From: Escherichia coli | GTDB lineage: Bacteria; Pseudomonadota; Gammaproteobacteria; Enterobacterales; Enterobacteriaceae | Length of the DNA: 64,000 nucleotides | Assembly: GCF_016026235.1 (NCBI RefSeq) | Contig: NZ_CP065613.1 | Direction: 5' to 3' (one strand) | In this document: positions 1 to 64,000 of the stretch, in pieces | How positions within the stretch are numbered: the first letter of the stretch is position 1 | How the letters are laid out: every line of letters begins with the position of its first letter | The notes under the pieces: model-generated | The model's database searches: none | What the model was told of the DNA's origin: nothing | What the model saw: only the letters and a program-made list of their open reading frames with translations | Translations under genes and position numbers: made by a program

Positions 1-9858: not shown

Positions 9859-11346
9859 TTATTCCGACACAGCTGGCTTTTTTTCACACTTTTGCGGTTC
9901 GGGTCGAGGGTATTTCCACAGCCAACGTCCAGTAACCATTCGCCAGTAAAACAGCACGGCCCGCACAGCCCAGTCGGCAAACATTCCCATCCAGACACCA
10001 ACCACACCCCAGCCAAGCATGATGCCCAGCACATAACCGACGACAACCCGGCAACCCCACATGCTCAACATAGAAACCCACATAGCGTAACGGGCGTCAC
10101 GAGCCCCCTTAAATCCAGCGGGTAGCACCCATGAAGCGGACCAAATAGGCATAAATAAAGCATTTAGCCAAATCAGAATCACAACGACATGTTTAACCTG
10201 TGGATCCTGGGTGTAAAACGATGCCATAACCCCGGCAAAGGGAGCCGTTAGCCAGGCGATGGCCGTTAATCCAAGAGTGGACAGCCAAAACACATGCCGC
10301 AACTGAATCTCTGCTTGCGCTATCTGCCCTACCCCCAACCTTCGGCCTGTAATGATCGTAGAAGCAGAACCGAGCGCACTTCCGGGTAAGTTGATAAGAG
10401 CCGCAATTGAAAACGCGATAAAATTTCCGGCAATAACACTGGTCCCCATTCCGGCAACGAACATTTGGGTTAATAACCGACCACTGGTAAATAACACTGA
10501 TTCGACACTCGCTGGAATACCAATCCCCATGACTTCCCAGATAATGCTAAAATTCAGCGGTTTAAAATAGCTCTTTAACGAAATCCTTAGCGCAGGATTA
10601 AAACCAATCGCCAGCACCCACAAAATTGCAACTGCGCCAATATAACGAGAAATGGTTAAACCCAACCCAGCCCCGACAAATCCCAGTCCCGGCCAGGAGA
10701 AAAGGCCGTAAATCAATATGCCGCTAATAATAATATTAAGAATATTCAGGCTACCGTTAATCAGTAGCGGTATTTTCGTATTCCCTGCACCACGAAGTGC
10801 CCCGCTACCAATTAGAGTGATGGCAGCTGCTGGATAACTGAGTACCGTCAGCTCCAGATAAGTCAACGCCAGTGCTTTAACTTCTGTCGTGGCATCACCC
10901 GCGACGAAATCAATAATTTGCTCGCCAAAATGATGAATAAGCGTTGCCAACAGTACGGCAAACAACGTCATGATCACCAATGACTGCCGCGTCGCCACCC
11001 TCGCTCGTCGTCGATCCCGCTTACCGAGACTAAATGCCACAACGACAGTAGTACCAAGATCGATAGCAGCAAAAAAAGCCATAATGACCATATTGAAGCT
11101 GTCCGCCAATCCCACGCCGGCCATCGCATCTTTTCCCAGCCAGCTGACCAGAAAAGTGCTCAGAACCCCCATCAACAGGACACAGGCATTCTCCATGAAG
11201 ATAGGAACAGCAAGCGGGGTTATCTCGCGCCAGAACAACACTTTGTAGCTCTTGCGTTTAGCGTGCCAGCGAGTGCCGTGAACAACCTGGCGTAAAGCAG
11301 AGGAGATATTCAAAGCCGACCTTAATTGCAGAAAGTGAAACCACAT
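9859..11346 (-). CDS. yeeO: MATE-family multidrug/flavin efflux transporter
   Basis: Polytopic membrane protein. Chosen start MWFHFLQLRS gives 495 aa; the ORF extends a further 51 codons upstream to 11499. Confidence 0.85.
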   Translation of the reverse strand: MWFHFLQLRSALNISSALRQVVHGTRWHAKRKSYKVLFWREITPLAVPIFMENACVLLMGVLSTFLVSWLGKDAMAGVGLADSFNMVIMAFFAAIDLGTTVVVAFSLGKRDRRRARVATRQSLVIMTLFAVLLATLIHHFGEQIIDFVAGDATTEVKALALTYLELTVLSYPAAAITLIGSGALRGAGNTKIPLLINGSLNILNIIISGILIYGLFSWPGLGFVGAGLGLTISRYIGAVAILWVLAIGFNPALRISLKSYFKPLNFSIIWEVMGIGIPASVESVLFTSGRLLTQMFVAGMGTSVIAGNFIAFSIAALINLPGSALGSASTIITGRRLGVGQIAQAEIQLRHVFWLSTLGLTAIAWLTAPFAGVMASFYTQDPQVKHVVVILIWLNALFMPIWSASWVLPAGFKGARDARYAMWVSMLSMWGCRVVVGYVLGIMLGWGVVGVWMGMFADWAVRAVLFYWRMVTGRWLWKYPRPEPQKCEKKPAVSE

Positions 11347-11506
11347 TTCAAATAATGAGGGAGAATCAGCAAAGCTGCAAAGATTTTCGCCATCAAATTG
11401 TCTGCAAATGCAACAAACTGTTGATAGAAACGGCAAACAGTTGGGAAAATTAAAAATCGGGTTTGACAAAAGATTTTTCGCCGTTAAGATGTGCCTCAAC
11501 AGCGAT

Positions 11507-11582
11507 TCCTCTGTAGTTCAGTCGGTAGAACGGCGGACTGTTAATCCGTATGTCACTGGTTCGAGTCCAGTCAGAGGAGCCA
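11507..11582 (+). tRNA. asnU: tRNA-Asn (GUU)
   Basis: Exact 76-nt tRNA-Asn sequence, identical to the asnW and asnV copies. Confidence 0.95.
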
Positions 11583-11590
11583 AATTTCTG

Positions 11591-11619
11591 AAAAGCCCGC
11601 TTTTATAGCGGGCTTTTTG
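11591..11619. terminator. Bidirectional terminator between asnU and cbl
   Basis: Hairpin aaaagcccgc ttttata gcgggctttt with T/A runs on both sides. Confidence 0.5.
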
Positions 11620-12570
11620 CTATATCTGATAATCAATTTCCTCTTCACTGTTTTCCATCACCTGCCGCTTGATATCCTCAACTGAAAGTCCTGCATTACA
11701 AAGTTCCAGAAAGCGCCAGACATAGTTACGCTGAAGTTGTCCTCGCTTCAGTCCCAACCAGACAGTATTAGCATCGAAAAGATGCCGCGTATCCAGGCGG
11801 ATTAAATTCTTTTCCTCTTGTTCACCGCTGGATTGTTCGGCAACTAATCCGATCCCAAGCCCAAGAGCAACATAGGTTTTAATGACATCAGAATCCTGCG
11901 CACTTAATATAATATCTGCCAGCAAACCTTTGCGGGCAAATGCGTCATCAATACGTGAGCGCCCCGTAATCCCCTGTCGGTAAGTGATTAACGGCCACTT
12001 CGCTATTGATTCCAGCGTCAATGGTGTAATTTGCGTCAAGGGATGATCGTGTGGAACAAGCAAACTATGGTGCCAACGAAACCACGGGAAGGCGACGAGC
12101 TGCGGGTCATTACTCAAACGCTCGCTGGCGATACCAATATCAGCTTCACCATTATGCAACAACGTCGCAATTTCCTGTGGCGTCCCCTGGATTAGCTCGA
12201 GCCGAACCTCCGGGAAAAGTTCGCGAAAAGCTTTAATGACCTCTGGCAAGCTATAACGTGCCTGAGTATGCGTCGTTGCAATAGTGAGAACGCCAGACGT
12301 ATCGTTGGTAAACAGGTCTGCAAGCCGACGAACATTACTGGCTTCATTGAGAATACGTTCTGCAATGACCAGTAATGCTTTGCCCGGTTCAGTCATGCCC
12401 AGCAGTCGCTTACCTCGTCGAACAAATATTTCGATGCCAAGTTCATCCTCCAGTTCCCGAATATGACGGCTGACGCCTGACTGTGAGGTAAAAAGCATAT
12501 TCGCAACCTCTGTCAGGTTGTAATCCTGACGTGCAGCTTCGCGGATTATCTTTAGTTGTTGGAAATTCAC
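11620..12570 (-). CDS. cbl: LysR-family regulator of sulfonate utilisation
   Basis: 316-aa LysR-type protein (N-terminal HTH, MNFQQLKIIREAARQDYNLTEVANMLFTSQSGVSRHIRELE); recognised as Cbl. Confidence 0.9.
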   Translation of the reverse strand: MNFQQLKIIREAARQDYNLTEVANMLFTSQSGVSRHIRELEDELGIEIFVRRGKRLLGMTEPGKALLVIAERILNEASNVRRLADLFTNDTSGVLTIATTHTQARYSLPEVIKAFRELFPEVRLELIQGTPQEIATLLHNGEADIGIASERLSNDPQLVAFPWFRWHHSLLVPHDHPLTQITPLTLESIAKWPLITYRQGITGRSRIDDAFARKGLLADIILSAQDSDVIKTYVALGLGIGLVAEQSSGEQEEKNLIRLDTRHLFDANTVWLGLKRGQLQRNYVWRFLELCNAGLSVEDIKRQVMENSEEEIDYQI

Positions 12571-12671
12571 GGTAAACTCCGGGCAGTTCAGATATCCCGT
12601 TATTGTTAAAGTCTAACGCCCAGCATAACAAATAATAAAAACCCGCATCTTATTCCATCCCGATATAACGC

Positions 12672-13589
12672 TTAGCTCACCAATTGCCACTGCCTTTTTT
12701 CCATCACTGGAGAACTAATCACTGACATTAACAACTCTTTCACTGCCTGTGCCTGTGGCGATAAGTTCGCTCTGGCGGGTAAATTTAATGACAAAGAGAG
12801 ACTCATGGAAGGCGTGGTAATGCGTGACATCCACCCATTTACTGCGCCACATAACGAACGCGCGGCCGATTCGGGTAATACTGCAACGCCCATGCCGCTG
12901 GCAATCGCTGCGGTAAGCGTAGCAATAGACTCAATTTCACCAATGACTTTTGCCGTGAGCCGCCGTAGGGAAAACGCCTCATCAACACGAAGTCTAACAG
13001 CGCTGTAATCACTGGGGAGAAAAAGGTTCATTTGTGCAATAGCATTAACATCAACGCTTTGCCCCGGGCAATCTTGAGTTCCTACCAGGAAAAGAGCTTC
13101 TTTCAGCAAAGCCTGACTGGATACACCAGCCACAGGGGAATGCTCATAAATCACCGCCATATCGAGTTGGTGATTTATCAGTTTTTCGTTAAGCACTGCA
13201 CCGCTATTTTCATGAAGATAGATAACGACCTCCGGGAATTCAGCGCGAACCGCCTGTAATAAGGGCATGGTGATGGATGACGCAGCGGTTCCTGGCGCAA
13301 AGCCAATCGAGACTTGCCCCGATAATGCCTGACCAACGTTATGCACCGCCAGTTGGGCCTGCTCACACTGACGTAAAATGGCCCGCGCATGGGTATAGAG
13401 AATTTTTCCGGCGTCTGTTGGCGTAACGCCCCGTTTTGTGCGAATCAAAAGTTGTTGATTTAACTCACCTTCGAGTGTGGCAACCTGCTGGCTGAGCGCT
13501 GGTTGTGCGATATGCAATACTTCAGCAGCCTGAGTCAGGCTACCAATATCTACAATTTTTACGAAGTATTTCAGGCGTCTGAAGTTCAT
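12672..13589 (-). CDS. nac: Nitrogen assimilation control protein (LysR family)
   Basis: 305-aa product from MNFRRLKYFVKIVDIGSLTQAAEVLHIAQPALSQQ; recognised as Nac. ORF has a 10-codon upstream extension. Confidence 0.9.
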   Translation of the reverse strand: MNFRRLKYFVKIVDIGSLTQAAEVLHIAQPALSQQVATLEGELNQQLLIRTKRGVTPTDAGKILYTHARAILRQCEQAQLAVHNVGQALSGQVSIGFAPGTAASSITMPLLQAVRAEFPEVVIYLHENSGAVLNEKLINHQLDMAVIYEHSPVAGVSSQALLKEALFLVGTQDCPGQSVDVNAIAQMNLFLPSDYSAVRLRVDEAFSLRRLTAKVIGEIESIATLTAAIASGMGVAVLPESAARSLCGAVNGWMSRITTPSMSLSLSLNLPARANLSPQAQAVKELLMSVISSPVMEKRQWQLVS

Positions 13590-13914
13590 GTTGCCTCCGG
13601 TTTTTGAGAATCGGCCCAAGTGCCGCCATTACTTACAACCAGATTGCAAGATGCTTGCCAGTTTTATTTTGGCGTTGATGTACAAGCTAACCAACTGTCA
13701 AATAAGAGATTATGATAGATTCGTCATTGGCTCTTTTCACCAGCAGTCGCGTTCCCCTGCCCTATAAAAGGAGGGTATGCACCACGATGGTTCATTACCA
13801 ATAAGATTGAAATCTCATCACTTTGTTGAAATTGACAGCAAACAAACAAAAAAATGCATTTCACCCTTTGACATCACCATGCACTGCCATTAATATGCGC
13901 CCCGTTCACACGAT

Positions 13915-13990
13915 TCCTCTGTAGTTCAGTCGGTAGAACGGCGGACTGTTAATCCGTATGTCACTGGTTCGAGTCCAGTCAGAGGAGCCA
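13915..13990 (+). tRNA. asnV: tRNA-Asn (GUU)
   Basis: Exact 76-nt tRNA-Asn sequence. Confidence 0.95.
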
Positions 13991-13997
13991 AATTCAA

Positions 13998-14027
13998 AAA
14001 AGCCTGCTTTCTAGCAGGCTTTTTGCT
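13998..14027 (+). terminator. Terminator after asnV
   Basis: Hairpin aaaagcctgctttctagcaggcttttt. Confidence 0.5.
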
Positions 14028-14045
14028 TTCTAATTACCAACGCTC

Positions 14046-14978
14046 TTAAAACATCTGTCTTGAACCAGAACTAATTTGCACAGGCATTCCCGATCGACGT
14101 TGCAACGCAGCATTTGCGCGATTCACATCAACTTCTTGCCCGTTGATAAACGCCCGCAAAGATGGGGTTACCGGCAATGGCACTTTTCGGTCAGACTCAT
14201 ATTCAGCACGATTGCGCGACAGCGGCTCATGAACTTCCAGCCACTTTGAACCATCCGGTTCCGTTGTGTATTTCACTGGCTGATCAATAATTTGCACACG
14301 AGTACCTACAGGAACATTATCAAACAGATATTTGATATCGTCATTGCGCAGACGAATACAGCCCTGACTTACCCGGAGCCCAATACCAAAATTGGCATTG
14401 GTACCGTGGATGGCATATAGCCTGCCAATATAAATCGCGTACAGCCCCATGGGATTATCGGGCCCCGCAGGAACAAATGCGGGCAAACTCTCCCCTCGTT
14501 TCGCATATTCGCGCCGGGTGTTCGGCGTTGGCGTCCAGGTTGGTGCTTCTTGTTTACGTTCAACGGTAGTCACCCAGTTACGCGGGGTTTCTCGCCCAGC
14601 CTGGCCGATACCAATAGGAAAGACTTCCACAGTATTACTGTCTGGTGGGTAGTAATAAAGACGCATCTCAGCGACGTTAACCACAATCCCTTTACGAACA
14701 GTGGCGGGCAAAATCAGTTGCTGCGGAATGGTGAGTTGCGAACCTGACTTCGGTAAGAAGACATCAGCGCCCGGATTCGCTTCCAGCATGTTACTTAACC
14801 CTTGCCCGTATTGTGCGGCAAAAGTCTCCAGCGGCTGGGTATTGTGATCAGGAACAGTTACAGTAAGCGACTGCCCCACTAAACGGCTACCCTCTGGAGG
14901 TAATGGATAAGTTACCGCCAGGCTAGTATGGCTGGCAAAAAGCAGAGCAAATGAGCAAAGAATATTTACACGACGCAT
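14046..14978 (-). CDS. ldtA: L,D-transpeptidase (YkuD/ErfK family)
   Basis: Signal peptide followed by an L,D-transpeptidase catalytic domain (HGT...GCIRL motif: [23 protein letters not shown]); recognised as ErfK/LdtA. Confidence 0.9.
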
Positions 14979-15042
14979 CATGTCCCTTTCCTAAGTCGCG
15001 AAAGCTATCGGTTAAGTATAGCTTTTATCAGACTTTTCGTTT

Positions 15043-16122
15043 TTAACTGTTCAAATCAGAAGTCGTATTCCCCGGTAGAACAATTTTACTGGCAGCAAGT
15101 TCGCCCATGTTGTTGTATATCGCACAAGCAGCTTCGATGATGGGCATCGCCAGAGCTGCGCCACTCCCCTCACCTAAACGCATCTCCATATTGAGAAAAG
15201 GCTCCAGCCCCAAATGCGACAGCGCTATACGCGCCCCTTTTTCTGCCGACAGGTGAGAAGGAATGAGATACGGTTTGATTGCAGGAGACATCTGGCAGGC
15301 TGCGAGCGCAGCAGCATAAGAAAGAAATCCATCCAGCAACACGGGTAAACCGCAGGAAGCAGCGCCTAACATCACGCCAGCCATTCCGACCAAATCAAAT
15401 CCACCCACTTTTGCCAGAACATTAACGCCATCCTGCGGATTTGGCTGATTCAACGTAATCGCCCGGCGCACAACATCAATTTTATTAGCCAGTTTATCTG
15501 TCGGCAGGTTTGCGCCAATCCCAACCACTTCTTCAGGATCCCGGCCAGTGATTGTGCTGACTATTGCTGCTGCCGGTGTCGTGTTTGCCATCCCCAGTTC
15601 ACCTACACCAAACAGCGTGACACCGTTTTTTGCCAGCTCCCGCGTATAACATATGACGTCCAAAAGTAACTTTTCAGCCTGACGGCGACTCATTGCCGGA
15701 GCTGAAGCAATATTGCCGCTACCTCGTGCGACACGCATGTTGATAAGCCCGGGGATAGGCTCAGCAGTATCAATACCAACATCAATTACGTGGACGTTAG
15801 CGCCCGCTTGTGCTGCCAGCACACACACGCCGGTTGTTCCGCGGGTCATATTTTCAGCCTGAATGGCTGTCACTTCTTTTGGGGAAATAGCGACCCCTTC
15901 CTCCCAGACGCCGTGATCGGCACACATAACCAGTACCGCTTTTTTGCCCACATGCGGTATGCCATTCAACCCCGGCATTCCCGCCAGTTGTACGCCAAGC
16001 GCCTCCAGCCTTCCCAGGCTACCAACAGGTTTGAGTAACCCGTCAATATGCCGTTGTGCACGCGACATAGCGGCAGGATCGATGGCAGGGATCGTATTCA
16101 GTAAATTGGCAAGTGTTTGCAT
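15043..16122 (-). CDS. cobT: Nicotinate-nucleotide--dimethylbenzimidazole phosphoribosyltransferase
   Basis: 359-aa product; recognised as CobT. Confidence 0.9.
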
Positions 16123-16133
16123 GTCACGTCTCT

Positions 16134-16877
16134 TTATAGCAGTGCCAGCAGGAAGACCAGTTCACCAAGCTCTATGGCTGCTCCCAGCGTATCGCCGGTT
16201 TGCCCGCCCAGCGTACGTTTGAGAAGCTGACCGAGGATGAAAATCGCCACCATCGTCACCACCATAGCAGCCACACCATGCATACCCGGCAATAATACGG
16301 CAGCAAAAATAGCGGCTAAGCCGAGTGTGACGCAGGTTTGTCGCCCATCAATTTTGCCAATGAACACATTGCCAAGCCCTTCTTCCCGGGCATAACGATG
16401 ACGATACATCAATAATGCGGCAGTCCCGCGGCTGACCGCACATGCTGCCGCCAGCGATGCAAGGATCGGTTCGCCACGCAGAGCCAACTCGCTTAACACC
16501 AAAATCTTTGCCAGTACAACAAAAATCAATGCCAGACCGCCGTGGGTACCTAAACGGCTATCACGCATGATTTCCAACATGCGATCGCGGCTACGTGCAG
16601 AAAATACGCCATCACAGGTATCAGCGAGGCCGTCCAGATGGAATCCCCCGGTCATCAGCACCAGCACAAGTACGCTAAACAGTGCCGCCAGTGGTGCGCC
16701 ACACCATGCCTGCAGCACCATGAAGACCAGCCCGCTAATCGCGCCAAGCAATAATCCAATCAAAGGAAAAGTAATAATACCGCGAGAATAATGCTCGAAA
16801 TCCAGTCCCTGGGACCAGCGACGCGGTACAGGCAGACGCGTAATAAATGAGAGCATCGCCCAAAATAATTTACTCAT
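16134..16877 (-). CDS. cobS: Cobalamin (5'-phosphate) synthase
   Basis: 247-aa membrane protein from [16 protein letters not shown]. Start overlaps the cobU stop by 4 nt (ATGA), typical of translational coupling. Confidence 0.9.
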
Positions 16878-17419
16878 TTGATTTTTACTCCAATACCCGA
16901 AACCACCAGCCATACTTCATTTGCCGCAGCGGCCAACTGCTGATTTACCCGCCCGGCAATATCACGAAAATGTCGTGCCAGACGACTCTCCGGCACAATC
17001 CCCATTCCCACTTCGTTAGTCACTAATACAACCTTTGCGGGGCAACGTTGGCAGGCAGCAATCAACGACTGAATCTCAGCATTAATCGCCTGTTCCATCG
17101 CCTGATAATCCCATTCATCAGGGTCTTTATCGCCGCCATAATCAAACAACAGATTAGTCACCATTGTGGTAACGCATTCAAGCAACACAACCTCATTCGG
17201 GTTAATGTCTGCATGAATTAATTCATCAAGATGTTGCCAGCGCTCCACTGTGCGCCAGTGCTCCGGGCGGCCTTGCCGATGATGTTCTATCCGTGCAGCC
17301 ATCTCATCATCAAGGATTTGCGAGGTAGCGATATACAGAACCTGTGAAGAGTCCCCAATAAGCGCCTCTGCGTGGCGACTCTTCCCGCTCCGTGCGCCCC
17401 CCGTCACCAAAATCATCAT
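16874..17419 (-). CDS. cobU: Adenosylcobinamide kinase / adenosylcobinamide-phosphate guanylyltransferase
   Basis: 181-aa product with P-loop GGARSGKS; recognised as CobU. Confidence 0.9.
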
Positions 17420-18692
17420 ACCGACTCCTGATTCAAATGTATGATGGTATTCATTGAACAGAACAATGGATCCCCCACCGTTGCTGACCGCAAAACATTT
17501 ACGCGATTAATACTGCGCGTAATATAATTAAAAATCCAGCATTCTCAATCCATTACGAAATAAGATGGCATTACGGAATAGCCAGACTTTCTCGTGTTAA
17601 CGTCCGACAAAATGCGTCATTGACAGCGGTTTCTGTGGATTGACACATTTCATTCAGATAATGAATTAATGCTACTGCCGGAACAACCAGCAAACGGGCA
17701 TTGTGTTCTGAAATCCAGGCTATTGATTCAACGTCAGCGACAGATCTGCGCTGTAAAAGAACTTGTAAAACAACGTAATAGAATTATCCGGAATGGTGGC
17801 GACTATGCACTAGAACACCACAATTTCGCTCTCTCGGTAAGGCACTGTCACAGCATTCAACAGAATGTGACTTGCCAGATTTATTAGCGCCACCAGATGT
17901 TTAACCGGGTAACCACGACCCAGTCGGGGATATATTCCATCTTCTCGCTGACATCATCAAGAATAAAAAGGTTTATCACACTCAGAGCAACGTTCTTCAG
18001 CAGGCGGGATAATTCTTCAACATTTAAAAGATGTGTTATTAAAGGCATACAAACTGGACGTATTGTATTTTCTTTTGGTGGTTGACCTAAGGTAGCAGTT
18101 TATCCTGATGCGCTGAGATTTCTGTAATATCTACGTCAACATTCTCCTCGAATAGAAAATGCAGCCCCGGCAAGTGATTCACATTTTTTAACAAAACGTT
18201 GTTAGCGTGCCATTTTCAGAAGCTCTCCAAGAAAGCGAATTCTTTTCTCAAATTCTGCATTCTCAGACACAGCTTTCTACTCCATGGCAATGGCCCAAAT
18301 ACGAAGTTGCTCAGGATCATTAGTGGTGCTGAGAAGTTAAATAACCATGCGGAGTACCACTCGTCATCACGTATTTATATATCATGAAGCTATTGTTGTG
18401 TTTTGTACATCAGTAGATGTATTCTGATATACTCCTTTTGCTAGACATAACCTTTCACCTGCTTGCAAAGCTTCTGTGTTCTGACATTGCCAAATTGTTG
18501 CAATTCTGTATCCAGCCTTCTTTCAGTCATAGCTTCGGGCCGCGATAAGACTCACTGATCTGACCCTGATTCCTCTTGCAGACTTTATAGACCAATTAAA
18601 ATGCAGTTTCTGCAGGTCAACGTCTGACCATCATTGTCATCACTCTGGCCATTAGAGTAACCTTCTGCATTCATCCTTTTGTAAAAAGTTTA

Positions 18693-19335
18693 TAGACTGG
18701 CCCCCTGAATCTCCAGACAACCAATATCACTTAAATAAGTGATAGTCCTGATACAAGTTTTTAGAGTAGTCATTAGTGAACAGATAATTGTTAACTTAGA
18801 ACCAGTAAAATGCAAACGACGCACCACGCTGGGAAAATCGCTGCTATTCAGCAGAGTTTTGTACCGAGAATTGTGGCCAGCCACTTATTGCTCTCGCGTA
18901 AGCAGGTATCCCTATCGTTTACCAGTCCAGCACATCTTGTGGTCAGGCAGAAGAAGAGCAAACTGTTACTGGACTCACTGCATGCATGGTGGAGAAAAAT
19001 GCCACGCTATCCAAAAATCCAGACTGGGAGAATGGTTCAGCTGTGTACTGAATCAGTGGGGCGCACTCTGTTATTACAGTGTTGACGGTCAGGCGGAGGC
19101 AGACATAATGCCGCGGAAAAAGCCCTTTGTGCCATCTGTCTCGGAAATAAAAACTTTATGTTCTTCGGCGGCGAGCGCAGTGCACTGTTGTATGGGCTTA
19201 TCGGCACTTGCCTTCTGAACGACATTGATCCGGAAGCGTATCTGCGCCATATCCTGAGCGTACTGCCGGAATAACCTTCCAACCGTATTGATGAACTCCT
19301 GCCATGGAACGTAGCACTCACCAATAAATAAGCGT
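18693..19335 (+). mobile_element. Composite IS relic: IS2-type left end with decayed orfA, followed by the C-terminal fragment of an IS66-family TnpC
   Basis: 18693-18747 is identical to the first ~55 bp of the IS2 left end at 27064, then diverges. At 19150-19330 the translation KNFMFFGGERSALLYGLIGTCLLNDIDPEAYLRHILSVLPE ... DELLPWNVALTNK matches the conserved IS66 TnpC C-terminus. No intact ORF. Confidence 0.5.
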
Positions 19336-19360
19336 CAATACGGCACTCCGTTAACGCTGA

Positions 19361-20871
19361 TATGACTTTCCGTGTCAAACCGGAATCTCTAATTTTGACG
19401 ATTTTCTTTTTAGGTTTAATTCCCTGAGGGCGACGTAGCAGTAAATCCGACGGTGAATCACGCTGATATTCGCGGGTTGGATACCGCATTACAGAGGTCC
19501 GTCATATGAGCCTGCCACTTTCTTACGTCGCGAATCAGCTTTGTTCCGCCGTCGCCAAGCGCTAACGTGGGTTACTCTTGTACCGGGCTACGTCGCCTTC
19601 AGGGAACTGGTTATTCTCATTTTTTATTTGTGACATTGTGGTTGTTGTGCGACAGACATTGCTATTCGGCCCATATCCCAGATAAAACCCGCCAGCTCAC
19701 GTGCAACAGCAACAATTGTAATATTGACATTCTTTCCTTTGGCCTGAAGTTTTCGATACCTCTTACAAAGCCTGAGTTGAGCATCCCATGCTCTGTCAAT
19801 GACGGGGCGGGGTAAATTTTCCTGCCTTTTTGTATTGCCGGACTGATGCGTGCCGGATGACGGTAACTCCACGCTGCCTCGACCAATAGCTTTCTGGCAT
19901 AGCTGTTTCCGGCTTTGGTAATGCTGCCCTGATGTCTGCTTCCACCCGATGAATATTCTGATGGCGTGATACCAAACCATGACATCAGTTGTCGTGGATG
20001 TTCAAAACGGGTCAGATCACCCAGTTCAGAAATTAATCCAACCGCAGTAATAAACTGAATCCCTCGCATGGCTTGCAGCGCCTCTACTACCGGATACAGC
20101 CTCCATTCGGTAACGGCCTCCTTCAGGGCGGATTCCAGCCGTTCACATTGTGCCTGCCGGTCTTCTATTGTACGACGGTGTTCGTCAAAAGCTAATTGTC
20201 GCCAGGGACTTTCGAATGAGTATTTGCTGAGCCAGCGTCGGTGTGCAGGGCCCCAATCTGCTCGCCCGACATAATGGACCCCATGAACCAGAAGAAACGA
20301 TTTCAGACGTTGCCTTGCATGCCGTAAATCATCGCGGGCAGATGCCCATGCCCGGGCCAAATCCCGGAATGCCTCATCTTCAATGCCGGGTACGTAGACA
20401 GCAGAAAGATCTCCTGCACGCAGTGAACGCACAAGTCTGATGGCATCACGGCGATCGGTTTTAACCCGCTCCCCCGGTTTTTTCGGGATAAGTGAGGGGG
20501 CGCAGACCATGCAGTCAAAACCGGATTTCACCAGCCGACGATAAAGTCCATAACCACAGGGCCCCGCTTCATAAACGATACTGACCTGCGATGACTTTGA
20601 CCTGAGACGTTTACAAAGATTCTGAATATCAGTAGGTGATGTGCCAATTTTACCCATCAGTTCAACAGGTTCTGAATTGATAGCATAAGCGACAGTAATC
20701 GATTCTTTGTGAACATCTAACCCGACGTACAATGTGTTATTGTTGTTCATGCTGGCCTCCGTGGTGGAAATACCGGGGTGTAGCAACAGCTCACCCATGC
20801 GGCTCTGACAACGATGTTAACCCGCGTTAAATATCCCACGTTGGCCAGCATCTGTCTCACGGAAAGTCATA
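19361..20871 (-). mobile_element. IS110/IS1111-family insertion sequence (about 1.5 kb) bounded by 14-bp inverted repeats
   Basis: Perfect inverted repeat TATGACTTTCCGTG at 19361-19374 and its reverse complement CACGGAAAGTCATA at 20858-20871 enclose a single transposase gene plus about 290 bp of non-coding sequence on its 3' side. Confidence 0.6.
19662..20750 (-). CDS. IS110-family (DEDD-type) transposase/recombinase
   Basis: Product MNNNNTLYVGLDVHKESI... has the N-terminal DEDD/RuvC-like domain and the C-terminal transposase_20-type domain (…FGITPSEYSSGGSRHQGSITKAGNSYARKLLVEAAW…). Confidence 0.8.
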   Translation of the reverse strand: MNNNNTLYVGLDVHKESITVAYAINSEPVELMGKIGTSPTDIQNLCKRLRSKSSQVSIVYEAGPCGYGLYRRLVKSGFDCMVCAPSLIPKKPGERVKTDRRDAIRLVRSLRAGDLSAVYVPGIEDEAFRDLARAWASARDDLRHARQRLKSFLLVHGVHYVGRADWGPAHRRWLSKYSFESPWRQLAFDEHRRTIEDRQAQCERLESALKEAVTEWRLYPVVEALQAMRGIQFITAVGLISELGDLTRFEHPRQLMSWFGITPSEYSSGGSRHQGSITKAGNSYARKLLVEAAWSYRHPARISPAIQKGRKIYPAPSLTEHGMLNSGFVRGIENFRPKERMSILQLLLLHVSWRVLSGIWAE

Positions 20872-20988
20872 CTGCCTTACCTTTTCTCAGGCTATTTTTG
20901 CTTTTTTTTGCTTTTCCCCGCCACTTTATGGTGATTATCACATCAATATACATCGATAGATATTAACGTAACTGAAGTGAGGTGAAGC

Positions 20989-22203
20989 ATGAAATTTGAA
21001 CGCCATCATGAAATATTGAAACGACTCAGTAAATTCGGTTCTGTAAAAGTATCCGATCTGTCCAATAGCCTCAATGTAACGAAAGAAACTATTCGTTCAG
21101 ATCTTAATGAACTTGCCAGGCTTGGCTATCTGACTCGATGTCATGGCGGTGCTTTTATCGTCCTAGACTCGCTTGATACTATTGCGAAAAATGAAATCGC
21201 TTATGCGCTTGAAAATTATGATACAGCCCAGGGAATAAAAAAAGGCCACTCAACTATGAAAAGTCAAGTATGCGTTATTGGTTCGTTTAATGTTGATATC
21301 ATCAGTTATTTGCCGAGGCTTCCCACTATCGGAGAATCGCTTCTGGCAAGTAATTTTATATTTTCACCGGGGGGAAAAGGCTGTAACCAGGCGCTGGCAG
21401 CAAGCTTTGCCGATACTGATGTTTATTTCATAACAAAAGTAGGTACAGATCACTTTAGTGATTATGCGATCAACTTTATGAATTCGTCTAAGATTTATAA
21501 AAGTATAATTTATCAAACGAAAGAAACGCAAACCGGAACTGCCACGATCCTTGTTAATGAAGGTACTGGCGATAATGTTATTGCGATCTATCCCGGTGCC
21601 AACATGACAATGTCGTCCGATGAAATAACTATTCAGAAAGAAGCGATTATTAATTCTGATGTCATACTTCTGCAGCTCGAAACAAATTATACCGCTCTGC
21701 AACAAGCGATCACATTGGCGCAAAAAAACAGTATCCCGGTCATTATTAACCCGGCACCCTATAATGATATCGTCAACGAACTTATTCAGGATGTTGATTA
21801 TATCACCCCCAATGAAACAGAAGCTGGTTTACTGTCCGGCATAGACGTACACGATCTTGAATCAGCTAAACGAGCTGCAGAAGCTATCCACAATAAAGGG
21901 GTAAAAAACACGGTTATCACGCTCGGTAGCAAGGGCTCGCTCGCATTTGATGGCAAAAAATTCATTCATTCGCCAGCGTTTCCAGCGGTCGTTAAAAATA
22001 CGGCAGGAGCCGGGGATGCGTTTAACGGCTCTCTGGCATCAGGACTTGCGAAAGGAAAATCACTGGAATCAGCACTGTGTTATGCCAGCGCCTTTGCATC
22101 CCTAGCGGTGGAGACAAGCAATGCTTCCGACATGCCTGAACATGAATCTGTGATACATCGAATTCAGAGTATACATTATCAGCAAACTATTTTTACGCAT
22201 TAA
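20989..22203 (+). CDS. Fusion protein: N-terminal DeoR-type HTH domain plus PfkB/ribokinase-family carbohydrate kinase
   Basis: Single 404-codon ORF. Residues 1-60 look like a DeoR HTH (VKVSDLSNSLNVTKETIRSDLNELARLGYLTR). The remainder carries both PfkB signatures (GGKGCNQA and AGAGDAFNG). Confidence 0.7.
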   Translation: MKFERHHEILKRLSKFGSVKVSDLSNSLNVTKETIRSDLNELARLGYLTRCHGGAFIVLDSLDTIAKNEIAYALENYDTAQGIKKGHSTMKSQVCVIGSFNVDIISYLPRLPTIGESLLASNFIFSPGGKGCNQALAASFADTDVYFITKVGTDHFSDYAINFMNSSKIYKSIIYQTKETQTGTATILVNEGTGDNVIAIYPGANMTMSSDEITIQKEAIINSDVILLQLETNYTALQQAITLAQKNSIPVIINPAPYNDIVNELIQDVDYITPNETEAGLLSGIDVHDLESAKRAAEAIHNKGVKNTVITLGSKGSLAFDGKKFIHSPAFPAVVKNTAGAGDAFNGSLASGLAKGKSLESALCYASAFASLAVETSNASDMPEHESVIHRIQSIHYQQTIFTH

Positions 22204-22216
22204 GAAGGGACAGAGA

Positions 22217-22975
22217 ATGAATAACACCAAAAAATCACTAAAAGTGCTCTTTATTGGGGAATCCTGGCATATTCATATGATTCATTCAAAAGGATATGAC
22301 AGTTTTACCTCAAGTAAATATGAAGAAGGTGCGACCTGGTTACTCCAGTGTCTGAAAAATAGTCAGGTAGATGTCACCTATATGCCAGCACATACGGTAC
22401 AAATTGCCTTCCCTGAAGATGTGGCACAGTTAGAACAATATGATGCCATCGTTATTAGTGATATTGGTAGTAATACTTTCCTGCTACAAAATGATACTTT
22501 TTATCAGCTTCGCATAAAACCAAACGCTCTCGAACTGATTAAAGAATATGTGAATAACGGTGGTGGGTTATTGATGATTGGCGGCTATCTCTCATTCATG
22601 GGAATTGAAGCAAAAGCCAATTATAAAAATACAGTTCTGGCTGATGTGCTCCCGGTTACGATGTTAGATGGTGACGATCGTGTCGAAAAACCAGAGGGTG
22701 TTATTGCACAGCCATCACAACCTGAACATCCAGTTATTAAAGGGTTCTCTGAATATCCTTTTTTCCTAGGTTATAACCGGGCGATCGCTAAAGAAAATGC
22801 TGAGGTGGTATTAACAATAAACAACGCTCCATTACTGGTCTTTGGTAACTATCACAACGGGAAAATAGCCTGCTTTATGAGTGACTGTTCACCGCACTGG
22901 GGTACACAGCAGTTTATGTCCTGGCCGTTCTATACCGCGTTGTGGGTAAATATACTGACTCATATTGCAAGATAA
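22217..22975 (+). CDS. Hypothetical protein (possible class-I glutamine-amidotransferase-like / ThuA-like fold)
   Basis: 252-aa ORF 14 bp downstream of the kinase gene. Fold assignment comes only from the overall pattern (VLFIGESWH..., NGGGLLMIGGY) and is weak. Confidence 0.35.
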   Translation: MNNTKKSLKVLFIGESWHIHMIHSKGYDSFTSSKYEEGATWLLQCLKNSQVDVTYMPAHTVQIAFPEDVAQLEQYDAIVISDIGSNTFLLQNDTFYQLRIKPNALELIKEYVNNGGGLLMIGGYLSFMGIEAKANYKNTVLADVLPVTMLDGDDRVEKPEGVIAQPSQPEHPVIKGFSEYPFFLGYNRAIAKENAEVVLTINNAPLLVFGNYHNGKIACFMSDCSPHWGTQQFMSWPFYTALWVNILTHIAR

Positions 22976-23031
22976 TAATAATAATGGGGTAACTCCAGTT
23001 ACTCCATTTACTATAATAGAAGGATTGATGT

Positions 23032-23997
23032 ATGAAAAAGAATAAGTACTCAACTCCCTTATGGATGCTTGCCACGATTCTTGCGGGTATGCTCTCCCCT
23101 ATGCAATCAGCGGTGAATGGTCAATTAGGTCACTGGTTACAGGATGGTAATGCATGCGCAGTTATCTCCTTTGCCAGTGGTTTAGTCGTGATGTTTTTTA
23201 TTATTATGGCGCGAAAAGAAACCCGGCAACAATTTGCGGCAATTCCTTCTCTGATTAAAAACCGAAAAGTTCCTCTCTGGAACTGGTTTGCCGGTCTCTG
23301 TGGAGCGATGGTGGTATTTTCTGAAGGCGCATCAGCCAGCGCACTCGGGGTCGCAACGTTTCAAACCGCACTGATCTCCGCGCTATTGCTGTCTGGTTTA
23401 CTTTGCGATCGCTTTGGTATCGGTGTCGACGAGAAAAAATACTTTACCCCTTATCGCATCATCGGTGCATTATTTGCGGTTATTGCTACGATTTTTGTTG
23501 TGTCACCTCAGTGGCATTCTACCTCTTTCATCTTACTTGCCATTCTTCCGTTCTTAGCTGGTTTGCTTGCAGGATGGCAGCCCGCTGGAAATGCAAAAGT
23601 AGCTGAAGCTACGGGATCCATGCTGGTTTCAATCACCTAGAATTTCATCGTTGGATTTTGTGTTTTAGGCACAGCGCTAGCTATTCGTGTCGCATTAGGG
23701 CACGTCACTGTTCAATTACCAGATGTCTGGTGGATGTATCTTGGCGGCCCGCTTGGACTAATGTCTATCGGTTTAATGGCCATTTTGGTCAGAGGTCTGG
23801 GGTTACTGATGCTGGGGGTTGCTTCAACGGCGGGCCAGTTACTGGGATCAGTATTGATTGACGTATTAATTCCATCGCTGGGCAATAGCGTTTATCTGGT
23901 CACGATCATCGGAACACTGTTTGCACTGGTCGGTGCAATTGTTACCACTATTCCGGAATACAGAACCTCGAAAACAATGAAGAAAATGGAGGTATAA
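23032..23997 (+). pseudogene. DMT-superfamily (tandem DUF606 / YdcZ-like) inner-membrane transporter interrupted by an in-frame amber codon
   Basis: ORFs 23032-23640 and 23734-23997 are in the same frame. The intervening codons read on as membrane-protein sequence (...NFIVGFCVLGTALAIRVALGHVTVQLPDVWW-MYLGGPLGLMSIGL...) once TAG at 23638-23640 is read through. Confidence 0.55.
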
Positions 23998-23999
23998 TC

Positions 24000-25034
24000 A
24001 TGAAAGATTATCTACAAACTGTGACGGGCCCCGTCGCCCGTGAAGATATGGGGCTAACACTTCCTCATGAACATCTGTTCAACGATCTTTCCTCTGTTGT
24101 GGATGCTCCTTGCTATCCTTTTTCACAACGGCTTGTTGATAAAAAAGTCACGGCAGAAATCCAGTGGGCATTAAAACACGATCCTTATTGCTGCGCTGAT
24201 AATATGGACCGCAAACCTATTGAAGATGTGATCTTCGAAATTAATAACTTTATCTCGCTCGGTGGTCGCACCATTGTTGATGCCACAGGGTCTGAGTCTA
24301 TCGGACGAGATGCGCAGGCATTACGAGAAGTCGCATTAAAAACAGGTCTGAATATTGTTGCTTCCTCCGGTCCCTACCTGGAAAAATTTGAAAGCCAGAG
24401 AATTCATAAAACGGTTGATGAACTGGCGACAACGATCGATAAAGAATTGAATCAAGGGATTGGCGATACGGATATTCGTGCCGGAATGATCGGTGAAATA
24501 GGTGTTTCACCGACATTTACCGAAGCCGAGCATAACAGCTTGCGGGCTGCCTCGCTGGCACAGATTAACAATCCTCATGTGGCGATGAATATTCACATGC
24601 CGGGCTGGCTTCGTCGCGGTGATGAAGTACTCGACATTGTGTTAGGTGAAATGGGCGTCTCGCCAAATAAAGTCTCTCTCGCACACTCGGATCCGTCAGG
24701 AAAAGACGTGGCGTATCAGCGGAAAATGCTTGATAGAGGTGTCTGGCTGGAATTCGACATGATTGGCCTAGACATTACCTTCCCGAAAGAGGGAATAGCG
24801 CCAGGGGTGCAGGAGACTGCCGATGCCGTCGCTCATCTCATTGAGTTGGGATACGCCGATCAGCTTGTTCTCAGCCACGATGTCTTCCTTAAACAAATGT
24901 GGGCTAAAAATGGCGGTAATGGCTGGGGATTTGTTCCAGATGTTTTTCTGGCCTATCTGGCGGAGCGCGGCGTCGATAAAACGATCCTCAAAAAACTCTG
25001 TATCGATAATCCCGGACGATTATTGACCGCATAA
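24000..25034 (+). CDS. Phosphotriesterase-family (PTE/Php-like) metal-dependent hydrolase
   Basis: 344-aa product with the N-terminal metal-binding motif TLPHEHL and overall amidohydrolase/PTE layout. Confidence 0.75.
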   Translation: MKDYLQTVTGPVAREDMGLTLPHEHLFNDLSSVVDAPCYPFSQRLVDKKVTAEIQWALKHDPYCCADNMDRKPIEDVIFEINNFISLGGRTIVDATGSESIGRDAQALREVALKTGLNIVASSGPYLEKFESQRIHKTVDELATTIDKELNQGIGDTDIRAGMIGEIGVSPTFTEAEHNSLRAASLAQINNPHVAMNIHMPGWLRRGDEVLDIVLGEMGVSPNKVSLAHSDPSGKDVAYQRKMLDRGVWLEFDMIGLDITFPKEGIAPGVQETADAVAHLIELGYADQLVLSHDVFLKQMWAKNGGNGWGFVPDVFLAYLAERGVDKTILKKLCIDNPGRLLTA

Positions 25035-25043
25035 AACCATTAT

Positions 25044-25066
25044 CCCCCGGCACATTGCGCCGGGGG
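25044..25066. terminator. Bidirectional terminator between the PTE-like gene and the ggt remnant
   Basis: Perfect hairpin cccccggcacattgcgccggggg. Confidence 0.45.
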
Positions 25067-25073
25067 ATGTCAA

Positions 25074-25410
25074 TTAATACCCCGCCGTTAAATCATCCAC
25101 CAAGCGCGAGTCGGATGCGCCGTACAACTCACCATCCGACCCAACCATAATGCTTTGCGTGCTGCCCAACACCTCATTCAGCGCCACTTTCTGACCTTTT
25201 GCTTCCAGCAGCTTGAGCGTATCCGGACTAACCCCTTTTCAACACGCAGCTCGTCCGGCAACCACTGATGGTGGAAACGAGGCGTATTGGTCGCTTCGGC
25301 AACATTCATTCCACAATTGATGCTGTTCACCACCATTTGCAGCACGGTAGTGATGATCCAGCTACCGGTAACAAAGTGAGTACATAAAGGCCATACTGTC
25401 ACGAACAGTG
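25074..25410 (-). pseudogene. 3' remnant of a gamma-glutamyltranspeptidase paralogue, truncated by the ISL3 element
   Basis: Minus-strand translation gives the GGT C-terminus ...IITTVLQMVVNSINCGMNVAEATNTPRFHHQWLPDELRVEKG and ...ALNEVLGSTQSIMVGSDGELYGASDSRLVDDLTAGY with one frameshift. It ends at the ISL3 inverted repeat at 25411. Confidence 0.55.
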
Positions 25411-25685
25411 CAAAAGTGGCTCTTCCGCAACCTAGGTGAAGATTTTCATGCCAGTGGACTCATTACCCTCCGCCTAAGTAGTTCAAGTCCGGCTCGACCA
25501 TACATCTGGCGTATCAGCACCTTCAGGCGATTTACATGACCTTCGACAACACCAGTACTCCAGCGACTGCTGATTGCCTCACGTATAGCCGCAGCATCAG
25601 CTTCCATCCCCGCAGCTACGCACCGAAGTTCTGCTGAGCCGCTTTCGTGGACCCGAGTGAACCAGCTGCTTAGCTGTGATTTATT

Positions 25686-27063
25686 TTAGGTTTTCAGAAT
25701 ACGGTAGAACTCGAGTACCAGTTGCTGCGCTATTTTCAACTCCGGTTCTTTTTCACACATCAGACTAATAAATCGGAAAGCATAATTTTCTTCACCCCTG
25801 ATTATTCTCCGGGGCATCAACCAGCGGCTTACCCGGGACACTGAAGGAAGTCTTGCGGCAGTAGTAACCGGTGGGATCCAGCCTTTACGCCATTTGGCAA
25901 CAGCATCCCTGACGATGGTTTCACTGCCTGTAACCCCCCTGGCCACCATTTCCCGCCATATCCGGCCGGAGTTATAATTACCACATTCTCGTTGCTCTTT
26001 TAACCACTCCCTCCATGGGTCCAGAAGCCCTCGCTTTGGAGGCCTAGTTGACATTTCAGGGAATGTTCCTGAACCCACCCAGCGACTGACTGTCACTCGC
26101 GACAGGCCTGTAATACGGGATATTTCCCTGAAACTACATCCCTTGTTATGCAGGGCCATAACCTCTGTCCAACGCTGATGCCGTTTTTTGCGGGTGTGCT
26201 GTTTAAGGCGTTCCAGACGACGGAGCGATGCTACAGGCACAGATATTTCTGGCTCAGGTGATTTCTTCAGTGATAACTCTCTGACAACAAGACGTATCAG
26301 AGGCATATGTCTGTACATCATTCGTTCAGGCTCATCACCAATATTTTTTAGCAGGTGCCATCGATAGGCCACCTGTCTGGCCTGAGGTGCACCTTCACGT
26401 GCTGCTGTCGCATAGACTCCACTGCGATCACGCGATACAACCTGTATTTCCGGACCTTTTCTGAACCAGGTCGCCAGCGTACGCTGATCACGGCCGGGAA
26501 GCAGGACCAGGGGGCGGTGAGTATCAAGATTGAATATTAACGTACCGTAACGGTGGCCCCAATGCCACGCCCACTCATCAATACCGACATGAGGCGCGCC
26601 TGACTGTTTCGTCTCCGGGGTATTGATAAGCCTGCGAAGAAGAGTATCAGCACTGCAACGGAGACCCGCTGCCGTTGCAGCCCGTTTTCCAGCCTCACCT
26701 CCAGCTATTAATCCCAGTTGACGTTGTTAATTTTGTAACGCCTGTGAAGACTGCTGGTGTGAACTGGCGAAGGGAGCAAGCGACTCGGCAAAAATTTTAC
26801 GTGACAAGCCGGGTTACGGCAGTACCAGTGGCGGACGGAAAATACAAGCCATAGCGTCTGCCCTGAGCAGGGTAGATGCTGTATCCGGCGCCGACGACAA
26901 CTATGAACAGAGTCGCTACGCTTAAAGCATTCAGGACATTGTGCTGTTTTGCGTTTTCCGTGGAGATGGAGGGTTATACCGTCAGAGCTAATAATTTGTC
27001 GACTGCATCGCCATCCGCAAGGTAACTTTAGAAGTGTCTTAAGAGAGTGCATTGCGTTGCCCA
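25686..27063 (-). pseudogene. ISL3-family transposase, frameshifted; its start region is separated from the body by the IS2 insertion
   Basis: N-terminal zf-ISL3-like region (...CPECFKRSDSVHSCRRRRIQHLP...RHWYCRNPAC), a central part in another frame, and a C-terminal part (…YRWHLLKNIGDE…). The first two codons (ATG GGC) lie beyond the IS2, at 28395-28400 on the minus strand. Confidence 0.6.
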
Positions 27064-27155
27064 TTAGACTGGCCCCCTGAATCTCCAGACAACCAATATC
27101 ACTTAAATAAGTGATAGTCTTAATACTAGTTTTTAGACTAGTCATTGGAGAGCAG

Positions 27156-27521
27156 ATGATTGATGTCTTAGGACCGGAGAAACGCAGACGGCGTACTACA
27201 CAGGAAAAGATCGCTATTGTTCAGCAGAGTTTTGAACCGGGAATGACGGTCTCCCTTGTTGCCCGGCAACACGGTGTGGCAGCCAGCCAGTTATTTCTCT
27301 GGCGCAAGCAATACCAGGAGGGAAGTCTTACTGCTGTGGCCGCAGGAGAGCAGGTCGTTCCTGCCTCTGAACTTGCTGCTGCCATGAAGCAGATTAAAGA
27401 ACTCCAGCGCCTGCTCGGCAAAAAAACGATGGAAAATGAACTCCTTAAAGAAGCCGTTGAATACGGGCGTGCAAAAAAGTGGATAGCGCACGCGCCCTTA
27501 TTGCCCGGGGATGGGGAGTAA
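27156..27521 (+). CDS. insC: IS2 OrfA (InsC)
   Basis: [56 protein letters not shown]... recognised as InsC. Confidence 0.85.
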
Positions 27522-28384
27522 GCTTAGTCAGCCGTTGTCTCCGGGTGTCGCGTGCGCAGTTGCACGTAATTCTCAGACGAACCGATAACTGGAAAGATGG
27601 TCGCCGCAGCCGTCACTCAGATGATACGGATGTGCTTCTCCGTATACACCATGTTATCGGAGAGCTGCCCACGTATGGTTATCGTCGGGTATGGGCGCTG
27701 CTTCGCAGACAGGCCGAACTTGATGGTATGCCTGCGATCAATGCCAAACGTGTTTACCGGATCATGCGCCAGAATGCGCTGTTGCTTGAGCGAAAAACCG
27801 CTGTACCGCCATCGAAACGGGCACATACTGGCAAAGTGGCCGTGAAAGAAAGCAATCAACGATGGTGCTCTGACGGGTTCGAGTTCCGCTGTGATAACGG
27901 AGAAAAACTGCGAGTCACGTTCGCGCTGGACTGCTGTGACCGTGAGGCACTGCACTGGGCAGTCACTACGGGCGGCTTCGACAGTGAAACAGTACAGGAC
28001 GTAATGCTGGGAGCGGTGGAACGCCGCTTCGGCAACGAGCTTCCGGCGTCTCCAGTAGAGTGGCTGACGGATAATGGTTCATGCTACCGGGCTAATGAAA
28101 CACGGCAGTTTGCCCGGATGTTGGGGCTTGAACCGAAGAACACGGCGGTGCGGAGTCCGGAGAGTAACGGCATAGCAGAGAGCTTCGTGAAAACGATAAA
28201 GCGTGACTACATCAGTATCATGCCTAAACCAGACGGGTTAACGGCAGCAAAGAACCTTGCAGAGGCGTTCGAGCATTATAACGAATGGCATCCGCATAGT
28301 GCACTGGGTTATCGCTCGCCACGGGAATATCTGCGGCAGCAGGCCAGTAATGGGTTAAGTGATAACAGGTGTCTGGAAATATAG
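27479..28384 (+). CDS. insD: IS2 OrfB (InsD, DDE transposase)
   Basis: 301-aa product overlapping insC in the -1 frame (programmed frameshift arrangement of IS3-family elements). Confidence 0.85.
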
Positions 28385-28518
28385 GGGCAAATCCACCCAT
28401 AACTTAAATCAGCTTAGATTGCGTATTCCGCTCTATTCGATCACGGATTGGCATCGAAGTCCGATCAGCGATTCGCATACATTCGATCAACCGGGAACTT
28501 AACTTTTTCTACCGCTTT

Positions 28519-29274
28519 TTAACTCGTTTTTTCGCTGCTTTCCACTGTCGGGGGATTTTTCCTCAGGGACTCTCCCTGAAGGACCACTCTGTGTGAGTTA
28601 TGTACCAGTCTGTCCAGGATGGCATCTGCTGTTGTTGGGATTTCCATCAGACCATGCCATTTATCTACCGGGAACTGGCTTACCACTATCGTGCTGCTTT
28701 GTCCGTAACGATCCTCTATGATCTCCAGAAGGTCATTACACTGGGCGTTACTTAACTGTTCCAGCCCCAGATCGTCCAGGATTAGAACCTGTATTTTTTG
28801 CAACTGTTTCAGATATTTCAGCCAGCTGCCATCAACACGTCCCTGAGCCAGCTGTTCCAGTAATCGCCCGGTTCTACTGTACCGGACGCTGTATTTCTGT
28901 CGACATGCCTGTTCGCCCAGCGCATTGGCTATCCAGCTCTTACCGCATCCTGTCGGACCGGTTATCAGCAGGTTTTTCCTGTGGATTATGTAGTGACCGT
29001 TCAGCAGCTCCCTCATCTGTTCAGCCCGCAGACCTCTTGAGGCCGGATAACGCAGCCCTTCCGGTGTTGCCTGGTATTTCAGGCCGGCATTTTTTCTCAA
29101 CCGTGCCACACGACTGTTTTCTCTGCTCAGAAGCTCGTCATCAACCAGCAGTGTCAGCCTTTCCTCGAAAGACAGCTCGTCATAGGTCTGAGGCGTTTCC
29201 CGCTGCCGTATCAGGCTCCCGGCCATCGCCGGGAGTTTCAGTTGGGTCAGTTTGTTTAACAGGTTATCACTCAT
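28519..29274 (-). CDS. istB: IS21-family helper ATPase IstB
   Basis: Walker A GPTGCGKS and IstB-like layout; start MSDNLLNKL. Confidence 0.8.
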   Translation of the reverse strand: MSDNLLNKLTQLKLPAMAGSLIRQRETPQTYDELSFEERLTLLVDDELLSRENSRVARLRKNAGLKYQATPEGLRYPASRGLRAEQMRELLNGHYIIHRKNLLITGPTGCGKSWIANALGEQACRQKYSVRYSRTGRLLEQLAQGRVDGSWLKYLKQLQKIQVLILDDLGLEQLSNAQCNDLLEIIEDRYGQSSTIVVSQFPVDKWHGLMEIPTTADAILDRLVHNSHRVVLQGESLRKNPPTVESSEKTS

Positions 29275-29290
29275 ACTGTTGTTCCTTTTG

Positions 29291-30826
29291 TCAGTGGTAG
29301 TAGCCCGGGCCACGCAGGTTTTCATGCTCTGAAGCATATGCCGGATGTTGTTCGCCCTGGCGGGATAATGGAAGCTCAAGGTTTTCCCGATGGTGACGCA
29401 GCAGATTGTCGATAAAGCGTCTGTCCGGGGCGTTATAGTGCAGGGCAACGTAACAGGCCTTTTCCAGCCGTTCCGGGCCGTATTTTTTCTGAAGAGCCAG
29501 CAGCCCCAGGACTGCACGGTAAGCCAGTTCCGGATGGGGTTTTGCCTTCAGCATGGATTCAACCACCCGGCCAGTGGACGGGCCTGTACGTTTTCCCTGC
29601 CCGATAAGGCGTTCCGGTGTCCATGTCCCGTGCCGCCGGTGGCGCTCTGGCATGTGAAGCGGATTGGTTGTGTGTTTATATTCATGTGTGCTGCGCGGAT
29701 GTTGCGCCACACACTGCCCCTTGTGCCAGAGTTGTACCACAGACTGCCCCGCCTTCAGTGACAGACGCTGACCGACCAGTTCGTGTGGAACGGAGTACCA
29801 GTGACGGGCATATTCAACGTGATAGTCAGGGCCAACCTTCACGGCTTTGTATTCCGTGTATTCATAAGGTGCCAGAGGCAGCGGAGAGAGTGCTGGCGCA
29901 TCCAGCATGCGGAAGCGTTCTGCACGGGTTTGATTGCCGTACCCCTTCATTGGCCGGTTATTCATGTCCATCAGTAACTCCCGAAGGCGCGCATTCAGCG
30001 CCCTGAGCGTGTGGAAGGTTTCATTACGGATGCGGGCAAGAAGCCATCGTTCGACGATGAGGACGCCGTTTTCTGCTTTTGGTTTATCTTTAGGTTTGCG
30101 CGGGCGGGCCGGGATAATAACCGTGCCATAGTGCTCAGCCAGCGCCTGATAACTGTCGTTGATGACAGGCTCATAGCGATCGGCTTTTTTGACTGCACTT
30201 TTGAGATTATCGGGGATGAGCAGCTTCGGCACGCCGCCCAGGAAGGTCAGGCAACGGCTGTGGGCATTTAACCATGACATCATGTCCTGACCTTCGCACG
30301 CTTCAACGTAGGTATAGTTGGATGCCTCCATCACGGCCACGAAGATTGCCACGCGGCGTATCTCTCCGGTGTCCGGATTAATAACAGGAACCGTAGGACC
30401 GCAGAAGTCGATAAAGAGCTTTTCGCCGGCACGATGCTCCTGGCGCATGGAGAGGCGTCGCGTTTTTTTCCACTCCCGGTAGCAACGGCAGAAGTGCGAG
30501 TATCCCATCGCTTTGTCACCCGCCTGTGCCTTGTATTCCATCCACAACAGCTGGCGCGTCACGCCCGGTTTTCTCATTTCCGTATCGAAGTACAGCATGT
30601 CAGGCATAACAAGCTCTGACGCAGAGGTGTCTTTGGGCGGGTAAATGAGTTTCTCCAGCGTGTCATGGGATATATCAGCAGGTAATGGCCATGACAGAGA
30701 AGAGGCTTTGAAGCGTGCAAGAACCTCAAAAACGGTTGAGGCGCTGATGTGTAACGTCAGTCCGATACAACGGTTAGTCAGCTTCTGGTCGAACTTGAGC
30801 TGAAGGATCTTAAAACAGGTTTCCAT
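29291..30826 (-). CDS. istA: IS21-family transposase IstA
   Basis: N-terminal HTH followed by a DDE domain (…LFIDFCGPTVPVINPDTGEIRRVAIFVAVMEASNYTYVEA…); start chosen at METCFKILQ. Confidence 0.8.
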   Translation of the reverse strand: METCFKILQLKFDQKLTNRCIGLTLHISASTVFEVLARFKASSLSWPLPADISHDTLEKLIYPPKDTSASELVMPDMLYFDTEMRKPGVTRQLLWMEYKAQAGDKAMGYSHFCRCYREWKKTRRLSMRQEHRAGEKLFIDFCGPTVPVINPDTGEIRRVAIFVAVMEASNYTYVEACEGQDMMSWLNAHSRCLTFLGGVPKLLIPDNLKSAVKKADRYEPVINDSYQALAEHYGTVIIPARPRKPKDKPKAENGVLIVERWLLARIRNETFHTLRALNARLRELLMDMNNRPMKGYGNQTRAERFRMLDAPALSPLPLAPYEYTEYKAVKVGPDYHVEYARHWYSVPHELVGQRLSLKAGQSVVQLWHKGQCVAQHPRSTHEYKHTTNPLHMPERHRRHGTWTPERLIGQGKRTGPSTGRVVESMLKAKPHPELAYRAVLGLLALQKKYGPERLEKACYVALHYNAPDRRFIDNLLRHHRENLELPLSRQGEQHPAYASEHENLRGPGYYH

Positions 30827-31289
30827 AGTGCTCCTGGATTTTCTCTTTCTGGACATTGCCGTCTCCACTGGTTTAAACACGGCAATGAAGACTGTGGTGA
30901 AAAGAGTTAATTCCCGGAGTGACTGGCAGGATGCCAATCAATGATCGGAAGCATGCCAAATCGTGATCGATTTAGATGCCAAACCATGATCGATTCAGAT
31001 GCCATTTTGCACTTAGATCCTTGTTCACCAGAAAGTTTCATCCATTTTCTTCCACCCAAGTTGCGGAAGAACCACTTTTCATCCGTCGTTGACAGCTGTG
31101 AAGTATGCGGGAGAAAAAGCGAATATCTAACTGTAATAACTCAGGCCGGTACGAGTACTCGGGACGTCTACAATCATTCAGGGCAAAGTGCTAAAATTTC
31201 TCTATCCCGGGATGCCCCTACCAACGCAGCACTCCAGGAGATATCATTACAGCTCTGCAACTGATTTCCGCGACTGAACCGCTCAGTTC

Positions 31290-31694
31290 CTATCCTTCCA
31301 GTTGCCCTCCTGCAGCCCCCCTCTCCCTGCTGTATACCCCGGTACCACAACGCGGGCAGCACTTTTCCCCCTCATAATCTTCGTCACACATCACACAAAA
31401 CCACTTTCTCACCTTCACCGTATAATCCGGAACCGTCATGCCCTGCAGATGCAAACGACGGGCCTCTTTCTCTGCCGGGTCAAGCCAGGTGCATCGCAGC
31501 AGGATTTTCGCAGCAACAGTCATCTGGTCATGTTCAAACCACGGCGGTTGTCCGTCATTGCCCCGCTTAAGTGTTAACGGACAACCACAGGACACACAGC
31601 ACAAAACGTCCTGTCGGTTGTTCTTCGCGGCTTCTTTCGCCGTAACAAAATGGCCTTTGCTGTCATTCGCCATATAGCAGTTCAGAATTCGCAT
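31290..31694 (-). CDS. Hypothetical Cys-rich (putative zinc-binding) protein, paralogue A
   Basis: 134-aa ORF with CxxC...PWFEH...WFCxxC...CCPRC arrangement; paralogous to the ORF at 32852-33256. Confidence 0.5.
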   Translation of the reverse strand: MRILNCYMANDSKGHFVTAKEAAKNNRQDVLCCVSCGCPLTLKRGNDGQPPWFEHDQMTVAAKILLRCTWLDPAEKEARRLHLQGMTVPDYTVKVRKWFCVMCDEDYEGEKCCPRCGTGVYSRERGAAGGQLEG

Positions 31695-31879
31695 ATCTCC
31701 TCCTTGTATCTTGACAATTGGTTAAAATAACTGTGATTAGATTTGGCAAGGTGTATGCAGCCCGATCCCTCAAGGGGTTCATAGCCCGTAGCTCAGCGAA
31801 TGGCGCATACACTGAGCCACTCATCAGAAACCCGAACAGTTGTCAGTACGCCATAACGCATTTGCAAGGATGGGTAATC

Positions 31880-32848
<969 letters not shown>

Positions 32849-32851
32849 TTT

Positions 32852-33256
32852 TTACGTGCAAGACAGTTGCTGAGCTGTCCGGGGAAGACTGAATCCTCCG
32901 GTCTGGCAGTGTGTGCAGTACCACTCCCCATAATAATCGTGGTGACATTGTCTGCAGTGCCAGCTGGCTTTACGCACCACGGGTAAGGCATCCGGTACGA
33001 ATTGCTGCAGACGTTTAATCAACTGTATTTCTCTGCGCTCCGGCCTGACATAAGGGCACTGTTGACCGTGCTCTGTCAGCCTGTCGTCAGTGTGTTCAAA
33101 CCAAGGAAGTTCAGTGTCGTATTGCGGATGGTATCTGAGTGCACTGCCACACAAGTGGCAGGTGTAGTTAGCATAAGGTGCGGCCTGTGCTGTACGGGCG
33201 CCCGTCAGACGTCCGTTGCCATCAAGAGCGATAAAGGATTTTGCGTACATAGTCAT
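32852..33256 (-). CDS. Hypothetical Cys-rich (putative zinc-binding) protein, paralogue B
   Basis: 134-aa ORF with CHLC...PWFEH...WHCRQC...CTHC; same cysteine architecture as paralogue A. Confidence 0.5.
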   Translation of the reverse strand: MTMYAKSFIALDGNGRLTGARTAQAAPYANYTCHLCGSALRYHPQYDTELPWFEHTDDRLTEHGQQCPYVRPERREIQLIKRLQQFVPDALPVVRKASWHCRQCHHDYYGEWYCTHCQTGGFSLPRTAQQLSCT

Positions 33257-33415
33257 ATTCCTCAGCCGCCAGACGACACGCAGGCAACAGCCGTCCCGGT
33301 ACGGGCAGCGTGGTCCGGTGTGAATGGCGGTTTCAGTTCAGTCTCAGAAGGGAAAATCAGTGTGGTGGCCGTGAACACGTCATCACACTGAAGTCAGATA
33401 ACTCGTCTGTCTGGC

Positions 33416-33985
33416 TCAGCCACGACTGCAGCCAAAGTTGCGCTCACCGGTGCAGTGAGCTTTGGTATGCTCCTTCGCCAGATAGTCAGCACGTTCCAGC
33501 ACTTGCTGAAAGCCGGTGTCATCATTACGCGCCAGCCACACCGCCGGCCAGGCCGGAAAATGCACCAGCGTGGCATGGCACCCGACATCCACTCCCAGGG
33601 CACTGCACCACGCCTGTTTAATCATCCCGGCCAGTGATCCCGGAGCGCGGTAATCACCGGCACGACACCAGGTATCCCGGTTGACCAGCAGCATCAGGTG
33701 ATAGTGTTTTTTACCTTTGCACTCCCCAAACTCCCGGGCCCAGACGTAATGCAGGGTTGTGGGATGCACGCGTTTACCTTCCCGATGCTTACGTTTCTGG
33801 TAAGCGTCGATTCGGGCTTTCAGGGCATTGATGAAGCGGGATATCACAGCTGCGTCCGTTGCTGCCGGTACATCCGGGAGACGCAGGTCAACCCGCAATG
33901 CCGTCAGGCGGGGATGAACATTCAGTGCGTGCCGCACCGTCTCACGAATACGTTGCTGCCAGAAGGGGTTGTATTTGTAGGTCAT
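33416..33985 (-). CDS. YagK/YfjJ-family (inovirus Gp2-like) prophage protein
   Basis: Product starting MTYKYNPFWQQRIRETV... resembles the CP4-type YagK/YfjJ family; assigned from memory only. Confidence 0.55.
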   Translation of the reverse strand: MTYKYNPFWQQRIRETVRHALNVHPRLTALRVDLRLPDVPAATDAAVISRFINALKARIDAYQKRKHREGKRVHPTTLHYVWAREFGECKGKKHYHLMLLVNRDTWCRAGDYRAPGSLAGMIKQAWCSALGVDVGCHATLVHFPAWPAVWLARNDDTGFQQVLERADYLAKEHTKAHCTGERNFGCSRG

Positions 33986-34183
33986 GGTTAAATCTCCGTA
34001 TGGTTCATACGGAATAGCCACGTCGTAAAAAATGCGCAGAGTCCCTGAAGTGACCTCCGGCAGGACACTGTCTCAGGCACTCTGTGATAACCCGAACGGT
34101 CGTCTCCGGACTGACGGTTGAATTTTCAGCGTTGTTTTTTAATGTAAAAAACCGGTTACGGGTAAGGCTGTGAGGAGGGAGTT

Positions 34184-34384
34184 ATGGTGATACGCAAAAA
34201 GAAGTGCAGGGACTGTGGAAACGCGATTACTCATAATACAGTGTGTTGCCCGTATTGTGGTTCTGTCGACCCCTTCGGCTACTACCGGAATACAGACCGT
34301 ATCGTTACCATACTGCTGGCGCTGATTATTGTGGTCCTGCTGACTACTGTCAGCGTCAGTGTGTGTATACTGTGTAGCTGGTGA
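34184..34384 (+). CDS. Small zinc-ribbon protein with a C-terminal transmembrane helix
   Basis: 66-aa ORF preceded by a strong Shine-Dalgarno (gaggagggag). CRDCGN...CCPYCGS zinc-ribbon followed by a hydrophobic segment IVTILLALIIVVLLTTVSVSVCIL. Confidence 0.4.
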   Translation: MVIRKKKCRDCGNAITHNTVCCPYCGSVDPFGYYRNTDRIVTILLALIIVVLLTTVSVSVCILCSW

Positions 34385-35614
34385 GATAACGGTTCATGTA
34401 TCCCCTGAGCTGACAGTGTACCGTGTATATTAAGCGTAACCGACAGGTTCTCCTTCATACCATATTAAATTTTTCCAGGTATTGCCGCTGCCTTATTTCG
34501 TCCCATACAGGAAAACTCATCTGGGTTTCTGACAAATACGCGAAACTCACAGCCCCTCAATATCAACCACACGTTGTAAGCCGGTAATACCTGAAAATCA
34601 GCCTATTACCGCCCACGCCTCCGGCACCATTCCCTTTTGATTTCGAATTCTTTGTTGTCGCTATACCGCTTAATGTTCCCGGTCCTCCGGTGCAGATAAC
34701 ACCGGAGTCATCGTAGCGCTGCTTCAATATTCAGGTGACATATTTCCAGACAGAAGCCGGCGCGCGATCGTAAAGTTTGTTCATTGTCAGTTCTGCCAGC
34801 CGGTTGTCAACGGCAGAGTTAAAGGCTTCCAGCTCCGCAAGGGTAAGTTTATAACGCGTGTGGGAATTCACTTTTCCCGCGTCTCCTGACGTATTACGGG
34901 CTGCCACTTACCTGGTGTCCCGCAATACAGCCTTAGTGTTCCGTTATCGGGGATCCGGACGCACCGCAACAACCGGGGAAGTATTTCTGGTTTAGAGCAG
35001 TGTCAAGAGGGATTTCTCAGCCCCTCACTCACCGGCTCAGTCTCAAGGCAGGAGAATTAATACGCTCAGTTCATGTCTTATACAGGAATGGGCACAGGGG
35101 GAGCTAGCGTGTCACTGCTGATTTTACGCATCAGCGTTCATGTATCTGCACTCTGATACATGAACGATTCACAGCGCTCTGTTACCGGAGAGATTTACTC
35201 TCTTAGCTTACTCTGGCAAATCCTTTACGTTACTCTCTGATGACTTCTTATATTTATAATACCAATCAGACAGCCTTATCCCATCGGTGATATCAGTCTC
35301 CTCCTCGCCAGGAACGGGCTGACTCACTGTAACCACCTCCGAAAACAACTCTGCAATTATCAGAACGCCTGCTTCTCTCCCTGTCCTCACGAAAACTATC
35401 CCCTCTTTATCGCGCGTGCGTGCGGAAGCATCTTTTCGCAACAACCACCCAGTATACCGGTACGGCTCAGCCACCGCAACCTCCCCGTTTATCTCCTGGC
35501 GGTCACATTCCCGATTATTTTTTACGTTTCTCCCCGGTTGTTATGCCGGTGAAGGTGGCGCGCTGTTTTCATGACCACACCGGCTGGTTTAACAACATCC
35601 GGAGGAACATTCTC

Positions 35615-35821
35615 ATGGCTACCCCAGTTTCACTGATGGATGACCAGATGGTCGACATGGCATTTATCACTCAACTGACCGGCCTGACAGATAAGTGGTT
35701 TTACAGGCTCATCAGGGATGGGGCCTTTCCGGCTCCCATCAAGCTGGGCCGCAGCTCCCGCTGGCTGAAAAGTGAAGTGGAAGCCTGGCTGCAGGCGCGT
35801 ATTGCACAGCCCCGCCCGTAA
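35615..35821 (+). CDS. alpA: AlpA-family phage/prophage transcriptional regulator
   Basis: 68-aa product with the AlpA pattern ...ITQLTGLTDKWFYRLIRDGAFPAPIKLGRSSRWLKSEVEAWL... Confidence 0.7.
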   Translation: MATPVSLMDDQMVDMAFITQLTGLTDKWFYRLIRDGAFPAPIKLGRSSRWLKSEVEAWLQARIAQPRP

Positions 35822-35909
35822 TTTCTGACCGTTATCCGTTCACCCGCAGCAGACGTAATCCCCGGCCTGCCGGCGGCATTCTGCTGCCTGTTATATCCCC
35901 GTGAGGAAT

Positions 35910-36518
35910 ATGAAAATGAAACAACAGTATCAGACCCGCTACGAATGGCTCCACGAAAGCTACCAGAAATGGCTGACCGGCTTCACCCGGCACGCCGTAT
36001 CCTGGGGCGTGTGTCATCCGAATATCTACTACTTCCATAATCTGACGCCCGGTTGGGTGTCATTCAATGGTGAAAAACCGGAGATTGCCATCGTACCCCA
36101 GAGCCTGCACCGGCTGATTTATGGCCCTGACAAACGGGCCACGCCGCCCCTGGATGATGATCTGATCGTGAATTTATGCACCAGTGAACATCTGCTGGTT
36201 CATCATCCGATGCTGGAAGGCATTCTCCTGTCTGAATGTGAACGTCTGAGGCAGCGTTCTCTGGCAAATAAACTGATCAGCCTCTTCCGTCAGTTTGGTG
36301 GCACGGAGTTGCGCCTCAAACTGGTCTGGCTTTGCTGGCTTGATTTAATGACCGGAAACAGCCTTGAAGACTGGAAAGAGAACCTGAAACGGAAATCAGA
36401 AAAAGAGCTGGAGGAATGGATCATCAACCGTCAGAGGCAGAGCGCAGCACTGACGGATCTGATGGATCAGTACGTGCTCCTGGCATACCGCACAACGGTT
36501 GACGATAACCGCAACTGA
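35910..36518 (+). CDS. Hypothetical protein (island-encoded)
   Basis: About 200-aa ORF directly downstream of alpA with a Shine-Dalgarno (gagga) upstream of tandem ATGs; no recognisable domain. Confidence 0.5.
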   Translation: MKMKQQYQTRYEWLHESYQKWLTGFTRHAVSWGVCHPNIYYFHNLTPGWVSFNGEKPEIAIVPQSLHRLIYGPDKRATPPLDDDLIVNLCTSEHLLVHHPMLEGILLSECERLRQRSLANKLISLFRQFGGTELRLKLVWLCWLDLMTGNSLEDWKENLKRKSEKELEEWIINRQRQSAALTDLMDQYVLLAYRTTVDDNRN

Positions 36519-37718
36519 TGCCGGTTGCTTCCGGAAGGTGTGACAAAATACGGAAATGATGATGCTCCCGGCCCCGCATGCTCACCTGCAGAGCGTGTTC
36601 GTCGTCATCATACTGAGCCATGACGGGCGTCTTAAGGGCATCCTGTCATTGCTGAGCAGGCAACACCACCAGAGGAGCCACGGACAGGGATGTTCTTTAC
36701 AGCCCGATGCACGCCAGGTTCTCAGCAGACTGAATGTGCAGGTGCGGTTATTCACCAGAAATGGCATGCTGCGGTACATACCCATCCTGGTGACAATATG
36801 TACGTGGCGACAGCGATCCCGGCACTGTGGAAGAGACTCACTCAGCCTGCAGGATATTCTTTCCGGCATCCGGGAATGTCCGCCTGAATGCAAACAGGAT
36901 GATATTTGAATCCGTAATACTGTTCTTTCATCATAAATAATTTATGCAGATACAGTTAACCGTCACAGTAGCAGGTTTGTTTTCCCGGGAAATAATATCC
37001 GTCAGACTGATGCCGGAACATATCTGAAACACGTTATGATGTTTTGTTATCAGAAATGTTGTATATTCTTATCCGTGACGGCAGTTTAATGCCCTCTGGT
37101 ATCACCTGATAATGCATATCCTGCGATGATTCGTTATATTTACGGGACACGTCTCTTTTCATTGTGCTCCTTTTCAGACTTCATTTTCCATAAGTGTTCC
37201 CCGGCATAAAGGAGGTACCTTTCTGGCGTTTATAACTCTCTTTATCGGTGACGCCGGTAATACAGGGAATACCACACCGACAAACGAGGTATTAACGGAC
37301 GATATTTCAGTGTCCATAATTTTGCTGTCCGGTTAAATAACGTCAGTCTGCTGCCCTCTGACTGTAATCATCAAAGCCGGAATGCATACCGGGTTACAAC
37401 GTAAAAAAAGTGATGCTGGCCCCCGGTGCAGCTGGCGGGCGAAACATGTTTACCTTTCAATACCCCCTGTCTGCAGTCTCCACTCTTCCATCCTCTTAAG
37501 CTACGTCGGCCACATGAGTGCACTTCCATGATAACAGGTATTCCTGTCAGCATAACGAAGCCGGTTACCTTCCCTTCCTCCTGCATTTCCTATCAGAATG
37601 ACTGTACAGCGCGCAGATTGCCTTTTTATTGACCACCTTAATATACCATTATAAACTTCTTTTTATCATGTTATTATCACCTTATTATGTTTAATTTTTA
37701 AGCAGCCAGAGAAAGAGG

Positions 37719-38636
37719 ATGGTTCAGAAAATTTTGTCGGATAAGGTTATGAATGAAAGAACAAATGCGTATTACTCTTATTATCTTGGAGGGCGTAATA
37801 TCTCCGTACTGCCCCTTAATGTTTATGATCCCCCGGAACGTTTTATCGCTTACATAAAAAAAAACAGAGAAAATCTGAACATCACACTTTCAGATTTTGA
37901 ACTTGAACAAATAATTTCTGGTATGCGTCTGAAGGCCCTGGCCTTCCTGGTCCCCCTGGAAAAAATATCCTGGATCGCAGGCAGTGAACGCGCATGCTTA
38001 TTTTCCTGGTATCTGTTGATGCAGTTTATCCAGAATAACAGGGCAAAAATAAGCGCAGACTTGCTTCAAAAGAATAAACTGTATCTTAAAGAAGAGTATC
38101 TGGAAGGGAATGCCTTCCCGTCGGACTCATCGACACAGTTCAGACAAATACTCAGAGTTCTCGATATTCTTTCTGATAAGAATTTGCGGGATGAGTGGAT
38201 AATCCAGACCAAAGACAGATGGATACGGGCATTTAAATCAAAGAGTCCTTTCAGTTACCTCCTCCCGGAGAACGAACATGAATGCATATGGACATGGAAT
38301 TATTTGAAGGGAAAAAATATTGCACTGGAAAAACTGGCCAGTTTTCCTGATTCTGCTGATATTTACCACGCAATTCACCTTTCATTTGACATATGGGTTA
38401 CCTGTACACTCACCTCACCTGACGATATAAAAAATTTCAGAAACAGTTTCAATAAGGCCAAGGCGCAGCGCAAGTACAAAAAAATGCAGGAAGATAAAGT
38501 CAATGTACAGTTTTTTCTTGACGCAGAAACCAGGGCGCAGCTCAAAGAATTATCGAGGGTCAGAAGACTCAGTACCGGCGAAATGCTGCATGACCTGATT
38601 GTTGAAGAGTATAAAAGGTACCGACATTCCAGATAA
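37719..38636 (+). CDS. Hypothetical protein with a C-terminal ribbon-helix-helix-like motif
   Basis: 305-aa ORF, visibly AT-rich. C-terminus VNVQFFLDAETRAQLKELSRVRRLSTGEMLHDLIVEEY resembles an RHH (CopG/Arc-type) DNA-binding module. Confidence 0.5.
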   Translation: MVQKILSDKVMNERTNAYYSYYLGGRNISVLPLNVYDPPERFIAYIKKNRENLNITLSDFELEQIISGMRLKALAFLVPLEKISWIAGSERACLFSWYLLMQFIQNNRAKISADLLQKNKLYLKEEYLEGNAFPSDSSTQFRQILRVLDILSDKNLRDEWIIQTKDRWIRAFKSKSPFSYLLPENEHECIWTWNYLKGKNIALEKLASFPDSADIYHAIHLSFDIWVTCTLTSPDDIKNFRNSFNKAKAQRKYKKMQEDKVNVQFFLDAETRAQLKELSRVRRLSTGEMLHDLIVEEYKRYRHSR

Positions 38637-38905
38637 TTTCAGACATATATTATCTCCGTGAGTCCCCCGCCACCTTTCCGGTGTGCGGGGTTTTTGTCTT
38701 TTTTCACCGGGAATACATGTATGAATCCGTCTGATGCCATTGAGGCAATTGAAAAACCGCTCTCCTCCCTGCCTTACTCACTTTCCCGTCACATCCTGGA
38801 ACATCTGCGCAAACTCACCAGTCACGAACCCGTGATTGGCATTATGGGTAAAAGCGGGGCCGGTAAATCCTCACTCTGTAATGCACTGTTTCAGGGGGAG
38901 GTCAC

Positions 38906-40199
38906 CTGAGGGATCCCCAGAAAATTTAGTAAACCATTATCATATTGGTATACCGTTGCTGTAGAACTTTCAGCCCTGCGTCAAGTGACAGTGTGTTTAG
39001 TATGAGTGGAGAATGTCGAATCACATTCTCCGCCAGTTTTAATAACGAGATGACTCGCCTGTGCTTCACTGTATTTGCCTGATATTTATGATGTATCCCT
39101 TTGTTTTCCAGGCTGAAACCGCTTAACCACATAATGATACTGGCTAATGTTGCGATCAGACTCAATACCGTGACCCGCCCGGATGAATGACTGGCACCAA
39201 ACCGTAATCCAAATCCCCAGCGAGGATTTTTTTCATCCCTGAAATTTTGCTCAATTTGCATTCTACGGCTGTATAATTTCATTACCTGTTTTGGCGAGAA
39301 CTCAGTACTGTTTGTGAAAATAAACCATGGTGATTTCCCGGCAGTACGAGCTTTAGCCGTCACCGATGGTCTGGTTGCTCTTTCCTTCGAGCGTTTAAAT
39401 CAACGACCTTTAGGCTTACTTTTATAAAGATAAAAATGCCCTTCATGTTGTGCATTTTTATCTCGACCCAGCAGGCCTTCACCTAAATAAATTGCTGTCG
39501 TTGATGCTTTTGTGCCTGAGTCCGACACCTTTTCCCAGCCATTACCAACATTGTAATAATGATTGCCCAGTACCCGGCAAATATAGGTCCAGCCACGGGA
39601 GCGGAGCTGTTGGAACCATCGCCCCTGAAAACCGGCATCTGTAATAACAATGACATCAGTCCCGGGGGAAAAGCACTCAGCAAGCGATTCCAGAAAACGC
39701 TCATGTACATCTGCATTCGCTGTCTGTGATGATGGAACGACACAACTCATCAACGGTAAAGAACGCCCGTCACATGCCAGGCTTGCCCGCAAAAGCTGAA
39801 AACGAGAGGCATGATAAGCACTCCAGTCAATGAGTATCACAACACGAGACATTCCCCGCGTAATCTTTTGGGTAATTCGCTGAAAAATGGTGGAAACCTC
39901 ATTTTGCAAATGTCGATTCCCCAACAGTCGATCCACCCGCTTTATTTTGTTTTTAACTGATGCCGTACCGGTTAAATGACGCCCGATACTGGTAAGTGTG
40001 AGGGAAGCGCCATTTATTACAGCATTAGTTGCGTCAATCAGTGATTTTTGACGGTAAAGATGCAAAGGGGCCAGTATGTTGTTAAGGAAATTTTGGCATA
40101 ATGAACGTGCAGGCATAGTGGTGATCTCCTTGAAATTGTTAGCACAATCAATTAGATCACATCTCACTATGCCTGTCTTGTTTTCTGGGGATTCCTCAG
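38906..40199 (-). mobile_element. IS10-like IS4-family insertion sequence inside yeeP
   Basis: Terminal inverted repeats CTGAGGGATCCCCAGAAAA (38906-38924) and CTGAGGAATCCCCAGAAAA (reverse complement of 40181-40199). Flanking direct repeat GGGAGGTCAC at 38896-38905 and 40200-40209. Confidence 0.7.
38926..40116 (-). pseudogene. IS4-family (IS10-like) DDE transposase, in two frames
   Basis: Segments resemble the IS10 transposase (NKIKRVDRLLGNRHL; VIVITDAGFQGRWF; YSRRMQIEQNFRDEKNPRWGFGLRF) but are split between ORFs 39400-40116 and 38926-39363. Confidence 0.7.
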
Positions 40200-41009
40200 G
40201 GGAGGTCACCCCGGTCAGTGATGTTCACGCCGGCACCCGGGAAGTGCGGCGCTTCCGTCTGAGTGGCCACGGTCACAGCATGATTATCACTGACCTGCCC
40301 GGGGTGGGCGAGAGCCGGGACAGGGATGCAGAGTATGAAGCCCTGTACCGTGACATTCTGCCTGAACTTGACCTGGTACTGTGGCTGATTAAAGCCGATG
40401 ACCGTGCCCTGTCTGTGGATGAGTATTTCTGGCGACACATCCTGCACCGGGGACATCAGCAGGTGCTGTTTGTGGTGACGCAGGCCGACAAAACGGAGCC
40501 CTGCCATGAATGGGATATGGCCGGCATTCAGCCTTCTCCCGCACAGGCACAGAACATTCGTGAGAAAACAGATGCGGTATTCCGGCTGTTCCGGCCCGTA
40601 CATCCGGTTGTGGCCGTATCGGCCTGCACCGGCTGGGAACTGGATACGCTGGTCAGTGCGCTCATGACAGCGCTTCCCGACCATGCCGCCAGTCCCCTGA
40701 TGACCCGCCTGCAGGACGAGCTGCGCACGGAATCTGTCCGGTCTCAGGCCCGTGAACAGTTTACCGGTGCGGTGGACCGGATATTTGACACGGCGGAGAG
40801 CGTCTGTATTGCCTCTGTTGCACGCACGGTTCTGCGTGCCGTCCGTGACTCGGTGGTCTCTGTTGCCCGCGCTGTATGGAACTGGATTTTCTTCTGAACA
40901 GTCTGCCAGGGGAAATGCCTGATTACATTGCGTTAACCAACTGAAAACATGATACACCCCCCTCATATCCACCTCTTTCTCTTGCGTGACTGCCTTGCTG
41001 TTAATAGAA

Positions 41010-41060
41010 TAAAACGATCGATAAAACAGGTATCGATCGTTGATATCGATCGTTTATAGT
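41010..41060 (+). promoter_or_regulatory. flu (agn43) phase-variation switch: three GATC Dam sites in the OxyR-binding region
   Basis: GATC at 41016, 41035 and 41048, clustered about 220-250 bp upstream of the flu start codon, as described for the agn43 regulatory region. Confidence 0.6.
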
Positions 41061-43251
41061 GGTTAATGGCCTGCGAAAAGGCAGCTGAATCTCTTCATCA
41101 TGCAGAACGGAATTGCACACAACGGACTGATACTTCTCTGGCGGATGAGAGAGGGGAAGCATTTATGTCCGGGAAAAACCACTTTATCTGACCATGCTGT
41201 TTTGTACCTGCCGGTATCCACATTTGTGGGTACCGGCTTTTTTATTCACCCTCTGTAAGGAAAAGCTGATGAAACGACATCTGAACACCAGCTACAGGCT
41301 GGTATGGAATCACATTACGGGCACCCTGGTGGTGGCTTCCGAACTGGCGCGCTCACGGGGAAAACGCACCGGTGTGGCGGTTGCGCTGTCTCTTGCTGCT
41401 GTCACGTCAGTCCCGGTACTGGCTGCTGACACGGTCGTACAGGCGGGAGAAACCGTGAGCGGCGGAACACTGACAAATCATGACAACCAGATTGTCTTCG
41501 GTACGGCCAACGGAATGACCATCAGTACCGGTCTGGAGTATGGGCCGGATAACGAGGCCAATACCGGCGGACAATGGATACAAAATGGCGGTATCGCCAA
41601 CAACACTACTGTCACCGGTGGTGGTCTTCAGAGAGTGAATGCTGGAGGAAGCGTTTCAGACACGGTTATCAGTGCCGGAGGCGGACAGAGCCTTCAGGGG
41701 CAGGCAGTGAACACCACTCTGAACGGCGGTGAGCAGTGGGTACATGAAGGCGGGATTGCAACGGTTACCGTCATTAATGAGAAGGGCTGGCAGGCCGTCA
41801 AATCCGGCGCAATGGCAACCGACACGGTTGTGAATACCGGCGCGGAAGGGGGACCGGATGCAGAAAATGGTGATACCGGGCAGACCGTCTACGGAGATGC
41901 CGTACGCACCACCATCAATAAAAATGGTCGTCAGATTGTGGCTGCTGAAGGAACGGCAAATACCACTGTGGTTTATGCCGGCGGCGACCAGACTGTACAT
42001 GGTCACGCACTGGATACCACGCTGAATGGGGGGTACCAGTATGTGCACAACGGCGGTACGGCGTCTGGCACTGTTGTAAACAGTGACGGCTGGCAGATTA
42101 TCAAGGAAGGTGGTCTGGCGGATTTCACCACCGTTAACCAGAAAGGCAAACTGCAGGTGAACGCCGGTGGTACCGCCACACATGTCACCCTGAAACAGGG
42201 TGGAGCACTGGTTACCAGTACTGCGGCAACGGTTCTTGGCAGCAACCGTTTGGGCAATTTCACGGTGGAAAACGGTAAGGCTGACGGCGTTGTTCTGGAG
42301 TCCGGCGGTCGCCTAGATGTACTGGAAGGCCATTCAGCGCAGAAAACACGGGTGGATGACGGCGGAACCCTGGCAGTGTCTGCCGGTGGTAAGGCAACAG
42401 GTGTCACCATGACATCCGGTGGTGCCCTGATTGCAGACAGTGGTGCCACTGTTGAGGGGACCAATGCCAGCGGTAAGTTCAGTATTGATGGCATATCCGG
42501 TCAGGCCAGCGGCCTGCTGCTGGAAAATGGCGGCAGCTTTACGGTTAATGCCGGGGGACAGGCCAGCAACACCACTGTCGGACATCGTGGAACACTGATG
42601 CTGGCTGCCGGGGGAAGTCTGAGTGGCAGAACACAGCTCAGTAAAGGCGCCAGCATGGTACTGAATGGTGATGTGGTCAGTACCGGCGATATTGTTAACG
42701 CAGGGGAGATTTACTTTGACAATCAGACAACACCGGATGCCGTACTGAGCCGTGCTGTTGCAAAAGGCAACGCCCCGGTAACGTTCCATAAACTGACAAC
42801 CAGTAACCTCACCGGTCAGGGTGGCACCATCAATATGCGTGTTCGCCTTGATGGCAGCAATGCCTCTGACCAGCTGGTGATTAATGGTGGTCAGGCAACC
42901 GGCAAAACCTGGCTTGCGTTTACAAATGTCGGAAACAGCAACCTCGGGGTGGCAACCACCGGACAGGGTATCCGGGTTGTGGATGCACAGAATGGCGCCA
43001 CCACAGAAGAAGGTGCGTTTGCCCTGAGTCGCCCGCTTCAGGCCGGCGCCTTTAACTACACCCTGAACCGTGACAGCGATGAAGACTGGTACCTGCGCAG
43101 TGAAAATGCTTATCGTGCTGAAGTCCCCCTGTATACATCCATGTTGACACAGGCAATGGACTATGATGCGTATTACCGTGAAGGAGATCGGTGAGTAACA
43201 TCGATGGAGATCGGTTCGTGTCACTTTCACAGAACCGTTTTTAAATTACCT

Positions 43252-44001
43252 TCACTGATCTCCTTCGGTCAACGGAGATTGTATTTTCCGCATTGATTCT
43301 CCTTTAAGTTCAATCTTGATACTGCCATGAACCAGTCGATCTAGGATGGCATCCGCATGTGTGGAGTCTCCGATCATTTTGTACCAGTTTTCCACCGGCA
43401 ACTGGCTCACTACGATGATTGAGCCTCGTTGGTACATCAGATCCACTATTTCCAGCAGGTCGCTACGCTGTTCTGATGAGAGAGGTTCCAGCCCCCAGTC
43501 ATCCAGAAGCAGCAGATCGCTATTATTCAGCCTAGTCAAAAGTTTGCTGTATCTTCCATCAGCATGCCCCTGATAGCACTGTTCCATCAGCGCTTTAAGG
43601 CGATAATAGTAGACCTTGTATCCCTGTCGGCAGGCATTATGACCAAGTGCACATGCCAGGAACGTTTTACCGCTGCCGGTGGCCCCGGTCAGTAAAATAT
43701 TTTGTTTCAGGGTTAACCAGTTTCCCTGACTGAGTGAACGGATGAGGGCCCTGTCCAGCCCTCTATTGTTACGATAATCCAGCTTTGATAACTCAGCATT
43801 AAGTCTGAACCGTGCATGTTTGATCAGACGCTCTGCCTTCCTGTTTTCACGGCAGGTTAGTTCTTCTGCTGTCAGTAATGACAGGCGTTCTTCGAAGCCC
43901 AGCTCCTGGTATGTGCCCGGCTGAGCAAGTTGCTTTTTAAGCGCATCACGGAAGCCGGTGAGTTTAAGTGCGGTCAGTTGTTCGTAAAGATGATTCATCA
44001 T
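43252..44001 (-). CDS. istB: IS21-family helper ATPase IstB
   Basis: Walker A GATGSGKT; 249 aa. Confidence 0.8.
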   Translation of the reverse strand: MMNHLYEQLTALKLTGFRDALKKQLAQPGTYQELGFEERLSLLTAEELTCRENRKAERLIKHARFRLNAELSKLDYRNNRGLDRALIRSLSQGNWLTLKQNILLTGATGSGKTFLACALGHNACRQGYKVYYYRLKALMEQCYQGHADGRYSKLLTRLNNSDLLLLDDWGLEPLSSEQRSDLLEIVDLMYQRGSIIVVSQLPVENWYKMIGDSTHADAILDRLVHGSIKIELKGESMRKIQSPLTEGDQ

Positions 44002-44012
44002 TGGATCCCGTA

Positions 44013-45533
44013 TCAGTGGTAATACTCACTGCCGCGTACGTTTTCGTGTTCCATCGTGGATAACAGATCTGGTTTTGGATCCTGAACAGGTTGTTTATCC
44101 AGACCTTTTTCCAGGATCGATTTAATACCTGACAGACGCCATACCTTTGTTTTCAGAGCTCTTGCACATGCTGCATTAAGTCTGGCTTTACTGTATTTTT
44201 TATGAAGGTTCAGGAGTCCAAGGCAGAAGCGATAGCTTTGTTCCGGATGTGGACGAGAGTTCAGTATATGAAGCACATAACTATGAGTTTCACTGCCTAT
44301 GTGCCCCGCCCATTCCAGAAGACGCTCTGGCGTCCAGGTGGCATGCTGTCGATGAGCTTCAGGCATGTGCTCGTTGCGGGTACTGTAGCCATAAGTACGC
44401 TTGCGCGGGTGCACAGCAACCTCCTGCCCCTGATTGAAGAGTCTTACCAGTTCTCCGGAGATCCATGCTTCCAGTTGCTGGCCTAACAGCGAACATGGAA
44501 CCGAGTAGTAATGTTTGTCGATTTCCACGTGGTAATCGGCATGAACTCTGACTTTCTTCACCAGGGTGTAACTGTAACTGGCTTCAGGAAGAGGCTTCAG
44601 TGCGGGTTTATCAAGCTGGATGAAGAGTTCTGCACGTGAATAACCCAACTTCTGCATTATTTTGTTATTCAGTCTTTCCAGCAACTCCCGAATGCGCTGA
44701 TTAAGCGATGCAAGGCTGTAGAAGATCTCATGCCTGATTCGGGCCATGATCCAGCGTTCAACAACCTGAACGCCAACTTCAGCTTTGGCTTTATCTTTCG
44801 GTTTACGTGGCCGCGCAGGCAAAACTGCGACATTATAATGCTCAAGCATCTGCTGGTAGGTAGGGTTAACGTCAGGATCATACTTACATGCCCTGGATGT
44901 GGCGCTTTTCAGATTGTCCGGAACAACAAGTTCAGGAACGCCACCCAACCACTGGAAGCAGCGAACATGACTCATCACCCAGTCTTCAAGCTGCTGAGAC
45001 CAGGTGGCCTCTGCCCATGTGTAACTTGATGCCCCGAGAACAGCTACGATGACCTGAGCAGTTCTTATTTCTCCGGTCTCAGGGTCGGTAACGCCAACGG
45101 TAGGTCCACAGTAATCAACGAAAAGTTTTTCGCCAGCTTTATGTACCTGACGCATTGATGGTGAAGTGGTTTTGAGCCATTCACGGTACATCCGGCAGTA
45201 ATGGTTATAGCTGTAAAAACCGCCTGGATTACGCTCACAGTATTCTTCCCAGAGTAGCTGCAGCGTCACGCATTTATTACGCAGTTCCCAGTGTACTGTA
45301 GCCCAGTCAGGCAGAGAGTGCTTCTTCATCTTAACCTGGGTCTGAAGGAACGCATGTTTTAGTTTTGTATCATCCCATCCTGTAGGTAAGGGCCACTGCT
45401 TTATGCCAAGTTGAGCCGCCCGATTAGCATATCTGGATACAACGGAAGGGGAGATTGCAAGACTACGACCAATTTGTCGATGGCTGAGTCCAACACCGTA
45501 TTTAAGCCTAAGAATTTCTTTAAGTTTTCTCAT
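44013..45533 (-). CDS. istA: IS21-family transposase IstA
   Basis: HTH plus DDE domain; about 50% similar to the IstA of copy 1. Confidence 0.8.
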   Translation of the reverse strand: MRKLKEILRLKYGVGLSHRQIGRSLAISPSVVSRYANRAAQLGIKQWPLPTGWDDTKLKHAFLQTQVKMKKHSLPDWATVHWELRNKCVTLQLLWEEYCERNPGGFYSYNHYCRMYREWLKTTSPSMRQVHKAGEKLFVDYCGPTVGVTDPETGEIRTAQVIVAVLGASSYTWAEATWSQQLEDWVMSHVRCFQWLGGVPELVVPDNLKSATSRACKYDPDVNPTYQQMLEHYNVAVLPARPRKPKDKAKAEVGVQVVERWIMARIRHEIFYSLASLNQRIRELLERLNNKIMQKLGYSRAELFIQLDKPALKPLPEASYSYTLVKKVRVHADYHVEIDKHYYSVPCSLLGQQLEAWISGELVRLFNQGQEVAVHPRKRTYGYSTRNEHMPEAHRQHATWTPERLLEWAGHIGSETHSYVLHILNSRPHPEQSYRFCLGLLNLHKKYSKARLNAACARALKTKVWRLSGIKSILEKGLDKQPVQDPKPDLLSTMEHENVRGSEYYH

Positions 45534-46724
45534 AGAAATTGGAACTGTTGGCATAGGTATCCTTTACCGGAATGGCAAAAGATACAGATCAACACACCTG
45601 TGAAGTTCCAATAACATTGATGGAGATCACTGAATAACAAAATGAGTCAAAAGTGATCTCCATCGATGTTATTCAGCGATCTGTTCAAATGTTATTACCC
45701 GATCTCGATGGAAGTTATTGAGTGATCTCCTTTCATGAAAATACGCACTATGACCGGATTCTGGCAGGCTCCCGCAGCCATCAGACCGGTGTAAACGGTG
45801 AAAATAACAGCGTCCGTCTCAGCATTCAGGGCGGTCATCTCGGTCACGATAACAACGGCGGTATTGCCCGTGGAGCCACGCCGGAAAGCAGCGGCAGCTA
45901 TGGCTTCGTCCGTCTGGAGGGTGACCTGCTGAGAACAGAGGTTGCCGGTATGTCTCTGACGACAGGGGTGTATGGTGCCGCAGGCCATTCTTCCGTTGAT
46001 GTTAAGGATGATGACGGTTCCCGCGCCGGCACGGTCCGGGATGATGCCGGCAGCCTGGGCGGATACCTGAATCTGACACACACGTCCTCCGGCCTGTGGG
46101 CTGACATTGTGGCACAGGGAACCCGCCACAGCATGAAAGCGTCATCGGACAATAACGACTTCCGCGCCCGGGGCTGGGGCTGGCTGGGCTCACTGGAAAC
46201 CGGTCTGCCCTTCAGTATCACTGACAACCTGATGCTGGAGCCACAACTGCAGTACACCTGGCAGGGGCTCTCCCTGGATGACGGCCAGGATAACGCCGGT
46301 TATGTGAAGTTCGGGCATGGCAGTACACAACATGTGCGTGCCGGTTTCCGTCTGGGCAGCCACAACGATATGACCTTTGGTGAAGGCACCTCATCCCGTG
46401 ACACCCTGCGCGACAGTACAAAACACGGTGTGAGTGAACTGCCTGTGAACTGGTGGGTACAGCCTTCTGTTATCCGCACTTTCAGCTCCCGGGGTGACAT
46501 GAGCATGGGTACAGCCGCCGCCGGCAGTAACATGACGTTCTCACCGTCCCGGAATGGCACGTCACTGGACCTGCAGGCCGGACTGGAAGCCCGTGTCCGG
46601 GAAAATATCACCCTGGGCGTTCAGGCCGGTTATGCCCACAGCGTCAGCGGCAGCAGCGCTGAAGGTTATAACGGTCAGGCCACGCTGAATGTGACTTTCT
46701 GATAATCAGGTCACTCTCCTTCAG

Positions 46725-46751
46725 GCCCCGGTCATCATGACCGGGGCTTTT
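46725..46751 (+). terminator. Terminator after flu
   Basis: Hairpin ccccggtcatcatgaccgggg followed by cttttt. Confidence 0.45.
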
Positions 46752-47085
46752 TACTTTCAGGGAGCAACAGATATGCCGGGTTGTACATCACGTTTATTGC
46801 CCGAAGGCCCTTTCTCACGCGAACAGGCTGTTGCCGTCAAAACAGCTTACCGCAATGTGTTTACTGAAGATGACTAGGGAACATATTCCCGGCTGGTTAT
46901 CCGTAATGCTGAAGGTCAGTTGCGCTGGTGATGCCGGAACACAGCTTAATACTCAGCTCGCCAGTTAAGGGCTTCTCAGACAATAAACGTCATTCATTTC
47001 ATCTGTCAGGCCGCGTCTTCTCCGGGAGACGTGGCTTTTTCATTTATTACACCAGTAAATCTTAACCACCGATAAGGAGCAAATT

Positions 47086-47904
47086 ATGCGACTAGCCAGT
47101 CGTTTTGGTTATACGAACCAGATACGCCGTGACCGTCCGCTGACACACGAAGAACTGATGCACTATGTTCCCAGTATTTTCGGTGAAGACCGGCATACTT
47201 CCCGCAGTAAACGATATGCGTACATTCCCACCATCACCGTACTGGAAAGCCTGCAGCGGGAAGGCTTTCAGCCATTCTTCGCCTGCCAGACCCGTGTGCG
47301 CGACCCGGGCCGCCGGGGATACACAAAACATATGCTGCGTCTGCGGCGGGCCGGAGAGATAAACGGAGAACATGTCCCTGAAATCATTCTGCTCAACTCC
47401 CATGACGGTACCTCCAGCTACCAGATGCTGCCGGGTTACTTCAGGTTCGTCTGTCAGAACGGATGCGTCTGTGGTCAGTCTCTGGGGGAAGTGCGTGTTC
47501 CGCACCGGGGAAATGTGGTGGAGAAAGTTATCGAAGGGGCTTACGAGGTGGTGGGCGTGTTTGACCGGATAGAGGAGAAGCGTGATGCCATGCAGTCGCT
47601 GGTCCTGCCGCCACCGGCACGCCAGGCGCTGGCACAGGCGGCACTGACTTACCGTTATGGTGACGAACATCAGCCCGTCACCACCGCCGACATTCTGACG
47701 CCACGACGCCGGGAGGATTACGGTAAGGACCTGTGGAGTGCTTATCAGACCATCCAGGAGAATATGCTGAAAGGCGGGATTTCCGGTCGCAGTGCAAAAG
47801 GAAAACGTATCCATACCCGGGCCATTCACAGCATTGATACCGACATTAAGCTCAATCGCGCATTGTGGGTGATGGCAGAAACGATGCTGGAGAGCCTGCG
47901 CTGA
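47086..47904 (+). CDS. DUF932-family protein (YfjQ/YafZ-like)
   Basis: 272-aa product MRLASRFGYTNQIRRDRPLTHEELMHYVPSIFGEDRHTSRS...; recognised from memory as the CP4-type DUF932 family. Confidence 0.65.
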   Translation: MRLASRFGYTNQIRRDRPLTHEELMHYVPSIFGEDRHTSRSKRYAYIPTITVLESLQREGFQPFFACQTRVRDPGRRGYTKHMLRLRRAGEINGEHVPEIILLNSHDGTSSYQMLPGYFRFVCQNGCVCGQSLGEVRVPHRGNVVEKVIEGAYEVVGVFDRIEEKRDAMQSLVLPPPARQALAQAALTYRYGDEHQPVTTADILTPRRREDYGKDLWSAYQTIQENMLKGGISGRSAKGKRIHTRAIHSIDTDIKLNRALWVMAETMLESLR

Positions 47905-47985
47905 TGCCGTTTCCCTGAGTGAGGGAATCATTCAGCTTTCGTTCCTGAAAAACACACATTTATTTGTTATTTAAGGAGTTATCTC

Positions 47986-48465
47986 ATGAAAAGCGTTTCT
48001 CAGAATACCCCCACAATTTATTCAGCTACAACACCAGAGAATAATCCGCCTCAGTTTGTTGCCAGCCTCGTCCCTGATGAACAGCGCATCAGCTTCTGGC
48101 CGCAGCACTTTGGCCTCATTCCACAGTGGGTGACCCTGGAGCCCCGTGTCTTCGGCTGGATGGACCGTCTGTGCGAAGACTACTGCGGTGGTATCTGGAA
48201 TCTGTACACCCTGAACAACGGCGGGGCATTTATGGCACCCGAACCGGATGACGATGATGACGAAACATGGGTACTGTTCAATGCCATGAACGGTAACCGC
48301 GCTGAAATGAGCCCGGAAGCCGCCGGTATTGCCGCCTGTCTGATGACGTACAGTCATCATGCCTGTCGTATGGAGAATTATGCCATGACGGTCCATTATT
48401 ACCGGTTGCGGGATTACGCCCTGCAGCATCCGGAATGCAGCGCCATTATGCGCATCATCGACTGA
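47986..48465 (+). CDS. Antirestriction protein (KlcA/ArdB-like, YfjX/YafX family)
   Basis: 159-aa acidic protein (…APEPDDDDDETWVLFNAMNG…) in the position and of the size typical for CP4 antirestriction proteins. Confidence 0.6.
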   Translation: MKSVSQNTPTIYSATTPENNPPQFVASLVPDEQRISFWPQHFGLIPQWVTLEPRVFGWMDRLCEDYCGGIWNLYTLNNGGAFMAPEPDDDDDETWVLFNAMNGNRAEMSPEAAGIAACLMTYSHHACRMENYAMTVHYYRLRDYALQHPECSAIMRIID

Positions 48466-48480
48466 ATGGAGAGAAGCACA

Positions 48481-48957
48481 ATGCAACAACTTTCCTTTCT
48501 GCCCGGAGAGATGACGCCCGGCGAGCGCAGCCTCATTCAACGGGCCCTGAAAACCCTGGACCGCCATCTTCATGAACCCGGCGTGGCCTTCACCTCCACC
48601 CGGGCGGCACGGGAATGGCTGATTCTGAACATGGCGGGACTGGAGCGTGAAGAGTTCCGGGTGCTGTATCTGAACAACCAGAATCAGCTGATTGCCGGTG
48701 AAACCCTCTTCACCGGCACCATCAACCGCACGGAAGTCCATCCCCGGGAAGTGATTAAACGCGCCCTGTACCACAATGCCGCTGCCGTGGTACTGGCACA
48801 CAATCACCCGTCCGGTGAAGTCACACCCAGTAAGGCAGACCGGCTTATCACCGAACGTCTGGTACAGGCACTGGGCCTGGTGGATATCCGGGTGCCGGAC
48901 CATCTGATAGTCGGTGGCAACCAGGTTTTCTCCTTTGCCGAACATGGTCTGCTTTAA
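48481..48957 (+). CDS. yeeS: RadC-like JAB-domain protein
   Basis: JAMM-like motif HNHPSGEVTPSKAD and RadC-family layout. Confidence 0.75.
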   Translation: MQQLSFLPGEMTPGERSLIQRALKTLDRHLHEPGVAFTSTRAAREWLILNMAGLEREEFRVLYLNNQNQLIAGETLFTGTINRTEVHPREVIKRALYHNAAAVVLAHNHPSGEVTPSKADRLITERLVQALGLVDIRVPDHLIVGGNQVFSFAEHGLL

Positions 48958-49019
48958 CCCGTCACAACCACATCACACCTGTTTTCACTTTTATCTTCTG
49001 TCTTCAGAGGTATCCCATT

Positions 49020-49241
49020 ATGAAAATTATCACCCGTGGTGAAGCCATGCGTATTCACCAACAACATCCGACATCCCGTCTTTTTCCGTTCTGTACCGGC
49101 AAATACCGCTGGCACGGCAGTGCTGAAGCGTATACCGGTCGTGAAGTGCAGGATATTCCCGGTGTGCTGGCCGTGTTTGCAGAACGCCGTAAGGACAGTT
49201 TTGGTCCGTATGTCCGGCTGATGAGCGTCACCCTGAACTGA
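49020..49241 (+). CDS. yeeT: DUF987 protein YeeT
   Basis: 73-aa product MKIITRGEAMRIHQQHPTSRLFPFCTGKYRWHG...; recognised as YeeT. Confidence 0.8.
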   Translation: MKIITRGEAMRIHQQHPTSRLFPFCTGKYRWHGSAEAYTGREVQDIPGVLAVFAERRKDSFGPYVRLMSVTLN

Positions 49242-49403
49242 TGTTCCGTCACCCGGAAAACGAGTACGACTGGCTGAGCTCAGACGCCGCTGTGGATGAG
49301 GTCCTGCTCATCAACGAATACACCTTTACCGAAGCCGGTCTGCGCGCCGGCTGACCCGTCATCGTTAAACTATCATTCACCGATTTTCTGTGAGGATTTT
49401 ATC

Positions 49404-49772
49404 GTGTCAGACACACTTTCCGGGACAACGCATCCCGATGACAATGACGACCATCCCTGGTGGGGACTACCCTGCACAGTGACGCCCTGTTTCGGCGCCC
49501 GTCTGGTGCAGGAGGGTAACCGGTTGCATTACCTTGCCGACCGTGCCGGTATCAGAGGCCGGTTCAGAGATGCGGATGCGTACCCTCTGGACCAGGCCTT
49601 TCCGCTGCTGATGAAACAACTGAAATTAATGCTCACCAGTGGTGAACTGAATCCCCGCCATCAGCATACCGTGACACTGTATGCGAAGGGGCTGACCTGT
49701 GAAGCCGACACCCTCGGCTCCTGTGGTTACGTTTATCTGGCTGTTTATCCGACACCTGAAACGAAAAAGTAA
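49404..49772 (+). CDS. cbeA: Type IV antitoxin CbeA (YeeU)
   Basis: 122-aa product with GTG start (VSDTLSGTTHPDDNDDHPWWGLPCTVTPCFGARLVQEGNRLHYLADRAG...). Confidence 0.85.
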   Translation: MSDTLSGTTHPDDNDDHPWWGLPCTVTPCFGARLVQEGNRLHYLADRAGIRGRFRDADAYPLDQAFPLLMKQLKLMLTSGELNPRHQHTVTLYAKGLTCEADTLGSCGYVYLAVYPTPETKK

Positions 49773-49861
49773 ACCACCAGAATAACCTTCTGCTCCGGCC
49801 TGGTGTTTTCACCACGCCACTGTCCCATTTTTTATCTCTGCATATCAGGAAAATCTTCAGT

Positions 49862-50239
49862 ATGAAAACATTACCCGACACGCATGTACGGGAGGTATCG
49901 TGCTGCCCGTCTCTCGTCACCATCTGGCAGACACTGCTCACCCGACTGCTGGACCAGCACTACGGCCTTACGCTGAATGACACACCGTTCGCTGATGAAC
50001 GTGTGATTGAACAGCATATTGAGGCAGGCATTTCACTGTGTGACGCGGTGAACTTTCTCGTTGTAAAATACGCGCTGGTACGTACCGACCAGTCGGGATT
50101 CAGCGCCTGTACCCACTCTCAGTTAATAAACAGCATCGATATCCTCCGAGCTCGCCGGGCAACAGGCCTGATGACCCGCGACAATTACAGAACGGTAAAT
50201 AACATTACCCTGGGGAAGCATCCGGAGGCGAAACGATGA
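49862..50239 (+). CDS. cbtA: Type IV toxin CbtA (YeeV), cytoskeleton-targeting
   Basis: 125-aa product MKTLPDTHVREVSCCPSLVTIWQTLLTRLLDQHYGLTLNDTPF... Confidence 0.85.
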   Translation: MKTLPDTHVREVSCCPSLVTIWQTLLTRLLDQHYGLTLNDTPFADERVIEQHIEAGISLCDAVNFLVVKYALVRTDQSGFSACTHSQLINSIDILRARRATGLMTRDNYRTVNNITLGKHPEAKR

Positions 50240-50439
50240 AACTGGCCCTGACGCTGGAAGCCGACAGCGTTAACGTGCAGGCGCTGAACATGGGGCGCAT
50301 TGTCGTTGACGTCGATGGTGTTAATCTCGCTGAACTGATTAACAAGGTCGCTGAAAACGGTGATTCACTCCGCGTGGTGGATGAACGTGACTCTACCGAA
50401 ACACCGGCAACTTATGCCAGCCCTCACCAGTTGCTGTAA
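50236..50439 (+). CDS. yeeW: Small CP4-type protein YeeW
   Basis: 67-aa ORF overlapping the cbtA stop by 4 nt (ATGA). Confidence 0.7.
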   Translation: MKLALTLEADSVNVQALNMGRIVVDVDGVNLAELINKVAENGDSLRVVDERDSTETPATYASPHQLL

Positions 50440-50713
50440 GACAATGCAGTGATACAGGGTATAGTGCCATTAACCACAGAAACAGCACTGTTGTCCTGTA
50501 TTAAGCAGGCAAGAGAAGATGTCCTTACCCTGCGCCATCTGCAGCTTCTGCACCAGAACCAGTGAATCTCACTCAACAGGCTTCATTTCCCCTGACGCCA
50601 GCCTGAATACAGCTGGCGTTTTCATTTATAAACAGAAAGGAAAACCGATAATAATGGAATGGACGCCCCTACCATGAAGCAACGGTAGGATATTACTGAT
50701 AAACCTTCCAGTG

Positions 50714-51752
50714 GAGGTGCGTTATGGCCGTTTTAACGATTAGCATTGACCTGACAAAAAATGAATTCCAAATCCACGGTCTGGGTAGGAACAGAAAAAT
50801 CTAAGCTCAGAAAACGGATTAAACGTTCCCTGATGCCCGTATTCTTCGCGAATATGTCTTCCTGTCGGATTGGGATGGAGGTCTGCGCCGGAGCGCGTCA
50901 TTAGTGAGAATGCTGTCTACTTAGGGGCATAATGTCAGACTAATGCCCGCGATTTGTAAAGCCATATGTGAAAACAAACAAGAATGATATGGCTGCTGCC
51001 GAGGCCATCTGTGAAGCCGTTACCCGACCTAATATGCGGTTTGTCAGCATCAAGACGCCTGAGCAGTAGTCATTACTGTCTTTTCATCGTGCCCAAACGG
51101 GATTTGTTAAATCAAGGACTGCGCAGATAAACCAGATCAGAGGATTACTGGCTGAATTTGGCATCGTTCTCCCGCCCGACATTGTAGCATTCAGTCGTCA
51201 TGTCCCTGCCCTGCTTGAAGACGCGGAAAACTGTTTAACAATGCCGTTCAGACAGCTGTCGTCCTATCTCTAATGAAAATGTGTAACAACTGAGCGTACA
51301 CATTGAAACCATAGAAGCCGTGAGCAACGAACACGTCGGGAACGACGAACTGTGCAGGAAAATTGCCACCATTTCGGGGATTGCTATTCTTACCACCACT
51401 GCAATTGTCAGCACCGGGTAGTATCGGCTTCAAAAACCGGCGTCAGCTTGCTGCATGGCTTGGACTGGTTCCCCGACAGTGCTTCAGCGTAGGTAAAAAC
51501 ACGCTGGGGTCTATCAGTAAACAGGACGATGTCTATATCAGAACGCTACTGTTCCATGGTGCGAAGACAGTGTCAAACGCCAGAAAGGGCAGACAGGTCC
51601 AGGAAAGTTGGCTGGGCAGACCAGTCTCGCGGCGGAATAAAAATGTTGCCACCGTAGCGCTGAACAACAAAAATGCCAGAGTGCTCTGGGTATTGCTAAC
51701 CAACGATAAAGAGATTTCACCAGAAGAAGTGATGGTAGCTGCATATATGTAA
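50714..51752 (+). pseudogene. Degraded IS110-family transposase (yoeD-like remnant)
   Basis: N-terminal stub MAVLTISIDLTKNEFQIHGLG and C-terminal segment ...RQLAAWLGLVPRQCFSVGKNTLGSISKQDDVYIRTLLFHGAKTV..., separated by frameshifts and stops. Confidence 0.6.
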
Positions 51753-52189
51753 ATGAAACTACTTCTGTCTGTTGAAAAATAAAACCAACCTACTGATTGC
51801 TAAGGATAAACAAGTATTAAAGGCCAGACTGATAAGACCGCGACTAAGTGAACCTGTATCTGACATTGCATAGCTTCGCTAATGTGTCAATCATGATTAG
51901 GACTAAATCTGTGAATTCCTTTAGGAAGCACGGACACAGGCCAATCTGAGTCCATATGTATGATTGGAATCTTACACAGATGACTTTTTGACACGGGGAC
52001 TTGGCAAACAGGGGCGACCATGTATGTCAGATATGACAATCTCACTTCCGAAAGAAGTCAACGGGCACGTTATCTGTTCAACCAGAATCCGACACATTCT
52101 GGCTATACGAAAGAGCATACTTATGCAAATCTATATGCTTTTCCGGCAACAAGCAGGAATCTCAGCGCTGAGGCAGGAATTAGAGGTAA

Positions 52190-52389
52190 AAACGCCCTAC
52201 CGGGCCATGAATCACCCGGTCATTGGAGTAGTAACCAAAGCAGATTTAGCCAGCATGGAACACATATCTTTGGTGAAATGTTGGTTACGGGAAGCTGGAG
52301 CGCACAACGTGTTAGTAACCAGTGCGGTTAATAACAATGGAGTTACAGAACTTTTTGCCTTGCTGCATACAGAAGAAGGCTGTTGCTAA
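52190..52389 (+). pseudogene. Remnant resembling the C-terminus of a EutP/PduV-type GTPase (yoeF-like)
   Basis: Translation PVIGVVTKADLASMEHISLVKCWLREAGAHNVLVTSAVNNNGVTELFAL; no intact N-terminal part. Confidence 0.35.
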
Positions 52390-52489
52390 TTTCGATAGGT
52401 TCTCAGATGAGAATGATGACGGTGATACACAGATAAGAATCAATGAGCAATGAGGGTTGCCGGGCAACCCTCATTGAATAAAACAGGAA

Positions 52490-52819
52490 TTACTTCGCTT
52501 CGCCGTTTTTCATTTCGCCCATAGCTTTCAGCTTTTTGGAGATATCGCGGCGTTCTTTGGAGAGCTCGGCATTTTTGATGATGTAATCGTCAACGCGATC
52601 TTCATAGTCACCTTTCATGCTGGCGATGATGCCCTGGATTGCTTCAACGCTCATCCCGGGCTTGATGTAATCGCTCAGGTTGTCCAGCAACAGGACGCGC
52701 TTCTGGTTGTCACGGATCTTTTTCTCAACGTCCTGAATTTCACGTTGCAGTTTGTTCTTACGACGGAACAGACGAACAAATTCCAGTACGTCCTGGAATG
52801 AAGGCTTGGTAGTTTCCAT
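52490..52819 (-). CDS. yeeX: UPF0265 / DUF496 protein
   Basis: 109-aa product [30 protein letters not shown]... Confidence 0.85.
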
Positions 52820-52990
52820 TTTTATACCCCTGATAATGTGAGAGTCGGATTCGTTTAAGCAACCGCTATTCGTTAGGGCCAACATTACTCATAGCTGCCG
52901 CAGATGACAATGCTTTTATCCCTTTTCACTATCATACCCTTTATCCTTGCTGAATCGAAGCAGCAGCAAGATGATTCTGAAGTTCAGGAA

Positions 52991-54049
52991 TTATTTGCGC
53001 AAGGCCCGGCAAATCAGACTCGATAGCAACTCAAGCTGATGTGCCGTTTCCATGTTCAGCCACACATAACCATAGATTGGTGTTTCCACAACCTTCAGGT
53101 CATGGTGGTTATTCAGCAACTGACGCAGCTCTTCCACAGCATCGTTCAATTTTTCCGTATTGGCAAAAACCGGCTGCGGATTACCTTCGTACAGCGCATG
53201 AACAAGGCTCAGCAGTATTTGCTGCATCATGTGCTGGGTATCACGAAGTTTTTGCGCGTTCAATAACACGAAATGGCTGGGGCGCGTGGCCCAGTATGCA
53301 TTGATTTGCAACTCCAGCATACAAACCAGATTGCGGTTAATGGTCTGGATACCTTCATATATCGATTTTGGAATACGAGTTTCTTTGCTGGCGGGCGCAA
53401 TCAGCCCACGCATTTTCACGGCATCGGTCAGGAGTTTTTGTAGATGGCTTTCCAGACGTGGGCGTTCGAGTAAGTTCGGTGAGAATGCAGATTGATAAAC
53501 CCGATTATACTCGGTCAGACTTTTCGCCAGTTGAATGCGCCAGTGGATGAACGCCCGTTGTGGCCAGATACCGGTAAACAACATTGCCAGTAAAGAGCCG
53601 AGGATCACATCGCCGCTTCGCCATAACGCCGTATCAATTTCACCTGTCGGGGAACCCACAACAATTGCCAGCGTCACCCCAATCAATAATCCTTGATACG
53701 GTTTCTTGCCCAGCGCCAGCCAACCGCAAAGAAACATAGCCGCCGCGCACCAGACTAACATCAGCGGTAACGAAATTAACTCCAGTTGCAGAGCGATAAG
53801 ACCTAAAATCGAACCCAACACCGTACCGCCAATACGTTCGAAGGCGCGAGGGACAACGTTACCCCAGAACGAGATTGGCCCCATAATCACCACCATGGTG
53901 ACCAGCGGCCAGGTGCTTTCCGGGATAGTAAACAGGCGGATAATGAGAAAAGTGAGCAGGAATGCCAGCGCGACCCGAGTACCATGCACAATGCGGTAAT
54001 GGCGGTATACCCGGATTTCAAACGGGCTTAATGACTTATCGGCACGCAC
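52991..54049 (-). CDS. yeeA: Inner-membrane protein YeeA (FUSC-like)
   Basis: 352-aa protein with an N-terminal membrane domain. Confidence 0.85.
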   Translation of the reverse strand: MRADKSLSPFEIRVYRHYRIVHGTRVALAFLLTFLIIRLFTIPESTWPLVTMVVIMGPISFWGNVVPRAFERIGGTVLGSILGLIALQLELISLPLMLVWCAAAMFLCGWLALGKKPYQGLLIGVTLAIVVGSPTGEIDTALWRSGDVILGSLLAMLFTGIWPQRAFIHWRIQLAKSLTEYNRVYQSAFSPNLLERPRLESHLQKLLTDAVKMRGLIAPASKETRIPKSIYEGIQTINRNLVCMLELQINAYWATRPSHFVLLNAQKLRDTQHMMQQILLSLVHALYEGNPQPVFANTEKLNDAVEELRQLLNNHHDLKVVETPIYGYVWLNMETAHQLELLSSLICRALRK

Positions 54050-54246
54050 GCAGAAACTCCGTAATGAAGATTAAAAGCGCTCATAACACATCTGTCGGCC
54101 AGAAGGCGCGCCTCTGAGTTATCCGACGGACATACCGGGAACAGTGTAATTTCCCGGCAGGAGCGAAAAATTTGAAAGGCGCATCTTACTCTTTTCGCTT
54201 TCAAAAAAAGAGTGGTCTTCGCGTCAACACACCGCCCTGAGATGAA

Positions 54247-54720
54247 TTAGTGATGTTTTGGCTGCACCGCAACATACATTTCGATATCCCAGTACCCATC
54301 TTCCGCGCCATTGTTCAAGTAAACCTCGAAGCAGGGCTTTGGTAACATTTCATAAGCACTGTCCTGCAAGAGGCTATTAAAGAACTGATACCAGGGTTTA
54401 GCAAAATCATCACCGACTACACGAGCTACCGCCACCGCATACTGACCACCTGAAATTTCTGTCAGAATGACGCCCTCACTGTTTTCGGGAAGCGTAAAGT
54501 AACCCGGCACCGTCACGACGGTGTCGCAGCGTAATTTTTCGGCGGGTGTTTCATCTGGATTGTCGTAATAGATAGCAACCCACTCCTTCGGCACAATATT
54601 TTTACTATCTACCCACATCATCAACTGCTCAAAACCTTTCTTTACCGTCTGTTCCCACGGGCCAACGAGATGGAAACCTGCAACGGTACGTTTATCTTCC
54701 TGCTTAATCTCGTAGTTCAT
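54247..54720 (-). CDS. sbmC: DNA gyrase inhibitor SbmC (GyrI)
   Basis: 157-aa product [26 protein letters not shown]... Confidence 0.9.
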
Positions 54721-54838
54721 GACGCCTCCATTAATACTGTTTTTATATACAGTATAGTTGCAAAATTAAAACCACAAGGAATGAGTGTTGATTATGCGAG
54801 CAGACTCGCACTCCTGCCAGTCTGCTGCAAAAGAAAGG

Positions 54839-56011
54839 TCAGGCCTTATGGTGGAAATAATCACTCAGGCGGGAAAACATGCCGCCTTCCCCGACAGATT
54901 CCAGGGTAACCAGCGGCCAGTGCGCCACCTGTTTATCACGGTCGTAAAGTTCAATTTCCCCTACCCGCTGATGGGCGCTAATTGGCGCGGTGAGCTCTTT
55001 ACCATCAAGGGTATATTTGGCTTTGATATGTGGAATTTCGGCTTTCGGTAGCACCATCCAGAACTCTTGTTCCGTTCCCAGGTCGATATTTTCTTTATCG
55101 CCATACCAGATGCGTTCCGTTCCGACCTTTTTCCCACGGCGCAAAATTTGCACCGTAGTAAAGTTTTGTTGCCCCCAACGTAGTAATTTTCTTGCCTCTT
55201 CCTCACGACCTTTTGCACTGTCAGCCCCCATTACCACTGCAATGAGACGACGCTGCCCATCTACAGCCGAAGCAATGAGATTAAACCCGGCACCAGAAGT
55301 ATGACCCGTTTTCAGGCCGTCAACATTCATGGTTTTATCCCACAACAACCCGTTACGGTTTTGCTGGGTGATACCGTTCCAGGTGAGGCTTTTCTCACTG
55401 TACATATGATAAAACTCGGGCTCGCCGTGGATGATAGCGCGAGAAAGCACAGCTAAATCATAAGCCAAGCTATGCTGGCCAGGTGCATCCAGACCATGCA
55501 CTGTTTCAAAATGCGTATCCTTGAGATGCAGCTTCTCGGCATAGTTGTTCATCATTTCAACAAACTGCCGTTGCCCACCGGCAATATAGTCAGCCAGTGC
55601 AACACAAGCGTCATTTCCGGAATCCACAATTAAACCACGGCTTAAATCACGTACCGATACGCGATCGCCCTCTTTCAAAAACATCAGTGAAGAACCGACA
55701 AACACCGGATTATCTTTCGCCCACGCATCGCGCCCCACGGTGACAATATCGTCTGGCGTAATGCGATGACTATCGATAGCGCGATCCACGACATAGCCCG
55801 TCATCAGCTTTGTCAGGCTGGCGGGATTGCGCTGTTGATGCTCATTACCCGCGGTGAGAATCTGACCGGTGGTGTAATCCATCAATACCCAGGACCCGGC
55901 ATGAATCTCTGGAGGCTGAGGTGAAAAAGGAATGTTTTCCGCCGCAAAACCAGACGATAAATTAAAAACGAACAAAGAAGCAGCAATAATAAGACGGCGT
56001 TTCAACAGCAA
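54839..56011 (-). CDS. dacD: D-alanyl-D-alanine carboxypeptidase (PBP6b)
   Basis: Signal peptide plus serine-peptidase S11 motifs (SLTK, SGN, KTG). Confidence 0.9.
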   Translation of the reverse strand: MLLKRRLIIAASLFVFNLSSGFAAENIPFSPQPPEIHAGSWVLMDYTTGQILTAGNEHQQRNPASLTKLMTGYVVDRAIDSHRITPDDIVTVGRDAWAKDNPVFVGSSLMFLKEGDRVSVRDLSRGLIVDSGNDACVALADYIAGGQRQFVEMMNNYAEKLHLKDTHFETVHGLDAPGQHSLAYDLAVLSRAIIHGEPEFYHMYSEKSLTWNGITQQNRNGLLWDKTMNVDGLKTGHTSGAGFNLIASAVDGQRRLIAVVMGADSAKGREEEARKLLRWGQQNFTTVQILRRGKKVGTERIWYGDKENIDLGTEQEFWMVLPKAEIPHIKAKYTLDGKELTAPISAHQRVGEIELYDRDKQVAHWPLVTLESVGEGGMFSRLSDYFHHKA

Positions 56012-56213
56012 ACCCTCAGGTGTTTCAAATAGCTGTTCTTTTTACGGAAATACTTATGAACTGGCTGGAATAAAGTGCAAGAAAATGTGACTACTATCTC
56101 ATTTTTATCTGACATGATCTGTTGCCACTCGCTGCCAAATTGTCGCGCTAAAGCTGATTAGCACGGTGATATTTGATACTCTGGCAGACAGCAGAAATAA
56201 CGGATTTAACCTA

Positions 56214-57641
56214 ATGATGAATGACGGTAAGCAACAATCTACCTTTTTGTTTCACGATTACGAAACCTTTGGAACGCACCCCGCGTTAGATCGCCCTGCA
56301 CAGTTCGCAGCCATTCGCACTGATAACGAATTCAATGTCATCGGCGAACCCGAAGTCTTTTACTGCAAGCCCGCGGATGACTATTTACCCCAGCCTGGAG
56401 CAGTATTAATTACCGGTATTACCCCGCAGGAGGCACGGGCGAAAGGAGAAAACGAAGCCGCGTTTGCCGCCCGTATTCACTCGCTTTTTACCGTACCGAA
56501 GACCTGTATTCTGGGCTACAACAATGTGCGTTTCGACGACGAAGTCACACGCAACGTTTTTTATCGTAATTTCTACGATCCTTACGCCTGGAGCTGGCAG
56601 CATGATAACTCGCGCTGGGATTTACTGGATGTTATGCGTGCCTGTTATGCCCTGCGCCCGGAAGGAATAAACTGGCCTGAAAATGATGACGGTCTACCGA
56701 GCTTTCGCCTTGAGCATTTAACCAAAGCGAATGGCATTGAACATAGCAACGCCCACGATGCGATGGCTGATGTGTACGCCACTATTGCGATGGCGAAACT
56801 GGTAAAAACGCGTCAGCCACGCCTGTTTGATTATCTCTTTACCCATCGTAATAAACACAAACTGATGGCGTTGATTGATGTTCCGCAGATGAAACCCCTG
56901 GTTCACGTTTCCGGAATGTTTGGGGCATGGCGCGGCAATACCAGCTGGGTGGCACCGCTGGCGTGGCATCCTGAAAATCGCAATGCCGTAATTATGGTGG
57001 ATTTGGCAGGAGACATTTCGCCATTACTGGAGCTGGATAGCGACACATTGCGCGAGCGTTTATATACCGCAAAAGCCGATCTTGGCGATAACGCCGCCGT
57101 TCCGGTTAAGCTGGTGCATATCAATAAATGTCCGGTACTGGCCCAGGCGAATACGCTACGCCCGGAAGATGCCGACCGACTGGGAATTAATCGTCAGCAT
57201 TGCCTCGATAACCTAAAAATTCTGCGTGAAAATCCGCAAGTGCGTGAAAAAGTGGTGGCGATATTCGCGGAAGCCGAACCGTTTACGCCTTCAGATAACG
57301 TGGATGCACAGCTTTATAATGGCTTTTTCAGTGACGCCGATCGTGCAGCAATGAAAATTGTGCTGGAAACCGAGCCGCGTAATTTACCGGCACTGGATAT
57401 CACTTTTGTTGATAAACGAATTGAAAAACTGTTGTTCAATTATCGAGCGCGCAACTTCCCGGGGACGCTGGATTATGCCGAGCAGCAACGCTGGCTGGAG
57501 CACCGCCGCCAGGTCTTCACGCCAGAGTTTTTGCAGGTCTACGCTGATGAATTGCAGATGCTGGCACAACAGTATGCCGATGACAAAGAGAAAGTGGCGC
57601 TGTTAAAAGCGCTTTGGCAGTACGCGGAAGAGATCGTCTGA
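56214..57641 (+). CDS. sbcB: Exodeoxyribonuclease I
   Basis: 475-aa product from MMNDGKQQSTFLFHDYETFGTHPALDRPAQFAAIR (DnaQ-like exonuclease motif). Confidence 0.9.
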   Translation: MMNDGKQQSTFLFHDYETFGTHPALDRPAQFAAIRTDNEFNVIGEPEVFYCKPADDYLPQPGAVLITGITPQEARAKGENEAAFAARIHSLFTVPKTCILGYNNVRFDDEVTRNVFYRNFYDPYAWSWQHDNSRWDLLDVMRACYALRPEGINWPENDDGLPSFRLEHLTKANGIEHSNAHDAMADVYATIAMAKLVKTRQPRLFDYLFTHRNKHKLMALIDVPQMKPLVHVSGMFGAWRGNTSWVAPLAWHPENRNAVIMVDLAGDISPLLELDSDTLRERLYTAKADLGDNAAVPVKLVHINKCPVLAQANTLRPEDADRLGINRQHCLDNLKILRENPQVREKVVAIFAEAEPFTPSDNVDAQLYNGFFSDADRAAMKIVLETEPRNLPALDITFVDKRIEKLLFNYRARNFPGTLDYAEQQRWLEHRRQVFTPEFLQVYADELQMLAQQYADDKEKVALLKALWQYAEEIV

Positions 57642-57644
57642 AAC

Positions 57645-57677
57645 AAAAAAGCCGGAGCGACAAACTCCGGCTTTTTG
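57645..57677. terminator. Bidirectional terminator between convergent sbcB and plaP
   Basis: Hairpin aaaaaagccggagcgacaaactccggcttttt; a second hairpin accggatgattatgtcatccggt follows at 57684-57706. Confidence 0.5.
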
Positions 57678-57714
57678 AGATTTACCGGATGATTATGTCA
57701 TCCGGTTTGTAAGA

Positions 57715-59073
57715 TTACGCTACGTCTTCGTACTGCGGAACCGGGTTACGGAAACTCTTGGTTACGCAAGCCAGATAAATCAGGCCGATAGCAGCCCAGA
57801 TCAGACCCAGAACCATTGAGCTTTCTTCCAGGTTAACCCACAGCGCACCAACGGTCAGCGCACCACACATCGGCAGGAACAGATACTGGAAGTGATCTTT
57901 CAGCGTCTTGTTACGCTTCTCACGGATCCAAAACTGCGAGATGACCGACAGGTTAACGAAGGTGAACGCCACCAACGCACCAAAGTTAATCAGCGCCGTA
58001 GCCATTACCAGGTCGAAGTTGATTGCCAGCAGGGCAATCGCGCCAACCAGGATGATGTTCATCGCCGGAGTACGCCATTTCGGGTGTACATAACCGAAGA
58101 AGCTTTTCGGGAACACGCCGTCACGACCCATTACGTACATCAGACGCGCAACGCCTGCGTGCGCCGCCATACCGGACGCCAGTACGGTAATGGTGGAGAA
58201 GATCAGCGCGCCAACCTGGAACGCTTTACCCGCCACGTACAGCATGATTTCAGGCTGTGACGCATCCGGATCTTTAAAGCGAGAGATATCCGGGAAGTAC
58301 AACTGCAGGAAGTAAGTTGCAAAGATGAAGATCATGCCGCCGATCAGCGCGGTCAGGAAAATCGCACGCGGGATCACGCGCTCTGCATCTTTGGTTTCTT
58401 CCGACAGGTTGCTGATGCCGTCAAAGCCGGTAAAGGAGAAGCACAGGATTGTCGCCCCGGTAATCATCGGGATAACATGCGCATCGCCAGACCAGAACGG
58501 ACGCGTGCTCGCCAGCGTACCAGCGCCTTCACCTTCAAATACGCCATAAACAACCATGCCCAGAATCACCGCGATCAGCACTACCTGCAACACGACGATT
58601 ACAGTGTTGAAGTTCGCTACGGATTTCAGACTACGCAGGTTAAAGGCGGTCATAAAGGCCACCAGCGCCACCACAAACATCCACGATGGAATGGAAGGCA
58701 CCAGAGCTTCAAAATAGATTTTCGCCAGCAGAATGTTGATCATCGGCGCGAACAGATAGTCGAGCAGAGAAGACCACCCCACCATAAAGCCGACAGTCGG
58801 GCTAATGGATTTCTGGGCGTAAGTGTATGCAGAGCCAGCAGAAGGATAGCGGCGAACCAGCTTCCCGTAGCTCAGAGCCGTAAACAGGATCGCAATCAAT
58901 GCGAACGCATAGGCTGTCGGCACATGACCATCCGTGAGGCCTGAAACGATACCAAATGTATCAAACAGCGTCATCGGCTGCATATAGGCTAGACCCATCA
59001 TTACAACCGGAACTAACGTAAGCGTTTTACGCAATTCCACGCGAGAGGTGTTTGGAGTAACGTTATGCGACAT
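57715..59073 (-). CDS. plaP: Putrescine importer (APC family)
   Basis: 452-aa 12-TM permease from [24 protein letters not shown]... Confidence 0.9.
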
Positions 59074-59339
59074 GGTCATTCTCCTTTACGGTGATAACCG
59101 TCGCGTAAGCAAAAAATTGCCCCATTTTTTTGGATTCCTCAGCGACAACAACTGTCGATTTTTAGTAAATATCTATCCGGTACGAAGCCCGGCCTCTTGG
59201 TATGAATGATTGGTTTGAAGCAAAAAATAACCGACGCTGATGAAACGTCGGTTTTTAGTCATTTTTTGACAGCGGCGCATTGTGCCTAAATGGGGGGGAA
59301 ATGACAAGAGAATGAGAGGCTTGTCATAATAATTTTTCT

Positions 59340-60269
59340 TTAAATGGCTGATTTTCCGTCATCAGATTTTGCATAAACACCGGCGATCGCACTATTTGCT
59401 AAAATTTCATCTCGCCACCAGCCGCTGGCAAGCCCTGCGGTCTGTTCGTTCCAGCCAATCCAGACGGGTTCAAAGAGAGTTTGGGCGACCACTTTCTTCT
59501 CGATTAACGCGCCACTATCGAGAAAACGTTGCGCCAGATAACGGGGTAAATAGCCGCAGCCGAGGCCGCTAATTTGCAGCTCCAGCTTGGTTTTAAAATC
59601 GAAAACGGTAATGGCTTCTTGTTCGTCGAGAAGTTGTGAGGCCGTAGAAGCGCCTGCCTGCACAGTATCCCCCACCACAATCGCCCGATATCGCTTAATA
59701 ATACGACGATTTAACGGATCTTCTTCCAGGGCTAACGGATGATGAGGCGCGACCGCAAAGACTTGTTCCAGATCGCCCAACCGCGAGAAACCAAACTCAC
59801 TGGAAGATGGTGGCTCATGCATTGCGCCAACAATAATATCCGCTCGCCCCTGAGTCAGGGCATCCCAGGAACCACCGAGTACGCCATTGATAAACTTCAG
59901 GCGCGTCACGCTATGATGTTGATAAAAAGCTTCAATGAGTGGAGCAAGCAGAGAAAAAGGAAACGTGTCGTCCACGCCAATCACCAGCTCGTTTTCCCAG
60001 CCTTCGTGCAGTTTGATCGCCTGCTTTTCCAGTTCCCGCACGGTATGCAGAACTTCCCGCCCTTTCTCTAATAACATTTTTCCGGTACGGGTGAATTTAG
60101 CGCGGTGACCGCTACGATCAAGCAATTGAATATTAAGGTCGCTTTCCAGCTTGTGAACGGTGTAACTCAGAGCGGACGGCGTCTTGTAGAGTTTGGCCGA
60201 CGCCGCCGCAAAACTGCCTTCTTTTTCTAAGGCATCGAGGATCATCAACACATCCAGCAGTGGTTTCAT
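59340..60269 (-). CDS. yeeY: LysR-family transcriptional regulator
   Basis: N-terminal HTH (…FAAASAKLYKTPSALSYTVHKLE…); start chosen at MKPLLDVL. Confidence 0.85.
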   Translation of the reverse strand: MKPLLDVLMILDALEKEGSFAAASAKLYKTPSALSYTVHKLESDLNIQLLDRSGHRAKFTRTGKMLLEKGREVLHTVRELEKQAIKLHEGWENELVIGVDDTFPFSLLAPLIEAFYQHHSVTRLKFINGVLGGSWDALTQGRADIIVGAMHEPPSSSEFGFSRLGDLEQVFAVAPHHPLALEEDPLNRRIIKRYRAIVVGDTVQAGASTASQLLDEQEAITVFDFKTKLELQISGLGCGYLPRYLAQRFLDSGALIEKKVVAQTLFEPVWIGWNEQTAGLASGWWRDEILANSAIAGVYAKSDDGKSAI

Positions 60270-60314
60270 ACACGCCCCCTTGCAGTGCATGCGGCGTCCT
60301 GCTGGCGTGATCGT

Positions 60315-61139
60315 TTACTCCAGCGGCATTACCAGCGGATCGGGATACTGGTATTCAAATCCCAGTTCATTACAAATCCGACTGCCATCAATAATCTTAC
60401 CTTTGCCGCTGTCCAGACTATTTCTGAACTGCGGAGGTTCCAGCCCCAGTAAACGGGCCATCTGCGGATAGAAAACATTACGCGCAGGGTGAGCTGGCGC
60501 ACATATATTATAGATGTGTCCGCCTTTAGGTGCCTGTAACAACAGAGTGATAGCGCCAATAACATCTTCTAAATGGACTAAATTAACACCATGTTCACCA
60601 TCAGGCGCGGTTTTTCCGGCAAAGAAGCGTCCGGGATGACGCCCCGGTCCGACCAGCCCCGCAAGACGCAGAATATCGACCGAAGTACCGGGTAAATTGT
60701 GCAACCAGTCTTCGAGTTCTTCTAATACTCGTCCACTGTTGGTCACCGGATTACGCGGGGTGGTTTCTTTCACCGTGCCTTGCGCGTCGCCATAGACAGA
60801 CGTTGAGCTGGTAAAAATAATTCGGGGAATACGATGGGCCAGCGCGCTATCCACTAACTCTTGTACCGCTTGTAAATAGAACTCATCGCCGGGGCCGCTA
60901 CGACGTGCCGGAAGCGTAATGACCAGCGCATCGGCATCCATCAGGGCATCCAGATCGTCAGAATCGCAAACTAACTCAGGCTCCATGCGAAGCAGATAGC
61001 TGTCAATGCCACTCATTCGGGCCGCTTCGACACCATCTTGTGTGGTTTTACTCCCGGTGACTTGCCAGCCTCGCGCTGAAAGTGACATCGCCAGCGGCAT
61101 GCCTAACCACCCTAACCCGACAATTGCGACCTTTTTCAT
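60315..61139 (-). CDS. yeeZ: NAD(P)-binding epimerase/dehydratase-family protein
   Basis: Rossmann motif VAIVGLGWLG at the N-terminus. Confidence 0.85.
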   Translation of the reverse strand: MKKVAIVGLGWLGMPLAMSLSARGWQVTGSKTTQDGVEAARMSGIDSYLLRMEPELVCDSDDLDALMDADALVITLPARRSGPGDEFYLQAVQELVDSALAHRIPRIIFTSSTSVYGDAQGTVKETTPRNPVTNSGRVLEELEDWLHNLPGTSVDILRLAGLVGPGRHPGRFFAGKTAPDGEHGVNLVHLEDVIGAITLLLQAPKGGHIYNICAPAHPARNVFYPQMARLLGLEPPQFRNSLDSGKGKIIDGSRICNELGFEYQYPDPLVMPLE

Positions 61140-61221
61140 CCGTTATCTCCTGATACACCTTAGATCTATAAGGCTACGCTAGCGTATCAAAACTGACAAT
61201 TCATTCTATGAATGAATCTGT

Positions 61222-61476
61222 TCAATAATGATAACGACATGCTGCAATGAGCAGTGAATCATCAGTAACCGCGTATACCAGACGGTGCTCCTCTGTAATG
61301 CGTCGGGACCAGAAACCTGACAAATTATGTTTCAGGGGTTCTGGTTTCCCCTTACCTTCAAATGGTGTTCTGCGGGTATCTTTGATAAGTTCATTGATCT
61401 TTTTAACAATTCGCTTATCTGTTTCCTGCCAGTACAGATAATCATCCCATGATTCCTCAGACCAGATTAGTTTCAC
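61222..61476 (-). CDS. yoeB: Type II toxin YoeB (ribosome-dependent mRNA interferase)
   Basis: 84-aa product [50 protein letters not shown]... Confidence 0.9.
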
Positions 61477-61724
61477 TCAATAATGTCCTTTTCCGTTCCT
61501 TTGCCTGATTTCAGGCTATCGATTGAGTCCATCAATCTCCGGGCGTTAGCGGGGGAACGCAGTAGATAAGCCGTCTCTTCCAGCGAGTTGTATTCTTCGA
61601 GTGACATCAGAACACAAGCCTCTCCATTCTGACGAGTAATGAGGATCGGGGCATGATCTTCAACGGCTTTCATCATTGTTGCCGACAAATTCTGACGCGC
61701 TTCGCTGTAGCTAATTGTACGCAT
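61473..61724 (-). CDS. yefM: Type II antitoxin YefM
   Basis: 83-aa product [45 protein letters not shown]...; its stop overlaps the yoeB start (ATGA). Confidence 0.9.
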
Positions 61725-61737
61725 GTAAATCTCCTCT

Positions 61738-61765
61738 TTTGTACAGTTCATTGTACAATGATGGG
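61738..61765 (-). promoter_or_regulatory. yefM-yoeB operator (paired TGTACA palindromes)
   Basis: ttgtacagttcattgtacaatg immediately upstream of yefM contains two TGTACA cores (61742-61747 and 61754-61759). Confidence 0.5.
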
Positions 61766-62006
61766 TGTTAATTAACTATTTATTAATTAGTTTGTAGATC
61801 AAGACATTGTCAGCGAGACGAAAAATCAGACTTTGCTCTTTTTGGTGCTGTCAAGTTAGAGGACAGTCCTCTTAGCCCCCTCCTTTCCCCGCTCATTCAT
61901 TAAACAAATCCATCGCCATAAAATATATAAAAAAGCCCTTGCTTTCTAACGTGAAAGTGGTTTAGGTTAAAAGACATCAGTTGAATAAACATTCACAGAG
62001 ACTTTT

Positions 62007-62057
62007 ATGACACGCGTTCAATTTAAACACCACCATCATCACCATCATCCTGACTAG
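62007..62057 (+). CDS. hisL: his operon leader peptide
   Basis: ATG ACA CGC GTT CAA TTT AAA followed by seven consecutive His codons, CCT GAC TAG (MTRVQFKHHHHHHHPD). Confidence 0.9.
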   Translation: MTRVQFKHHHHHHHPD

Positions 62058-62119
62058 TCTTTCAGGCGATGTGTGCTGGAAGACATTCAGATCTTCCAGT
62101 GGTGCATGAACGCATGAGA

Positions 62120-62154
62120 AAGCCCCCGGAAGATCACCTTCCGGGGGCTTTTTT
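62120..62154 (+). terminator. his attenuator terminator
   Basis: agcccccggaagatcaccttccgggggct followed by tttttt, between hisL and hisG. Confidence 0.8.
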
Positions 62155-62202
62155 ATTGCGCGGTTGATAACGGTTCAGACAGGTTTAAAGAGGAATAACA
62201 AA

Positions 62203-63102
62203 ATGACAGACAACACTCGTTTACGCATAGCTATGCAGAAATCCGGCCGTTTAAGTGATGACTCACGCGAATTGCTGGCGCGCTGTGGCATTAAAATTAA
62301 TCTTCACACCCAGCGCCTGATCGCGATGGCAGAAAACATGCCGATTGATATTCTGCGCGTGCGTGACGACGACATTCCCGGTCTGGTAATGGACGGCGTG
62401 GTAGACCTTGGAATTATCGGCGAAAACGTGCTGGAAGAAGAACTGCTTAACCGCCGCGCCCAGGGTGAAGATCCGCGCTACTTTACCTTGCGTCGTCTGG
62501 ATTTCGGCGGCTGCCGCCTTTCGCTGGCAACGCCGGTTGATGAAGCCTGGGACGGCCCGCTCTCCTTAAATGGTAAACGTATCGCCACCTCTTATCCTCA
62601 CCTGCTCAAGCGTTATCTCGACCAGAAAGGCATCTCTTTTAAATCCTGCTTACTGAACGGTTCTGTTGAAGTCGCCCCGCGTGCCGGACTGGCGGATGCG
62701 ATTTGCGATCTGGTTTCCACCGGTGCCACGCTGGAAGCTAACGGCCTGCGAGAAGTCGAAGTTATCTACCGCTCGAAAGCCTGCCTGATCCAGCGCGATG
62801 GCGAAATGGAAGAATCCAAACAGCAACTGATCGACAAACTGCTGACCCGTATTCAGGGTGTGATCCAGGCACGCGAATCAAAATACATCATGATGCACGC
62901 ACCGACCGAACGTCTGGATGAAGTCATCGCCCTGCTGCCAGGTGCCGAACGCCCAACCATTCTGCCGCTGGCGGGAGACCAACAACGCGTAGCGATGCAC
63001 ATGGTCAGTAGCGAAACCCTGTTCTGGGAAACGATGGAAAAACTGAAAGCGCTGGGTGCCAGTTCAATCCTGGTCTTGCCGATTGAGAAGATGATGGAGT
63101 GA
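62203..63102 (+). CDS. hisG: ATP phosphoribosyltransferase
   Basis: 299-aa product from [20 protein letters not shown]... Confidence 0.9.
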
Positions 63103-63107
63103 TCGCC

Positions 63108-64000
63108 ATGAGCTTTAACACAATCATTGACTGGAATAGCTGTACTGCGGAGCAACAACGCCAGTTGTTAATGCGCCCGGCGATCTCCGCTTCTGAAAGC
63201 ATTACCCGCACTGTTAACGTTATTCTCGATAACGTGAAAGCACGCGGCGATGAGGCCCTGCGGGAATACAGCGCGAAGTTTGATAAAACCACGGTTACCG
63301 CGCTGAAGGTGTCTGCAGAGGAAATTGCCGCCCCCAGCGAACGCCTGAGCGACGAGCTAAAACAGGCGATGGCGGTGGCAGTAAAGAATATTGAAACCTT
63401 CCACACTGCGCAAAAACTACCGCCGGTAGATGTAGAAACGCAGCCAGGCGTACGTTGCCGGCAGGTCACGCGCCCGGTGGCTTCAGTGGGTTTGTATATT
63501 CCTGGCGGCTCCGCCCCGCTCTTCTCAACGGTATTAATGCTGGCAACTCCGGCGCGTATTGCGGGCTGTAAAAAAGTGGTGCTGTGCTCACCGCCGCCGA
63601 TTGCCGATGAGATCCTTTATGCGGCGCAGCTGTGCGGTGTGCAGGACGTGTTTAACGTCGGCGGCGCACAGGCCATTGCCGCGCTGGCGTTTGGTACGGA
63701 ATCTGTGCCGAAAGTGGACAAAATCTTCGGGCCGGGTAACGCCTTTGTCACCGAAGCAAAACGCCAGGTAAGCCAGCGTCTGGACGGTGCGGCGATCGAT
63801 ATGCCCGCAGGCCCGTCGGAAGTGCTGGTGATTGCTGACAGCGGCGCTACGCCGGATTTCGTGGCTTCTGATTTGCTTTCTCAGGCTGAACACGGTCCGG
63901 ACTCACAGGTGATTTTACTGACGCCCGATGCTGATATGGCGCGTCGCGTTGCCGAGGCTGTCGAACGCCAATTGGCAGAACTGCCGCGTGCCGAAACCGC
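63108..64000 (+). CDS. hisD: Histidinol dehydrogenase, N-terminal part (3' end outside window)
   Basis: ATG at 63108, 5 bp after the hisG stop; frame open to the window end ([27 protein letters not shown]...). Confidence 0.9.

Follow-up and report, generated by a model that had tools for sequence, protein, structure and literature searches.

Probable two-layer relic of a pdu-cob locus and insertion-sequence fragments next to cobU at the edge of a variable island in Escherichia coli

Results and discussion

In this study, we report that the 1273 bases directly after cobU in a stretch of Escherichia coli DNA (positions 17420-18692) very probably represent a two-layer relic without an intact gene, in which remains of the pdu-cob locus are followed by a conserved left arm of insertion sequence (IS) fragments. 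The window, that is, the whole stretch of DNA analysed, comprises 64,000 nucleotides of contig NZ_CP065613.1 (NCBI RefSeq assembly GCF_016026235.1), and coordinates refer to it unless another sequence is named. The first layer (17420-17715) would be a leftover of the ancestral Escherichia pdu-cob locus, namely the spacer upstream of cobU with its promoter and the last 47 codons of a relic ORF. The second layer (17716-18692) would be the conserved left arm of a variable island, the K-12 version of which is CP4-44. The features on which this reading is built are as follows.

16874..17419, minus strand: cobU, first gene of cobUST, a 181-aa ORF called cobU by RefSeq in all matching genomes
17420..17570, minus strand: spacer upstream of cobU with the cobUST sigma-70 promoter, from a promoter scan and a published catalogue
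17548-17543 and 17526-17521, minus strand: cobUST promoter hexamers, -35 TTGAGA and -10 TATATT, with a 16-nt spacer and 10 of 12 matches
17571..17715, minus strand: tail of the relic cbiG-like ORF, stop codon and last 47 codons, by alignment with full-length alleles
17715..17716, no strand: junction of ancestral cob-locus DNA and the island left arm, from the N3 homology breakpoints and a 120-nt probe
17716..17911, minus strand: piece from within an IS4-family transposase gene, matching codons 178-240 of a relative with 440 codons and interrupted by one in-frame stop; yeeH and the low end of yoeG
17811-17814, no strand: CTAG, duplicated around IS5H in K-12 and unoccupied in the window
17905..18348, minus strand: codons 1-151 of an IS66-family TnpC, broken by several stops and disturbed in frame; K-12 pseudogene yoeG
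18349..18466, minus strand: 3' tail of an IS66-family tnpB and the tnpB-tnpC gap, by nucleotide identity to plasmid IS66
18463..18692, minus strand: 3' non-coding end fragment of an IS110-family element, recognised by about 70% nucleotide identity only and cut off at 18692
18693..18866, plus strand: IS2-like (IS3-family) left end, IRL and decayed orfA start, truncating the conserved left arm
52207..52389, plus strand: counterpart on the right, the tail of pduV (its last 60 codons), belonging to K-12 yoeF and immediately preceding tmaR/yeeX

Comparison with K-12 and distribution in E. coli

A sequence-only reading of this DNA had described the stretch as standing where K-12 has an IS5 and pseudogenes. 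Comparison with K-12 overturned that description: K-12 is 100% identical to the window over 16808-17813 and 99.7% identical over 17810-18694, and because the sole difference is IS5H, the stretch is K-12's own sequence without IS5 and not an alternative to it. At the insertion site, K-12 reads ...GCACTAG, then IS5, then CTAGAACACC, where the window reads ...GCACTAGAACACC. When the MG1655 annotation was mapped onto the window, yeeH (b4639) fell at 17723-17809 and yoeG (b4640) at 17816-18348, and the annotated start of CP4-44 corresponded to about 17675, some 40 bp from the junction at 17715/17716. On this comparison, we regard 17420-18692 as a copy of the K-12 CP4-44 left end without IS5, already annotated there as pseudogenes.

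The left end of the K-12 cryptic prophage CP4-44 (yeeH, yoeG, IS5H, then yoeH and yoeA) is thus the same DNA as the window, with the same cobUST promoter. It differs in carrying IS5H at CTAG 17811-17814, which the window lacks, and in what follows the left arm. K-12 has yoeH, yoeA, yeeP and flu, whereas the window is cut at 18693, is without those genes, and runs into the 3' fragment of an IS66, a copy of an IS110 and a gene module with a PfkB kinase. Through 18694, both K-12 and strain O55:H7 are 99.6-100% identical to the window.

A megablast search with 17420-18692 gave a match in 5403 of 5426 complete E. coli genomes. In 2857 of the 5426 (53%), 80% or more of its length was covered, mostly at identities of at least 99%.

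Location of the island boundary

The island-free strain N3 matches the window over 16819-17715 and then over 52207-53021, and between these two blocks it holds 280 bp of relic ORF and pduV sequence that the window, like other island genomes, does not have. As homology in island-free genomes breaks off after 17715 and picks up again at 52207, we assign 17716-52206 to the island of the window. The earlier proposal that the stretch marks the island boundary therefore stands in part. The boundary does lie inside the stretch, but the N3 breakpoints place it at 17715/17716 and not at 18692, so that on the corrected map it moves 977 bp nearer to cobU. With regard to conservation, the first 296 bp are core sequence, found in island-free genomes, and the other 977 bp are not core, although they are nonetheless common to genomes with quite different island cargo.

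A 120-nt probe across 17715/17716 was covered to at least 80% in 3728 of the 5426 genomes (69%), among them K-12, BL21, Nissle 1917, ST131, O103:H2 and O55:H7. A probe across 18692/18693 was covered in at most 700 of the 5426. In a second island-free strain, ET120, position 17607 is joined to 52216 across a CCG microhomology. In both N3 and ET120, next to cobU comes a short ORF, whole or as a remnant, and after it a pduV reduced to a 3' fragment, tmaR (yeeX) and yeeA. To the left and to the right of the ET120 join (L005 6185-6188 against window 17604-17607 and 52216-52219), less DNA has been kept than in island genomes, and the ET120-type site could be a secondary deletion either of the whole island or of an N3-type scar.

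On the right-hand side, the pduV tail of the window matched positions 88-142 of 143 of Pfam PduV-EutP (E 2.9e-12), and intact pduV is the last gene beside tmaR in pdu-positive E. coli. No paper linking yoeF to pduV, or CP4-44 to pdu, was found in the literature collection searched.

The relic ORF and the ancestral pdu-cob locus

The pdu-positive Escherichia genomes carry pduV...pduA followed, on the other strand, by pduF, pocR, a cobalamin riboswitch (Rfam 105-113 bits), the relic ORF, cobU, cobS and cobT. The arrangement pocR-riboswitch-relic ORF-cobU was found in 642 of the 5426 complete E. coli genomes (12%). The corresponding locus of Salmonella is laid out as pduA-X, pduF, pocR, the B12 riboswitch, cbiA-P and cobU/cobT. 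The Klebsiella pdu-pocR-cob locus, read from a record in a plasmid collection, has the same frame as that of pdu-positive Escherichia, gene order and orientation included, with a full cbiA-cbiP in place of the relic ORF. The riboswitches of the two share 85% nucleotide identity, and their cobU products share 84% amino acid identity over the N-terminal 31 residues and 81% over the full 181 aa. What survives of this locus in the window is its edge next to cobU and the tail of pduV; everything from mid-relic ORF to mid-pduV has been lost.

At full length, the relic ORF has 136-145 codons, as in some E. coli, the cryptic Escherichia clades, E. albertii and E. marmotae. The 47 codons of the window align with the C-terminal third of such ORFs (136-145 aa) from E. 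coli, E. albertii and E. marmotae. Full-length alleles matched the NCBIfam model NF004463 (CbiG) over positions 1-121/126 of 351 with E-values of 4e-19 to 2e-21, and residues 1-119 of Klebsiella CbiG with 40% identity (E 3e-21). The 136-aa allele closest to the window, P0007, matched only positions 1-72 of the model (E 3e-14). The full-length alleles scored 53-77 bits against the curated cutoff of 546 bits for the 351-position model and thus fall outside the CbiG family. The 47 codons of the window, when searched alone, gave no significant match to Pfam, NCBIfam or Klebsiella CbiG. By its alignment with the full-length alleles, this piece is classed as a cbiG-like relic and not as a CbiG.

Identification of the relic as the 3' end of cbiP, by analogy with the Salmonella gene order, was rejected, as there was no Pfam GATase_3 or Klebsiella CbiP match and the alleles match the CbiG N-terminus. 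A comparison with the Klebsiella cbi genes detected no remnants of cbiP or other cbi genes beside the relic ORF, and a PDB profile search with the ORF returned no match. In the pdu-positive E. coli and E. albertii loci (L007 5608-6411; L008 7608-8435; L016 23843-24673), a full riboswitch lies downstream of pocR and is followed by the relic ORF, without cbiA-cbiP. There the relic ORF consists of the first ~119 cbiG codons and an unrelated tail, and it is open across species.

We propose that the island arm took the place of the pdu operon, pduF, pocR and the riboswitch, which would have been lost here along with the relic ORF's first two thirds. Cut off from pocR and the riboswitch, cobUST would have been left on its internal constitutive promoter. 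Three features of the relic allele shared by the window and K-12 recur in one pdu-positive haplotype (L007), namely an early TAA, a 9-bp deletion and a change of Gly to Glu, and the relic allele of N3 is the longer allele of another pdu-positive haplotype, GF60. Because the window allele and the N3 scar allele match different pdu-positive haplotypes, the loss of pdu in the window lineage was probably independent of the N3-type deletion from the relic ORF to pduV, a conclusion to which we give moderate weight. Recombination could also produce this allele pattern.

The relic ORF had a Ka/Ks of 0.37-0.40 between E. coli and E. albertii, against 0.03-0.08 for pocR, pduF and cobS. Constraint on the ORF is strongly relaxed, the value is not clearly neutral, and a Ka/Ks below 1 leaves room for some constraint in pdu-positive strains. 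A different and, in our judgement, rather unlikely reading has two linked parts: the relic ORF, instead of being mere debris, would encode a small protein or translated leader kept under riboswitch control, by which cobUST expression is coupled to B12 status, and E. coli would have lost pdu at this site at least twice independently, once by a clean deletion of the N3 type and once by island replacement. Even if both parts were true, the window would still hold only the dead tail of the relic ORF.

The preferred reading, a two-layer relic, would make the locus an example of how most E. coli lost the pdu operon together with PocR/riboswitch control of cobUST, leaving a simple constitutive promoter. 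On a plainer appraisal, the stretch is ordinary non-coding debris common in E. coli, already known and of little consequence.

The cobUST promoter

The arrangement TTGAGA-16-TATATT is given as the constitutive sigma-70 promoter of cobUST in a genomic SELEX catalogue obtained in vitro with K-12 (PMC3946193). The hexamers of the window are identical to that entry and, by this sequence match, qualify as a sigma-70 promoter. The spacer upstream of cobU is conserved whatever the type of E. coli locus, in pdu-positive and scar genomes as well. The cobUST promoter appears to be the only working element in 17420-18692.

The hexamers are disrupted in E. albertii, where the gene calls of three contigs include neither cobU nor cobT in the interval from the relic ORF to cobS or in that from cobS to ldtA (L008 8435-9877). 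The cobUST genes may be decaying in that species.

Insertion-sequence fragments of the left arm

All IS pieces of 17716-18692 lie on the minus strand. The IS4-family fragment gave 75% identity over 63 aa in a tblastn search (E 8e-25) and 79% nucleotide identity over 17724-17911. It also matched positions 132-191 of 332 of the NCBIfam model transpos_IS4_1 (E 3.6e-4), in agreement with the PGAP annotation. Its transposase homology is clear; a complete element is not present, since the fragment holds 63 of 440 codons, has an internal stop and is flanked by foreign sequence. Position 17716 was considered as an IS4-family terminal inverted repeat, as would be left by an IS-mediated adjacent deletion, and this was ruled out by the internal position of the fragment in the gene.

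The TnpC of a plasmid IS66, used as a tblastn query, picked out the adjoining IS66-family piece (E 5e-24, 152 aa aligned, 47% identical). At the nucleotide level, 17906-18466 is about 70% identical to plasmid IS66 elements, and the similarity runs across the tnpB/tnpC boundary. Only the last 18 residues of TnpB could be aligned as protein, and weakly (E 0.025). This is not a complete IS66 gene set with intact ends; tnpA was not detectable, and only TnpC 1-151 and the last tnpB codons remain.

The O55:H7 counterpart of the IS110-family piece (L002 7044-7447) shares 69-72% identity with the 3' end of IS110-family elements from plasmids; the relatives of 18463-18692 are carried by plasmids of Escherichia and Pantoea. 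What is left is about 230 bp from the 3' non-coding part, with neither the IS110 transposase gene nor termini. The homology does not reach the terminus of the plasmid relatives but sets in about 20 bp inside it, which leaves a precise insertion of IS110 into the IS66 tnpB unsupported. Because the fragment starts inside the terminus of its relatives, the order of the IS events is not reconstructable. The fragment junctions would have arisen from successive IS insertions and deletions rather than from site-specific integration.

The view that the stretch ends at an IS2-type left end was borne out. The sequence from 18693, TAGACTGGCCCCCTGAATCTCC..., is identical over 55 nt to the left end of K-12 IS2F, and identity of 18693-18866 to K-12 IS2 is 83%, ending near 18866. 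The left terminal inverted repeat is present, and a complete 1.3-kb element with orfA/orfB is not. An IS66 C-terminal fragment (18945-19304) follows the IS2-like remnant. Homology of the window to O55:H7 and K-12 stops at 18692-18694. In O55:H7, the left arm runs about 400 bp further into an intact TonB-dependent receptor gene, which corresponds to the split pseudogene yoeA of K-12, where the arm continues into yoeH and the IS2-split yoeA. In this lineage, the arm is cut at 18693 by an IS2-like element that is now a remnant too.

Like other IS 'graveyards' at genomic-island borders, the stretch consists of abutting, truncated pieces of the IS4, IS66, IS110 and IS3 families, with no intact ends or transposase genes. 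It is unremarkable among them but for its age and spread, one identical junction being found in 69% of complete E. coli genomes.

Coding capacity of the stretch

The sequence-only reading had held that the stretch contains no credible gene and may contain remnants of deleted genes, and the present analysis agrees with it on both counts. The remnants are the tail of the relic ORF and the IS fragments. As to intact genes, the longest ORF starting with ATG, GTG or TTG in 17420-18692 is 72 aa, and the longest stop-to-stop frame, taken over all six, is 87 aa. When the sequence was simulated with a first-order Markov model, the longest frame was 97 +/- 22 aa, with 65% of the simulations reaching 87, so that the frame lengths are those expected at random; an equal length of cobT, measured in the same way, has a stop-to-stop frame of 372 aa. 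The GC content is 0.411 (41.1%) against 0.523 (52.3%) in cobT-cobS-cobU.

An Rfam E-value scan of 14000-24000 yielded no credible match, with a single chance-level match outside 17420-18692. Pfam and NCBIfam scans of the other stop-to-stop frames in the stretch gave no match, and the repeats within it were just short two-copy chance matches. RefSeq, on the identical stretch in other genomes, annotates two pseudogene fragments, together with a 54-aa 'hypothetical protein' in some of them. PGAP names the first a 'cobalamin biosynthesis protein' missing its N-terminus, and the second an 'IS4 family transposase' with an internal stop and both termini missing.

That 54-aa product (WP_001128468.1, at 17884-18048) is one ground for supposing that the stretch hides a functional small gene or RNA, either this ORF or an antisense or regulatory transcript. 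Another is the in vitro binding of RNA polymerase upstream of K-12 yoeG; the sequence listed for that site, TGTACA-17-CATGAT, occurs in the window at ~18372-18400 on the minus strand. However, the ORF lies inside the stop-riddled IS66 tnpC remnant and extends across the IS66/IS4 joint, PGAP does not call it in O55:H7 or K-12, and neither the Pfam, NCBIfam and Rfam searches nor the ORF lengths lend support. We consider a hidden gene or RNA very unlikely, and WP_001128468.1 is best regarded as a chance ORF within the tnpC remnant.

Search for an attachment site

The sequence-only reading had further suggested that the stretch may hold remnants of the original attachment region, which might be recognised by direct repeats shared with the yoeF/yeeX junction. 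The left and right regions share none longer than 12 nt: a blastn-short comparison of 17400-18800 with 50500-52700 gave no match above that length, with E-values at chance level. There is no tRNA close to the left junction, the nearest being tRNA-Asn at 13915-13990, 3.4 kb away. No integrase is listed in the RefSeq annotation of the near-identical island of strain PEC408, and only IS fragments adjoin the junction. With no junction direct repeat, no adjacent tRNA and no attachment-site signature, the suggestion is not upheld, and the island here shows no sign of site-specific integration.

These results weigh against a strain-specific junction stretch that replaced the IS5 and pseudogenes of K-12 and preserved the original attachment region of the island. 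An ORF-poor stretch between core genes and island cargo, with an IS end at its border, would suit such an origin. Against it stand the near-complete identity to K-12 apart from IS5 and the presence of most of the stretch in over half of the complete genomes, as well as the missing repeat, tRNA and integrase, and we judge it highly improbable.

Least probable of all, and hardly credible, is that 17716-18692 is old core Escherichia sequence secondarily lost by island-free strains, for although the junction occurs in 69% of genomes and the stretch is common to genomes with different cargo, this part is made up entirely of IS fragments, it does not occur in pdu-positive E. coli or E. albertii, in which the locus is colinear with the Klebsiella pdu-pocR-cob locus, and N3 cannot derive from the island state because it keeps the 280 bp of relic ORF and pduV that island genomes are without.

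Other features of the island

Several further features were observed within the island. The IS66 3' fragment at 19203-19358 is 89% identical, in inverted orientation, to yoeD at the right end of K-12 CP4-44 (L017 4023-4178). This likeness may be the trace of an old rearrangement, or one IS66 relative may have been present in two copies. An IS110-family element (19359-20875, with a 378-aa transposase ORF at 19662..20798 on the minus strand) is inserted precisely where this fragment ends. The island of PEC408, otherwise near-identical, is without this element, and its sequence (L001) joins window position 19358 to 20876.

A second IS110-family element lies just inside the right junction (50824-52135) and is unrelated at the nucleotide level to the copy at 19359-20875. 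K-12 has the IS66 fragment yoeD in its place. Between this element and the pduV remnant are 71 bp of island sequence (52136-52206) in common with K-12.

The cargo at 20989-25034 comprises a 404-aa ORF with a DeoR-like/PfkB kinase fusion, a glutamine amidotransferase, a DMT transporter and a phosphotriesterase-related protein. It can be described as a small metabolic module; at the same position, K-12 CP4-44 carries yoeA, yeeP and flu.

Follow-up and report, generated by a model that had tools for sequence, protein, structure and literature searches.

Immobile, IS-eroded CP4-44 allele between cobU and yeeX of an Escherichia coli chromosome: a probable remnant of a P4-type element

The insert between cobU and yeeX in this Escherichia coli chromosome is, with a probability that we put at about 0.85, an allele, specific to this strain, of the CP4-44 island found across the species and a fixed, non-excisable remnant of P4 type (intP4/AlpA class). 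Coordinates refer to the window, that is, the whole stretch of 64,000 nucleotides analysed. Genome counts were taken over a collection of 5,426 complete E. coli genomes and represent BLAST coverage classes, not curated alleles.

Position and boundaries

The flanks are those named in an earlier note made from the sequence alone. The interval which that note gave as the island (17420-52489) includes two stubs of chromosomal origin, leaving 17716-52206 as the island proper.

16874-17419, minus strand: cobU, left flank gene
17556-17715, minus strand: cbiP' stub, chromosomal flank outside the island, last remnant of the cbi operon, adjoining cobU
17716-52206, no strand: island as delimited by comparison with pdu+ strain L005, CP4-44-type allele, 34,491 bp
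17716-17911, minus strand: internal piece of an IS4-family transposase, interrupted by a stop codon, forming the left edge
17912-18692, no strand: AT-rich left arm (yoeG region and DNA immediately past it), common to K-12
52005-52206, no strand: terminal island segment, nature unassigned, final 71 bp common to K-12
52207-52389, plus strand: pduV' stub (K-12 yoeF), chromosomal flank outside the island
52490-52885, minus strand: tmaR/yeeX, right flank gene

In BLAST comparisons, homology to the pdu+ strain Z1323HEC0423 (L005) stops at 17715, the end of the cbiP' stub, and resumes at 52207; the segment replaced by the island corresponds to L005 20826-38363. The 17.5 kb lost comprise the B12 riboswitch, pocR, pduF and pduA to mid-pduV, with cbiP' and pduV' left as stubs. 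By tblastn, cbiP' matches residues 90-145 of a 145-aa cbi-derived L005 protein (77%; PGAP label "cobalamin biosynthesis protein, incomplete") and pduV' matches PduV residues 87-146 (95%; TIGR02528 is matched as well). Both island edges are truncations. The left one cuts inside the IS4 fragment (PGAP on L001; NCBIfam NF033592, E 1.3e-5, model positions 133-191 of 332), so that the sequence does not reveal by which mechanism the insertion first took place.

The left arm is 99.7% identical to K-12 (L002 9355-10239), whose copy, unlike that of the window, carries an IS5H insertion, and 99% identical to UTI89. Left junction and left arm are identical in kind in 3,510 of the 5,426 genomes, and both junctions are common to K-12, UTI89, FDAARGOS_1257, O157:H7, NCTC9008 and 13P460A.

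The backbone

31290-31694, minus strand: zinc-ribbon protein, 134 aa (PGAP)
32852-33256, minus strand: second zinc-ribbon protein, 134 aa (PGAP)
33416-34021, minus strand: YagK/YfjJ-family ("inovirus Gp2") protein (Pfam PF11726, YagK_YfjJ_C, E 1.8e-47; phrog_25019)
34731-34907, minus strand: Hha/YmoA-family protein (NF008191, E 2.5e-18)
35615-35821, plus strand: AlpA-family helix-turn-helix regulator, 68 aa (Pfam PF05930, Phage_AlpA, E 5.7e-9)
35901-38636, plus strand: conserved backbone hypotheticals (205 aa at 35901-36518; 305 aa at 37719-38636)
38721-40897, plus strand: yeeP-like GTPase gene, split by an ISEc60-like insertion (pieces 38721-38906 and 40211-40897)
41014-41250, plus strand: IsrC (Rfam IS102 RNA, RF00124, 76.7 bits), lying upstream of flu and reaching past its start
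41194-46702, plus strand: flu (Ag43), in two pieces (41194-43166 and 45747-46702) around a disrupting ISEc12 insertion near codon 634
46773-50565, plus strand: yee module (PGAP; 91-99% to K-12)
first member of the yee module, plus strand: DUF905 pseudogene (PGAP)
47086-47904, plus strand: DUF932 gene (phrog_12094)
47986-48465, plus strand: antirestriction gene (phrog_10132)
48481-48957, plus strand: yeeS/RadC-like gene (RadC NF000642)
49020-49241, plus strand: yeeT
49404-49772, plus strand: cbeA
49862-50239, plus strand: cbtA
50236-50439, plus strand: yeeW
last member of the yee module, plus strand: DUF957 stub (PGAP)

Of the 5,426 genomes, 80% carry the regulatory backbone, the median being three copies per genome. 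Strain 98218 has it, 96-99% identical, in a second island, where the hypotheticals at 35901-38636 have 99% identical copies; the 205-aa and 305-aa products match nothing in NCBIfam, PADLOC, PHROGs or Pfam. The Pfam matches bear out the P4-like regulatory genes (YagK-like, alpA) reported earlier. The Hha-like, AlpA-like and YagK/YfjJ-like genes probably still work.

The yeeP / flu / cbeA-cbtA backbone recognized in the earlier note was recovered by alignment to K-12, by NCBIfam NF033177, which matches the flu halves with 1212 and 759 bits (model positions 1-634 and 630-948), and by open reading frames. The GTPase gene is 97% identical to K-12 yeeP over 40345-40899, and removal of the ISEc60-like element with one copy of its duplication restores an ORF of 290 aa. 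It and flu are inactivated by dated IS insertions. The same insertion of ISEc12 is present in NCTC9008, whereas 13P460A has an uninterrupted flu; in UTI89, the place of the flu/yeeP module is taken by an ABC-iron/dynamin/patatin module. The yee module differs from that of K-12 in lacking yeeR. The reading frames of yeeS, yeeT, cbeA, cbtA and yeeW are all open, and the cbtA/cbeA toxin-antitoxin pair, yeeS, yeeT, the antirestriction gene and IsrC are probably still functional.

Insertion sequences

18693-18942, plus strand: IS3-family (IS2-like) terminal and orfA relic
18936-19358, plus strand: IS66-family TnpC C-terminal relic (PGAP)
19359-20875, minus strand: intact ISSso6-like IS110-family element, 378-aa transposase, flanking CT duplicated
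25446-27064, minus strand: ISL3-family transposase pseudogene (PGAP; NF033550 on both ORF pieces)
27065-28395, plus strand: IS2, 1331 bp, orfA and orfB intact, 5-bp duplication CCCAT
28420-31011, minus strand: ISSso4-like IS21-family element, istA and istB intact, 7-bp duplication CTTAGAT
31705-32869, plus strand: IS110-family pseudogene element inserted where the two zinc-ribbon genes overlap, CT core duplicated
38907-40198, minus strand: ISEc60-like IS4-family element, 18-bp inverted repeats, 12-bp duplication GGGGAGGTCACC, in-frame stop in the transposase
43167-45746, minus strand: ISEc12 (IS21 family; PGAP name), istA and istB intact, duplication of about 7 bp, ACTATGA
50739-52004, plus strand: IS110-family relic with frameshifts and stops (PGAP)

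Together with the IS4 relic at the left edge, the other IS4-family member being the ISEc60-like copy, these make eleven elements or relics: two IS4, two IS3 (IS2 and the relic of its family), one IS66, three IS110, one ISL3 and two IS21. The six families counted earlier thus stand, and the number given for the elements, ten, was one short. They occupy about 14.2 kb, or 41% of the island. IS protein queries had no match in the window outside the island, and no IS genes are annotated in close relatives on the flanks (window positions of about 1-17.4 kb and 52.2-57.6 kb were covered). Six insertions retain target duplications; four elements appear intact and probably still work.

The IS3-like relic is 84% identical to the IS2 left end (27065-27244) and matches IS2 OrfA residues 1-64 (41%, tblastn). 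At its outer end, 18693, a deletion of 9.2 kb with respect to UTI89 terminates, and the UTI89 alignment leaps there from 2592 to 11830. The IS66 relic matches ISEc8, ISCro1 and another TnpC at 45-64% (tblastn, E 1e-18 to 1e-26). Junctions were compared for the ISSso6-like element (NF033542, 246 bits), named by PGAP from 99.9% copies elsewhere, and for the IS110 pseudogene at 31705-32869 (NF033542 on two ORF pieces; junction compared with UTI89); that of the ISSso4-like element (NF033546, 287 bits; NF038214, 250 bits) was checked against uninterrupted UTI89 sequence. IS2 (NF006928, 276 bits; NF006918, 704 bits) shows its inverted repeats and duplication. NCTC9008 lacks both the ISSso6-like element and IS2 at these sites. 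Copies covering at least 80% of the ISSso6-like element were found in only 40 genomes, and of the ISEc60-like element (NF033591 on both ORF pieces; PGAP name) in only 14. The extent of the IS110 relic at 50739-52004 (NF033542 on ORF 51363-51749) was set from a copy elsewhere (hit H187); the right end carrying it is present in 583 genomes, and the corresponding position in K-12 is occupied by a 156-bp IS66-like relic (yoeD).

The rikA cassette and the assembly of the island

20989-22203, plus strand: rikA-like DeoR-HTH and PfkB ribokinase, 404 aa (PGAP "rikA" in some genomes; RikA/STM3547 paper)
22217-22975, plus strand: glutamine amidotransferase, STM3548 counterpart, intact (PGAP, alignment)
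23032-23997, plus strand: DMT-family transporter pseudogene, STM3549 counterpart, split by an internal stop into ORFs of 202 and 87 aa
24000-25034, plus strand: phosphotriesterase-related protein, STM3550 counterpart (NF007373, E 6e-31)
25074-25366, minus strand: gamma-glutamyltransferase (ggt) fragment attached to the cassette (PGAP; two stops in translation)

The cargo cassette of the earlier note proves to be a four-gene metabolic cassette (20989-25034), which by similarity is the rikA/STM3547-3550 cluster. The rikA-like protein matches TIGR02152 (284 bits, residues 94-387) and has an AgaR-type HTH at residues 3-61. PGAP records the internal stop of the transporter gene in L001, whereas the FDAARGOS_1257 copy is intact; conversely, the amidotransferase gene, intact here, is interrupted by an IS3-family element in NCTC9008. 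Three of the four genes probably still work. The cassette is present in 2,777 of the 5,426 genomes (51%); this "non-K-12 content" is widespread in E. coli.

In Salmonella, Citrobacter and other genera, STM3547-3550 form a chromosomal cluster. Here, the cassette has a ggt fragment, lies between the IS66 and ISL3 relics and looks like a separate capture; with a GC content ranging from 41% to 57%, the island may be a multi-step assembly rather than a single arrival. Taken further, these features, the truncated IS4 fragment at the left edge and the lack of tRNA, att site and integrase in every inspected allele could mean that no single element decayed here and that no integrase ever acted. A recombination and IS hotspot would then have gathered independent acquisitions: a TonB-receptor left arm, a rikA cassette that an IS took from the chromosome of a different enterobacterium, and a piece of P4-type island moved here by translocation. 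We consider this unlikely. The full backbone order, from YagK/YfjJ through AlpA, GTPase and cbtA to yeeW, is collinear with copies in other islands, which favours arrival as one block. The two explanations overlap rather than exclude each other, differing mainly in the order of events.

Recombinase, att sites and mobility

The earlier note saw no tyrosine or serine recombinase gene, and tblastn searches agree: queries with IntA, IntB, IntE, a lambdoid integrase and PinE gave a best E of 0.09 in the whole 64 kb, from a weak match outside the island. PGAP annotation of relatives 96-99.9% identical lists none either. A search for attL/attR, which that note had proposed, found no direct repeat linking the two island ends, no tRNA-derived 12-mers or tRNA fragment and no pheV-type attR. 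With recombinase, att repeats and tRNA target all missing, the island cannot move by site-specific recombination. None of the seven allele types inspected among the 5,426 genomes, including K-12, NCTC9008, 13P460A, O157:H7 FRIK944, FDAARGOS_1257 and UTI89, keeps an integrase, tRNA or att site at this locus. The locus bears no insertion signature. The absence of integrase is no difference from the reference, as CP4-44 of K-12 is known to lack one and its excision was not detected (PMC3105296).

The AlpA-family gene is an orphan, its partner integrase being absent. One could envision that its product serves as directionality factor for P4-type integrases of sibling islands acting in trans: the gene is intact, sibling backbones are common and AlpA overproduction excises CP4-57 in K-12 (PMC3105296). 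Continued mobility of this sort is nonetheless very improbable, as the ends, both truncated, offer no direct repeats or tRNA-derived sequence for an integrase to act on and K-12 CP4-44 excision went undetected.

Comparison with K-12

Whole-island alignment upholds the earlier statement that the accessory content differs from the reference: about 6.5 kb, only 19% of the island, is collinear with CP4-44 of K-12, and the near-identity against which the earlier note had set its reading was not found. Both ends, yeeP, flu and yeeS-yeeW do align to K-12, but the idea that the interval is in essence the CP4-44 of K-12 plus some additional IS copies is refuted by this alignment and has next to no probability: the island measures 34.5 kb, that of K-12 12.7 kb (and the UTI89 long form 46-47 kb), window positions 18.9-40.3 kb are absent from K-12 CP4-44 except for IS2, K-12 yeeR and yoeA are both missing here, and the flu genes are only 75-93% identical. 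K-12 is the heavily deleted allele.

Discussion

The earlier note pictured an immobilised, IS-eroded integrative element. Immobilisation and erosion are evident; for "integrative", the AlpA, YagK/YfjJ, Ag43, RadC-like YeeS, antirestriction and DUF932 markers point to a P4-type origin through backbone homology. The island sits in the scar of the ancestral cbi-pdu region; as a fixed, decaying remnant of this kind, it would have lost its integrase before the alleles diverged. It would since have descended vertically, with exchange between lineages through homologous recombination in the core genes on either side. Its content changes by three routes: IS insertion, as in the six cases with target duplications, two of which inactivate flu and the GTPase gene; IS-adjacent deletion, as in the 9.2-kb loss flush with the IS3-like end; and module swapping with paralogous islands, as the contrast with UTI89 suggests. 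The island is of an ordinary, already-known kind, built of modules that thousands of sequenced E. coli genomes carry.

Results

As defined by its locus, the island is a member of the CP4-44 family: it shares with the K-12 element both chromosomal junctions, the characteristic gene set and the absence of an integrase. The gene order in the window runs from the yeeJ/shiA region through asnW, asnU, asnV, ldtA and cobTSU to the island, and continues on the right with tmaR (yeeX), yeeA, sbmC, dacD, sbcB and plaP as far as the his leader. The interval lies between cobU (16874-17419) and tmaR (52490-52885). In the pdu+ strain Z1323HEC0423 (locus L005), the order is cobU, cbi remnant, cobalamin riboswitch, pocR, pduF, pduA-V, tmaR. 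Since the match to this allele stops at 17715 and restarts at 52207, corresponding to PduV residue 87, the island can be delimited as 17716-52206 (34,491 bp). It was not inserted between intact neighbors; rather, it replaces 17.5 kb of the pdu+ allele (L005 20826-38363). A cbiP' stub (17556-17715) adjoins it on the left and a pduV' stub (52207-52389) on the right. The position that it holds is exactly that of the B12 riboswitch, pocR, pduF and pduA-V in pdu+ E. coli. The cobU-cbi remnant-pdu order found in some E. coli is the ancestral arrangement, and the CP4-44 island fills the site where the cbi-pdu region was lost. Roughly eight of the 50 rows of a spread sample resemble the pdu+ allele, and roughly four resemble an empty allele in which cobU is joined to the pduV' stub. 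Literature searches linking CP4-44 to pdu or cobU, or concerning yoeF, yeeH, yoeG or yoeD, returned nothing relevant.

At its left edge the island cuts into an IS4-family transposase, of which only an internal piece remains (model positions 133-191 of 332); this edge is therefore a truncation, not the terminus of an element. An empty allele is exemplified by strain ATCC 8739 (L004 4640-4780), where cobU is directly joined to pduV' (window positions 17607 and 52220). We rejected this allele as a clean "empty site", as the deletion endpoints lie beyond the island edges, by 108 bp and 13 bp, and yield no att site. The closeness of these endpoints to the island edges suggests that the ATCC 8739 allele arose by secondary loss of the island and not by an independent pdu deletion. 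Farther to the right, K-12 has tsuB-tsuA (yeeD-yeeE, about 1.5 kb) between sbcB and plaP; the window lacks them and has in their place (57640-57712) about 73 bp with a terminator-like hairpin. The same joint is found in 1,212 of 5,426 complete E. coli genomes and is thus a common polymorphism.

Insertion sequences make up a large part of the island. The earlier note had counted ten elements or relics from six families; the number of families was right, but the count is eleven. Together they total about 14.2 kb, or 41% of the island.

IS elements and relics of the island (window coordinates)
17716-17911, IS4-family fragment
18693-18942, IS3-family end/orfA relic
18936-19358, IS66 TnpC relic
19359-20875, ISSso6-like IS110 element; flanking duplication CT
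25446-27064, ISL3 pseudogene
27065-28395, IS2; target duplication CCCAT
28420-31011, ISSso4-like IS21 element; target duplication CTTAGAT
31705-32869, IS110 pseudogene; flanking duplication CT
38907-40198, ISEc60-like IS4-family element; 12-bp target duplication
43167-45746, ISEc12 (IS21 family); target duplication about 7 bp
50739-52004, IS110 relic

Queries with IS proteins gave no match outside the island, and no IS gene is annotated in the flanks (about 1-17.4 kb and 52.2-57.6 kb) in the close relatives that cover them. Six of the elements retain a target duplication next to sequence that runs on unbroken in relatives. When the ISEc60-like element is taken out along with one copy of its duplication, a GTPase ORF of 290 aa is recovered; flu is split by ISEc12 at about codon 634, also in strain NCTC9008. 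These dated insertions have knocked out flu and the yeeP-like GTPase gene in this strain. A CT dinucleotide is duplicated around both datable IS110-family insertions (19357-19358/20874-20877 and 31703-31704/32868-32869), and the ISSso6-like element has 13-bp subterminal inverted repeats (ATGACTTTCCGTG). The idea that this element and ISEc45 of strain UTI89 chose a common IS110 target was discarded, the two sites being about 200 bp apart. Among complete E. coli, copies of the ISSso6-like element with at least 80% coverage occur in only 40 genomes, and those of the ISEc60-like element in only 14, one of which has 38 copies. Two of the three elements at 19359-20875, 28420-31011 and 38907-40198 bear names derived from Shigella sonnei (ISSso4, ISSso6).

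The earlier note had described a yeeP/flu/cbeA-cbtA backbone in the cobU-yeeX interval, accompanied by YagK-like and alpA regulatory genes and by a cargo cassette, and all of these were found. Alignment with K-12, profile hits and open ORFs identify yeeP, isrC, flu, yeeS, yeeT, cbeA, cbtA and yeeW; yeeR is absent. Both yeeP (a GTPase gene 97% identical to K-12 yeeP) and flu are interrupted by IS elements, the two separated flu (Ag43) ORFs covering positions 1-634 and 630-948 of the NCBIfam model; yeeS, yeeT, cbeA, cbtA and yeeW are open, and the IsrC RNA maps at 41014-41250. The YagK/YfjJ-family and AlpA-family genes score Pfam E values of 1.8e-47 and 5.7e-9, respectively. Pfam also links the YagK/YfjJ-family protein (33416-34021), weakly, to the replication-associated ORF2/G2P family (E 3.8e-5). 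A 305-aa protein matches nothing in Pfam. Cargo devoted to defense was considered and rejected: none of ten unassigned or cargo proteins matched a PADLOC defense model at E ≤ 0.01, and the only PHROGs matches were the antirestriction protein and backbone families whose function is unknown.

The cassette consists of four genes (20989-25034) with the same predicted functions, in the same order, as the Salmonella Typhimurium cluster rikA (STM3547)-STM3548-STM3549-STM3550. Its kinase resembles RikA in being 404 aa long and having a DeoR-type N-terminal domain. Recent work established RikA as a ribokinase and noted that the cluster is shared by Citrobacter, Escherichia, Budvicia and Proteus, the true substrate of the pathway not being known (PMC13432705). 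Unlike the Salmonella cluster, the cassette lies within a genomic island, has a ggt fragment attached and carries a stop codon in its DMT gene. Its location between the IS66 and ISL3 relics suggests that it was captured from a chromosomal context through IS activity. The gamma-glutamyltransferase fragment (25074-25366) accompanies the rikA-type cassette in all alleles seen, a hint that the cassette may have been captured together with a neighboring ggt gene from another enterobacterial chromosome.

Whole-island alignment bore out the view that the accessory content differs from the reference. The K-12 MG1655 CP4-44 region (NC_000913.3 2066020-2078748) measures 12.7 kb as compared to 34.5 kb here. 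The flank and left arm match K-12 at 98-99.7% (9656-17813 and 17810-18694), and the right junction at 98.4% from 52136; common to both are thus the cbiP' stub/IS4 relic on the left and pduV' (K-12 yoeF) on the right. Within the island, collinearity is limited to 17716-18694 (the left arm, 99.7% over its main block, where K-12 also holds IS5H), 18706-18908, yeeP, flu (75-93%), yeeS-yeeT (99%), cbeA-yeeW (91%) and the last 71 bp, in all about 6.5 kb or 19% of the island. Apart from IS2, the 18.9-40.3 kb segment is missing from K-12 CP4-44, which lacks the rikA cassette, the block of zinc-ribbon, YagK/YfjJ, Hha and AlpA genes, DUF932 and the antirestriction gene. With so little collinear and so large a segment absent, the island is far from being a near-identical copy of the K-12 region. 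K-12 in turn has yeeR, yoeA fragments, IS5H, IS2F at another site and an intact flu gene. At the right end, a 156-bp IS66-like relic (yoeD), present in both K-12 and UTI89, replaces the IS110 relic of the window. K-12 (region L002, 20435-20679) seems to retain some 85 bp of the IS110 relic at its left end (window 50739-50823), as well as the island's final 71 bp (52136-52206), with the yoeD fragment in between. As K-12 seems to have kept both outer bits, the right end in the window looks older than that of K-12.

None of the 5,426 complete E. coli genomes is identical to the window over the entire island. The closest allele in the collection, that of NCTC9008 (NZ_LR134236.1), shows about 96-99.9% identity over the blocks that align. 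Both alleles carry ISEc12 in flu, the ISSso4-like IS21 element and the IS110 pseudogene; the ISSso6-like element, IS2 at 27065 and the ISEc60-like element in the GTPase gene are found only in the window, and an IS3-family element in the amidotransferase gene only in NCTC9008. A 46-47-kb long form with identical junctions and no integrase is present in UTI89 and FDAARGOS_1257. It shares with the window, at 92-99% identity, the left arm, the IS66 relic, the rikA cassette with its ggt fragment, the ISL3 pseudogene, the zinc-ribbon pair, the YagK/YfjJ, Hha and AlpA genes and the yee module. In comparison with UTI89, the window lacks 9.2 kb comprising the yoeA TonB receptor gene, ibrBA-like genes and a PIG-L/glycosyltransferase/acetyltransferase/YaiO cluster. 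The edge of this loss coincides exactly with the outer end of the IS3-like relic (18693), the signature of an IS-adjacent deletion. Where the long form has IS100 and ABC-iron-uptake, dynamin, RdcB and patatin genes, the window has the yeeP-isrC-flu module. The ISSso6-like, IS2, ISSso4-like, ISEc60-like and ISEc12 insertions and the IS110 pseudogene are absent from the long form, whose ISEc45 and ISEc20 are missing in the window. A third form, of 15.7 kb, lies between the same junctions in O157:H7 strain FRIK944, again with no integrase.

The separate parts of the island differ in prevalence. The left junction with the left arm is at least 80% covered in 3,510 of the 5,426 genomes. The cassette has some match in 2,777 and at least 80% coverage in 1,908, including O104:H4 and ST131 strains. 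The regulatory backbone (33.3-38.9 kb) is found in 4,335 genomes, with a median of three locations in each, and the right end of the window in 583. Strain 98218 has a second island in which the 33.4-50.4 kb stretch of the backbone recurs with 96-99% identity.

The claim that no tyrosine or serine recombinase gene is present held up under three approaches. In tblastn searches of the whole window with two P4-type integrases (IntA of CP4-57 and IntB), two lambdoid integrases (IntE among them), the serine invertase PinE and XisE, no match was better than E 0.09, and this one falls outside the island; the existence of a hidden integrase relic was rejected on these grounds. No integrase fragment appears in PGAP annotations of near-identical relatives, where even short transposase pseudogenes are marked, and family scans of about 45 window ORFs identified no integrase family. 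A search for an attL/attR pair, as proposed earlier, was likewise negative: direct-repeat analysis of 17300-52600 and self-BLAST showed no repeat joining the two island ends, only the IS2/IS3-relic pair and chance 14-26-mers. The island contains no 12-mer from asnW, asnU, asnV, leuX, tRNA-Ser or the 3' part of ssrA, nor do the published pheV attR sequences occur when up to three mismatches are allowed. The nearest tRNA gene, asnV (13915-13990), is 3.7 kb away, beyond the core genes ldtA-cobTSU. The three tRNA-Asn genes asnW, asnU and asnV (9683-13990), classic targets of island insertion, are all unoccupied in the window.

Discussion

An intact P4-type (intP4) island has a terminal tyrosine integrase gene, sits at the 3' end of a tRNA or tmRNA gene and is flanked by attL/attR direct repeats derived from the target. 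The island has none of these; it does have the P4-type backbone, with AlpA, YagK/YfjJ, GTPase, Ag43, DUF932, antirestriction, RadC-like and CbtA/CbeA genes. Islands of the GI-pheV type and CP4-57 of K-12 likewise combine their modules as a mosaic with IS elements in between. They share with the window the distal flu and yee modules, the AlpA-family and YagK/YfjJ-family genes, a GTPase gene, an antirestriction gene, a RadC-like gene and a CbtA-type toxin-antitoxin pair, but differ in having a tRNA or tmRNA site, a P4-type integrase gene in first position and, often, 19-23-bp attL/attR repeats. Because the backbone is shared with islands that carry the flu and yee modules distal to intP4, we infer a P4-type integrative origin for the island.

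The description of the locus as an immobilised, IS-eroded integrative element is in our judgment correct, given the missing integrase and att sites and the 41% IS content, the integrative origin being deduced from the shared backbone. The island would be a fixed remnant, unable to excise for want of both a substrate and a catalyst for site-specific recombination. The K-12 element, also devoid of integrase, showed no detectable excision (PMC3105296). Since every allele inspected has the same junctions and no integrase, the integrase was probably lost, or the block placed by another route, before the alleles diverged. Later changes at the locus would have come about through IS insertion, IS-adjacent deletion and exchange of modules, and homologous recombination in the flanks presumably carries the locus from one lineage to another.

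One could envision that the orphan AlpA-family regulator, still intact in this integrase-less island, possibly together with the YagK/YfjJ-family protein, acts in trans on the P4-type integrases of sibling islands, which share the backbone (median three copies per genome) and would provide the targets. We consider this quite improbable; if true, a "dead" island would still control the excision of live ones. On the whole, the island is an already known and very common type in an unremarkable, strain-specific configuration. The finding matters little beyond annotation. It reveals neither a novel kind of element nor a novel mechanism or gene family; what it does offer is a view of the K-12 CP4-44 as a heavily deleted version of a larger island found throughout the species.

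What the first reader, a model, noticed from the sequence alone, without database searches (positions are those of the whole stretch)
19361..20871. IS110/IS1111-type element with 14-bp inverted repeats and a 290-bp non-coding flank (candidate guide/bridge RNA locus)
A DEDD-type transposase (19662-20750) is bounded by the perfect inverted repeat TATGACTTTCCGTG / CACGGAAAGTCATA. About 290 bp at 19375-19661 on the 3' side, and about 100 bp on the 5' side, are non-coding. IS110-family recombinases are known to be guided by a structured non-coding RNA encoded in the element's non-coding end, so this flank is a candidate for such an RNA. The element sits immediately next to the decayed end of an IS66-type relic, consistent with the family's habit of targeting specific sequences such as IS ends.
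Basis: partly seen in the sequence, partly recalled or inferred. Interest (0 to 1): 0.6.

Follow-up and report, generated by a model that had tools for sequence, protein, structure and literature searches.

The report
ISSso6 insertion sequence with guide RNA
This is a copy of the already catalogued insertion sequence ISSso6, whose non-coding tail encodes a folded guide ("bridge"/"seek") RNA that matches the end of the IS66 element it landed in; it is a textbook case, and its transposase gene is broken here by a one-base deletion.

Summary
Window 19359-20875 (minus strand) is ISSso6, an IS110-family element of the IS1111 group, 99.9% identical to copies in 40 complete E. coli genomes. Durrant et al. 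2024 already list it with a bridge RNA predicted in its right end.

Empty sites show the true ends lie 2 and 4 bp outside the 14-bp inverted repeat. A single CT core is present at both junctions. The insertion lies inside the terminal inverted repeat of an IS66 relic, leaving its last 3 bp (TAC, 20878-20880) on the far side.

The 3' flank encodes a 193-nt structured RNA (19418-19610, minus strand). Across 56 relatives, 97.6% of cells pair and 27 of 45 pairs show compensatory changes. An internal loop carries two guides, GUUAGCGCUUG and GUAAG, which together read GTAAGCGYTAAC, the IS66 end. In relatives these loops change in step with the flanking DNA (0 of 10,000 permutations). AUAUCAG matches the element's own end.

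The intact gene ends at 19624, not 19662. This copy has a 1-bp deletion in a T-run (19826-19830), so it is probably non-autonomous. RNA expression and activity were not testable.

The parts
19359..20875 (-). ISSso6 element body: 1517 bp here, 1518 bp in intact copies, not counting the CT core
   Evidence: Filled and empty sites at this very locus (L006, L007) and at hokC-nhaA (L002 against L005). 99.9% identical to copies annotated ISSso6.
19357..19358 (.). CT core copy at the junction with the right end (RE)
   Evidence: The empty site has one CT and the filled site has CT at both junctions.
20876..20877 (.). CT core copy at the junction with the left end (LE)
19361..19374 (.). Subterminal inverted repeat, RE arm (2 nt from the end)
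   Evidence: LE and RE arms co-vary in relatives.
20858..20871 (.). Subterminal inverted repeat, LE arm (4 nt from the end)
19624..20750 (-). DEDD transposase gene, frameshifted here by a 1-bp deletion in the T-run 19826-19830 (A-run on the coding strand). The catalytic D12/E61/D99/D102 and S268 lie upstream of the shift; the conserved C-terminal ~70 aa are lost.
19418..19610 (-). 193-nt structured bridge/seek RNA core, starting 13 nt after the transposase stop codon
   Evidence: MFE z-score -4.87. Consensus structure of 56 relatives with 27 compensatory pairs. G-U pairs fix the strand.
19556..19566 (-). Target guide on the 5' strand of the internal loop: GUUAGCGCUUG. It is complementary to AAGCGYTAAC on the transposase-sense strand (LTG-like in IS621 terms).
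19519..19529 (-). Target guide on the 3' strand of the same loop: GACGUAAGAAA. Its GUAAG (19522-19526) pairs with window + strand CTTAC, which is the core plus TAC (RTG-like).
19462..19469 (-). Donor guide AUAUCAG, identical to the RE end plus core, followed by C, a handshake-like base that matches the first target base beyond the core
   Evidence: IS621 analogy from PMC11208158.
19373..19378 (-). TTGACA, an outward-facing -35 box in the RE, conserved in relatives. It is inferred to be half of a promoter formed at the circle junction.
   Evidence: sequence. The function is inferred from ISEc11 in PMC11187229.
20869..20874 (-). CAGTAT in the LE, 17 nt from the TTGACA once the ends are joined. 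Inferred -10 box of the junction promoter.
   Evidence: Inferred.
18935..19358 (+). IS66-family relic (3' fragment of tnpC plus most of its right terminal inverted repeat). This is the target of the insertion.
20878..20880 (+). TAC, the last 3 bp of the IS66 terminal inverted repeat, separated from the rest by the insertion

Best explanation
Window 19359-20875 is a copy of ISSso6, an IS110-family insertion sequence of the IS1111 group.

[quoted passage not shown] One internal loop of that RNA reads the target on both strands. GUUAGCGCUUG pairs with AAGCGYTAAC, and GUAAG pairs with CTTAC. The two overlap at the CT/AG core, so together they specify GTAAGCGYTAAC, the outermost bases of IS66-family terminal inverted repeats.

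A second region, AUAUCAG, reads the element's own right end plus core. The next base matches the target rather than the donor, like the handshake guide of IS621.

By analogy with ISEc11 and IS621, the element should excise as a circle, creating a TTGACA-17 nt-CAGTAT promoter across the joined ends. It should then recombine at the CT core with a matching target, without a target duplication.

Shown here: the ends, the core, the target, the RNA structure, and guide-target complementarity with co-variation. Inferred: RNA expression, RNA binding to the transposase, the circle and its junction promoter.

This copy has an intact RNA gene but a frameshifted transposase. It is probably non-autonomous and could move only if an intact copy supplies the protein.
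For: Identity:
- 99.9% identical to elements annotated 'IS110-like element ISSso6 family transposase'.
- NF033542 hit.
- Durrant et al. list ISSso6 as IS1111 group with a bridge RNA in the right end.
- Weak but specific similarity to the IS621 transposase structure, covering the SG motif.

Ends, core and target:
- Two independent filled/empty site pairs.
- Ten distinct E. coli insertion sites. Nine share GTAAGCG, and six of those are IS66-family ends.
- 20 records carry the same IS66::ISSso6 junction.

RNA:
- Non-coding region conserved down to 48-57% protein identity.
- 45-pair consensus with 27 compensatory pairs. 97.6% of cells pair against 31-41% in slid controls, and 0 of 500 shuffles reach the observed values.

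Guides:
- Loop strand V1 against the right flank: 187 of 266 positions pair, null 116 +/- 6.8, 0 of 10,000.
- Loop strand V2 against the left flank: 60 of 88 identical, null 29.6 +/- 4.1, 0 of 10,000.
- Handshake-like base equals the first target base in 41 of 48 cases and the first LE base in 0 of 31.

This copy:
- The RNA region is identical to that of intact copies. The only difference from L001 is the 1-bp deletion.
Against: - No expression data. No sigma-70-like promoter was found just upstream of the RNA, so it must be co-transcribed with the transposase gene or use an unrecognised promoter.
- No Rfam family matches.
- The guide for the left-end side of the donor is unresolved. Two conserved candidates, GGCAG and UACUGC, show no co-variation.
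- One E. coli site (L004, L091, L092) has GTAAG but a non-matching right half.
- The single-sequence MFE fold pairs the guide regions differently from the family consensus.
- The frameshift sits in a homopolymer run and could be a sequencing error.
- The permutation tests do not correct for relatedness among elements.
Confidence: 0.9

Rival explanations
1. The conserved structured region downstream of the transposase gene is a cis-acting element, such as a transposase-binding DNA site, an mRNA stabiliser or a terminator. On this view target choice is made by the protein, not by a guide RNA.
For: No promoter was predicted for a separate RNA. The long outer stem (inverted repeat I1) could act as an mRNA 3' stabiliser. 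The subterminal repeats co-vary, so some end recognition may be by protein.
Against: The two strands of one internal loop change in step with DNA outside the element, on the left and right flanks respectively. A cis stabiliser or terminator would not do this. Frequent G-U pairs indicate selection at the RNA level on the transposase strand. Related IS1111 elements need this RNA experimentally (PMC11187229).
Confidence: 0.05
2. The 14-bp repeat is coincidental, or the element's real ends lie elsewhere. For example, the IS66 fragment and the DEDD gene might form one composite unit.
For: The repeat is not at the exact termini. IS66 sequence abuts many copies.
Against: The same 1518-bp unit with the same ends sits at sites with no IS66 sequence: hokC-nhaA, a primase gene and a SopA pseudogene. 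Empty sites match exactly after the unit and one CT are removed. The repeat arms co-vary in relatives.
Confidence: 0.01
3. The copy reached this chromosomal IS66 relic by homologous recombination or gene conversion with a plasmid-borne IS66::ISSso6 unit, not by RNA-guided insertion at this spot.
For: Eight of the ten differences between the window and empty-site strains in the IS66 relic cluster in 19315-19350, next to the insertion. The 121-bp junction is 100% identical to junctions on large plasmids.
Against: On the other side only 3 bp (TAC) of IS66 remain before unique chromosomal DNA, which is identical to the empty site. There is no homology there to resolve a conversion that imports the whole element. 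The junctions are exactly those expected for core-mediated insertion. A later short conversion between two existing IS66::ISSso6 junctions would explain the patch equally well.
Confidence: 0.04

Closest known systems
ISSso6 (ISfinder entry; IS110 family, IS1111 group)
   Same: It is this element. Identity to copies annotated ISSso6 is 99.9%. The protein is identical, apart from the frameshift, to the ISSso6 transposase printed in the supplements of PMC11187229 and PMC11208160. Durrant et al. already predicted a bridge RNA in its right end.
   Different: This copy carries a 1-bp deletion that truncates the transposase. I found no paper describing the specific guides or the IS66-end target worked out here. 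That rests on limited searches, the hits were not read, and ISfinder could not be consulted.
ISEc11, ISKpn4 and ISPa11 (IS1111 family, seekRNA shown experimentally; Siddiquee et al. 2024, PMC11187229)
   Same: Subterminal inverted repeats. A long non-coding region downstream of the transposase gene. An RNA from that region with two short segments matching opposite strands of the target that overlap in the target. An outward -35 box in the right end for a circle-junction promoter.
   Different: Protein identity is only about 20-25% (identity matrix). The ISSso6 transposase is longer, at 375 aa, than the 330-350 aa quoted for core IS1111 transposases. The target is different. Nothing is experimentally shown for ISSso6.
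IS621 bridge RNA system (IS110 group; Durrant et al. 2024; Hiraizumi et al. 2024)
   Same: CT core. A target-binding internal loop with one guide per strand, one per side of the core. A donor guide that includes the core. A handshake-like base next to the donor guide that matches the target base just 5' of the core. DEDD plus serine catalytic residues.
   Different: The RNA is in the right end, downstream of the gene, not in the left end. Its orientation relative to the target is reversed. The repeats are long (14 bp), not 2-3 bp. Part of the putative donor recognition sits in a multiloop rather than a simple internal loop. Protein similarity is marginal (E = 2e-5 over about 90 aa).
IS4321 / IS5075 (IS1111 family; Partridge and Hall 2003, cited)
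   Same: They insert at a fixed position and orientation inside the terminal inverted repeat of another mobile element, splitting off its outermost bases.
   Different: Their target is the 38-bp repeat of Tn21-family transposons, not the end of IS66-family elements.

Membership tests
IS110 family (DEDD transposase insertion sequences) | Transposase with an N-terminal DEDD (RuvC-like) domain and a C-terminal Transposase_20 domain with a conserved SG motif | tested here: met
   NF033542 at 246.5 bits against a cutoff of 140. PF01548 and PF02371 are precomputed on homologues of 73-95% identity. D12, E61, D99, D102, S268 and G269 are invariant in A1. The SG region aligns to IS621 chain 8wt6_A.
IS110 family | Sequence-specific insertion without a conventional target-site duplication; a short core is shared by donor and target | tested here: met
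   There is one CT in the empty sites and CT at both junctions in the filled sites. Nine of ten sites share GTAAGCG.
IS1111 group | Subterminal inverted repeats of 7-17 bp with short terminal extensions | tested here: met
   A 14-bp perfect repeat lies 2 and 4 nt inside the ends defined by the empty sites. The arms co-vary in relatives.
IS1111 group | [quoted passage not shown] | tested here: met
   265 bp downstream (19359-19623) against 125 bp upstream (20751-20875).
IS1111 group | Transposase clusters with IS1111-type transposases (330-350 aa) | tested here: inconclusive
   Durrant's table assigns it to IS1111. However, at 375 aa it is longer than the range quoted by Siddiquee et al.. No phylogeny was built here.
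Bridge RNA / seekRNA-guided recombinases | A conserved structured non-coding RNA is encoded in the non-coding end | tested here: met
   45-pair consensus, 27 compensatory pairs, 97.6% of cells paired against 31-41% in slid controls. No Rfam model matches.
Bridge RNA / seekRNA-guided recombinases | Loop nucleotides are complementary to both strands of the target around the core and are reprogrammed between relatives | tested here: met
   ISSso6 guides against its own sites. Family-wide permutation tests gave 0 of 10,000 for each side.
Bridge RNA / seekRNA-guided recombinases | Loop nucleotides are complementary to both donor ends | tested here: inconclusive
   The right-end side is clear: AUAUCAG equals the RE end plus core and is invariant. 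The left-end side has two conserved candidates, GGCAG and UACUGC, with no co-variation to discriminate between them.
Bridge RNA / seekRNA-guided recombinases | [quoted passage not shown] | not testable with these tools
   Only sequence hints are available: TTGACA-17 nt-CAGTAT across the joined ends, and no promoter hit upstream of the RNA.

The most novel reading that the evidence does not exclude
ISSso6 may be a dedicated parasite of IS66-family elements. Its RNA is programmed for the outermost 12 bp of their terminal repeats, and insertion severs the last 5 bp (core plus TAC), which should disable that IS66 end. Frameshifted copies that keep a perfect RNA gene and ends, like this one, may still be moved in trans: one frameshift allele is found at two different loci (L089 and L094). 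If so, the RNA-plus-ends module would persist as a non-autonomous element. The handshake-guide rule described for IS621 would also extend to the IS1111 group.
Probability: 0.3. Interest if true: 0.35.

Novelty: already known. Interest (0 to 1): 0.2.

Why it matters
It matters little for discovery. The element is in ISfinder, NCBI's annotation names it, and the 2024 bridge-RNA paper already predicted its RNA in the right end.

The practical value is as a clean worked example.
- The exact ends, the CT core, a 12-nt target and a co-variation-supported RNA structure for the ISSso6 family are now laid out.
- This could be used to annotate such elements correctly. The ends lie outside the repeats, the gene here is a pseudogene, and the flank is an RNA gene.
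- It also identifies a natural guide/target pair, ISSso6 against IS66 ends.
- About 38 naturally reprogrammed variants are available for anyone studying IS1111-type bridge RNAs.

Tried and rejected
- Rfam: searching 18500-21500 at E <= 10 returned only four chance-level hits to eukaryotic families, none in the non-coding flank.
- Promoter and terminator scan: no sigma-70-like promoter upstream of the RNA and no terminator after it. Hit counts were at shuffle level.
- Single-sequence folding: it gave a strong z-score (-4.8), but its interior pairing differs from the family consensus. I used the consensus (against 40).
- The 5' flank as an RNA locus: fold z-score only -2.2 with no further signal, so I did not pursue it.
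- Guide for the left-end half of the donor: GGCAG and UACUGC are both conserved, but the left end is nearly invariant, so co-variation cannot decide. Left unresolved.
- Second or orphan RNA copy in the window: none found.
- Literature on ISSso6 or on IS66 ends as an IS1111 target: six papers hold 'ISSso6'. The five listed are genome surveys or IS-mapping studies by title and abstract, and were not read. Nothing relevant appeared by title or abstract for IS66 plus IS1111.
- Small protein in the flank (ORFs 19037-19489 on the minus strand and 19567-19815 on the plus strand): rejected. These ORFs run across the element boundary or into the transposase gene, and conservation follows base-pairing, not codons.

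Full report
**Observation.** The perfect 14-bp inverted repeat is at 19361-19374 and 20858-20871. Between the arms, on the minus strand, lies an ORF (19662-20750) that matches NCBIfam NF033542, 'IS110 family RNA-guided transposase', at 246.5 bits against a cutoff of 140. The interval 19361-20873 is 99.9% identical to elements annotated 'IS110-like element ISSso6 family transposase'. In all, 134 records of complete E. coli genomes hold a match, and 49 records in 40 genomes hold a full-length copy.

**The gene is broken in this copy.** Intact copies (L001, L002) encode 375 aa, corresponding to window 19624-20750. The window copy is base-for-base identical to L001 except for one missing T in the run at 19826-19830. 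The deletion shifts the frame after ...AIQK and replaces the conserved C-terminal ~70 aa. The true 3' non-coding region is therefore 19375-19623. Because the deletion is in a homopolymer, a sequencing error cannot be excluded.

**True ends, core and target.** Two independent filled/empty comparisons define the ends.
- At this very locus (yaiO - IS66 relic - PfkB-type kinase), strains L006 and L007 lack the element and read ...TTAACGCT|TACCTTTTCTCAGG. The window reads ...TTAACGCT|GATATGAC...GTCATACTGC|CT|TACCTTTTCTCAGG.
- At hokC-nhaA, L005 (empty) against L002 (filled) gives the same result.

The body is therefore 19359-20875. The repeats are subterminal, with 2-nt and 4-nt extensions. A CT core is single in the target and present at both junctions, and there is no other duplication.

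The insertion lies inside the right terminal inverted repeat of an IS66-family relic (18935-19358). Its last 3 bp (TAC) are left at 20878-20880.

In transposase orientation the target reads GTA|AG|CGTTAACGG. Ten distinct E. coli sites were read:
- six are IS66-family ends (GTAAGCGTYAACGG);
- three are unrelated sites reading GTAAGCGCT (hokC-nhaA intergenic, a primase gene, a SopA pseudogene);
- one, shared by three strains, has GTAAG but a non-matching right half.

Twenty records carry the IS66::ISSso6 junction.

**The RNA.** The region 19418-19610 (minus strand, 193 nt) starts 13 nt after the stop codon. It folds with z = -4.87.

A scan of one genome per species found 80 loci encoding relatives at 48-81% protein identity, mostly Burkholderiaceae plus several distant lineages. 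The non-coding region downstream of the gene is conserved at the nucleotide level (nhmmer E down to 4e-44).

An alignment of 56 distinct sequences (A2) gives a consensus of 45 pairs in 8 helices. Twenty-seven pairs have compensatory changes. In total 97.6% of cells pair, against 31-41% when partners are slid by 1-3 columns, and 0 of 500 shuffles reach any observed measure. Abundant G-U pairs fix the strand as that of the transposase.

The architecture is as follows:
- a long outer stem (P1/P2, which is inverted repeat I1) closes a multiloop;
- one branch (P3-P4) carries an internal loop;
- a second branch (P5-P6) carries another internal loop.

**Target guides.**
- The 5' strand of the first loop is GUUAGCGCUUG (19556-19566). 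It is complementary to AAGCGYTAAC on the transposase-sense strand. That gives 10 bp, with one G·T wobble at IS66 sites and full Watson-Crick pairing at the GTAAGCGCT sites.
- The 3' strand is GACGUAAGAAA (19519-19529). It contains GUAAG, which pairs with + strand CTTAC (core plus TAC).
- The two matches overlap at the core and together specify GTAAGCGYTAAC. This matches the seekRNA description of two overlapping matches on opposite strands (PMC11187229).

Across relatives these two loop strands are the most variable parts of the RNA and change in step with the DNA outside each element.
- With one representative per distinct guide, the 5' strand pairs with 187 of 266 right-flank positions (null 116 +/- 6.8, 0 of 10,000).
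- The 3' strand is identical to 60 of 88 left-flank positions (null 29.6 +/- 4.1, 0 of 10,000).
- There are 38 distinct 5'-strand guides, so the family is naturally reprogrammed.

These permutation tests do not correct for relatedness among elements.

**Donor side.** AUAUCAG (19463-19469) is identical to the right end plus core and is almost invariant. The base that follows it (C, 19462) equals the first target base beyond the core in 41 of 48 distinct cases. It equals the first base of the left end in 0 of 31 cases.

With the core read as CT, this is the geometry of the handshake guide in the donor-binding loop of IS621. There, that guide pairs with the target bases just 5' of the core after strand exchange (PMC11208158).

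The guide for the left-end half of the donor could not be assigned. GGCAG and UACUGC are both conserved candidates. UACUGC lies in the multiloop, which fits Durrant's remark about IS1111 bridge RNAs. The left end is too invariant for co-variation to decide.

The two repeat arms co-vary with each other (163 of 208 positions against 118 +/- 5). They are therefore functional, perhaps as protein-recognised sites.

**Expression (inferred only).** No sigma-70-like promoter lies just upstream of the RNA, so co-transcription with the transposase gene and processing is the simplest assumption.

The right end carries an outward TTGACA (19373-19378), conserved in relatives. Joining the ends would place it 17 nt from CAGTAT in the left end (20869-20874). 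This resembles the circle-junction promoter shown for ISEc11.

**Comparison with what is known.** The element is ISSso6 itself.
- Durrant et al. 2024 (Supplementary Table 5) list ISSso6 as IS1111 group with the bridge RNA predicted in the right end.
- Siddiquee et al. 2024 include its transposase in their data set.
- All testable defining features of the IS110 family and the IS1111 group are met.
- The one oddity is a transposase of 375 aa, longer than the 330-350 aa quoted for core IS1111 members.
- Similarity to the solved IS621 transposase is marginal but covers the catalytic SG region.
- Targeting the terminal repeat of another mobile element parallels IS4321/IS5075 on Tn21-family ends.
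- I found no paper stating the IS66-end target or the guide assignment for ISSso6. That rests on limited searches, and ISfinder could not be consulted.

**Verdict.** The finding is a correct recognition of a known element of a known kind. This copy has an intact RNA gene and ends but a frameshifted transposase.

Noticed in passing
window 19315-19350: Eight of the ten differences between the window and the empty-site strains (L006, L007) across 18700-19358 cluster in these 36 bp of the IS66 relic, next to the insertion. The 218 bp on the other side, up to 21095, show none. The window's version is 100% identical to IS66::ISSso6 junctions on large (245-297 kb) E. coli plasmids. This looks like a short gene-conversion patch.
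   Followed up: partly
L089:1201-2713 and L094:20001-21513: Two ISSso6 copies at different chromosomal loci (a SopA pseudogene near ubiC, and near tmaR/yeeW), in different strains, share the same 1-bp deletion in a G-run (window equivalent about 19804). This suggests that defective copies are moved in trans, or that slippage recurs.
   Followed up: partly
L003:1490-1502: One copy in an IS66 end has CC instead of CT at the right-end junction but CT at the left-end junction. This is a core mismatch between the two junctions. Several Burkholderiaceae relatives likewise show AA at one junction and AG at the other.
   Followed up: no
L004, L091, L092 (between a CaiF/GrlA-family regulator gene and a porin gene): A 1523-bp ISSso6 variant (98.4-98.6% identity, with a 5-bp TGACG duplication in the transposase gene, frameshifted) sits at GTAAG|TGAATGTGC. 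The right half of this site does not match the guide, so it is either an off-target event or a later rearrangement.
   Followed up: no
window 18700-18935: Upstream of the IS66 fragment, the first ~170 bp match IS3/IS2-family transposase fragments (about 82-83% identity). Positions 18749-18908 match DNA annotated as a 'GTPase family protein' gene elsewhere. This looks like a patchwork of IS debris next to yaiO.
   Followed up: no
window 20989-22203: The gene just beyond the insertion encodes a 404-aa protein annotated as a PfkB-family carbohydrate kinase. Its N-terminal ~55 residues look like a DeoR-type helix-turn-helix (read by eye from the translation). The insertion lies about 110 bp upstream of its start codon and could affect its expression.
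   Followed up: no
L013, L014, L015, L017, L018, L031, L033, L040, L047, L051 and others: Many relatives in Burkholderiaceae draft genomes sit on contigs of about 1.5 kb that consist of the element alone. This is the signature of high-copy repeats collapsed in assembly.
   Followed up: no
alignment A2 columns 118-123 (window 19503-19508): A 6-nt stretch of the multiloop (CAUAUG in ISSso6) is variable among relatives. It does not obviously track the flanks, the ends or another RNA segment, and its role is unexplained.
   Followed up: no

Follow-up and report, generated by a model that had tools for sequence, protein, structure and literature searches.

A rikA-type four-gene cassette on an Escherichia coli island, possibly a module for a ribose-containing conjugate

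The analyses of a 64,000-nucleotide stretch of Escherichia coli DNA (the window) identify four co-directional genes which, on the basis of sequence comparison, are the E. coli orthologue of the Salmonella locus rikA(STM3547)-STM3548-STM3549-STM3550, described by McCormick, Jabbar & Escalante-Semerena (Mol Microbiol 2026, PMC13432705). We give an even chance to the proposal that this cassette is a catabolite-controlled module for some ribose-containing conjugate. The first-pass annotation had recognized no named operon here, and this has to be modified, as the cluster can now be named after its Salmonella orthologue, the rikA-STM3550 locus, and the four-gene cluster has been stated to be conserved, with Escherichia among the listed genera (PMC13432705). 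RikA biochemistry, orthologue structures, and the published conservation together mean that the locus is already known.

Distribution and genomic setting

All four genes are present on the + strand as initially described, three of them as intact open reading frames: gene 1 (20989-22203, 404 aa), gene 2 (22217-22975, 252 aa), and gene 4 (24000-25034, 344 aa). The claimed tight spacing is also real, but the gaps of 14, 57, and 3 bp given for it were coordinate differences, and the genes are in fact separated by 13, 56, and 2 bp. Of 5426 complete E. coli genomes, 1907 have the identical four genes in identical order, with 80% or more of their length present, and the same order was found in Salmonella, Citrobacter, Klebsiella, Budvicia, Providencia, Proteus, and Orbus. 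This recurrence in E. coli and other genera indicates that the arrangement is not due to chance, and the co-occurrence beyond the source strain, on which the first-pass annotation had let its proposal depend, is thereby upheld. At the nucleotide level, collinearity with Salmonella and Citrobacter spans positions 20894-25367, beginning 95 bp before gene 1 and running into ggt.

The cassette was correctly placed between an IS110-type element and an ISL3/ggt remnant, as both flanks were found. Upstream lies an ISSso6-like IS110-family transposase frame (19662..20798, − strand), recognized from the list of open reading frames and from the 99.8% identical locus L002, where it is annotated as "IS110-like element ISSso6 family transposase". 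From position 20876 onward, the window again matches E. coli copies of the island that lack the IS, which puts the end of the IS-derived sequence at about 20875, with 113 bp between it and the ATG of gene 1. Downstream, a 294-bp 3′ remnant of the gamma-glutamyltransferase gene ggt (25074..25367, − strand) contains one frameshifting gap and shares 90.8% identity with native E. coli ggt and 80-82% with ggt of Salmonella and Citrobacter; judged from sequence, it is the leftover of the native arrangement found in Salmonella, where the cassette lies between yhhY and ggt. A GC-rich hairpin with a 12-bp stem (25042..25068), detected by a terminator scan between the convergent gene 4 and ggt remnant, is likely a terminator common to both. 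The ggt remnant is bounded by an ISL3-family transposase remnant with internal stops on the − strand (approximately 25443..27062, as mapped from locus L001), with open reading frames at 25686-26372 and 26708-27145, and "ISL3 family transposase, internal stop" is annotated at the equivalent place in L001, L002, L091, and L092. The reported AT-richness is real but modest, with a GC content of 43.9% for the cassette versus 49.4% for the remaining window (41.6, 39.9, 46.5, and 47.6% for genes 1 to 4).

The four gene products and signs of decay

The domain calls made at first sight were right, as Pfam assigns HTH_DeoR and PfkB domains to gene 1, PF07090 to gene 2, a DMT domain to gene 3, and a PTE domain to gene 4. 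The assignment of gene 1 (20989..22203) as rikA orthologue is based on Pfam, NCBIfam, an RbsK alignment, and the identity to Salmonella, which is 80% in the HTH and 72-81% in the kinase part. A DeoR-type HTH (residues 5-56) is connected by a linker to a PfkB ribokinase domain (residues 92-382), which reaches 284.2 bits with the NCBIfam ribokinase model TIGR02152 (cut-off 299.65) and also weakly matches the fructoselysine 6-kinase model. Residues N101, D103, G129, K130, N133, E231, and D343 align with N14, D16, G42, K43, N46, E143, and D255 of RbsK, and all ribose-contacting residues are kept in this alignment; D343 is the catalytic aspartate (GAGD, 340-343). Experiments in vivo and in vitro established the Salmonella orthologue, RikA, as a ribose kinase, which when encoded on the chromosome permits growth on ribose, by far its best substrate among pentoses, with a Km of 2.0 mM and a kcat/Km about 50-fold lower than that of RbsK, and whose D343A variant is inactive; its authors consider that the ribose kinase activity is possibly moonlighting (PMC13432705). 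With the native ribosome binding site in Salmonella, the protein began at Met90 and thus without the HTH, and only this Met90-start kinase was detected (PMC13432705). Gene 1 has its internal Met90 codon at 21256-21258. All 20 orthologues and paralogues compared keep the HTH region in frame, with dN/dS values of 0.02-0.09 in unsaturated pairs, close to the kinase domain value, and by this measure the HTH part evolves under purifying selection.

Gene 2 (22217..22975, + strand) encodes a PF07090 "GATase1-like" protein with 81% identity to its orthologue STM3548 (PDB 2GK3), with the fold of the class I amidotransferase/ThuA type, lacking the nucleophile Cys. Across phyla, PF07090 proteins share 58-83% identity and some 80 invariant columns, including H20, H23, D82, E131, D223, C224, and H227, and from this conservation the protein looks like an enzyme. 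Gene 2 of the window carries a D204A exchange at a position kept in at least 90% of the family.

Gene 3 (23032..23997, + strand) belongs to the YdcZ-type transporters of the DMT superfamily, with two PF04657 repeats detected by Pfam in the intact allele. The first-pass annotation overlooked that its reading frame is interrupted by a stop directly behind residue 202: codon 203 (W203, window 23638-23640), which is TGG in the intact allele of E. coli ATCC 25922 (321 aa), is changed to TAG, and gene 3 is therefore a pseudogene in this genome. The TAG allele is found in 599 of the 2037 E. coli genomes that have this stretch, and PGAP labels it "internal stop" in other E. coli genomes. Due to this nonsense codon, the module probably does not work as a whole here, and the transporter loss by W203* in combination with D204A in gene 2 suggests that it is probably decaying; only a back-up ribokinase activity of RikA may be left.

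Gene 4 (24000..25034, + strand) encodes a binuclear metallo-hydrolase of the phosphotriesterase family within the amidohydrolase superfamily (Pfam PTE), with the metal ligands H23, H25, E166, H199, H229, and D294 as aligned to PTE. By position and sequence, it is the orthologue of Salmonella STM3550 and of Proteus mirabilis Pmi1525 (PDB 3RHG/4QSF; E = 1e-174 with 3RHG), which has 100% identity to the fourth gene product of the Proteus cluster and matches the gene 4 product at 74% identity. As related in PMC5341072, Pmi1525 acts as an esterase that cleaves model esters and is stimulated by metal ions (Xiang et al., Biochemistry 2015, PMID 25873441), which says little about physiology. Gene 4 stays far under the curated NCBIfam cut-offs for phospho-furanose lactonase, OPH, and Php.

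Regulatory elements and proposed function

Two conserved elements precede gene 1, and both are found upstream of every orthologue compared. The first is a T-rich direct repeat, TTTTGCTTTTTTTTGCTTT (20896..20914, + strand), with two TTTTTGC-type units 10 bp apart, which is unique in the window even if two mismatches are allowed (0.01 expected). Each of 17 loci from 6 genera has a single copy, always upstream of the rikA orthologue; the Proteus motif is a variant, and Providencia and Proteus have 2-5 copies. We regard it as a candidate operator to which full-length RikA would bind through its DeoR-type HTH. The second is a CRP-like site, TATGGTGATTATCACA (20927..20942, + strand), of the pattern TGTGA-N6-TCACA, which encloses the palindrome GTGATTATCAC (20931-20941) and may provide catabolite control. 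Its right half-site TCACA is at the same position in 16 of 16 type A upstream regions, including that of the window, and five SPI-2-type paralogues have TGTGATTGAATTCACC or TGTGATTCATTTCACC there. A Shine-Dalgarno sequence, GAGGTG (20979..20984, + strand), lies 4 nt ahead of the annotated ATG, and GTGAGGT is kept in the Salmonella and Citrobacter upstream regions. A consensus promoter scan upstream of gene 1 gave no + strand match, with neither a −10 element nor a transcription start located, and BioCyc predicts two operons for the region.

In a sample of 87 PF07090 loci, a ribokinase-type PfkB adjoins PF07090 in 74, an M20 deacylase in 46, PTE in 34, DMT in 27, and sugar-type ABC transporter components in 49-56. 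PF07090 nearly always has a hydrolase partner, and an amide/ester hydrolase plus a transporter is usual. The equivalent clusters of Bacillota contain RbsB/A/C-like ABC transporters with RbsB-like binding proteins and LacI-type regulators, and in Propionibacterium, Streptomyces, and Corynebacterium the set PF07090-DMT-PTE is found again next to a LacI-type regulator, with no kinase adjacent. Since the partner hydrolases are mixed, comprising PTE, M20, an alpha/beta-hydrolase, and a protein resembling ureidoglycolate lyase, the clusters need not all serve a single class of substrate.

The initial idea of a compact catabolic module for a sugar-like compound fits this comparative and regulatory evidence. 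In our model, the DMT/YdcZ transporter would import a ribose-containing conjugate, which the PTE-family metallo-hydrolase and the PF07090 enzyme would break down by ester or amide cleavage, and RikA would phosphorylate the freed ribose at O5 for the pentose-phosphate pathway. Full-length RikA probably autoregulates its promoter via its HTH on the T-rich repeats, and the CRP-like site would subject the locus to catabolite control.

A redundant locus for plain ribose, in which the DMT protein imports free ribose for phosphorylation by RikA, with genes 2 and 4 as functionally unrelated passengers, would agree with RikA alone sustaining growth on ribose and clearly preferring it among pentoses (PMC13432705), with the conservation of every ribose ligand in the gene 1 alignment, and with the RbsB-like binding proteins of the Bacillota transporters. 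We consider it unlikely, as the catalytic efficiency of RikA on ribose is low, PF07090 almost always has a hydrolase partner, and the order PF07090-DMT-PTE is kept across Proteobacteria and Actinobacteria even without the kinase, which argues that these three act on one substrate.

Phospho-sugar lactonases have been reported among other cog1735 members (Lmo2620, Bh0225, and mycoplasma enzymes), and a pathway in which the kinase acts on a pentonolactone and the PTE-like enzyme is a phospho-sugar lactonase could draw on the complete binuclear site of gene 4 within PF02126, its weak NCBIfam match to phospho-furanose lactonase, and the PfkB kinase in the same cluster. That match, however, stays at 42 bits where the cut-off is 630, the kinase is active on ribose and has the canonical pocket for it, and no role would be left for PF07090 or for the M20 and alpha/beta-hydrolases that stand in for PTE elsewhere, which makes this pathway quite improbable.

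For the lactone or detoxification function that the first-pass annotation had also offered, we found no specific support, and detoxification, with hydrolysis of xenobiotic esters or phosphonates by the PTE-family enzyme and export of the products by the YdcZ-type DMT protein, is the least probable reading, as the PF04657 name "putative inner membrane exporter", the model-ester hydrolysis by Pmi1525 (as summarized in PMC5341072), and a methylphosphonate esterase named in the title of a paper are opposed by the conserved CRP-like site, the ribokinase, and the LacI/DeoR-type sugar regulators and sugar-uptake ABC systems of equivalent clusters, all pointing to catabolism, and by a search of defence and resistance profiles that gave no match.

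Comparison with known systems

The closest known system is the rikA-STM3550 locus of Salmonella LT2, which shares with the cassette the gene set, the order, the spacing logic, protein identities of 72-95%, the conserved upstream 95 bp, and the convergent orientation with ggt. Unlike in Salmonella, the E. coli cassette is not in the yhhY-ggt slot but on an IS-ridden island beside cobU, with only the 294-bp ggt stub, and in the window a nonsense codon interrupts the transporter gene and the IS110 element lies 113 bp upstream of gene 1. Pmi1525 and gene 4 have all six metal ligands in common and are both fourth in the same four-gene cluster; the one activity cited for Pmi1525 in PMC5341072 is a promiscuous one on model esters, and the RikA paper (PMC13432705) draws no link between this work and the locus.

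A paralogous cassette is orf408-orf245-orf32-orf48 of Salmonella SPI-2, beside ttrBCA. Orf408 (408 aa) is an HTH_DeoR-PfkB fusion 45-50% identical to gene 1, orf245 (245 aa; STM1381, PDB 3SOZ) is a PF07090 protein 64% identical to gene 2, a hydrolase and a transporter come next, and a CRP-like site is likewise located upstream. In contrast to the E. coli cassette, the hydrolase is an alpha/beta-hydrolase of the proline-iminopeptidase family instead of PTE, and the transporter is an APC amino-acid-type permease instead of DMT. With the E. coli rbs operon (rbsDACBKR), the cassette shares a PfkB ribokinase with the same ribose and catalytic residues, but it has neither RbsD nor an ABC transporter, its regulator is fused to the kinase, and its PF07090 and PTE enzymes have no rbs counterpart.

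In frlABCDR of E. coli and fraRBDAE of Salmonella, a transporter, a trimming hydrolase, a PfkB kinase, and a conjugate-splitting enzyme serve a sugar-amino-acid conjugate. The cassette would resemble these loci in logic, as a functional analogy; it differs from them in having no deglycase or SIS-domain protein and a ribose-type kinase pocket. NadR and BirA are enzyme-repressor fusions with an N-terminal HTH on an active small-molecule kinase or ligase, and by analogy the HTH-kinase fusion of RikA may couple substrate occupancy to putative DNA binding.

The rikA-type cluster and its interrupted transporter gene

The four co-directional genes at 20989-25034 (+) of the window match the rikA-STM3550 cluster of Salmonella in their order, with an HTH_DeoR-PfkB protein followed by a PF07090 protein, a DMT protein with two YdcZ repeats, and a PTE-family hydrolase (Pfam, tblastn neighbour matrix). 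In the ORF listing, gene 1 (20989-22203, +, 404 aa), gene 2 (22217-22975, +, 252 aa), and gene 4 (24000-25034, +, 344 aa) are intact, and translation of gene 3 (23032-23997, +) gives a broken frame that stops after residue 202. The genes are separated by 13, 56, and 2 bp, and a terminator scan found a strong hairpin solely 3' of gene 4. With one direction, short gaps, and one terminator, the layout is that of an operon; for the Salmonella region, BioCyc predicts two operons. The cassette has a GC content of 43.9%, versus 49.4% in the remainder of the window, and the values are lowest in genes 1 (41.6%) and 2 (39.9%). A cassette GC that lies 3-7 points below that of the flanks is found in Escherichia, Salmonella, Citrobacter portucalensis, Klebsiella, and Budvicia, whereas cassette and flanks agree in Proteus, Orbus, and Citrobacter amalonaticus. 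The first-pass annotation had described an AT-rich cassette of four co-directional genes, which it did not recognise as a named operon, and its description of the genes stands except for the nonsense codon in gene 3, which had been overlooked. PADLOC defence profiles gave nothing for genes 2-4, and for gene 1 just weak generic wHTH matches (E >= 3e-4).

Where the gene 3 allele of E. coli ATCC 25922 (321 aa) has TGG at codon 203, the window has TAG (23638-23640) and therefore does not contain the four intact genes of rikA-STM3550. The intact allele has two PF04657 YdcZ repeats at residues 10-154 and 169-303 (Pfam), of which the first repeat alone is left in the window allele. The 61-mer containing the TAG has a perfect match in 599 of the 2037 complete E. 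coli genomes with this stretch, which rules out that W203* is private to the window genome or to a Shigella-like lineage, and PGAP labels the W203* copies in other E. coli genomes as 'internal stop'. The W203* lineage also has the exchanges A348S in gene 1 and D204A in gene 2, a combination that may stem from a single clonal lineage or from decay that is tolerated. Uptake has probably been lost in the window through W203*, and W203* together with D204A makes it likely that the locus is decaying there. Single-repeat YdcZ proteins exist, and the 202-aa product, which keeps one complete YdcZ repeat, may have residual function. The transporter is the best-conserved of the four proteins: the E. coli protein is 95% identical to that of Salmonella and 84% identical to that of Proteus (tblastn neighbour matrix, for example comparison loci L003, L011, and L021). 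Its higher identity is unusual, as the soluble cassette enzymes reach 72-87% (E. coli/Salmonella) and 66-74% (Proteus).

At least 80% of the cassette is covered in 1907 of 5426 complete E. coli genomes, and many other E. coli genomes hold fragments only, such as the 3' part of gene 4 with the ggt stub. Conservation of rikA-STM3550 has been described for Citrobacter, Escherichia, Budvicia, and Proteus (PMC13432705). In Salmonella, the cassette has yhhY on one side and a complete ggt, in convergent orientation, on the other, and this slot is occupied by tssD-yrhA-yrhB in E. coli. In the window, it is preceded by an IS110-family transposase ORF (19662-20798, -), which is ISSso6-like according to the annotation of a 99.8% identical E. 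coli locus, and followed by a 294-bp ggt stub (25074-25367) and an ISL3 remnant. The region 20894-25367 is collinear with Salmonella and Citrobacter, including the control region and ggt, at 75.5-76.7% nucleotide identity, and the ggt stub has 90.8% identity to the native E. coli gene versus 80-82% to ggt of Salmonella and Citrobacter. Because the stub is nearer to E. coli ggt and the cassette has only about 76% identity to Salmonella and Citrobacter, these identities suggest that the island took the cassette and the ggt piece from an Escherichia-like donor with a Salmonella-type yhhY-ggt arrangement.

Several observations concern the surroundings. Upstream of the island, there is a yeeJ-cobUST core with three tRNA-Asn(GTT) genes at 9683-9758 (-), 11507-11582 (+), and 13915-13990 (+); genes of this kind are classical sites of island integration. 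For positions 1-19358, the best match among complete E. coli genomes is just 98.4%. Directly past the ISL3 remnant, an IS3-family ORF pair (27111-28384, +) and an IS21-type IstB-like ORF (28519-29517, -) are found; the part of the island that follows there in other E. coli genomes carries zinc-ribbon genes and genes of the inovirus Gp2 family. Among the E. coli sequences that match 25000-49000 are genes for Ag43/Cah autotransporter adhesins as well as IS21-like ISEc12 elements, and the ORFs at 43252-45554 (-) may represent an IS21-like element that perhaps interrupts an adhesin gene. An Rfam match to IS102 sRNA at 41014-41250 lies just 5' of, and overlaps, a 666-aa ORF (41194-45554 region). 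Further sites are an STnc240 sRNA match at 59220-59294 (-) and, in Rfam, a histidine operon leader at 62033-62156 (131.6 bits) directly 5' of an ORF that starts at 62164.

The kinase, the PF07090 protein, and the hydrolase

Gene 1 encodes an HTH_DeoR domain (PF08220, residues 5-56, E = 5e-15) and a PfkB domain (PF00294, residues 92-382, E = 1e-64); the DeoR_C effector-binding domain was not detected by Pfam, and the C-terminal part is the PfkB kinase. The protein scores 284.2 bits against the NCBIfam ribokinase equivalog TIGR02152, slightly under the cut-off of 299.65, which is cleared by the partner kinase of Paenibacillus (300.1 bits). The catalytic Asp is kept in the motif GAGD (340-343, with D343 corresponding to RbsK D255), and a phmmer alignment to 1GQT matched N101, D103, G129, K130, N133, and E231 to RbsK N14, D16, G42, K43, N46, and E143, which we take to be the ribose contacts, following the list of Sigrell et al. 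(1998). The A348S exchange of the window allele is five residues past D343. The Salmonella orthologue STM3547 was named RikA in a 2026 paper, in which the purified protein had a Km of 2.0 mM and a kcat of 337 per min with ribose, used other pentoses poorly, and was inactive as a D343A variant (PMC13432705). By orthology with the Salmonella enzyme, ribose kinase activity is predicted for the gene 1 protein of the window.

When Salmonella RikA was produced from its native RBS, it started at Met90 and thus lacked the HTH (PMC13432705). We found a strong Shine-Dalgarno sequence, GAGGTG, before Met1 of gene 1, whereas the one before Met90 is merely weak. Met90 is kept only in Escherichia, Salmonella, Citrobacter, Budvicia, Klebsiella, and Orbus, and is missing from Proteus, Providencia, and most type B paralogues (described below). 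The HTH region and the kinase share one frame in all 20 of 20 genes, and the HTH codons have dN/dS values of 0.02-0.09 in unsaturated pairs, close to that of the kinase domain; dS is saturated in most inter-genus pairs, and dN/dS is informative for closer pairs only. From these comparisons, we conclude that the HTH of the rikA product is, to all appearance, translated and under selection in nature, with the Met90 product as a possible second isoform. The proposal of a regulator-kinase fusion made in the first-pass annotation is therefore upheld by the in-frame HTH and its low dN/dS.

The gene 2 product belongs to PF07090 ('GATase1-like', Pfam), is 81% identical to STM3548 (PDB 2GK3), and has a class I GATase-like fold. 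The elbow after the central strand reads M-I-G-G-Y124-L-S-F, with a Tyr that is invariant family-wide and no nucleophile Cys of the G-x-C-x-G type. As this Cys is missing, a true glutamine amidotransferase can be ruled out, and the RefSeq name 'glutamine amidotransferase' refers to the fold only. Conservation of the family is unusually high: homologues in Enterobacterales and Bacillota are 58-83% identical to the window protein, and about 80 columns are invariant, including H20, H23, K25, D28, E36, E37, H59, and D82, as well as E131, D154, R155, E157, D223, C224, and H227. D204, which is exchanged to Ala in the window, is at a position with at least 90% conservation across the family. A literature search on DUF1355, PF07090, STM1381, and GATase1-like retrieved no functional study of the family.

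Gene 4 encodes a member of the phosphotriesterase family (PF02126, E = 2e-46, Pfam) within the amidohydrolase superfamily (cog1735). Alignment to the PTE motif residues showed a complete set of binuclear-metal ligands, H23, H25, E166, H199, H229, and D294, with a Glu (E166) where PTE has a carboxylated Lys; by standard PTE numbering, we take the matching residues to be H55, H57, K169, H201, H230, and D301. NCBIfam cut-offs ruled out an assignment as OPH (84 bits versus 500), as Php (108 versus 486), or as phospho-furanose lactonase (42 versus 630). The protein is 74% identical over 344 aa to Pmi1525 of Proteus mirabilis (PDB 3RHG/4QSF), which in turn is 100% identical to the fourth gene product of the Proteus type A cluster. 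According to the summary in PMC5341072, Pmi1525 has metal-stimulated esterase activity on model substrates (Xiang et al.). The RikA authors stated that they found no studies on homologues of STM3548-3550 apart from the 2GK3 structure (PMC13432705), and the Pmi1525 work has thus not been linked to the locus. Our literature search for PMI1522-1524 found nothing.

The upstream control region

The 95 bp 5' of gene 1 are conserved in E. coli, Salmonella, and Citrobacter, and the sequences farther upstream are unrelated. A comparison of 20 orthologous and paralogous upstream regions brought out T-rich direct repeats at 20896-20914, a 19-nt element of the form TTTTGYTTTTTTTTGSTTT that is conserved 5' of rikA in six genera. 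It occurs only once in the window even when 2 mismatches are permitted (0.01 expected), and one copy per locus, each time 5' of rikA, was found at 17 loci of these genera (L001-L003, L009-L020, L091, L092). The repeat of Proteus is a variant, and 2-5 copies with a 10-bp period are present in Providencia and Proteus. The repeat gave no match to known RNA or DNA elements and is a candidate operator for RikA.

The comparison of the 20 regions also revealed a CRP-like site, TATGGTGATTATCACA, at 20927-20942, to which CRP may bind. Its TCACA half-site is found in 16 of 16 type A regions, and the SPI-2 paralogues have the half-site TGTGATTGAATTCACC. The palindrome GTGATTATCAC had been considered as a DeoR operator, and this was dropped when the comparison identified it as part of the CRP-like site. 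An Rfam search of 20780-25200 gave no RNA family at E <= 1, which means that no known riboswitch or leader accounts for the conserved block. A scan for consensus sigma-70 promoters found none on the + strand 5' of gene 1, with counts not above those of shuffled sequences.

Related clusters and a possible function

PF07090 relatives were detected in 415 genomes in a scan of species-representative genomes, and the neighbourhoods of 87 loci were examined. Type A, with HTH-PfkB, PF07090, DMT, and PTE, is present in E. coli, Salmonella, Citrobacter, Klebsiella, Budvicia, Providencia, Proteus, and Orbus, with a variant in Succinivibrionaceae in which PF07090-DMT-PTE is followed by PfkB in some cases. 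Type B, found in Salmonella SPI-2 beside ttrBCA and in Citrobacter, consists of HTH-PfkB (408 aa), PF07090 (245 aa), an alpha/beta-hydrolase of the proline-iminopeptidase family, and an APC permease. Its first two genes in SPI-2 are known as orf408 (HTH_DeoR-PfkB) and orf245 (PF07090; PDB 3SOZ = STM1381), the paralogous cassette lies at L004:6763-11055 beside ttrBCA, and the same kind is found at L037, L038, L043, and L049. Both orf245 and orf408 are listed in a Tn-seq paper among the genes needed at pH 3 (PMC8653844). In Bacillota, type C/D clusters combine LacI, a ribokinase-type PfkB, PF07090, M20 deacylases of the ArgE/DapE type or PTE, an RbsB/A/C-like ABC transporter, BtpA/SgcQ, and a second PfkB. 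Type E of Paenibacillus has LacI, ribokinase, ABC transporter, a distant ureidoglycolate-lyase-like protein, M20, and PF07090. The nearest non-proteobacterial relatives of gene 4 are actinobacterial, with 60-64% identity, and in Propionibacterium freudenreichii, Streptomyces, and Corynebacterium caspium they belong to clusters of LacI and PF07090-DMT-PTE that have no kinase. At the 87 loci, the neighbours of PF07090 are PfkB (74), ABC ATPase (56), ABC substrate-binding protein (49), M20 deacylase (46), PTE (34), and DMT (27). There are thus two cores: PF07090-DMT-PTE, whose order is kept across phyla, and PF07090 with a ribokinase, which is the commonest pairing overall. As a side observation, a second, distant PTE-family gene (22-23% identical) is located on the opposite strand a few kb from the cassette in Klebsiella huaxiensis (L009:3393-4406) and at L019; it neighbours a creatininase-family gene, galactitol-type PTS EIIA/IIB/IIC, and an SIS protein, and looks like part of a separate sugar-derivative locus.

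The RikA authors considered it possible that the cluster encodes a four-protein pathway by which an unknown carbon source is used (PMC13432705). From the anatomy of the cluster and its genomic context, we infer a module under catabolite control that handles a conjugate containing ribose. This conjugate would enter through the DMT protein, the PTE-type hydrolase and the PF07090 enzyme would take it apart, and ribose would be captured last, by RikA. Partner hydrolases in other clusters are N-acyl-amino-acid deacylases, a proline iminopeptidase-like enzyme, and carbamoylase-type amidases, and the partner transporters are ribose-type ABC systems or an amino-acid permease, which hints, as a guess, at a conjugate of the sugar-amino-acid or ureide type. 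One rival explanation is a plain ribose system that is redundant. It is favoured by the finding that chromosomal rikA by itself gave growth on ribose in a delta-rbsK delta-deoK strain, and it is disfavoured by a kcat/Km of RikA for ribose about 50-fold below that of RbsK (PMC13432705). A phospho-sugar-lactone pathway is the second rival, and a detoxification or efflux cassette the third. If the conjugate module is extended to all cluster types, a possible though on balance unlikely picture is that of one widespread module of Enterobacterales, Succinivibrionaceae, Bacillota, and Actinobacteria, in which the invariant PF07090 protein would be an enzyme of a new kind and, together with metallo- or serine hydrolases that can replace one another, would free ribose from unrecognised natural conjugates (such as ribosyl- or ribulosyl-amino acids or ureides), full-length RikA would be a kinase-repressor on the T-rich 10-bp repeats, and the SPI-2 paralogue would act on a related host- or gut-derived compound.

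The cluster is present in roughly one in three complete E. coli genomes and in the majority of Salmonella, Proteus, and Providencia. Its substrate, if found, would give a function to the orphan PF07090 family, whose members are 58-83% identical across phyla, and a physiological role to the structurally characterised Pmi1525, and might point to a nutrient niche in the gut or the urinary tract. For the window, the result is a known accessory locus with a dead transporter gene within an IS-rich island. In comparison with what is known, the locus has already been described and is in part inactivated here, and the present analysis adds the connection with Pmi1525, the paralogue in SPI-2, a PF07090-DMT-PTE core that spans phyla, conservation of the control region, and the evidence for selection on the HTH.

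Follow-up and report, generated by a model that had tools for sequence, protein, structure and literature searches.

RbsK, the canonical ribokinase, contains no helix-turn-helix (HTH) domain and is regulated by a separate LacI-type protein, RbsR. A further ribose kinase was described in June 2026, when the Salmonella gene STM3547 was characterised as encoding RikA (McCormick et al., Mol Microbiol 2026, PMC13432705). Salmonella RikA phosphorylates ribose and supports growth on it, with a kcat/Km for ribose ~50-fold lower than that of RbsK, and eight of ten ribose-binding residues are common to the two enzymes; D343 is essential, as the D343A protein is inactive (PMC13432705). The same study gives a PROSITE prediction of a DNA-binding domain of the DeoR type, at residues 2–57 of the protein, and describes STM3548-3550 as uncharacterised (PMC13432705).

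We analyzed a stretch of 64,000 nucleotides of Escherichia coli DNA (GCF_016026235.1, NZ_CP065613.1), hereafter the window, which corresponds to the E. coli segment with yeeJ-like, shiA, amn, yeeO, cbl, nac, ldtA, cobTSU, an IS-rich island and sbcB. A preliminary description of this DNA had proposed that a DeoR-type HTH and a PfkB-family kinase are fused there in one polypeptide with no stop codon between the parts, and the open reading frame is indeed uninterrupted, running for 404 codons from an ATG with zero internal stops. Its product is 80% identical to Salmonella STM3547/RikA (P0007) at 100% coverage, and the two proteins share their length of 404 aa, the HTH_DeoR and PfkB domains, D343 and M90. 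The full-length identity, together with neighbors of the STM3548-3550 type, places the protein in the RikA ortholog group, and these comparisons identify the window ORF as the rikA gene of E. coli, orthologous to that of Salmonella. The gene and its parts are as follows.

20989..22203, + strand: rikA ortholog, HTH_DeoR–linker–ribokinase, 404 aa, 1215 nt
20989..21159, + strand: DeoR-type winged helix-turn-helix, codons 1–57
21160..21255, + strand: interdomain linker, codons 58–89, probably flexible and quick to diverge (from pLDDT and ortholog identity)
21256..22203, + strand: ribokinase domain from the candidate internal start M90, codons 90–404

The fusion itself is already known, as it is annotated in RefSeq and its DeoR domain is noted in the STM3547 study, which also published the M90 alternative (PMC13432705). 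RefSeq labels E. coli copies variously as ‘PfkB family carbohydrate kinase’, ‘ribokinase’, ‘DeoR family transcriptional regulator’ and, recently, ‘rikA: ribokinase RikA’, the last applied to all 1215 nt. Strain C7 of E. coli has the same 404-aa ORF in its annotation, with 0 nucleotide differences, and of 5426 complete E. coli genomes 1991 contain the rikA gene region. We propose that RikA is an autoregulating one-component regulator–kinase of a CRP-dependent operon, acting via DNA repeats and possibly also made as an isoform from M90, and we put the probability of this reading at roughly 55%.

HMM domain annotation, which the preliminary description had suggested as a check, recovers both halves of the protein. 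Pfam HTH_DeoR (PF08220), the N-terminal domain of the DeoR family, matches residues 5–56 (i-E 4.9e-15) and the NCBIfam AgaR model covers residues 3–61 (43 bits), in agreement with the DeoR-type HTH described earlier in the N-terminal ~60 residues. Pfam PfkB (PF00294) matches residues 92–382 (i-E 1.2e-64), and the two PfkB signatures that had been quoted are found within it, GGKGCNQA at residues 128–135 and AGAGDAFNG at residues 339–347. [quoted passage not shown] The DeoRC domain (PF00455) is absent from window RikA and from 48 of 48 aligned relatives, and the C-terminal 315 residues are PfkB. The best NCBIfam matches to E. coli RikA are ribokinase equivalogs, with TIGR02152 scoring 284.2 bits, slightly under its cut-off of 299.65, and PRK11142 scoring 253.4 bits against a cut-off of 341. 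From these scores, E. coli RikA is near to, yet distinct from, canonical RbsK.

The AF2 model of RikA (pLDDT 87.9) contains a winged HTH (residues 1–57, pLDDT 77–94), a linker of which ~30 residues (60–89) have a pLDDT <50, and a ribokinase fold. The top Foldseek matches to the model are ribokinases, with a TM (target) of about 0.9. The kinase domain resembles RbsK (PDB 1gqt/1rkd; E 5e-52 for 1gqt, 35% identity) at the same TM value, and RbsK residues N14, D16, G41, G42, K43, N46 and E143 correspond to RikA N101, D103, G128, G129, K130, N133 and E231. The NXXE motif is kept (N275–E278), and RikA D343 aligns with the catalytic D255 of RbsK. Sequence and fold searches of the PDB returned no solved chain that spans both an HTH and PfkB.

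Hits to full RikA include full-length relatives of ~400 aa with PF08220 and PF00294 across Enterobacterales and Orbales, in Salmonella, Klebsiella, Citrobacter, Budvicia, Providencia, Pectobacterium, Rahnella, Gilliamella and Orbus among other genera, and ~22 of the top 150 cluster representatives at 50% identity are full-length fusions (34–62% identity). In a family alignment of 48 homologs that are 33–82% identical (alignment A2), HTH_DeoR and PfkB are both kept in every member, down to the lowest identity of 33%. V30 and G53 of the HTH are invariant and R5, I9, T34, R36, D38, L42 and G54 are nearly so (at least 90%), as are, in the kinase domain, G129, K130 and D343 (invariant) and N275 (nearly invariant). 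The amino-acid identities of the HTH and the kinase domain to E. coli run side by side, at 0.81/0.81 in Salmonella, 0.65/0.67 in Klebsiella, 0.67/0.66 in Budvicia, 0.56/0.54 in Orbus, 0.51/0.51 in Rahnella and 0.63/0.66 in one further pair. Codon alignments of ortholog pairs give a dN/dS of 0.16–0.35 for the HTH, and the identity of the linker (residues 58–89) to its orthologs ranges from 0.03 to 0.66. Judged from these alignments, purifying selection acts on the HTH no less strongly than on the kinase domain, and the fusion architecture is not a chance ORF extension. The pattern argues that the full-length fusion is a selected product.

The rikA gene is the first of a four-gene cassette, and the features that follow it are listed here.

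22217..22975, + strand: GATase1_like gene, ortholog of STM3548 and second in the cassette (PDB 2gk3, E 7e-145)
23032..23997, + strand: DMT_YdcZ transporter gene, inactivated by W203* (by comparison with the intact allele of strain L096)
24000..25034, + strand: PTE-family amidohydrolase gene, last in the cassette (PDB 3rhg/4qsf, E 1.2e-174, residues 1–344)
25042..25068, reported on the − strand by the terminator scan: GC-rich, terminator-like hairpin 3′ of the cassette

Syntenic homologs of the GATase1_like gene carry PF07090. The PTE-family gene appears to encode a close homolog, and probable ortholog, of the Proteus mirabilis ‘Amidohydrolase’ Pmi1525, whose reported esterase activity is cited in PMC5341072. 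The same four genes (rikA, GATase1_like, DMT_YdcZ and PTE) occur in the same order in Salmonella, Klebsiella, Providencia, Budvicia and Orbus, and as the surrounding neighborhoods differ, the cassette can be regarded as a mobile four-gene module. More distant fusions head operons of other composition: GATase1_like with an alpha/beta-hydrolase and an amino-acid permease, a DHDPS-family gene with DUF386 and an MFS transporter, a nucleoside hydrolase with a NupC-type transporter, and Tsx with a nucleoside hydrolase and NupC. In each of the five operon arrangements examined the fusion gene comes first, and none of the five contains another regulator gene; one further fusion adjoins a convergent nucleoside hydrolase gene and is not the head of an operon. 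A fusion gene in first position, with no other regulator and with upstream repeats and a CRP-like site (see below), fits a predicted role for RikA as regulator of the cassette. Nucleoside-hydrolase operons also suit a ribokinase biochemically, since ribose is a product of the hydrolysis, which suggests that the RikA cassette handles some ribosylated compound.

An alignment of ~130 nt ahead of the ATG from eight fusion loci (alignment A3) contains four conserved blocks, namely T-rich repeats, TATGR-N6-TCACA, TAnnnT and a Shine-Dalgarno (SD) sequence. In the window these are:

20896..20913, + strand: direct repeats, T-rich and with a G every 10 bp, TTTTGCTTTTTTTTGCTT, candidate HTH operator
20927..20942, + strand: CRP-like site TATGG-N6-TCACA, an 8–9/10 match to TGTGA-N6-TCACA
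20964..20969, + strand: candidate −10 hexamer TAACGT, with TAnnnT invariant across loci
20979..20985, + strand: Shine-Dalgarno GAGGTGA for M1, anti-SD duplex energy −9.2 kcal/mol

An exact match to the repeat pattern occurs once in the 64-kb window, where 0.01 would be expected, and three or four repeat units are present in Providencia and Orbus. Exact TTTTGNTTTTTTTTGNTT occurs at fusion loci only, on the + strand and ~93 nt ahead of the ATG, in E. coli, Salmonella, Klebsiella, two Providencia loci and Budvicia; it has no exact match in ~80 plain-ribokinase loci totaling 1.14 Mb. These control loci came from a contig search with the two PfkB signature peptides, and are nearly all plain ribokinases; two of the 80 are fusions. 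We propose the T-rich repeats as a candidate operator of the RikA HTH. The main alternative is that the block could be an UP-like element for the alpha subunit of RNA polymerase, and it could also have been just inherited along with rikA. As the loci are homologous, the conservation of the upstream blocks does not count as independent evidence.

The CRP-like site lies at about −54 from the ATG, a distance that is fixed in all enterobacterial fusion loci, and its ATCAC does not vary in alignment A3. Matches of at least 8/10 to the CRP consensus have a background rate of 0.07 per 200 nt, and we regard CRP binding at 20927..20942 as putative. Within the downstream TAnnnT block, alignment columns T105, A106 and T110 are invariant; were this the −10 element, with a transcription start near 20976, the CRP-like site would be centered at −41.5, in class II geometry. 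A simple sigma-70/terminator scan calls no canonical promoter upstream of rikA, and none on the + strand upstream of M90, and the promoter proposal thus draws on cross-species conservation only. Two other assignments were rejected. The palindrome GTGAT-N-ATCAC was considered as an operator, and its left arm is conserved only in E. coli and Salmonella; the block is better fit by the CRP half-site pattern. The hexamer TATCAC was considered as a −10 element, and its T is not conserved and its spacing to any −35 is wrong.

The surroundings of the cassette in E. coli raise the question of its present state. As in Salmonella, the three downstream genes are alike and are followed by a remnant of ggt, here a fragment that mirrors the Salmonella neighborhood and is accompanied by an ISL3 pseudogene. 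Unlike the Salmonella copy, which sits in a ggt neighborhood, that of E. coli is next to cobUST, within an IS-rich island. Upstream of rikA there is a transposase gene of the IS110 family (19662-20798, − strand); the element ends 113 bp 5′ of the rikA ATG, and sequence common to other strains begins at 20876, 113 nt before the ATG. Also unlike Salmonella, the E. coli cassette has a nonsense codon in its transporter gene: W203* is a TAG at 23638-23640 in the window, where rikA is intact. The C7 annotation lists the transporter gene as a pseudogene, and in Salmonella and Klebsiella the gene is intact (321–323 aa). Given this nonsense codon, the pathway in the window strain is probably no longer complete.

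A second haplotype, seen in strains L096, L097 and L098, carries rikA Q81*, a stop within the linker; L096 has an intact transporter gene. A 61-mer from the linker matches 1974 E. coli records, of which 1711 are uninterrupted and 263 (~13%) are variant; the variant was checked directly in one record (L098, with an annotated internal stop), and Q81* was read by translation in L096 and L097. A cluster of 315-aa proteins that start at M90 (P0008, 825 member sequences) carries the S348A marker, as does the Q81* haplotype, and probably derives from gene calls on that haplotype. In other E. coli strains there are IS1 or IS3 insertions. Together, W203*, the Q81* haplotype and the IS insertions indicate that the cassette is under relaxed selection in E. 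coli.

These observations could mean that rikA in the window strain is a decaying, IS-flanked relic whose regulatory function is gone, whatever the family does elsewhere. The broken transporter gene, the IS110-family element on one side with the ggt fragment and ISL3 pseudogene on the other, and the variant linkers in ~13% of carriers (Q81* where examined) are all in keeping with this. We nevertheless find it quite unlikely, as neither the rikA ORF nor its SD, repeats or CRP-like site is damaged, the ORF and 113 nt upstream are identical to those of C7, and the linker is uninterrupted in most of the records that match it. Decay in one strain would, moreover, be compatible with the mechanism at the level of the family.

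Whether the HTH is made depends on where translation starts. The SD at M1 ranks in the top 0.7% of positions in rikA of the window. Of 11 loci, nine have an M1 SD energy between −7 and −9.5 kcal/mol, Orbus has −4.5 and one has no SD; in 10 of the 11 the site falls in the top 0–5% of positions. A [KR]-G pair is conserved ahead of M90 and was considered as a trace of an SD for initiation at M90; the SD strength computed there is weak to moderate, from −3.2 to −6.5 kcal/mol across loci (E. coli −3.2, Salmonella −3.4). A methionine is present at the aligned M90 position in 29 of 48 fusions, mostly enterobacterial. Sixteen of the 48, including many distant relatives, have no methionine near the domain boundary, and the fusion is therefore the sole possible product in those lineages. 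The retention of the HTH in every homolog, its identity equal to that of the kinase, its dN/dS, the strong M1 SD and the fusions lacking an internal methionine together mark it as a genuine selected part of the protein.

The sole experimental paper leans the other way, toward an HTH that is not made (PMC13432705). Salmonella RikA, His-tagged at its C-terminus and expressed behind 278 bp of its native upstream DNA, yielded a single ~35 kDa band, a product consistent with a start at M90, and residues 90–404 by themselves complement growth on ribose (PMC13432705). The authors state that RikA “appears to begin” at M90 and leave a longer isoform possible (PMC13432705). The preliminary description had likewise offered an internal start at MKSQVCVIGSF giving a stand-alone kinase, and this peptide is present, beginning with M90 at nt 21256. 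Under such a reading the product would be a 315-aa ribokinase, the 89 upstream codons would be untranslated or functionless, and the operon would be controlled by CRP and factors encoded elsewhere. Besides the ~35 kDa protein, the only form detected in Salmonella, and the complementation result, it is favored by the alignment of M90 with the starts of RbsK and DeoK and its retention in most enterobacterial members, by a weak SD-like AAAGG/AAGGG ~10 nt ahead of M90, and by Providencia, which has a GTG in place of the methionine with a good SD before it.

Several lines of evidence are nonetheless difficult to reconcile with a kinase made from M90 only. An untranslated leader would not hold an open frame, with a Pfam HTH in 48 of 48 homologs, identity at the level of the kinase domain and a dN/dS of 0.16–0.35. 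The SD is far stronger at M1 than at M90, and the internal methionine is missing from many distant fusions. The assay was also limited in what it could recover, as purification was from clarified lysate only and thus sampled soluble, C-terminally tagged protein, while full-length RikA with an N-terminal His tag is insoluble (PMC13432705). Finally, the longer isoform is one that the authors themselves allow. A start at M90 alone thus has direct yet incomplete experimental support that is at odds with the evidence for selection on the HTH, and we consider it unlikely.

The ~35 kDa band could also arise if full-length, 404-aa RikA were made and then cleaved in the linker, which would free the HTH as a peptide and leave a kinase of ~35 kDa, in which case the fusion would matter for co-synthesis only. 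The low pLDDT of residues 60–89 and their rapid divergence would suit such a cleavage, a C-terminal tag cannot tell it from internal initiation, and the Q81* haplotype separates the HTH and kinase parts genetically. Against this, a full-length H6-MBP-RikA fusion was purified intact and active (PMC13432705). The architecture of the DeoR family also suggests that an HTH of ~60–80 residues with no dimerisation domain would probably be a poor DNA binder. We regard cleavage as very unlikely.

Another view takes rikA as a two-isoform gene, in which M1 would yield a repressor–kinase and M90 an HTH-less kinase, with the ratio of starts tuning operator occupancy and Q81* representing a natural derepressed variant. 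As PfkB ribokinases dimerise, long and short forms would make heterodimers with one HTH, and the start ratio would then serve as a built-in anti-repressor. The Q81* haplotype, whose transporter gene was checked in one strain (L096) and is intact there, would accordingly not be simple decay. We find this view decidedly improbable.

The autoregulatory reading that we prefer can be set out as a series of steps. RikA would consist of a DeoR-type winged HTH (1–57), a flexible linker (58–89) and a catalytically competent ribokinase domain (90–404), the last of which stands where DeoR proteins usually have their sugar-phosphate sensor. Like RbsK, full-length RikA is likely to form dimers by way of its PfkB domain. 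Its HTH is predicted to bind the T-rich, 10-bp-periodic direct repeats a short way upstream of the putative CRP-dependent promoter; this binding is wholly inferred. Bound there, RikA would control its own four-gene operon of rikA, the GATase1-like gene, the DMT transporter gene and the PTE-family esterase gene. Binding of ribose (or the true substrate) and ATP, with closure of the lid in the kinase domain, may then alter DNA binding, and the same kinase domain would phosphorylate the ribose moiety freed by the hydrolases of the operon. Phosphorylation of D-ribose by the window protein is expected by analogy with the activity of the 80%-identical Salmonella ortholog. A shorter, HTH-less kinase may come from the same mRNA by initiation at M90. 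If this reading is true, the association of fusions with nucleoside hydrolases, Tsx and NupC would suggest a ribosylated substrate for the STM3548-3550 cassette. The comparative evidence for an HTH that is made and selected, to which the conserved repeats and CRP-like site upstream also belong, stands opposite to the leaning of the published experiments.

RikA can be compared with several known systems. YeiI has an N-terminal HTH and so is another E. coli HTH–PfkB fusion. The PRK09954/YeiI model, whose cut-off is 561 bits, gives RikA 43.6 bits and aligns its own positions 50-340 with RikA residues 85-374; as this match is below the cut-off and covers the kinase part only, YeiI differs from RikA in its HTH and in its kinase subfamily. 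YeiI is pseudouridine-kinase-like and functionally uncharacterised (PMC9061257). Our search of the literature returned no characterised precedent for an HTH_DeoR–ribokinase regulator or for a nucleoside-hydrolase operon regulator, and likewise none for the function of YeiI.

The DeoR-family repressors AgaR, GlpR and DeoR resemble RikA in their N-terminal HTH_DeoR and differ from it at the C-terminus, where they have the DeoRC sugar-phosphate sensor and RikA has a kinase fold. The operators of AgaR are T-rich, and the repeats upstream of rikA are reminiscent of them, a likeness that we take as a lead only. An HTH joined to a domain of sugar-kinase type, or to another enzyme domain, that doubles as a ligand sensor is found in the ROK regulators (Mlc, NagC and XylR), in BirA, in NadR and in archaeal RbkR. 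RikA would share this logic with them, although the ROK/ASKHA, biotin ligase and other folds are unrelated to its own. A further difference lies in catalysis: kinase activity is lost in the ROK repressors, whereas the RikA family keeps all of its catalytic residues and the Salmonella ortholog is active. If our reading is true, RikA would be a clean case of a DeoR-type regulator whose sensor domain is a sugar kinase that is still active.

A second E. coli haplotype is marked by a nonsense codon, Q81*, in the linker between the HTH and kinase domains of rikA, at the codon equivalent to window position 21229, and C51Y and S348A accompany it in the same gene. The haplotype is found at three loci of other E. 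coli.

rikA genes of the Q81* haplotype
L096:3614-4828, rikA with Q81* (strain E10)
L097:614-1828, rikA with Q81*
L098:991-2205, rikA with Q81*

A variant of a 61-mer spanning the Q81 codon occurs in 263 of 1974 records, and an internal stop is annotated in rikA of L098, the one such variant record that was checked. In the window, the cassette's DMT_YdcZ transporter gene (23032-23997, + strand) contains a sole nonsense codon, W203* (23638-23640), in which TGG has become TAG at nucleotide 23639. This gene is uninterrupted in Salmonella, Klebsiella and E. coli strain E10, and as the latter carries Q81* together with an intact DMT gene, the two haplotypes bear reciprocal nonsense mutations. The Q81* haplotype could be a product of decay, or else a naturally occurring derepressed form.

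Immediately 3' of the cassette is a fragment of a gamma-glutamyltransferase gene (ggt; window ~25074-25402, - strand). Because Salmonella has an intact ggt in the matching position, E. coli seems to have gained its island as one block running from rikA to ggt, which later eroded. Synonymous divergence (pS) between E. coli and Salmonella is 0.445 in the HTH-coding 5' end of rikA (window 20989-21159 versus L002:8001-8171), clearly lower than the 0.79 of the kinase part, which hints at either nucleotide-level constraint or a recombination boundary.

Upstream of rikA, an IS110-family (ISEc45-like) element (window 19662-20875) ends 113 bp before the ATG, leaving ~20 bp between it and the conserved T-rich repeats, and its insertion may have altered the promoter context. 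In strain C7, the sequence beyond -113 is unlike that of the window, and an IS66 remnant is present further upstream. Elsewhere in the window, an Ag43/Cah autotransporter ORF (41194-43194, + strand) covers only positions 1-634 of a 948-position model and is followed by an IS21-family transposase gene (44013-45554, - strand); the adhesin gene was probably cut off by IS insertion.

At L091:6001-9532 and L095:5001-9194, more distantly related HTH_DeoR-ribokinase fusion genes stand first in operons for nucleoside utilisation; both operons encode IU_nuc_hydro and a NupC-type transporter, with Tsx additionally in L095. At L094:1468-3843, a nucleoside hydrolase gene merely adjoins the fusion gene in convergent orientation. 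These nucleoside-hydrolase neighbours suggest that the fusion family is tied to ribosyl-compound salvage. Upstream of the distant L094 fusion gene (encoding P0126), a palindrome, AAACGAAC-N6-GTTCGTTT (L094:1380-1410), takes the place of the T-rich repeats; it resembles dyad operators of the GlpR/DeoR type.

Follow-up and report, generated by a model that had tools for sequence, protein, structure and literature searches.

The gene at 23032-23997 (+) of the window, by which we mean the whole 64,000-nucleotide stretch of Escherichia coli chromosomal DNA that was analysed, is very probably (we put the probability at about 0.93) a pseudogene that arose from one nonsense mutation, TGG to TAG, in a gene for a 321-amino-acid, ten-helix DMT transporter. 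A nonsense mutation was one of the explanations offered for the internal amber codon in the initial annotation, which was made from the sequence before any comparison, and it is the one that the other genomes bear out: intact alleles have TGG at this position, and TAG is found only on one haplotype. The pseudogene is an ordinary one and its status is already known, as it is flagged in RefSeq; the identical sequence is annotated by RefSeq/PGAP as 'DMT family transporter', pseudogene, with an 'internal stop', in O104:H4 FDAARGOS_349, in O145:H28 RM13516 and in NCTC9008. A literature search on the locus (GI-CFT073-cobU; DUF606/YdcZ) found nothing on this specific locus.

Reading frame and residual ORFs

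The features of the disrupted gene are the following.

23032-23997 (+): disrupted gene, a probable pseudogene, for a fused two-domain DMT_YdcZ (DUF606) transporter (PF04657, E = 9.8e-46; the intact allele encodes 321 aa)
23638-23640 (+): the amber stop (TAG) that interrupts the frame at codon 203, derived by a G-to-A change at 23639 from an ancestral TGG (Trp203)
23032-23640 (+): residual 5' ORF of 202 aa with an ATG start, containing the whole of domain 1 (helices 1-5) and, beyond it, helix 6 and the first part of helix 7
23734-23997 (+): residual 3' ORF of 87 aa, containing only the end of domain 2 (profile positions 69-139 of 140)

Translation from 23032 gives 322 codons in one frame, ending at the terminal TAA of the transporter frame (23995-23997), with the TAG at 23638-23640 as the sole internal stop. 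The two residual ORFs had been described as in-frame pieces joined by hydrophobic sequence, and this is what the translation gives: they share a frame (their starts are offset by 702 nt, i.e. 234 × 3) and the sequence between them is of the hydrophobic membrane type (NFIVGFCVLGTALAIRVALGHVTVQLPDVWW). The 202-residue product is represented in the output of gene callers by a cluster (P0114) of 685 member sequences. For the purposes of annotation, neither the 202-residue nor the 87-residue ORF should be listed as a separate protein.

The first in-frame start codon past the TAG is the ATG at 23734, 94 nt downstream, and it had been suggested that the downstream part of the protein could still be made from it. 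The context of this codon is tctggtggATG, in which the only SD-like sequence (GGTGG) abuts the start with no spacer. Since the product would comprise half of domain 2 only and the start has no spaced SD, a useful product from this ATG is unlikely.

Domain architecture and predicted fold

The joined translation matches the Pfam family PF04657 (DMT_YdcZ, formerly DUF606) with a score of 155.9 bits against a gathering cut-off of 24. The match falls in two stretches and is far beyond chance, so the tandem DUF606-type transporter proposed at the outset is confirmed. In the intact allele, domain 1 comprises residues 10-154 and domain 2 comprises residues ∼169-303, and an internal repeat aligns residues 6-160 with residues 162-310. 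When the two parts are scanned separately against PF04657, the part before the stop scores 111.4 bits and the part after it 38.8 bits; the latter resumes the profile at position 37 and follows it to position 139 (of 140). The break sits 42 codons into the second domain, the domain boundary being near residue 160.

AlphaFold2 models the intact allele as an all-helical membrane protein with ten helices (mean pLDDT of 79, pTM of 0.74). Residue 203 falls within the stretch 197-221, which forms helix 2 of the second repeat. According to Foldseek, the best structural matches of this model are all ten-helix DMT transporters, matched over the full length of the model with a TM-score of ∼0.6 and a probability of 1.00: the CMP-sialic acid transporter (PDB code 6oh3), PfCRT (6ukj), LicB (7paf), a triose-phosphate translocator (5y78), SLC35B1 and YddG (5i20). 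The sequence identity to these solved transporters is just 11-19%, and searching the PDB by sequence alone returned no relative of the transporter. The predicted fold supports a DMT architecture with two inverted five-helix repeats.

RF1, the amber/ochre-specific release factor, would end translation at codon 203. The truncated product would retain the first repeat (domain 1) and helix 6 with only a stub of helix 7, losing the rest of that helix and everything through helix 10. In the DMT fold the substrate pathway is formed by both inverted five-helix repeats, and the fragment is therefore most likely inactive.

YdcZ of E. coli K-12 has a single domain and ∼149 amino acids; in comparison, the gene described here is the fused form, cut within its second domain in the window. 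The DUF606 family comprises homodimers, heterodimers encoded by paired genes, and fusions, according to the summary in PMC3962082 of the work of Lolkema et al. (2008), and the intact allele resembles the fused two-domain subclass of that summary, with two tandem PF04657 domains and a predicted ten helices. The split heterodimer pairs resemble the window in that two adjacent ORFs on the same strand show similarity to PF04657. In the pairs, however, the break lies between the domains, leaving a whole five-helix domain in each gene, whereas the break in the window lies inside domain 2.

The ancestral codon and conservation of Trp203

Codon 203 was compared base by base with the Klebsiella orthologue and with six intact E. 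coli alleles (CFT073, strain 2/0, VTB96933v, FWSEC0003, IMT16316 and EC05, each of 966 nt and encoding 321 aa), and it is TGG in all of them. The intact alleles are annotated 'DMT family transporter' under accessions WP_000739817 (WP_000739817.1; CFT073 and strain 2/0), WP_000739816.1 and WP_000739825.1. They share the locus, the neighbouring genes and the 966-nt length with the window and differ from it at 3-10 of the 966 nt, with TGG where the window has TAG. The lesion is thus a G-to-A transition at 23639 (W203*), and the earlier guess that the TAG replaces a sense codon such as TGG proved to be correct.

A database search using the intact allele as the query found full-length homologues in Citrobacter, Salmonella, Klebsiella, Pectobacterium, Proteus, Anaerobiospirillum, Bifidobacterium and several lactobacilli. 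Of 108 full-length homologues compared (300-345 aa, 64-99% identity), 107 carry Trp203, which lies within the near-invariant motif GSMLVSITWNFIVGF; the residue is also invariant in an alignment of 34 sequences (A1).

Allele frequency and haplotype

The 1.2-kb region was matched in 2,123 of 5,426 complete E. coli genomes at 95-100% identity. Using a 59-mer centred on codon 203 as a probe, the locus was found in 2,037 of the 5,426 genomes (2,038 matching records). Exact matches to the 59-mer comprise 599 records with TAG and 1,428 with TGG; the remaining 11 are of other types, one of them being EC05, which has TGG together with a nearby SNP and is annotated as intact. The TAG allele is present in ∼29% of the locus-bearing genomes, O104:H4 and O145:H28 included, and the TAG/TGG site could serve as a lineage marker.

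Four TAG carriers (the window, O104:H4, O145:H28 and NCTC9008) are identical across the 966 nt. On their haplotype two private SNPs are linked to the TAG, T23508 (synonymous) and G23888 (T286S). These two and the TAG itself are the only sites, three of 966, that separate it from its closest intact counterpart, which is shared by CFT073 and strain 2/0. The identity of the four carriers indicates that the TAG had a single mutational origin and then spread. The mutation would have arisen once, on a haplotype near that of CFT073, and would have reached ∼600 of the 5,426 complete E. coli genomes by descent or recombination. The haplotype is nearly free of further damage; downstream of the stop, T286S, at a variable position, is the sole additional non-synonymous change. 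The mutation had been called recent, which holds in a relative sense given the three differences from the nearest intact allele, but the allele has already reached ∼29% of the locus carriers.

Alternative explanations for the amber codon

The frequency of the TAG allele is compatible with neutrality and clonal expansion. It is improbable, in our view, that the allele represents a selected loss, in which a knockout of uptake was favoured (for example in O104:H4 and O145:H28), or that the 202-residue fragment has retained part of its activity. If the fragment were active, the allele would be a natural experiment in which a fused DUF606 protein reverts towards the single-domain state.

We give very little credence to a functional split, in which the 202-residue fragment would act as a homodimer, in the manner of the single-domain YdcZ, or would pair with the 87-residue fragment made from the ATG at 23734. 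Such an arrangement draws on the complete first domain of the 202-residue fragment and on the natural occurrence of homodimeric, paired-gene and fused forms in the DUF606 family (Lolkema et al., 2008, as given in PMC3962082). The site of the break argues against it, as the TAG falls in helix 7, at about position 36 of the 140 in the domain 2 profile, and not at the boundary near residue 160; the 87-residue ORF has neither helices 6-7 nor a spaced SD, and covers profile positions 69-139 only. The distribution of charge in domain 1 points the same way: all 13 Lys and Arg residues are confined to the N-terminus and to every other loop (residues 61-79 and 127-142), a bias that by the positive-inside rule would be expected of a half held in one orientation within an antiparallel pair rather than of a dual-topology homodimer. 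The initial annotation had raised the case of other genomes in which the orthologue is naturally encoded by two separate genes, divided by a stop at this position; none was found, all of the orthologues examined being single fused genes of 314-342 aa. A natural two-gene arrangement was also considered and is ruled out by the lengths of the homologues, by the gene contexts in three distant taxa and by the position of the break in the profile.

Suppression of the stop codon, which had also been proposed, would require the TAG to be read through, either by a suppressor tRNA encoded elsewhere or by near-cognate decoding, giving a full-length functional transporter, possibly at a regulated low level. 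The frame past the TAG is indeed still open and nearly unchanged, and E. coli has a low basal level of amber read-through, with amber suppressors such as supE in laboratory strains. We nevertheless consider this to be highly unlikely, as the stop occurs on one haplotype only and in place of an almost invariant Trp; it is not conserved in any orthologue examined, and the 1,428 E. coli records noted above have TGG. The common amber suppressors insert Gln, Tyr or Ser, not Trp, so that one of these residues would occupy position 203, at which almost no substitution is tolerated. The only tRNA genes in the 64-kb window are three for tRNA-Asn, and none has a CUA anticodon; the RNA fold predicted for 23620-23740, around and downstream of the stop, is no better than that of shuffled sequence (z = -0.9). 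No chromosomal gene of E. coli is known to use programmed amber read-through. Programmed suppression is thus without support here; trace basal read-through, which would not be a designed feature, may occur.

A sequencing or assembly error, with TGG in the true genome and an intact gene, would suit a lesion limited to a single base but is in practice excluded, as the same TAG 59-mer occurs in 599 independently sequenced complete-genome records and the two private SNPs linked to it in the four carriers mark a real haplotype.

The four-gene operon

The nonsense pseudogene is the third gene of a tightly packed four-gene accessory operon, the other members of which are as follows.

20989-22203 (+): first gene, intact, 404 aa; DeoR-type HTH fused to a PfkB/ribokinase-like sugar kinase (PF08220 and PF00294)
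22217-22975 (+): GATase1_like protein, intact, 252 aa (PF07090, E = 1e-111)
24000-25034 (+): phosphotriesterase-family (PTE/Php-like) hydrolase, intact, 344 aa (PF02126, E = 8.8e-47)

Against the NCBIfam ribokinase model TIGR02152 the kinase scores 284 bits, just below the cut-off of 299.65; NCBIfam has no model for either the transporter or the GATase1_like protein. The ATG of the PTE gene lies 2 nt past the natural TAA of the transporter, and its SD (GGAGG) is inside the 3' end of the transporter gene. As this part of the transporter is now untranslated, the TAG, 360 nt upstream, may lower the expression of the PTE gene through lost coupling or Rho polarity.

In Klebsiella the same four genes are found together, with the transporter as one fused gene. 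The GATase1_like-transporter pair is also kept in Lentilactobacillus and Bifidobacterium, where it is accompanied by a LacI regulator and a CBAH-family hydrolase, and there too the transporter is fused. The GATase1_like protein (PF07090) and the fused DMT_YdcZ transporter (22217-23997 in the window) make up an uncharacterised two-gene module that is found from Enterobacterales to Bifidobacterium and Lentilactobacillus (loci L009, L011 and L013). The uncharacterised operon, and above all this pair, is a more interesting target than the pseudogene itself.

In E. coli the operon lies in an IS-littered island adjoining cobUST, flanked by IS66, ggt and ISL3 remnants, and the transporter is not the only one of its genes to be broken. 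The PfkB gene has an internal stop or a frameshift in four strains with TGG at codon 203 (loci L003, L004, L005 and L007), and IS3 insertions interrupt the PTE gene of IMT16316 (L005) and the GATase gene of NCTC9008, which is a TAG carrier. CFT073 retains an intact copy of each of the four genes. The independent breakage fits an operon that is decaying piecemeal, with different genes lost in different lineages, and on which selection would be weak or absent across much of E. coli.

The window differs from O104:H4 and O145:H28 at four sites in the 4.2-kb operon (20975, 21536, 22844 and 24736). Three of the four differences are non-synonymous (residues of the window given first): Gly versus Glu at PfkB 183, Gly versus Ser at GATase 210 and Arg versus Lys at PTE 246. 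These few sites give a hint of relaxed constraint on the neighbouring genes in the window strain.

Genomic surroundings

Just upstream of the operon, an intact-looking ORF of 378 aa at 19662-20798 (-) resembles an IS110-family transposase by sequence. It lies within an insertion (19359-20875) that seems to be particular to the window strain, similarity to the other E. coli loci resuming at 20876. Downstream of the operon, correspondence with annotated genomes identifies a gamma-glutamyltransferase remnant at ∼25074-25366 (-), frameshifted and with its N-terminus missing. It is followed by an ISL3-family transposase pseudogene with an internal stop at ∼25446-27065 (-) and then by an IS3-like element at ∼27060-28401; these three are further signs of the decay of the island. 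For positions 17000-41000 the best match among the complete E. coli genomes is NCTC9008, with 99.2% identity; no genome covers more than 88% of this stretch, and the lineage of the window is IS-rich.

The three tRNA-Asn (GTT) genes of the window, at 9683-9758 (-), 11507-11582 (+) and 13915-13990 (+), are interleaved with yeeO, cbl and nac, upstream of ldtA-cobTSU. This layout of tRNA-Asn, yeeO, cbl and nac is usual in E. coli, and the region is a classic site for the integration of genomic islands. Farther downstream, similarity to NCTC9008 places an AIDA/Ag43-like autotransporter gene, interrupted by an IS21-family element (istA/istB), at 40196-47907, and CP4-44-like genes at ∼48000-52000, namely an antirestriction gene, yeeS, yeeT and a YeeU/CbtA toxin-antitoxin pair.

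Follow-up and report, generated by a model that had tools for sequence, protein, structure and literature searches.

The part of the window considered here contains the end of a ggt gene, an inactive element of the ISL3 family and, within the latter, two further insertion sequences with intact reading frames. The window is the whole stretch of DNA analysed and has a length of 64 kb. The features are listed below in order of position.

25074-25395, minus strand: 3' fragment of ggt, the last ~104 codons (about residues 477-580) and the stop codon, abutting the ISL3 terminus.
25396-27064, minus strand: ISEc38-like ISL3 relic, comprising the transposase-distal terminus and the whole transposase pseudogene, start codon at 27064-27062.
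27060-27064, no strand: left copy of the IS2 target duplication, CCCAT, found as a single copy at the empty sites of NCTC9008 and MB46.
27065-28395, plus strand: IS2 (IS3 family), 1331 bp, with intact orfA (121 aa) and orfB (301 aa), identified with Pfam and NCBIfam.
28396-28400, no strand: right copy of the IS2 target duplication, CCCAT, identified from the sequence of the flanks.
28401-28419, minus strand: ISL3 leader between the two later insertions, 19 bp, including the left CTTAGAT.
28420-31011, minus strand: IS21-family element (RefSeq label "IS21-like element ISSso4 family"), 2592 bp, with intact istA and istB.
29274-28519, minus strand: istB, 251 aa, intact.
30826-29291, minus strand: istA, 511 aa, intact.
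31012-31095, minus strand: remainder of the ISL3 leader and the transposase-proximal terminus, with the right CTTAGAT at 31012-31018 followed by 77 bp.

All features that an earlier note on this sequence had described at 25074-31080 are present, with small shifts in coordinates. A chance origin is excluded, since the repeats, the target duplications and the empty sites are all exact. Rfam and tRNA scans of 25074-31080 gave no matches inside the interval. The names ISEc38 and ISSso4 are used here as RefSeq labels of close relatives, not as matches to ISfinder reference entries.

The ISL3 relic is delimited by an imperfect inverted repeat of 43 nt (25396-25438 and 31053-31095, 77% complementary), and the matches to independent ISEc38 copies end at 25396/25397 and 31094/31095. 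The inverted repeats that had been placed at 25411-25443 and 31046-31080 are real, but the element actually extends to 25396 and 31095, about 15 bp further out, and an end at 31080 cuts the element short by 15 bp. With both insertions and one copy of each duplication removed, the relic has a length of 1765 bp and is colinear throughout with intact ISEc38, at 94.9% nucleotide identity and with a single 1-bp indel. This colinearity shows that the repeats at 25411 and 31080 belong to one element and not to two different ones. The relic shares with ISEc38 the 43-nt imperfect terminal repeats with the GGCTCTTCCGCAAC motif and the 539-codon transposase frame. An element taken to start at GGCTCTTCC (25418/31073) would be shorter than the mobile unit found here.

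The terminal repeats of the relic enclose a single DDE_Tnp_ISL3 transposase gene, here a pseudogene; the transposase of the intact ISEc38 relative matches NF033550 (374 bits, NCBIfam) and PF01610 (Pfam). The frameshift reported for the transposase is a 1-bp deletion after 26803, and there is an additional in-frame stop near 25683. In all strains for which the RefSeq annotation was read, the relic is marked as having a frameshift and an internal stop. Unlike ISEc38, the relic is inactivated, lacks a flanking duplication and is split by two insertions, and unlike the mobile ISEc38 it is a fixed chromosomal copy. It is present in uninterrupted form in MB46 and thousands of other genomes. ISEc38-like copies in general are common on IncF plasmids and chromosomes, in up to 13 places per genome. 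In one published paper ISEc38 is named only in a table of strains, without lengths or ends.

A target duplication of 8 bp is expected for the ISL3 family. There is none around the relic, which is bordered by AGGCCATA and CTGTGAAG. If the inner definition of the ends is used, the flanks are inverted and not direct, and no 8-bp duplication is found under either definition. Four other ISEc38 copies, all in rearranged contexts, also had no 8-bp duplication. We read the missing duplication as a secondary loss of one flank and not as evidence against membership of the ISL3 family.

The IS21-family element has exactly the span and the flanking CTTAGAT given in the earlier note. The 7-bp duplication is found at 28413-28419 and 31012-31018 and as a single copy in MB46, where the empty site reads ...GCCCATAACTTAAATCAGCTTAGATCCTTG..., and many independent copies elsewhere start or stop matching at exactly 28420 and 31011. 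The ends are of the TG...CA type (TGCGTATTCC... and ...CATTTTGCA) with repeated CGATCA...GGCAT motifs at both, istA (a transposase with HTH and DDE domains) is followed by istB (an AAA+ helper ATPase), and the duplication relative to the empty site is within the 4-8 bp of the family. Profile matches of istA and istB are to NF033546 (287 bits), NF038214 (251 bits) and Pfam IstB_IS21 (E=1e-59). The insertion does lie in the 5' leader of ISL3, within the 96-bp leader and 19 bp upstream of the transposase ATG. ISSso4-type elements have the same istA (511 aa) and istB (251 aa) in the same order, the same TG...CA ends and repeated terminal motifs, and copies that are 96-99.8% identical with identical ends occur on many E. 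coli plasmids and chromosomes. The target duplication is 7 bp here and 6 bp in two other ISSso4-type copies examined.

IS2 is oriented opposite to the ISL3 transposase gene. Its span had been given as 27064-28395, of which the end is right and the start is corrected to 27065; as for the other two elements, the boundaries are defined by independent copies in other contexts. The element is about 1.3 kb long, with imperfect terminal inverted repeats (27074-27106 and 28355-28387), overlapping orfA and orfB and a 5-bp duplication relative to the empty site. A Pfam HTH_Tnp_1 domain is found in orfA and rve/rve_3 (DDE) in orfB, and the latter matches the NCBIfam model NF006918 "IS2 transposase TnpB" over its whole length (704 bits, 1-301/301). 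Read on the other strand, the duplicated CCCAT is ATGGG, the start codon of the ISL3 transposase followed by GG, and IS2 has therefore landed on the first codons of that gene, as had been proposed. The length, the imperfect repeats, the 5-bp duplication, the sizes of orfA and orfB and the HTH and rve domains are those of IS2 of E. coli. A copy elsewhere in MB46, annotated by RefSeq with a programmed frameshift, is 99.9% identical. The only difference from known E. coli IS2 is the insertion site, which is new relative to 5,426 complete genomes.

The frequencies were obtained from a sample of 5,426 complete E. coli genomes. The junction between the ggt fragment and ISL3 is found in 2778 of these; about half of the complete E. 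coli genomes thus share the truncation of ggt, which is old. The IS21 insertion at the ISL3 leader site is found in six genomes, none of which has IS2 there, and the IS2 junction at 27064/27065 in none of the 5,426. One of the six, NCTC9008, was checked base by base and has the same CTTAGAT duplication and an IS21 copy that is 99.8% identical. NCTC9008 is without IS2 and MB46 is without both insertions, both show the exact unfilled target, and the RefSeq annotation of both gives the same features. Two-piece matches to the IS2 junction were obtained in two strains; in the one examined, EC21Z-147, IS2 lies 86 bp beyond the end of another ISEc38-like copy, and this is not the same event.

The ggt fragment against the left end of ISL3 is confirmed by Pfam and tblastn. 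It matches PF01019 G_glu_transpept (E=2.5e-20) over profile positions 420-509 of 512, and residues 477-580 of K-12 Ggt align at 25387-25077 with one frameshift; the six-frame translation shows one frameshift and a small deletion. A full-length Ggt proenzyme of ~580 aa, including the catalytic Thr with which the small subunit begins, is not encoded, and the sequence is a gene fragment and no functional member of the family. No other ggt sequence was found by tblastn with K-12 Ggt in the whole window. Given this and the lack of an 8-bp duplication, it is a fair reading that the remainder of ggt was lost after the ISL3 insertion; the earlier note had deduced an adjacent deletion from the absent far-side duplication.

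The fragment lies next to a cluster of four genes, encoding a PfkB-family kinase, a glutamine amidotransferase, a DMT-family transporter and a phosphotriesterase (PTE). It is convergent with the PTE gene and ~39 bp from its stop, the same spacing and orientation as in Citrobacter and Salmonella diarizonae. In three Citrobacter species the cluster is followed by an intact, full-length convergent ggt and then by ORFs that agree with yhhA and the ugp genes in size and order; in S. diarizonae the stretch examined ends inside ggt. Positions 20894-25367 of the window form one continuous blastn alignment to these genomes, unbroken from the cluster into ggt. A search with the 5' part of Citrobacter ggt gave 5433 places in 5425 genomes, in essence the resident ggt alone, and no intact second ggt in complete E. 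coli genomes.

The surroundings resemble the CP4-44 type of cryptic prophage or genomic island in E. coli (cobU to his region), a likeness by neighbours: three tRNA-Asn genes, cobUST, an Ag43-like autotransporter gene, yeeS, yeeT, YeeU/CbtA-family toxin-antitoxin genes and the his leader at 62 kb are shared. The island differs from that type in the extra segment with the kinase, amidotransferase, transporter, phosphotriesterase and truncated ggt genes and in having many more insertion sequences. It is a mosaic in which segment borders are marked by IS remnants. On the right flank of ISL3, related islands without ISL3 share homology only from position 31306 of the window onward and carry other insertion sequences upstream of it, and thus do not give the pre-insertion state. 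No genome with the pre-deletion state of ggt and ISL3 was found among the complete E. coli genomes and related islands.

Taken together, successive mobile-element events are very probably recorded in layers at this locus, which lies in a CP4-44-like genomic island downstream of cobUST, on a chromosome of the E. coli type. Every component is from an already known family, and the structure is ordinary mobile-element wear and tear. The term nested pile-up, which had been used for it, is apt in that two later insertions lie inside the ISL3 relic, but IS2 and the IS21-family element are side by side, 24 bp apart, and neither is within the other. The count of at least three successive transpositions and a deletion is supported: the IS21 and IS2 insertions are seen directly, and the ISL3 insertion and the ggt loss are inferred.

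The following order of events is proposed. A segment with the four-gene cluster and a convergent ggt would have entered the island; Citrobacter species retain this arrangement with a full-length ggt. An ISEc38-like ISL3 element would then have inserted into ggt near codon 475, and later the 5' 82% of ggt and one ISL3 flank would have been lost. This loss probably came about by a deletion next to the IS or by recombination of two copies of the element, either of which would leave ISL3 without an 8-bp duplication and joined to unrelated island DNA. The ISL3 transposase has decayed, by the 1-bp deletion and the nonsense codon. An ISSso4-type IS21 element has entered the leader with a 7-bp duplication, and IS2 has entered at the transposase start codon with a 5-bp duplication. 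We infer that IS2 was the last of the insertions from which strains carry which insertion, because neither element lies inside the other and the structure gives no relative order.

The reverse order, with IS2 first and the IS21 element second, is equally compatible with two adjoining elements. It would, however, leave the six genomes that have the IS21 element without IS2 to be explained, among them the nearly identical copy in NCTC9008 with the same CTTAGAT, and no genome has IS2 here, with or without the IS21 element. If instead the IS21 insertions in the six genomes were independent events at the same site, the element would have to have hit one identical target repeatedly, which is unlikely because copies elsewhere use different targets with 6-bp duplications. 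Both variants are thus very improbable. The origin of the ggt tail also has an alternative, namely that part of the resident E. coli ggt was duplicated locally, as the word paralogue in the earlier note might suggest. The fragment is 91.5% identical in nucleotides to the 3' end of K-12 ggt and only ~80-81% to ggt of Citrobacter or Salmonella. Its conserved position beside the PTE gene and the unbroken alignment from the cluster argue against such a duplication, and the 8.5% divergence from the resident ggt fits an Escherichia-like donor. A local duplication is therefore regarded as unlikely; the fragment is taken as the remnant of a ggt that came in together with the linked cluster.

The ISL3 relic may itself be a recombinant. 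Two ISEc38-like copies, one in ggt and the other elsewhere in the island or on another replicon, may have recombined into a hybrid with unrelated flanks, the DNA between the copies being deleted or exchanged, with no transposase-mediated adjacent deletion. The lack of a target duplication on either definition of the ends, the abundance of ISEc38-like copies and the mosaic island with IS remnants at its segment borders are all consistent with this. Nothing separates a hybrid from an adjacent deletion; just 96 bp of the element lie beyond the later insertions, too short for a pattern of divergence. The hybrid is kept as a possible, tentative reading beside the insertion of a single element followed by loss of one flank.

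An effect of the pile-up on host genes is probably lacking, because all the disrupted sequence was already dead. Judged by their intact reading frames, the IS2 and IS21 copies might still be able to transpose or to give rise to rearrangements. Beyond annotation the significance is small: the ggt and ISL3 transposase calls at the locus are pseudogene debris, and the successive insertions form a clean, dated set of markers by which strains can be typed and events in the island put in order, the IS2 insertion being so far confined to this sequence. Other insertion sequences might land preferentially in the leader and at the start of the inactive ISEc38 transposase gene, a suggestion that we consider improbable and that is based on two unrelated IS families only 24 bp from each other. 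If true, it would mean target choice for a DNA feature near IS ends, beyond the tolerance of insertions in dead DNA. Counted toward the same suggestion, other strains have IS2 at several further positions in the island.

The region 24000-32500 was surveyed by ORF listing, repeat finding and direct reading of junctions, and contains three insertion sequences and one gene fragment. The earlier observation is right and unremarkable. Each of the three elements is of a well-known family, and the same features can already be read in the RefSeq annotation of sister strains. An ISEc38-like ISL3-family relic is the host element, next to ggt', the 3' fragment of a gamma-glutamyltranspeptidase gene. Corrections to the earlier note concern the ISL3 termini, the side-by-side position of the two inserted elements, the co-transfer of ggt' and the age of the truncation. 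The features within and beside the relic are:

25074-25395, minus strand: ggt', last ~104 residues of gamma-glutamyltranspeptidase, with one frameshift
27065-28395: IS2, 1331 bp, start TAGACTGGCC, end GGGGCAAATCCA
28420-31011: IS21-family element, 2592 bp, ends TGCGTATTCC... and ...CATTTTGCA

Once IS2, the IS21-family element and one of the two copies of each duplication are taken out, a host element of 1765 bp is left. It can be aligned over its whole length with intact ISEc38 copies; identity is 94.9%, and the differences are 90 mismatches and a single 1-bp deletion, which follows window position 26803. In RefSeq the intact copies bear the label 'ISL3-like element ISEc38 family transposase' and encode 539 aa. 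Near codon 87 the 1-bp deletion puts the gene out of frame, in agreement with the frameshifted transposase described earlier, and further into the gene a Gln codon is changed to a stop. In each of the four strains whose RefSeq annotation was read, the gene carries the remark 'frameshifted; internal stop'; the ISL3 element was therefore already dead when these lineages diverged, and the pile-up is located in already non-functional DNA. The ISL3 inverted repeat is 43 nt long (25396-25438 and 31053-31095), and in ISEc38 copies from several unrelated contexts the similarity ends at 25396/25397 and 31094/31095. The true termini are 25396 and 31095; the repeats placed at 25411 and 31080 in the earlier note do belong to one element, whose ends lie about 15 bp further out.

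Within the 539-aa ISEc38 transposase (positions 650-2269 of L003, a locus with an intact copy), residues ~303-398 form a helix-turn-helix segment with a match to the N-terminus of IS21-family IstA (NF033546, E=1.6e-16); this segment divides the match to the ISL3 DDE domain into two stretches. The corresponding ORF in the window is 25686-26372.

IS2 has two intact genes, orfA (121 aa) and orfB (301 aa); orfB gives a full-length match to the NCBIfam IS2 TnpB model (704 bits), and the Pfam domains are HTH_Tnp_1 and rve. CCCAT is found on both flanks (27060-27064 and 28396-28400). The start codon annotated in the intact ISL3 copy maps to 27064-27062 on the minus strand, so that CCCAT is ATGGG on the coding strand. 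IS2 thus landed on the transposase start codon itself, as had been proposed for the first codons, with the left boundary moved from 27064 to 27065. The complete genome NCTC9008 carries the ISL3 and IS21-family elements at this locus without IS2; it has a single CCCAT and reads ...GTTGCCCATAACTTAAATCAGCTTAGAT followed directly by TGCGT....

The IS21-family element has repeated CGATCA...GGCAT motifs at both ends and intact istA (511 aa) and istB (251 aa) genes on the minus strand. It lies 19 bp upstream of the ISL3 transposase start, within the 96-bp leader, flanked by CTTAGAT at 28413-28419 and 31012-31018. In independent copies on plasmids and chromosomes, where IstB is labelled 'IS21-like element ISSso4 family' in RefSeq, the similarity starts and stops exactly at 28420 and 31011; two of these copies have 6-bp duplications by base-level reading. 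Complete E. coli genomes contain chromosomal loci almost identical to this region. One of these genomes, MB46, lacks both insertions, has one CCCAT and one CTTAGAT, and reads ...GTTGCCCATAACTTAAATCAGCTTAGATCCTTGTTC.... The boundaries, flanks and leader position first reported for the IS21-family element hold. The single-copy motifs at the empty sites of NCTC9008 and MB46 show that both insertions are simple transpositions, with target duplications of 5 bp and 7 bp. Two hits in the ISL3 element stand, but IS2 and the IS21-family element are side by side rather than nested.

The ggt' fragment extends right to the ISL3 terminus, and no other ggt sequence was found in the 64-kb window by tblastn with K-12 Ggt. 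The ISL3 element is bordered by the 8-bp sequences AGGCCATA and CTGTGAAG; their comparison gave no target duplication, as the earlier note had observed, and it follows that one of the flanks was replaced after the insertion. In related islands without the ISL3 element the similarity begins only at 31306, and no complete E. coli genome was found to have the ggt 5' part twice. The loss of ggt probably took place through an adjacent deletion or through recombination between two element copies, both of which fit the evidence.

Among 5,426 complete E. coli genomes, the ggt'-ISL3 junction is present in about 2,778 (96.8-100% identity), the IS21-family element at this leader site in six and IS2 at the start-codon site in none. 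The junction, together with the right-hand one, is also carried by the IncF plasmid pARG01. The most economical order is ISL3 insertion with loss of ggt, decay of the ISL3 transposase, IS21-family insertion and finally IS2 insertion; IS21 is put before IS2 because of strain distribution, not structure. At least three successive transpositions plus a deletion, as originally counted, agree with this series.

Comparators were sought in species-representative genomes with the neighbouring phosphotriesterase protein, and came from Citrobacter species and from Salmonella enterica subsp. diarizonae. Each of the four comparator loci has the same cluster, with genes for a PfkB-family kinase, a glutamine amidotransferase, a DMT-family transporter and the phosphotriesterase, and a convergent ggt lies ~44 bp beyond it. 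This ggt is full length in the three Citrobacter loci, and in S. diarizonae the stretch fetched ends inside it. In the one Citrobacter locus whose ORFs were listed, those beyond ggt correspond in size and order to yhhA and the ugp genes. Window 20894-25367 aligns with the comparators as one block (~76% identity). What had been called a truncated paralogue is indeed a 3' fragment, its origin now revised to co-transfer with the neighbouring genes. Its identity, 91.5% to the K-12 ggt 3' end versus ~80-81% to the Citrobacter and Salmonella genes, points to a donor nearer Escherichia than those genera. No Escherichia-like donor of the segment was found in the collections searched, in which the donor lineage is unsampled. 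The linked phosphotriesterase gene (24000-25034) is only ~75% identical to the closest orthologues found (Citrobacter, S. diarizonae).

The window is colinear with NCTC9008 from tRNA-Asn and cobUST to the his leader, and the island is of CP4-44 type, with an Ag43-like autotransporter gene and YeeU/CbtA-family toxin-antitoxin genes. IS2 is found at several other sites of the same island in other strains, and the island gains IS2 insertions repeatedly. In loci L001, L002, L087, L088 and L089, which are this island in other E. coli strains, IS2 or IS2-like copies occupy differing positions: some lie within the amidotransferase or the phosphotriesterase gene, others upstream of the DMT-family transporter gene or close to the Hha-like gene.

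Two insertions are absent from NCTC9008. In one of ~1.5 kb (19358-20876) the IS110-family transposase gene is intact (19662-20798, minus strand, 378 aa; NF033542, 246 bits), and one of ~1.3 kb (38906-40196) has an IS4-family transposase split into two minus-strand ORFs (39400-40209 and 38926-39363). Two zinc-ribbon genes (31290-31694 and 32852-33256) enclose an IS110-family transposase pseudogene (31718-32848) that is broken into ORFs of 213 and 140 aa; on pARG01 the two genes are adjacent without the pseudogene, which is thus another island insertion. An ISEc12-type IS21-family element (43164-45747) in the Ag43-like autotransporter gene is ~550 bp from its NCTC9008 position, an offset that suggests either a separate insertion event or local movement.
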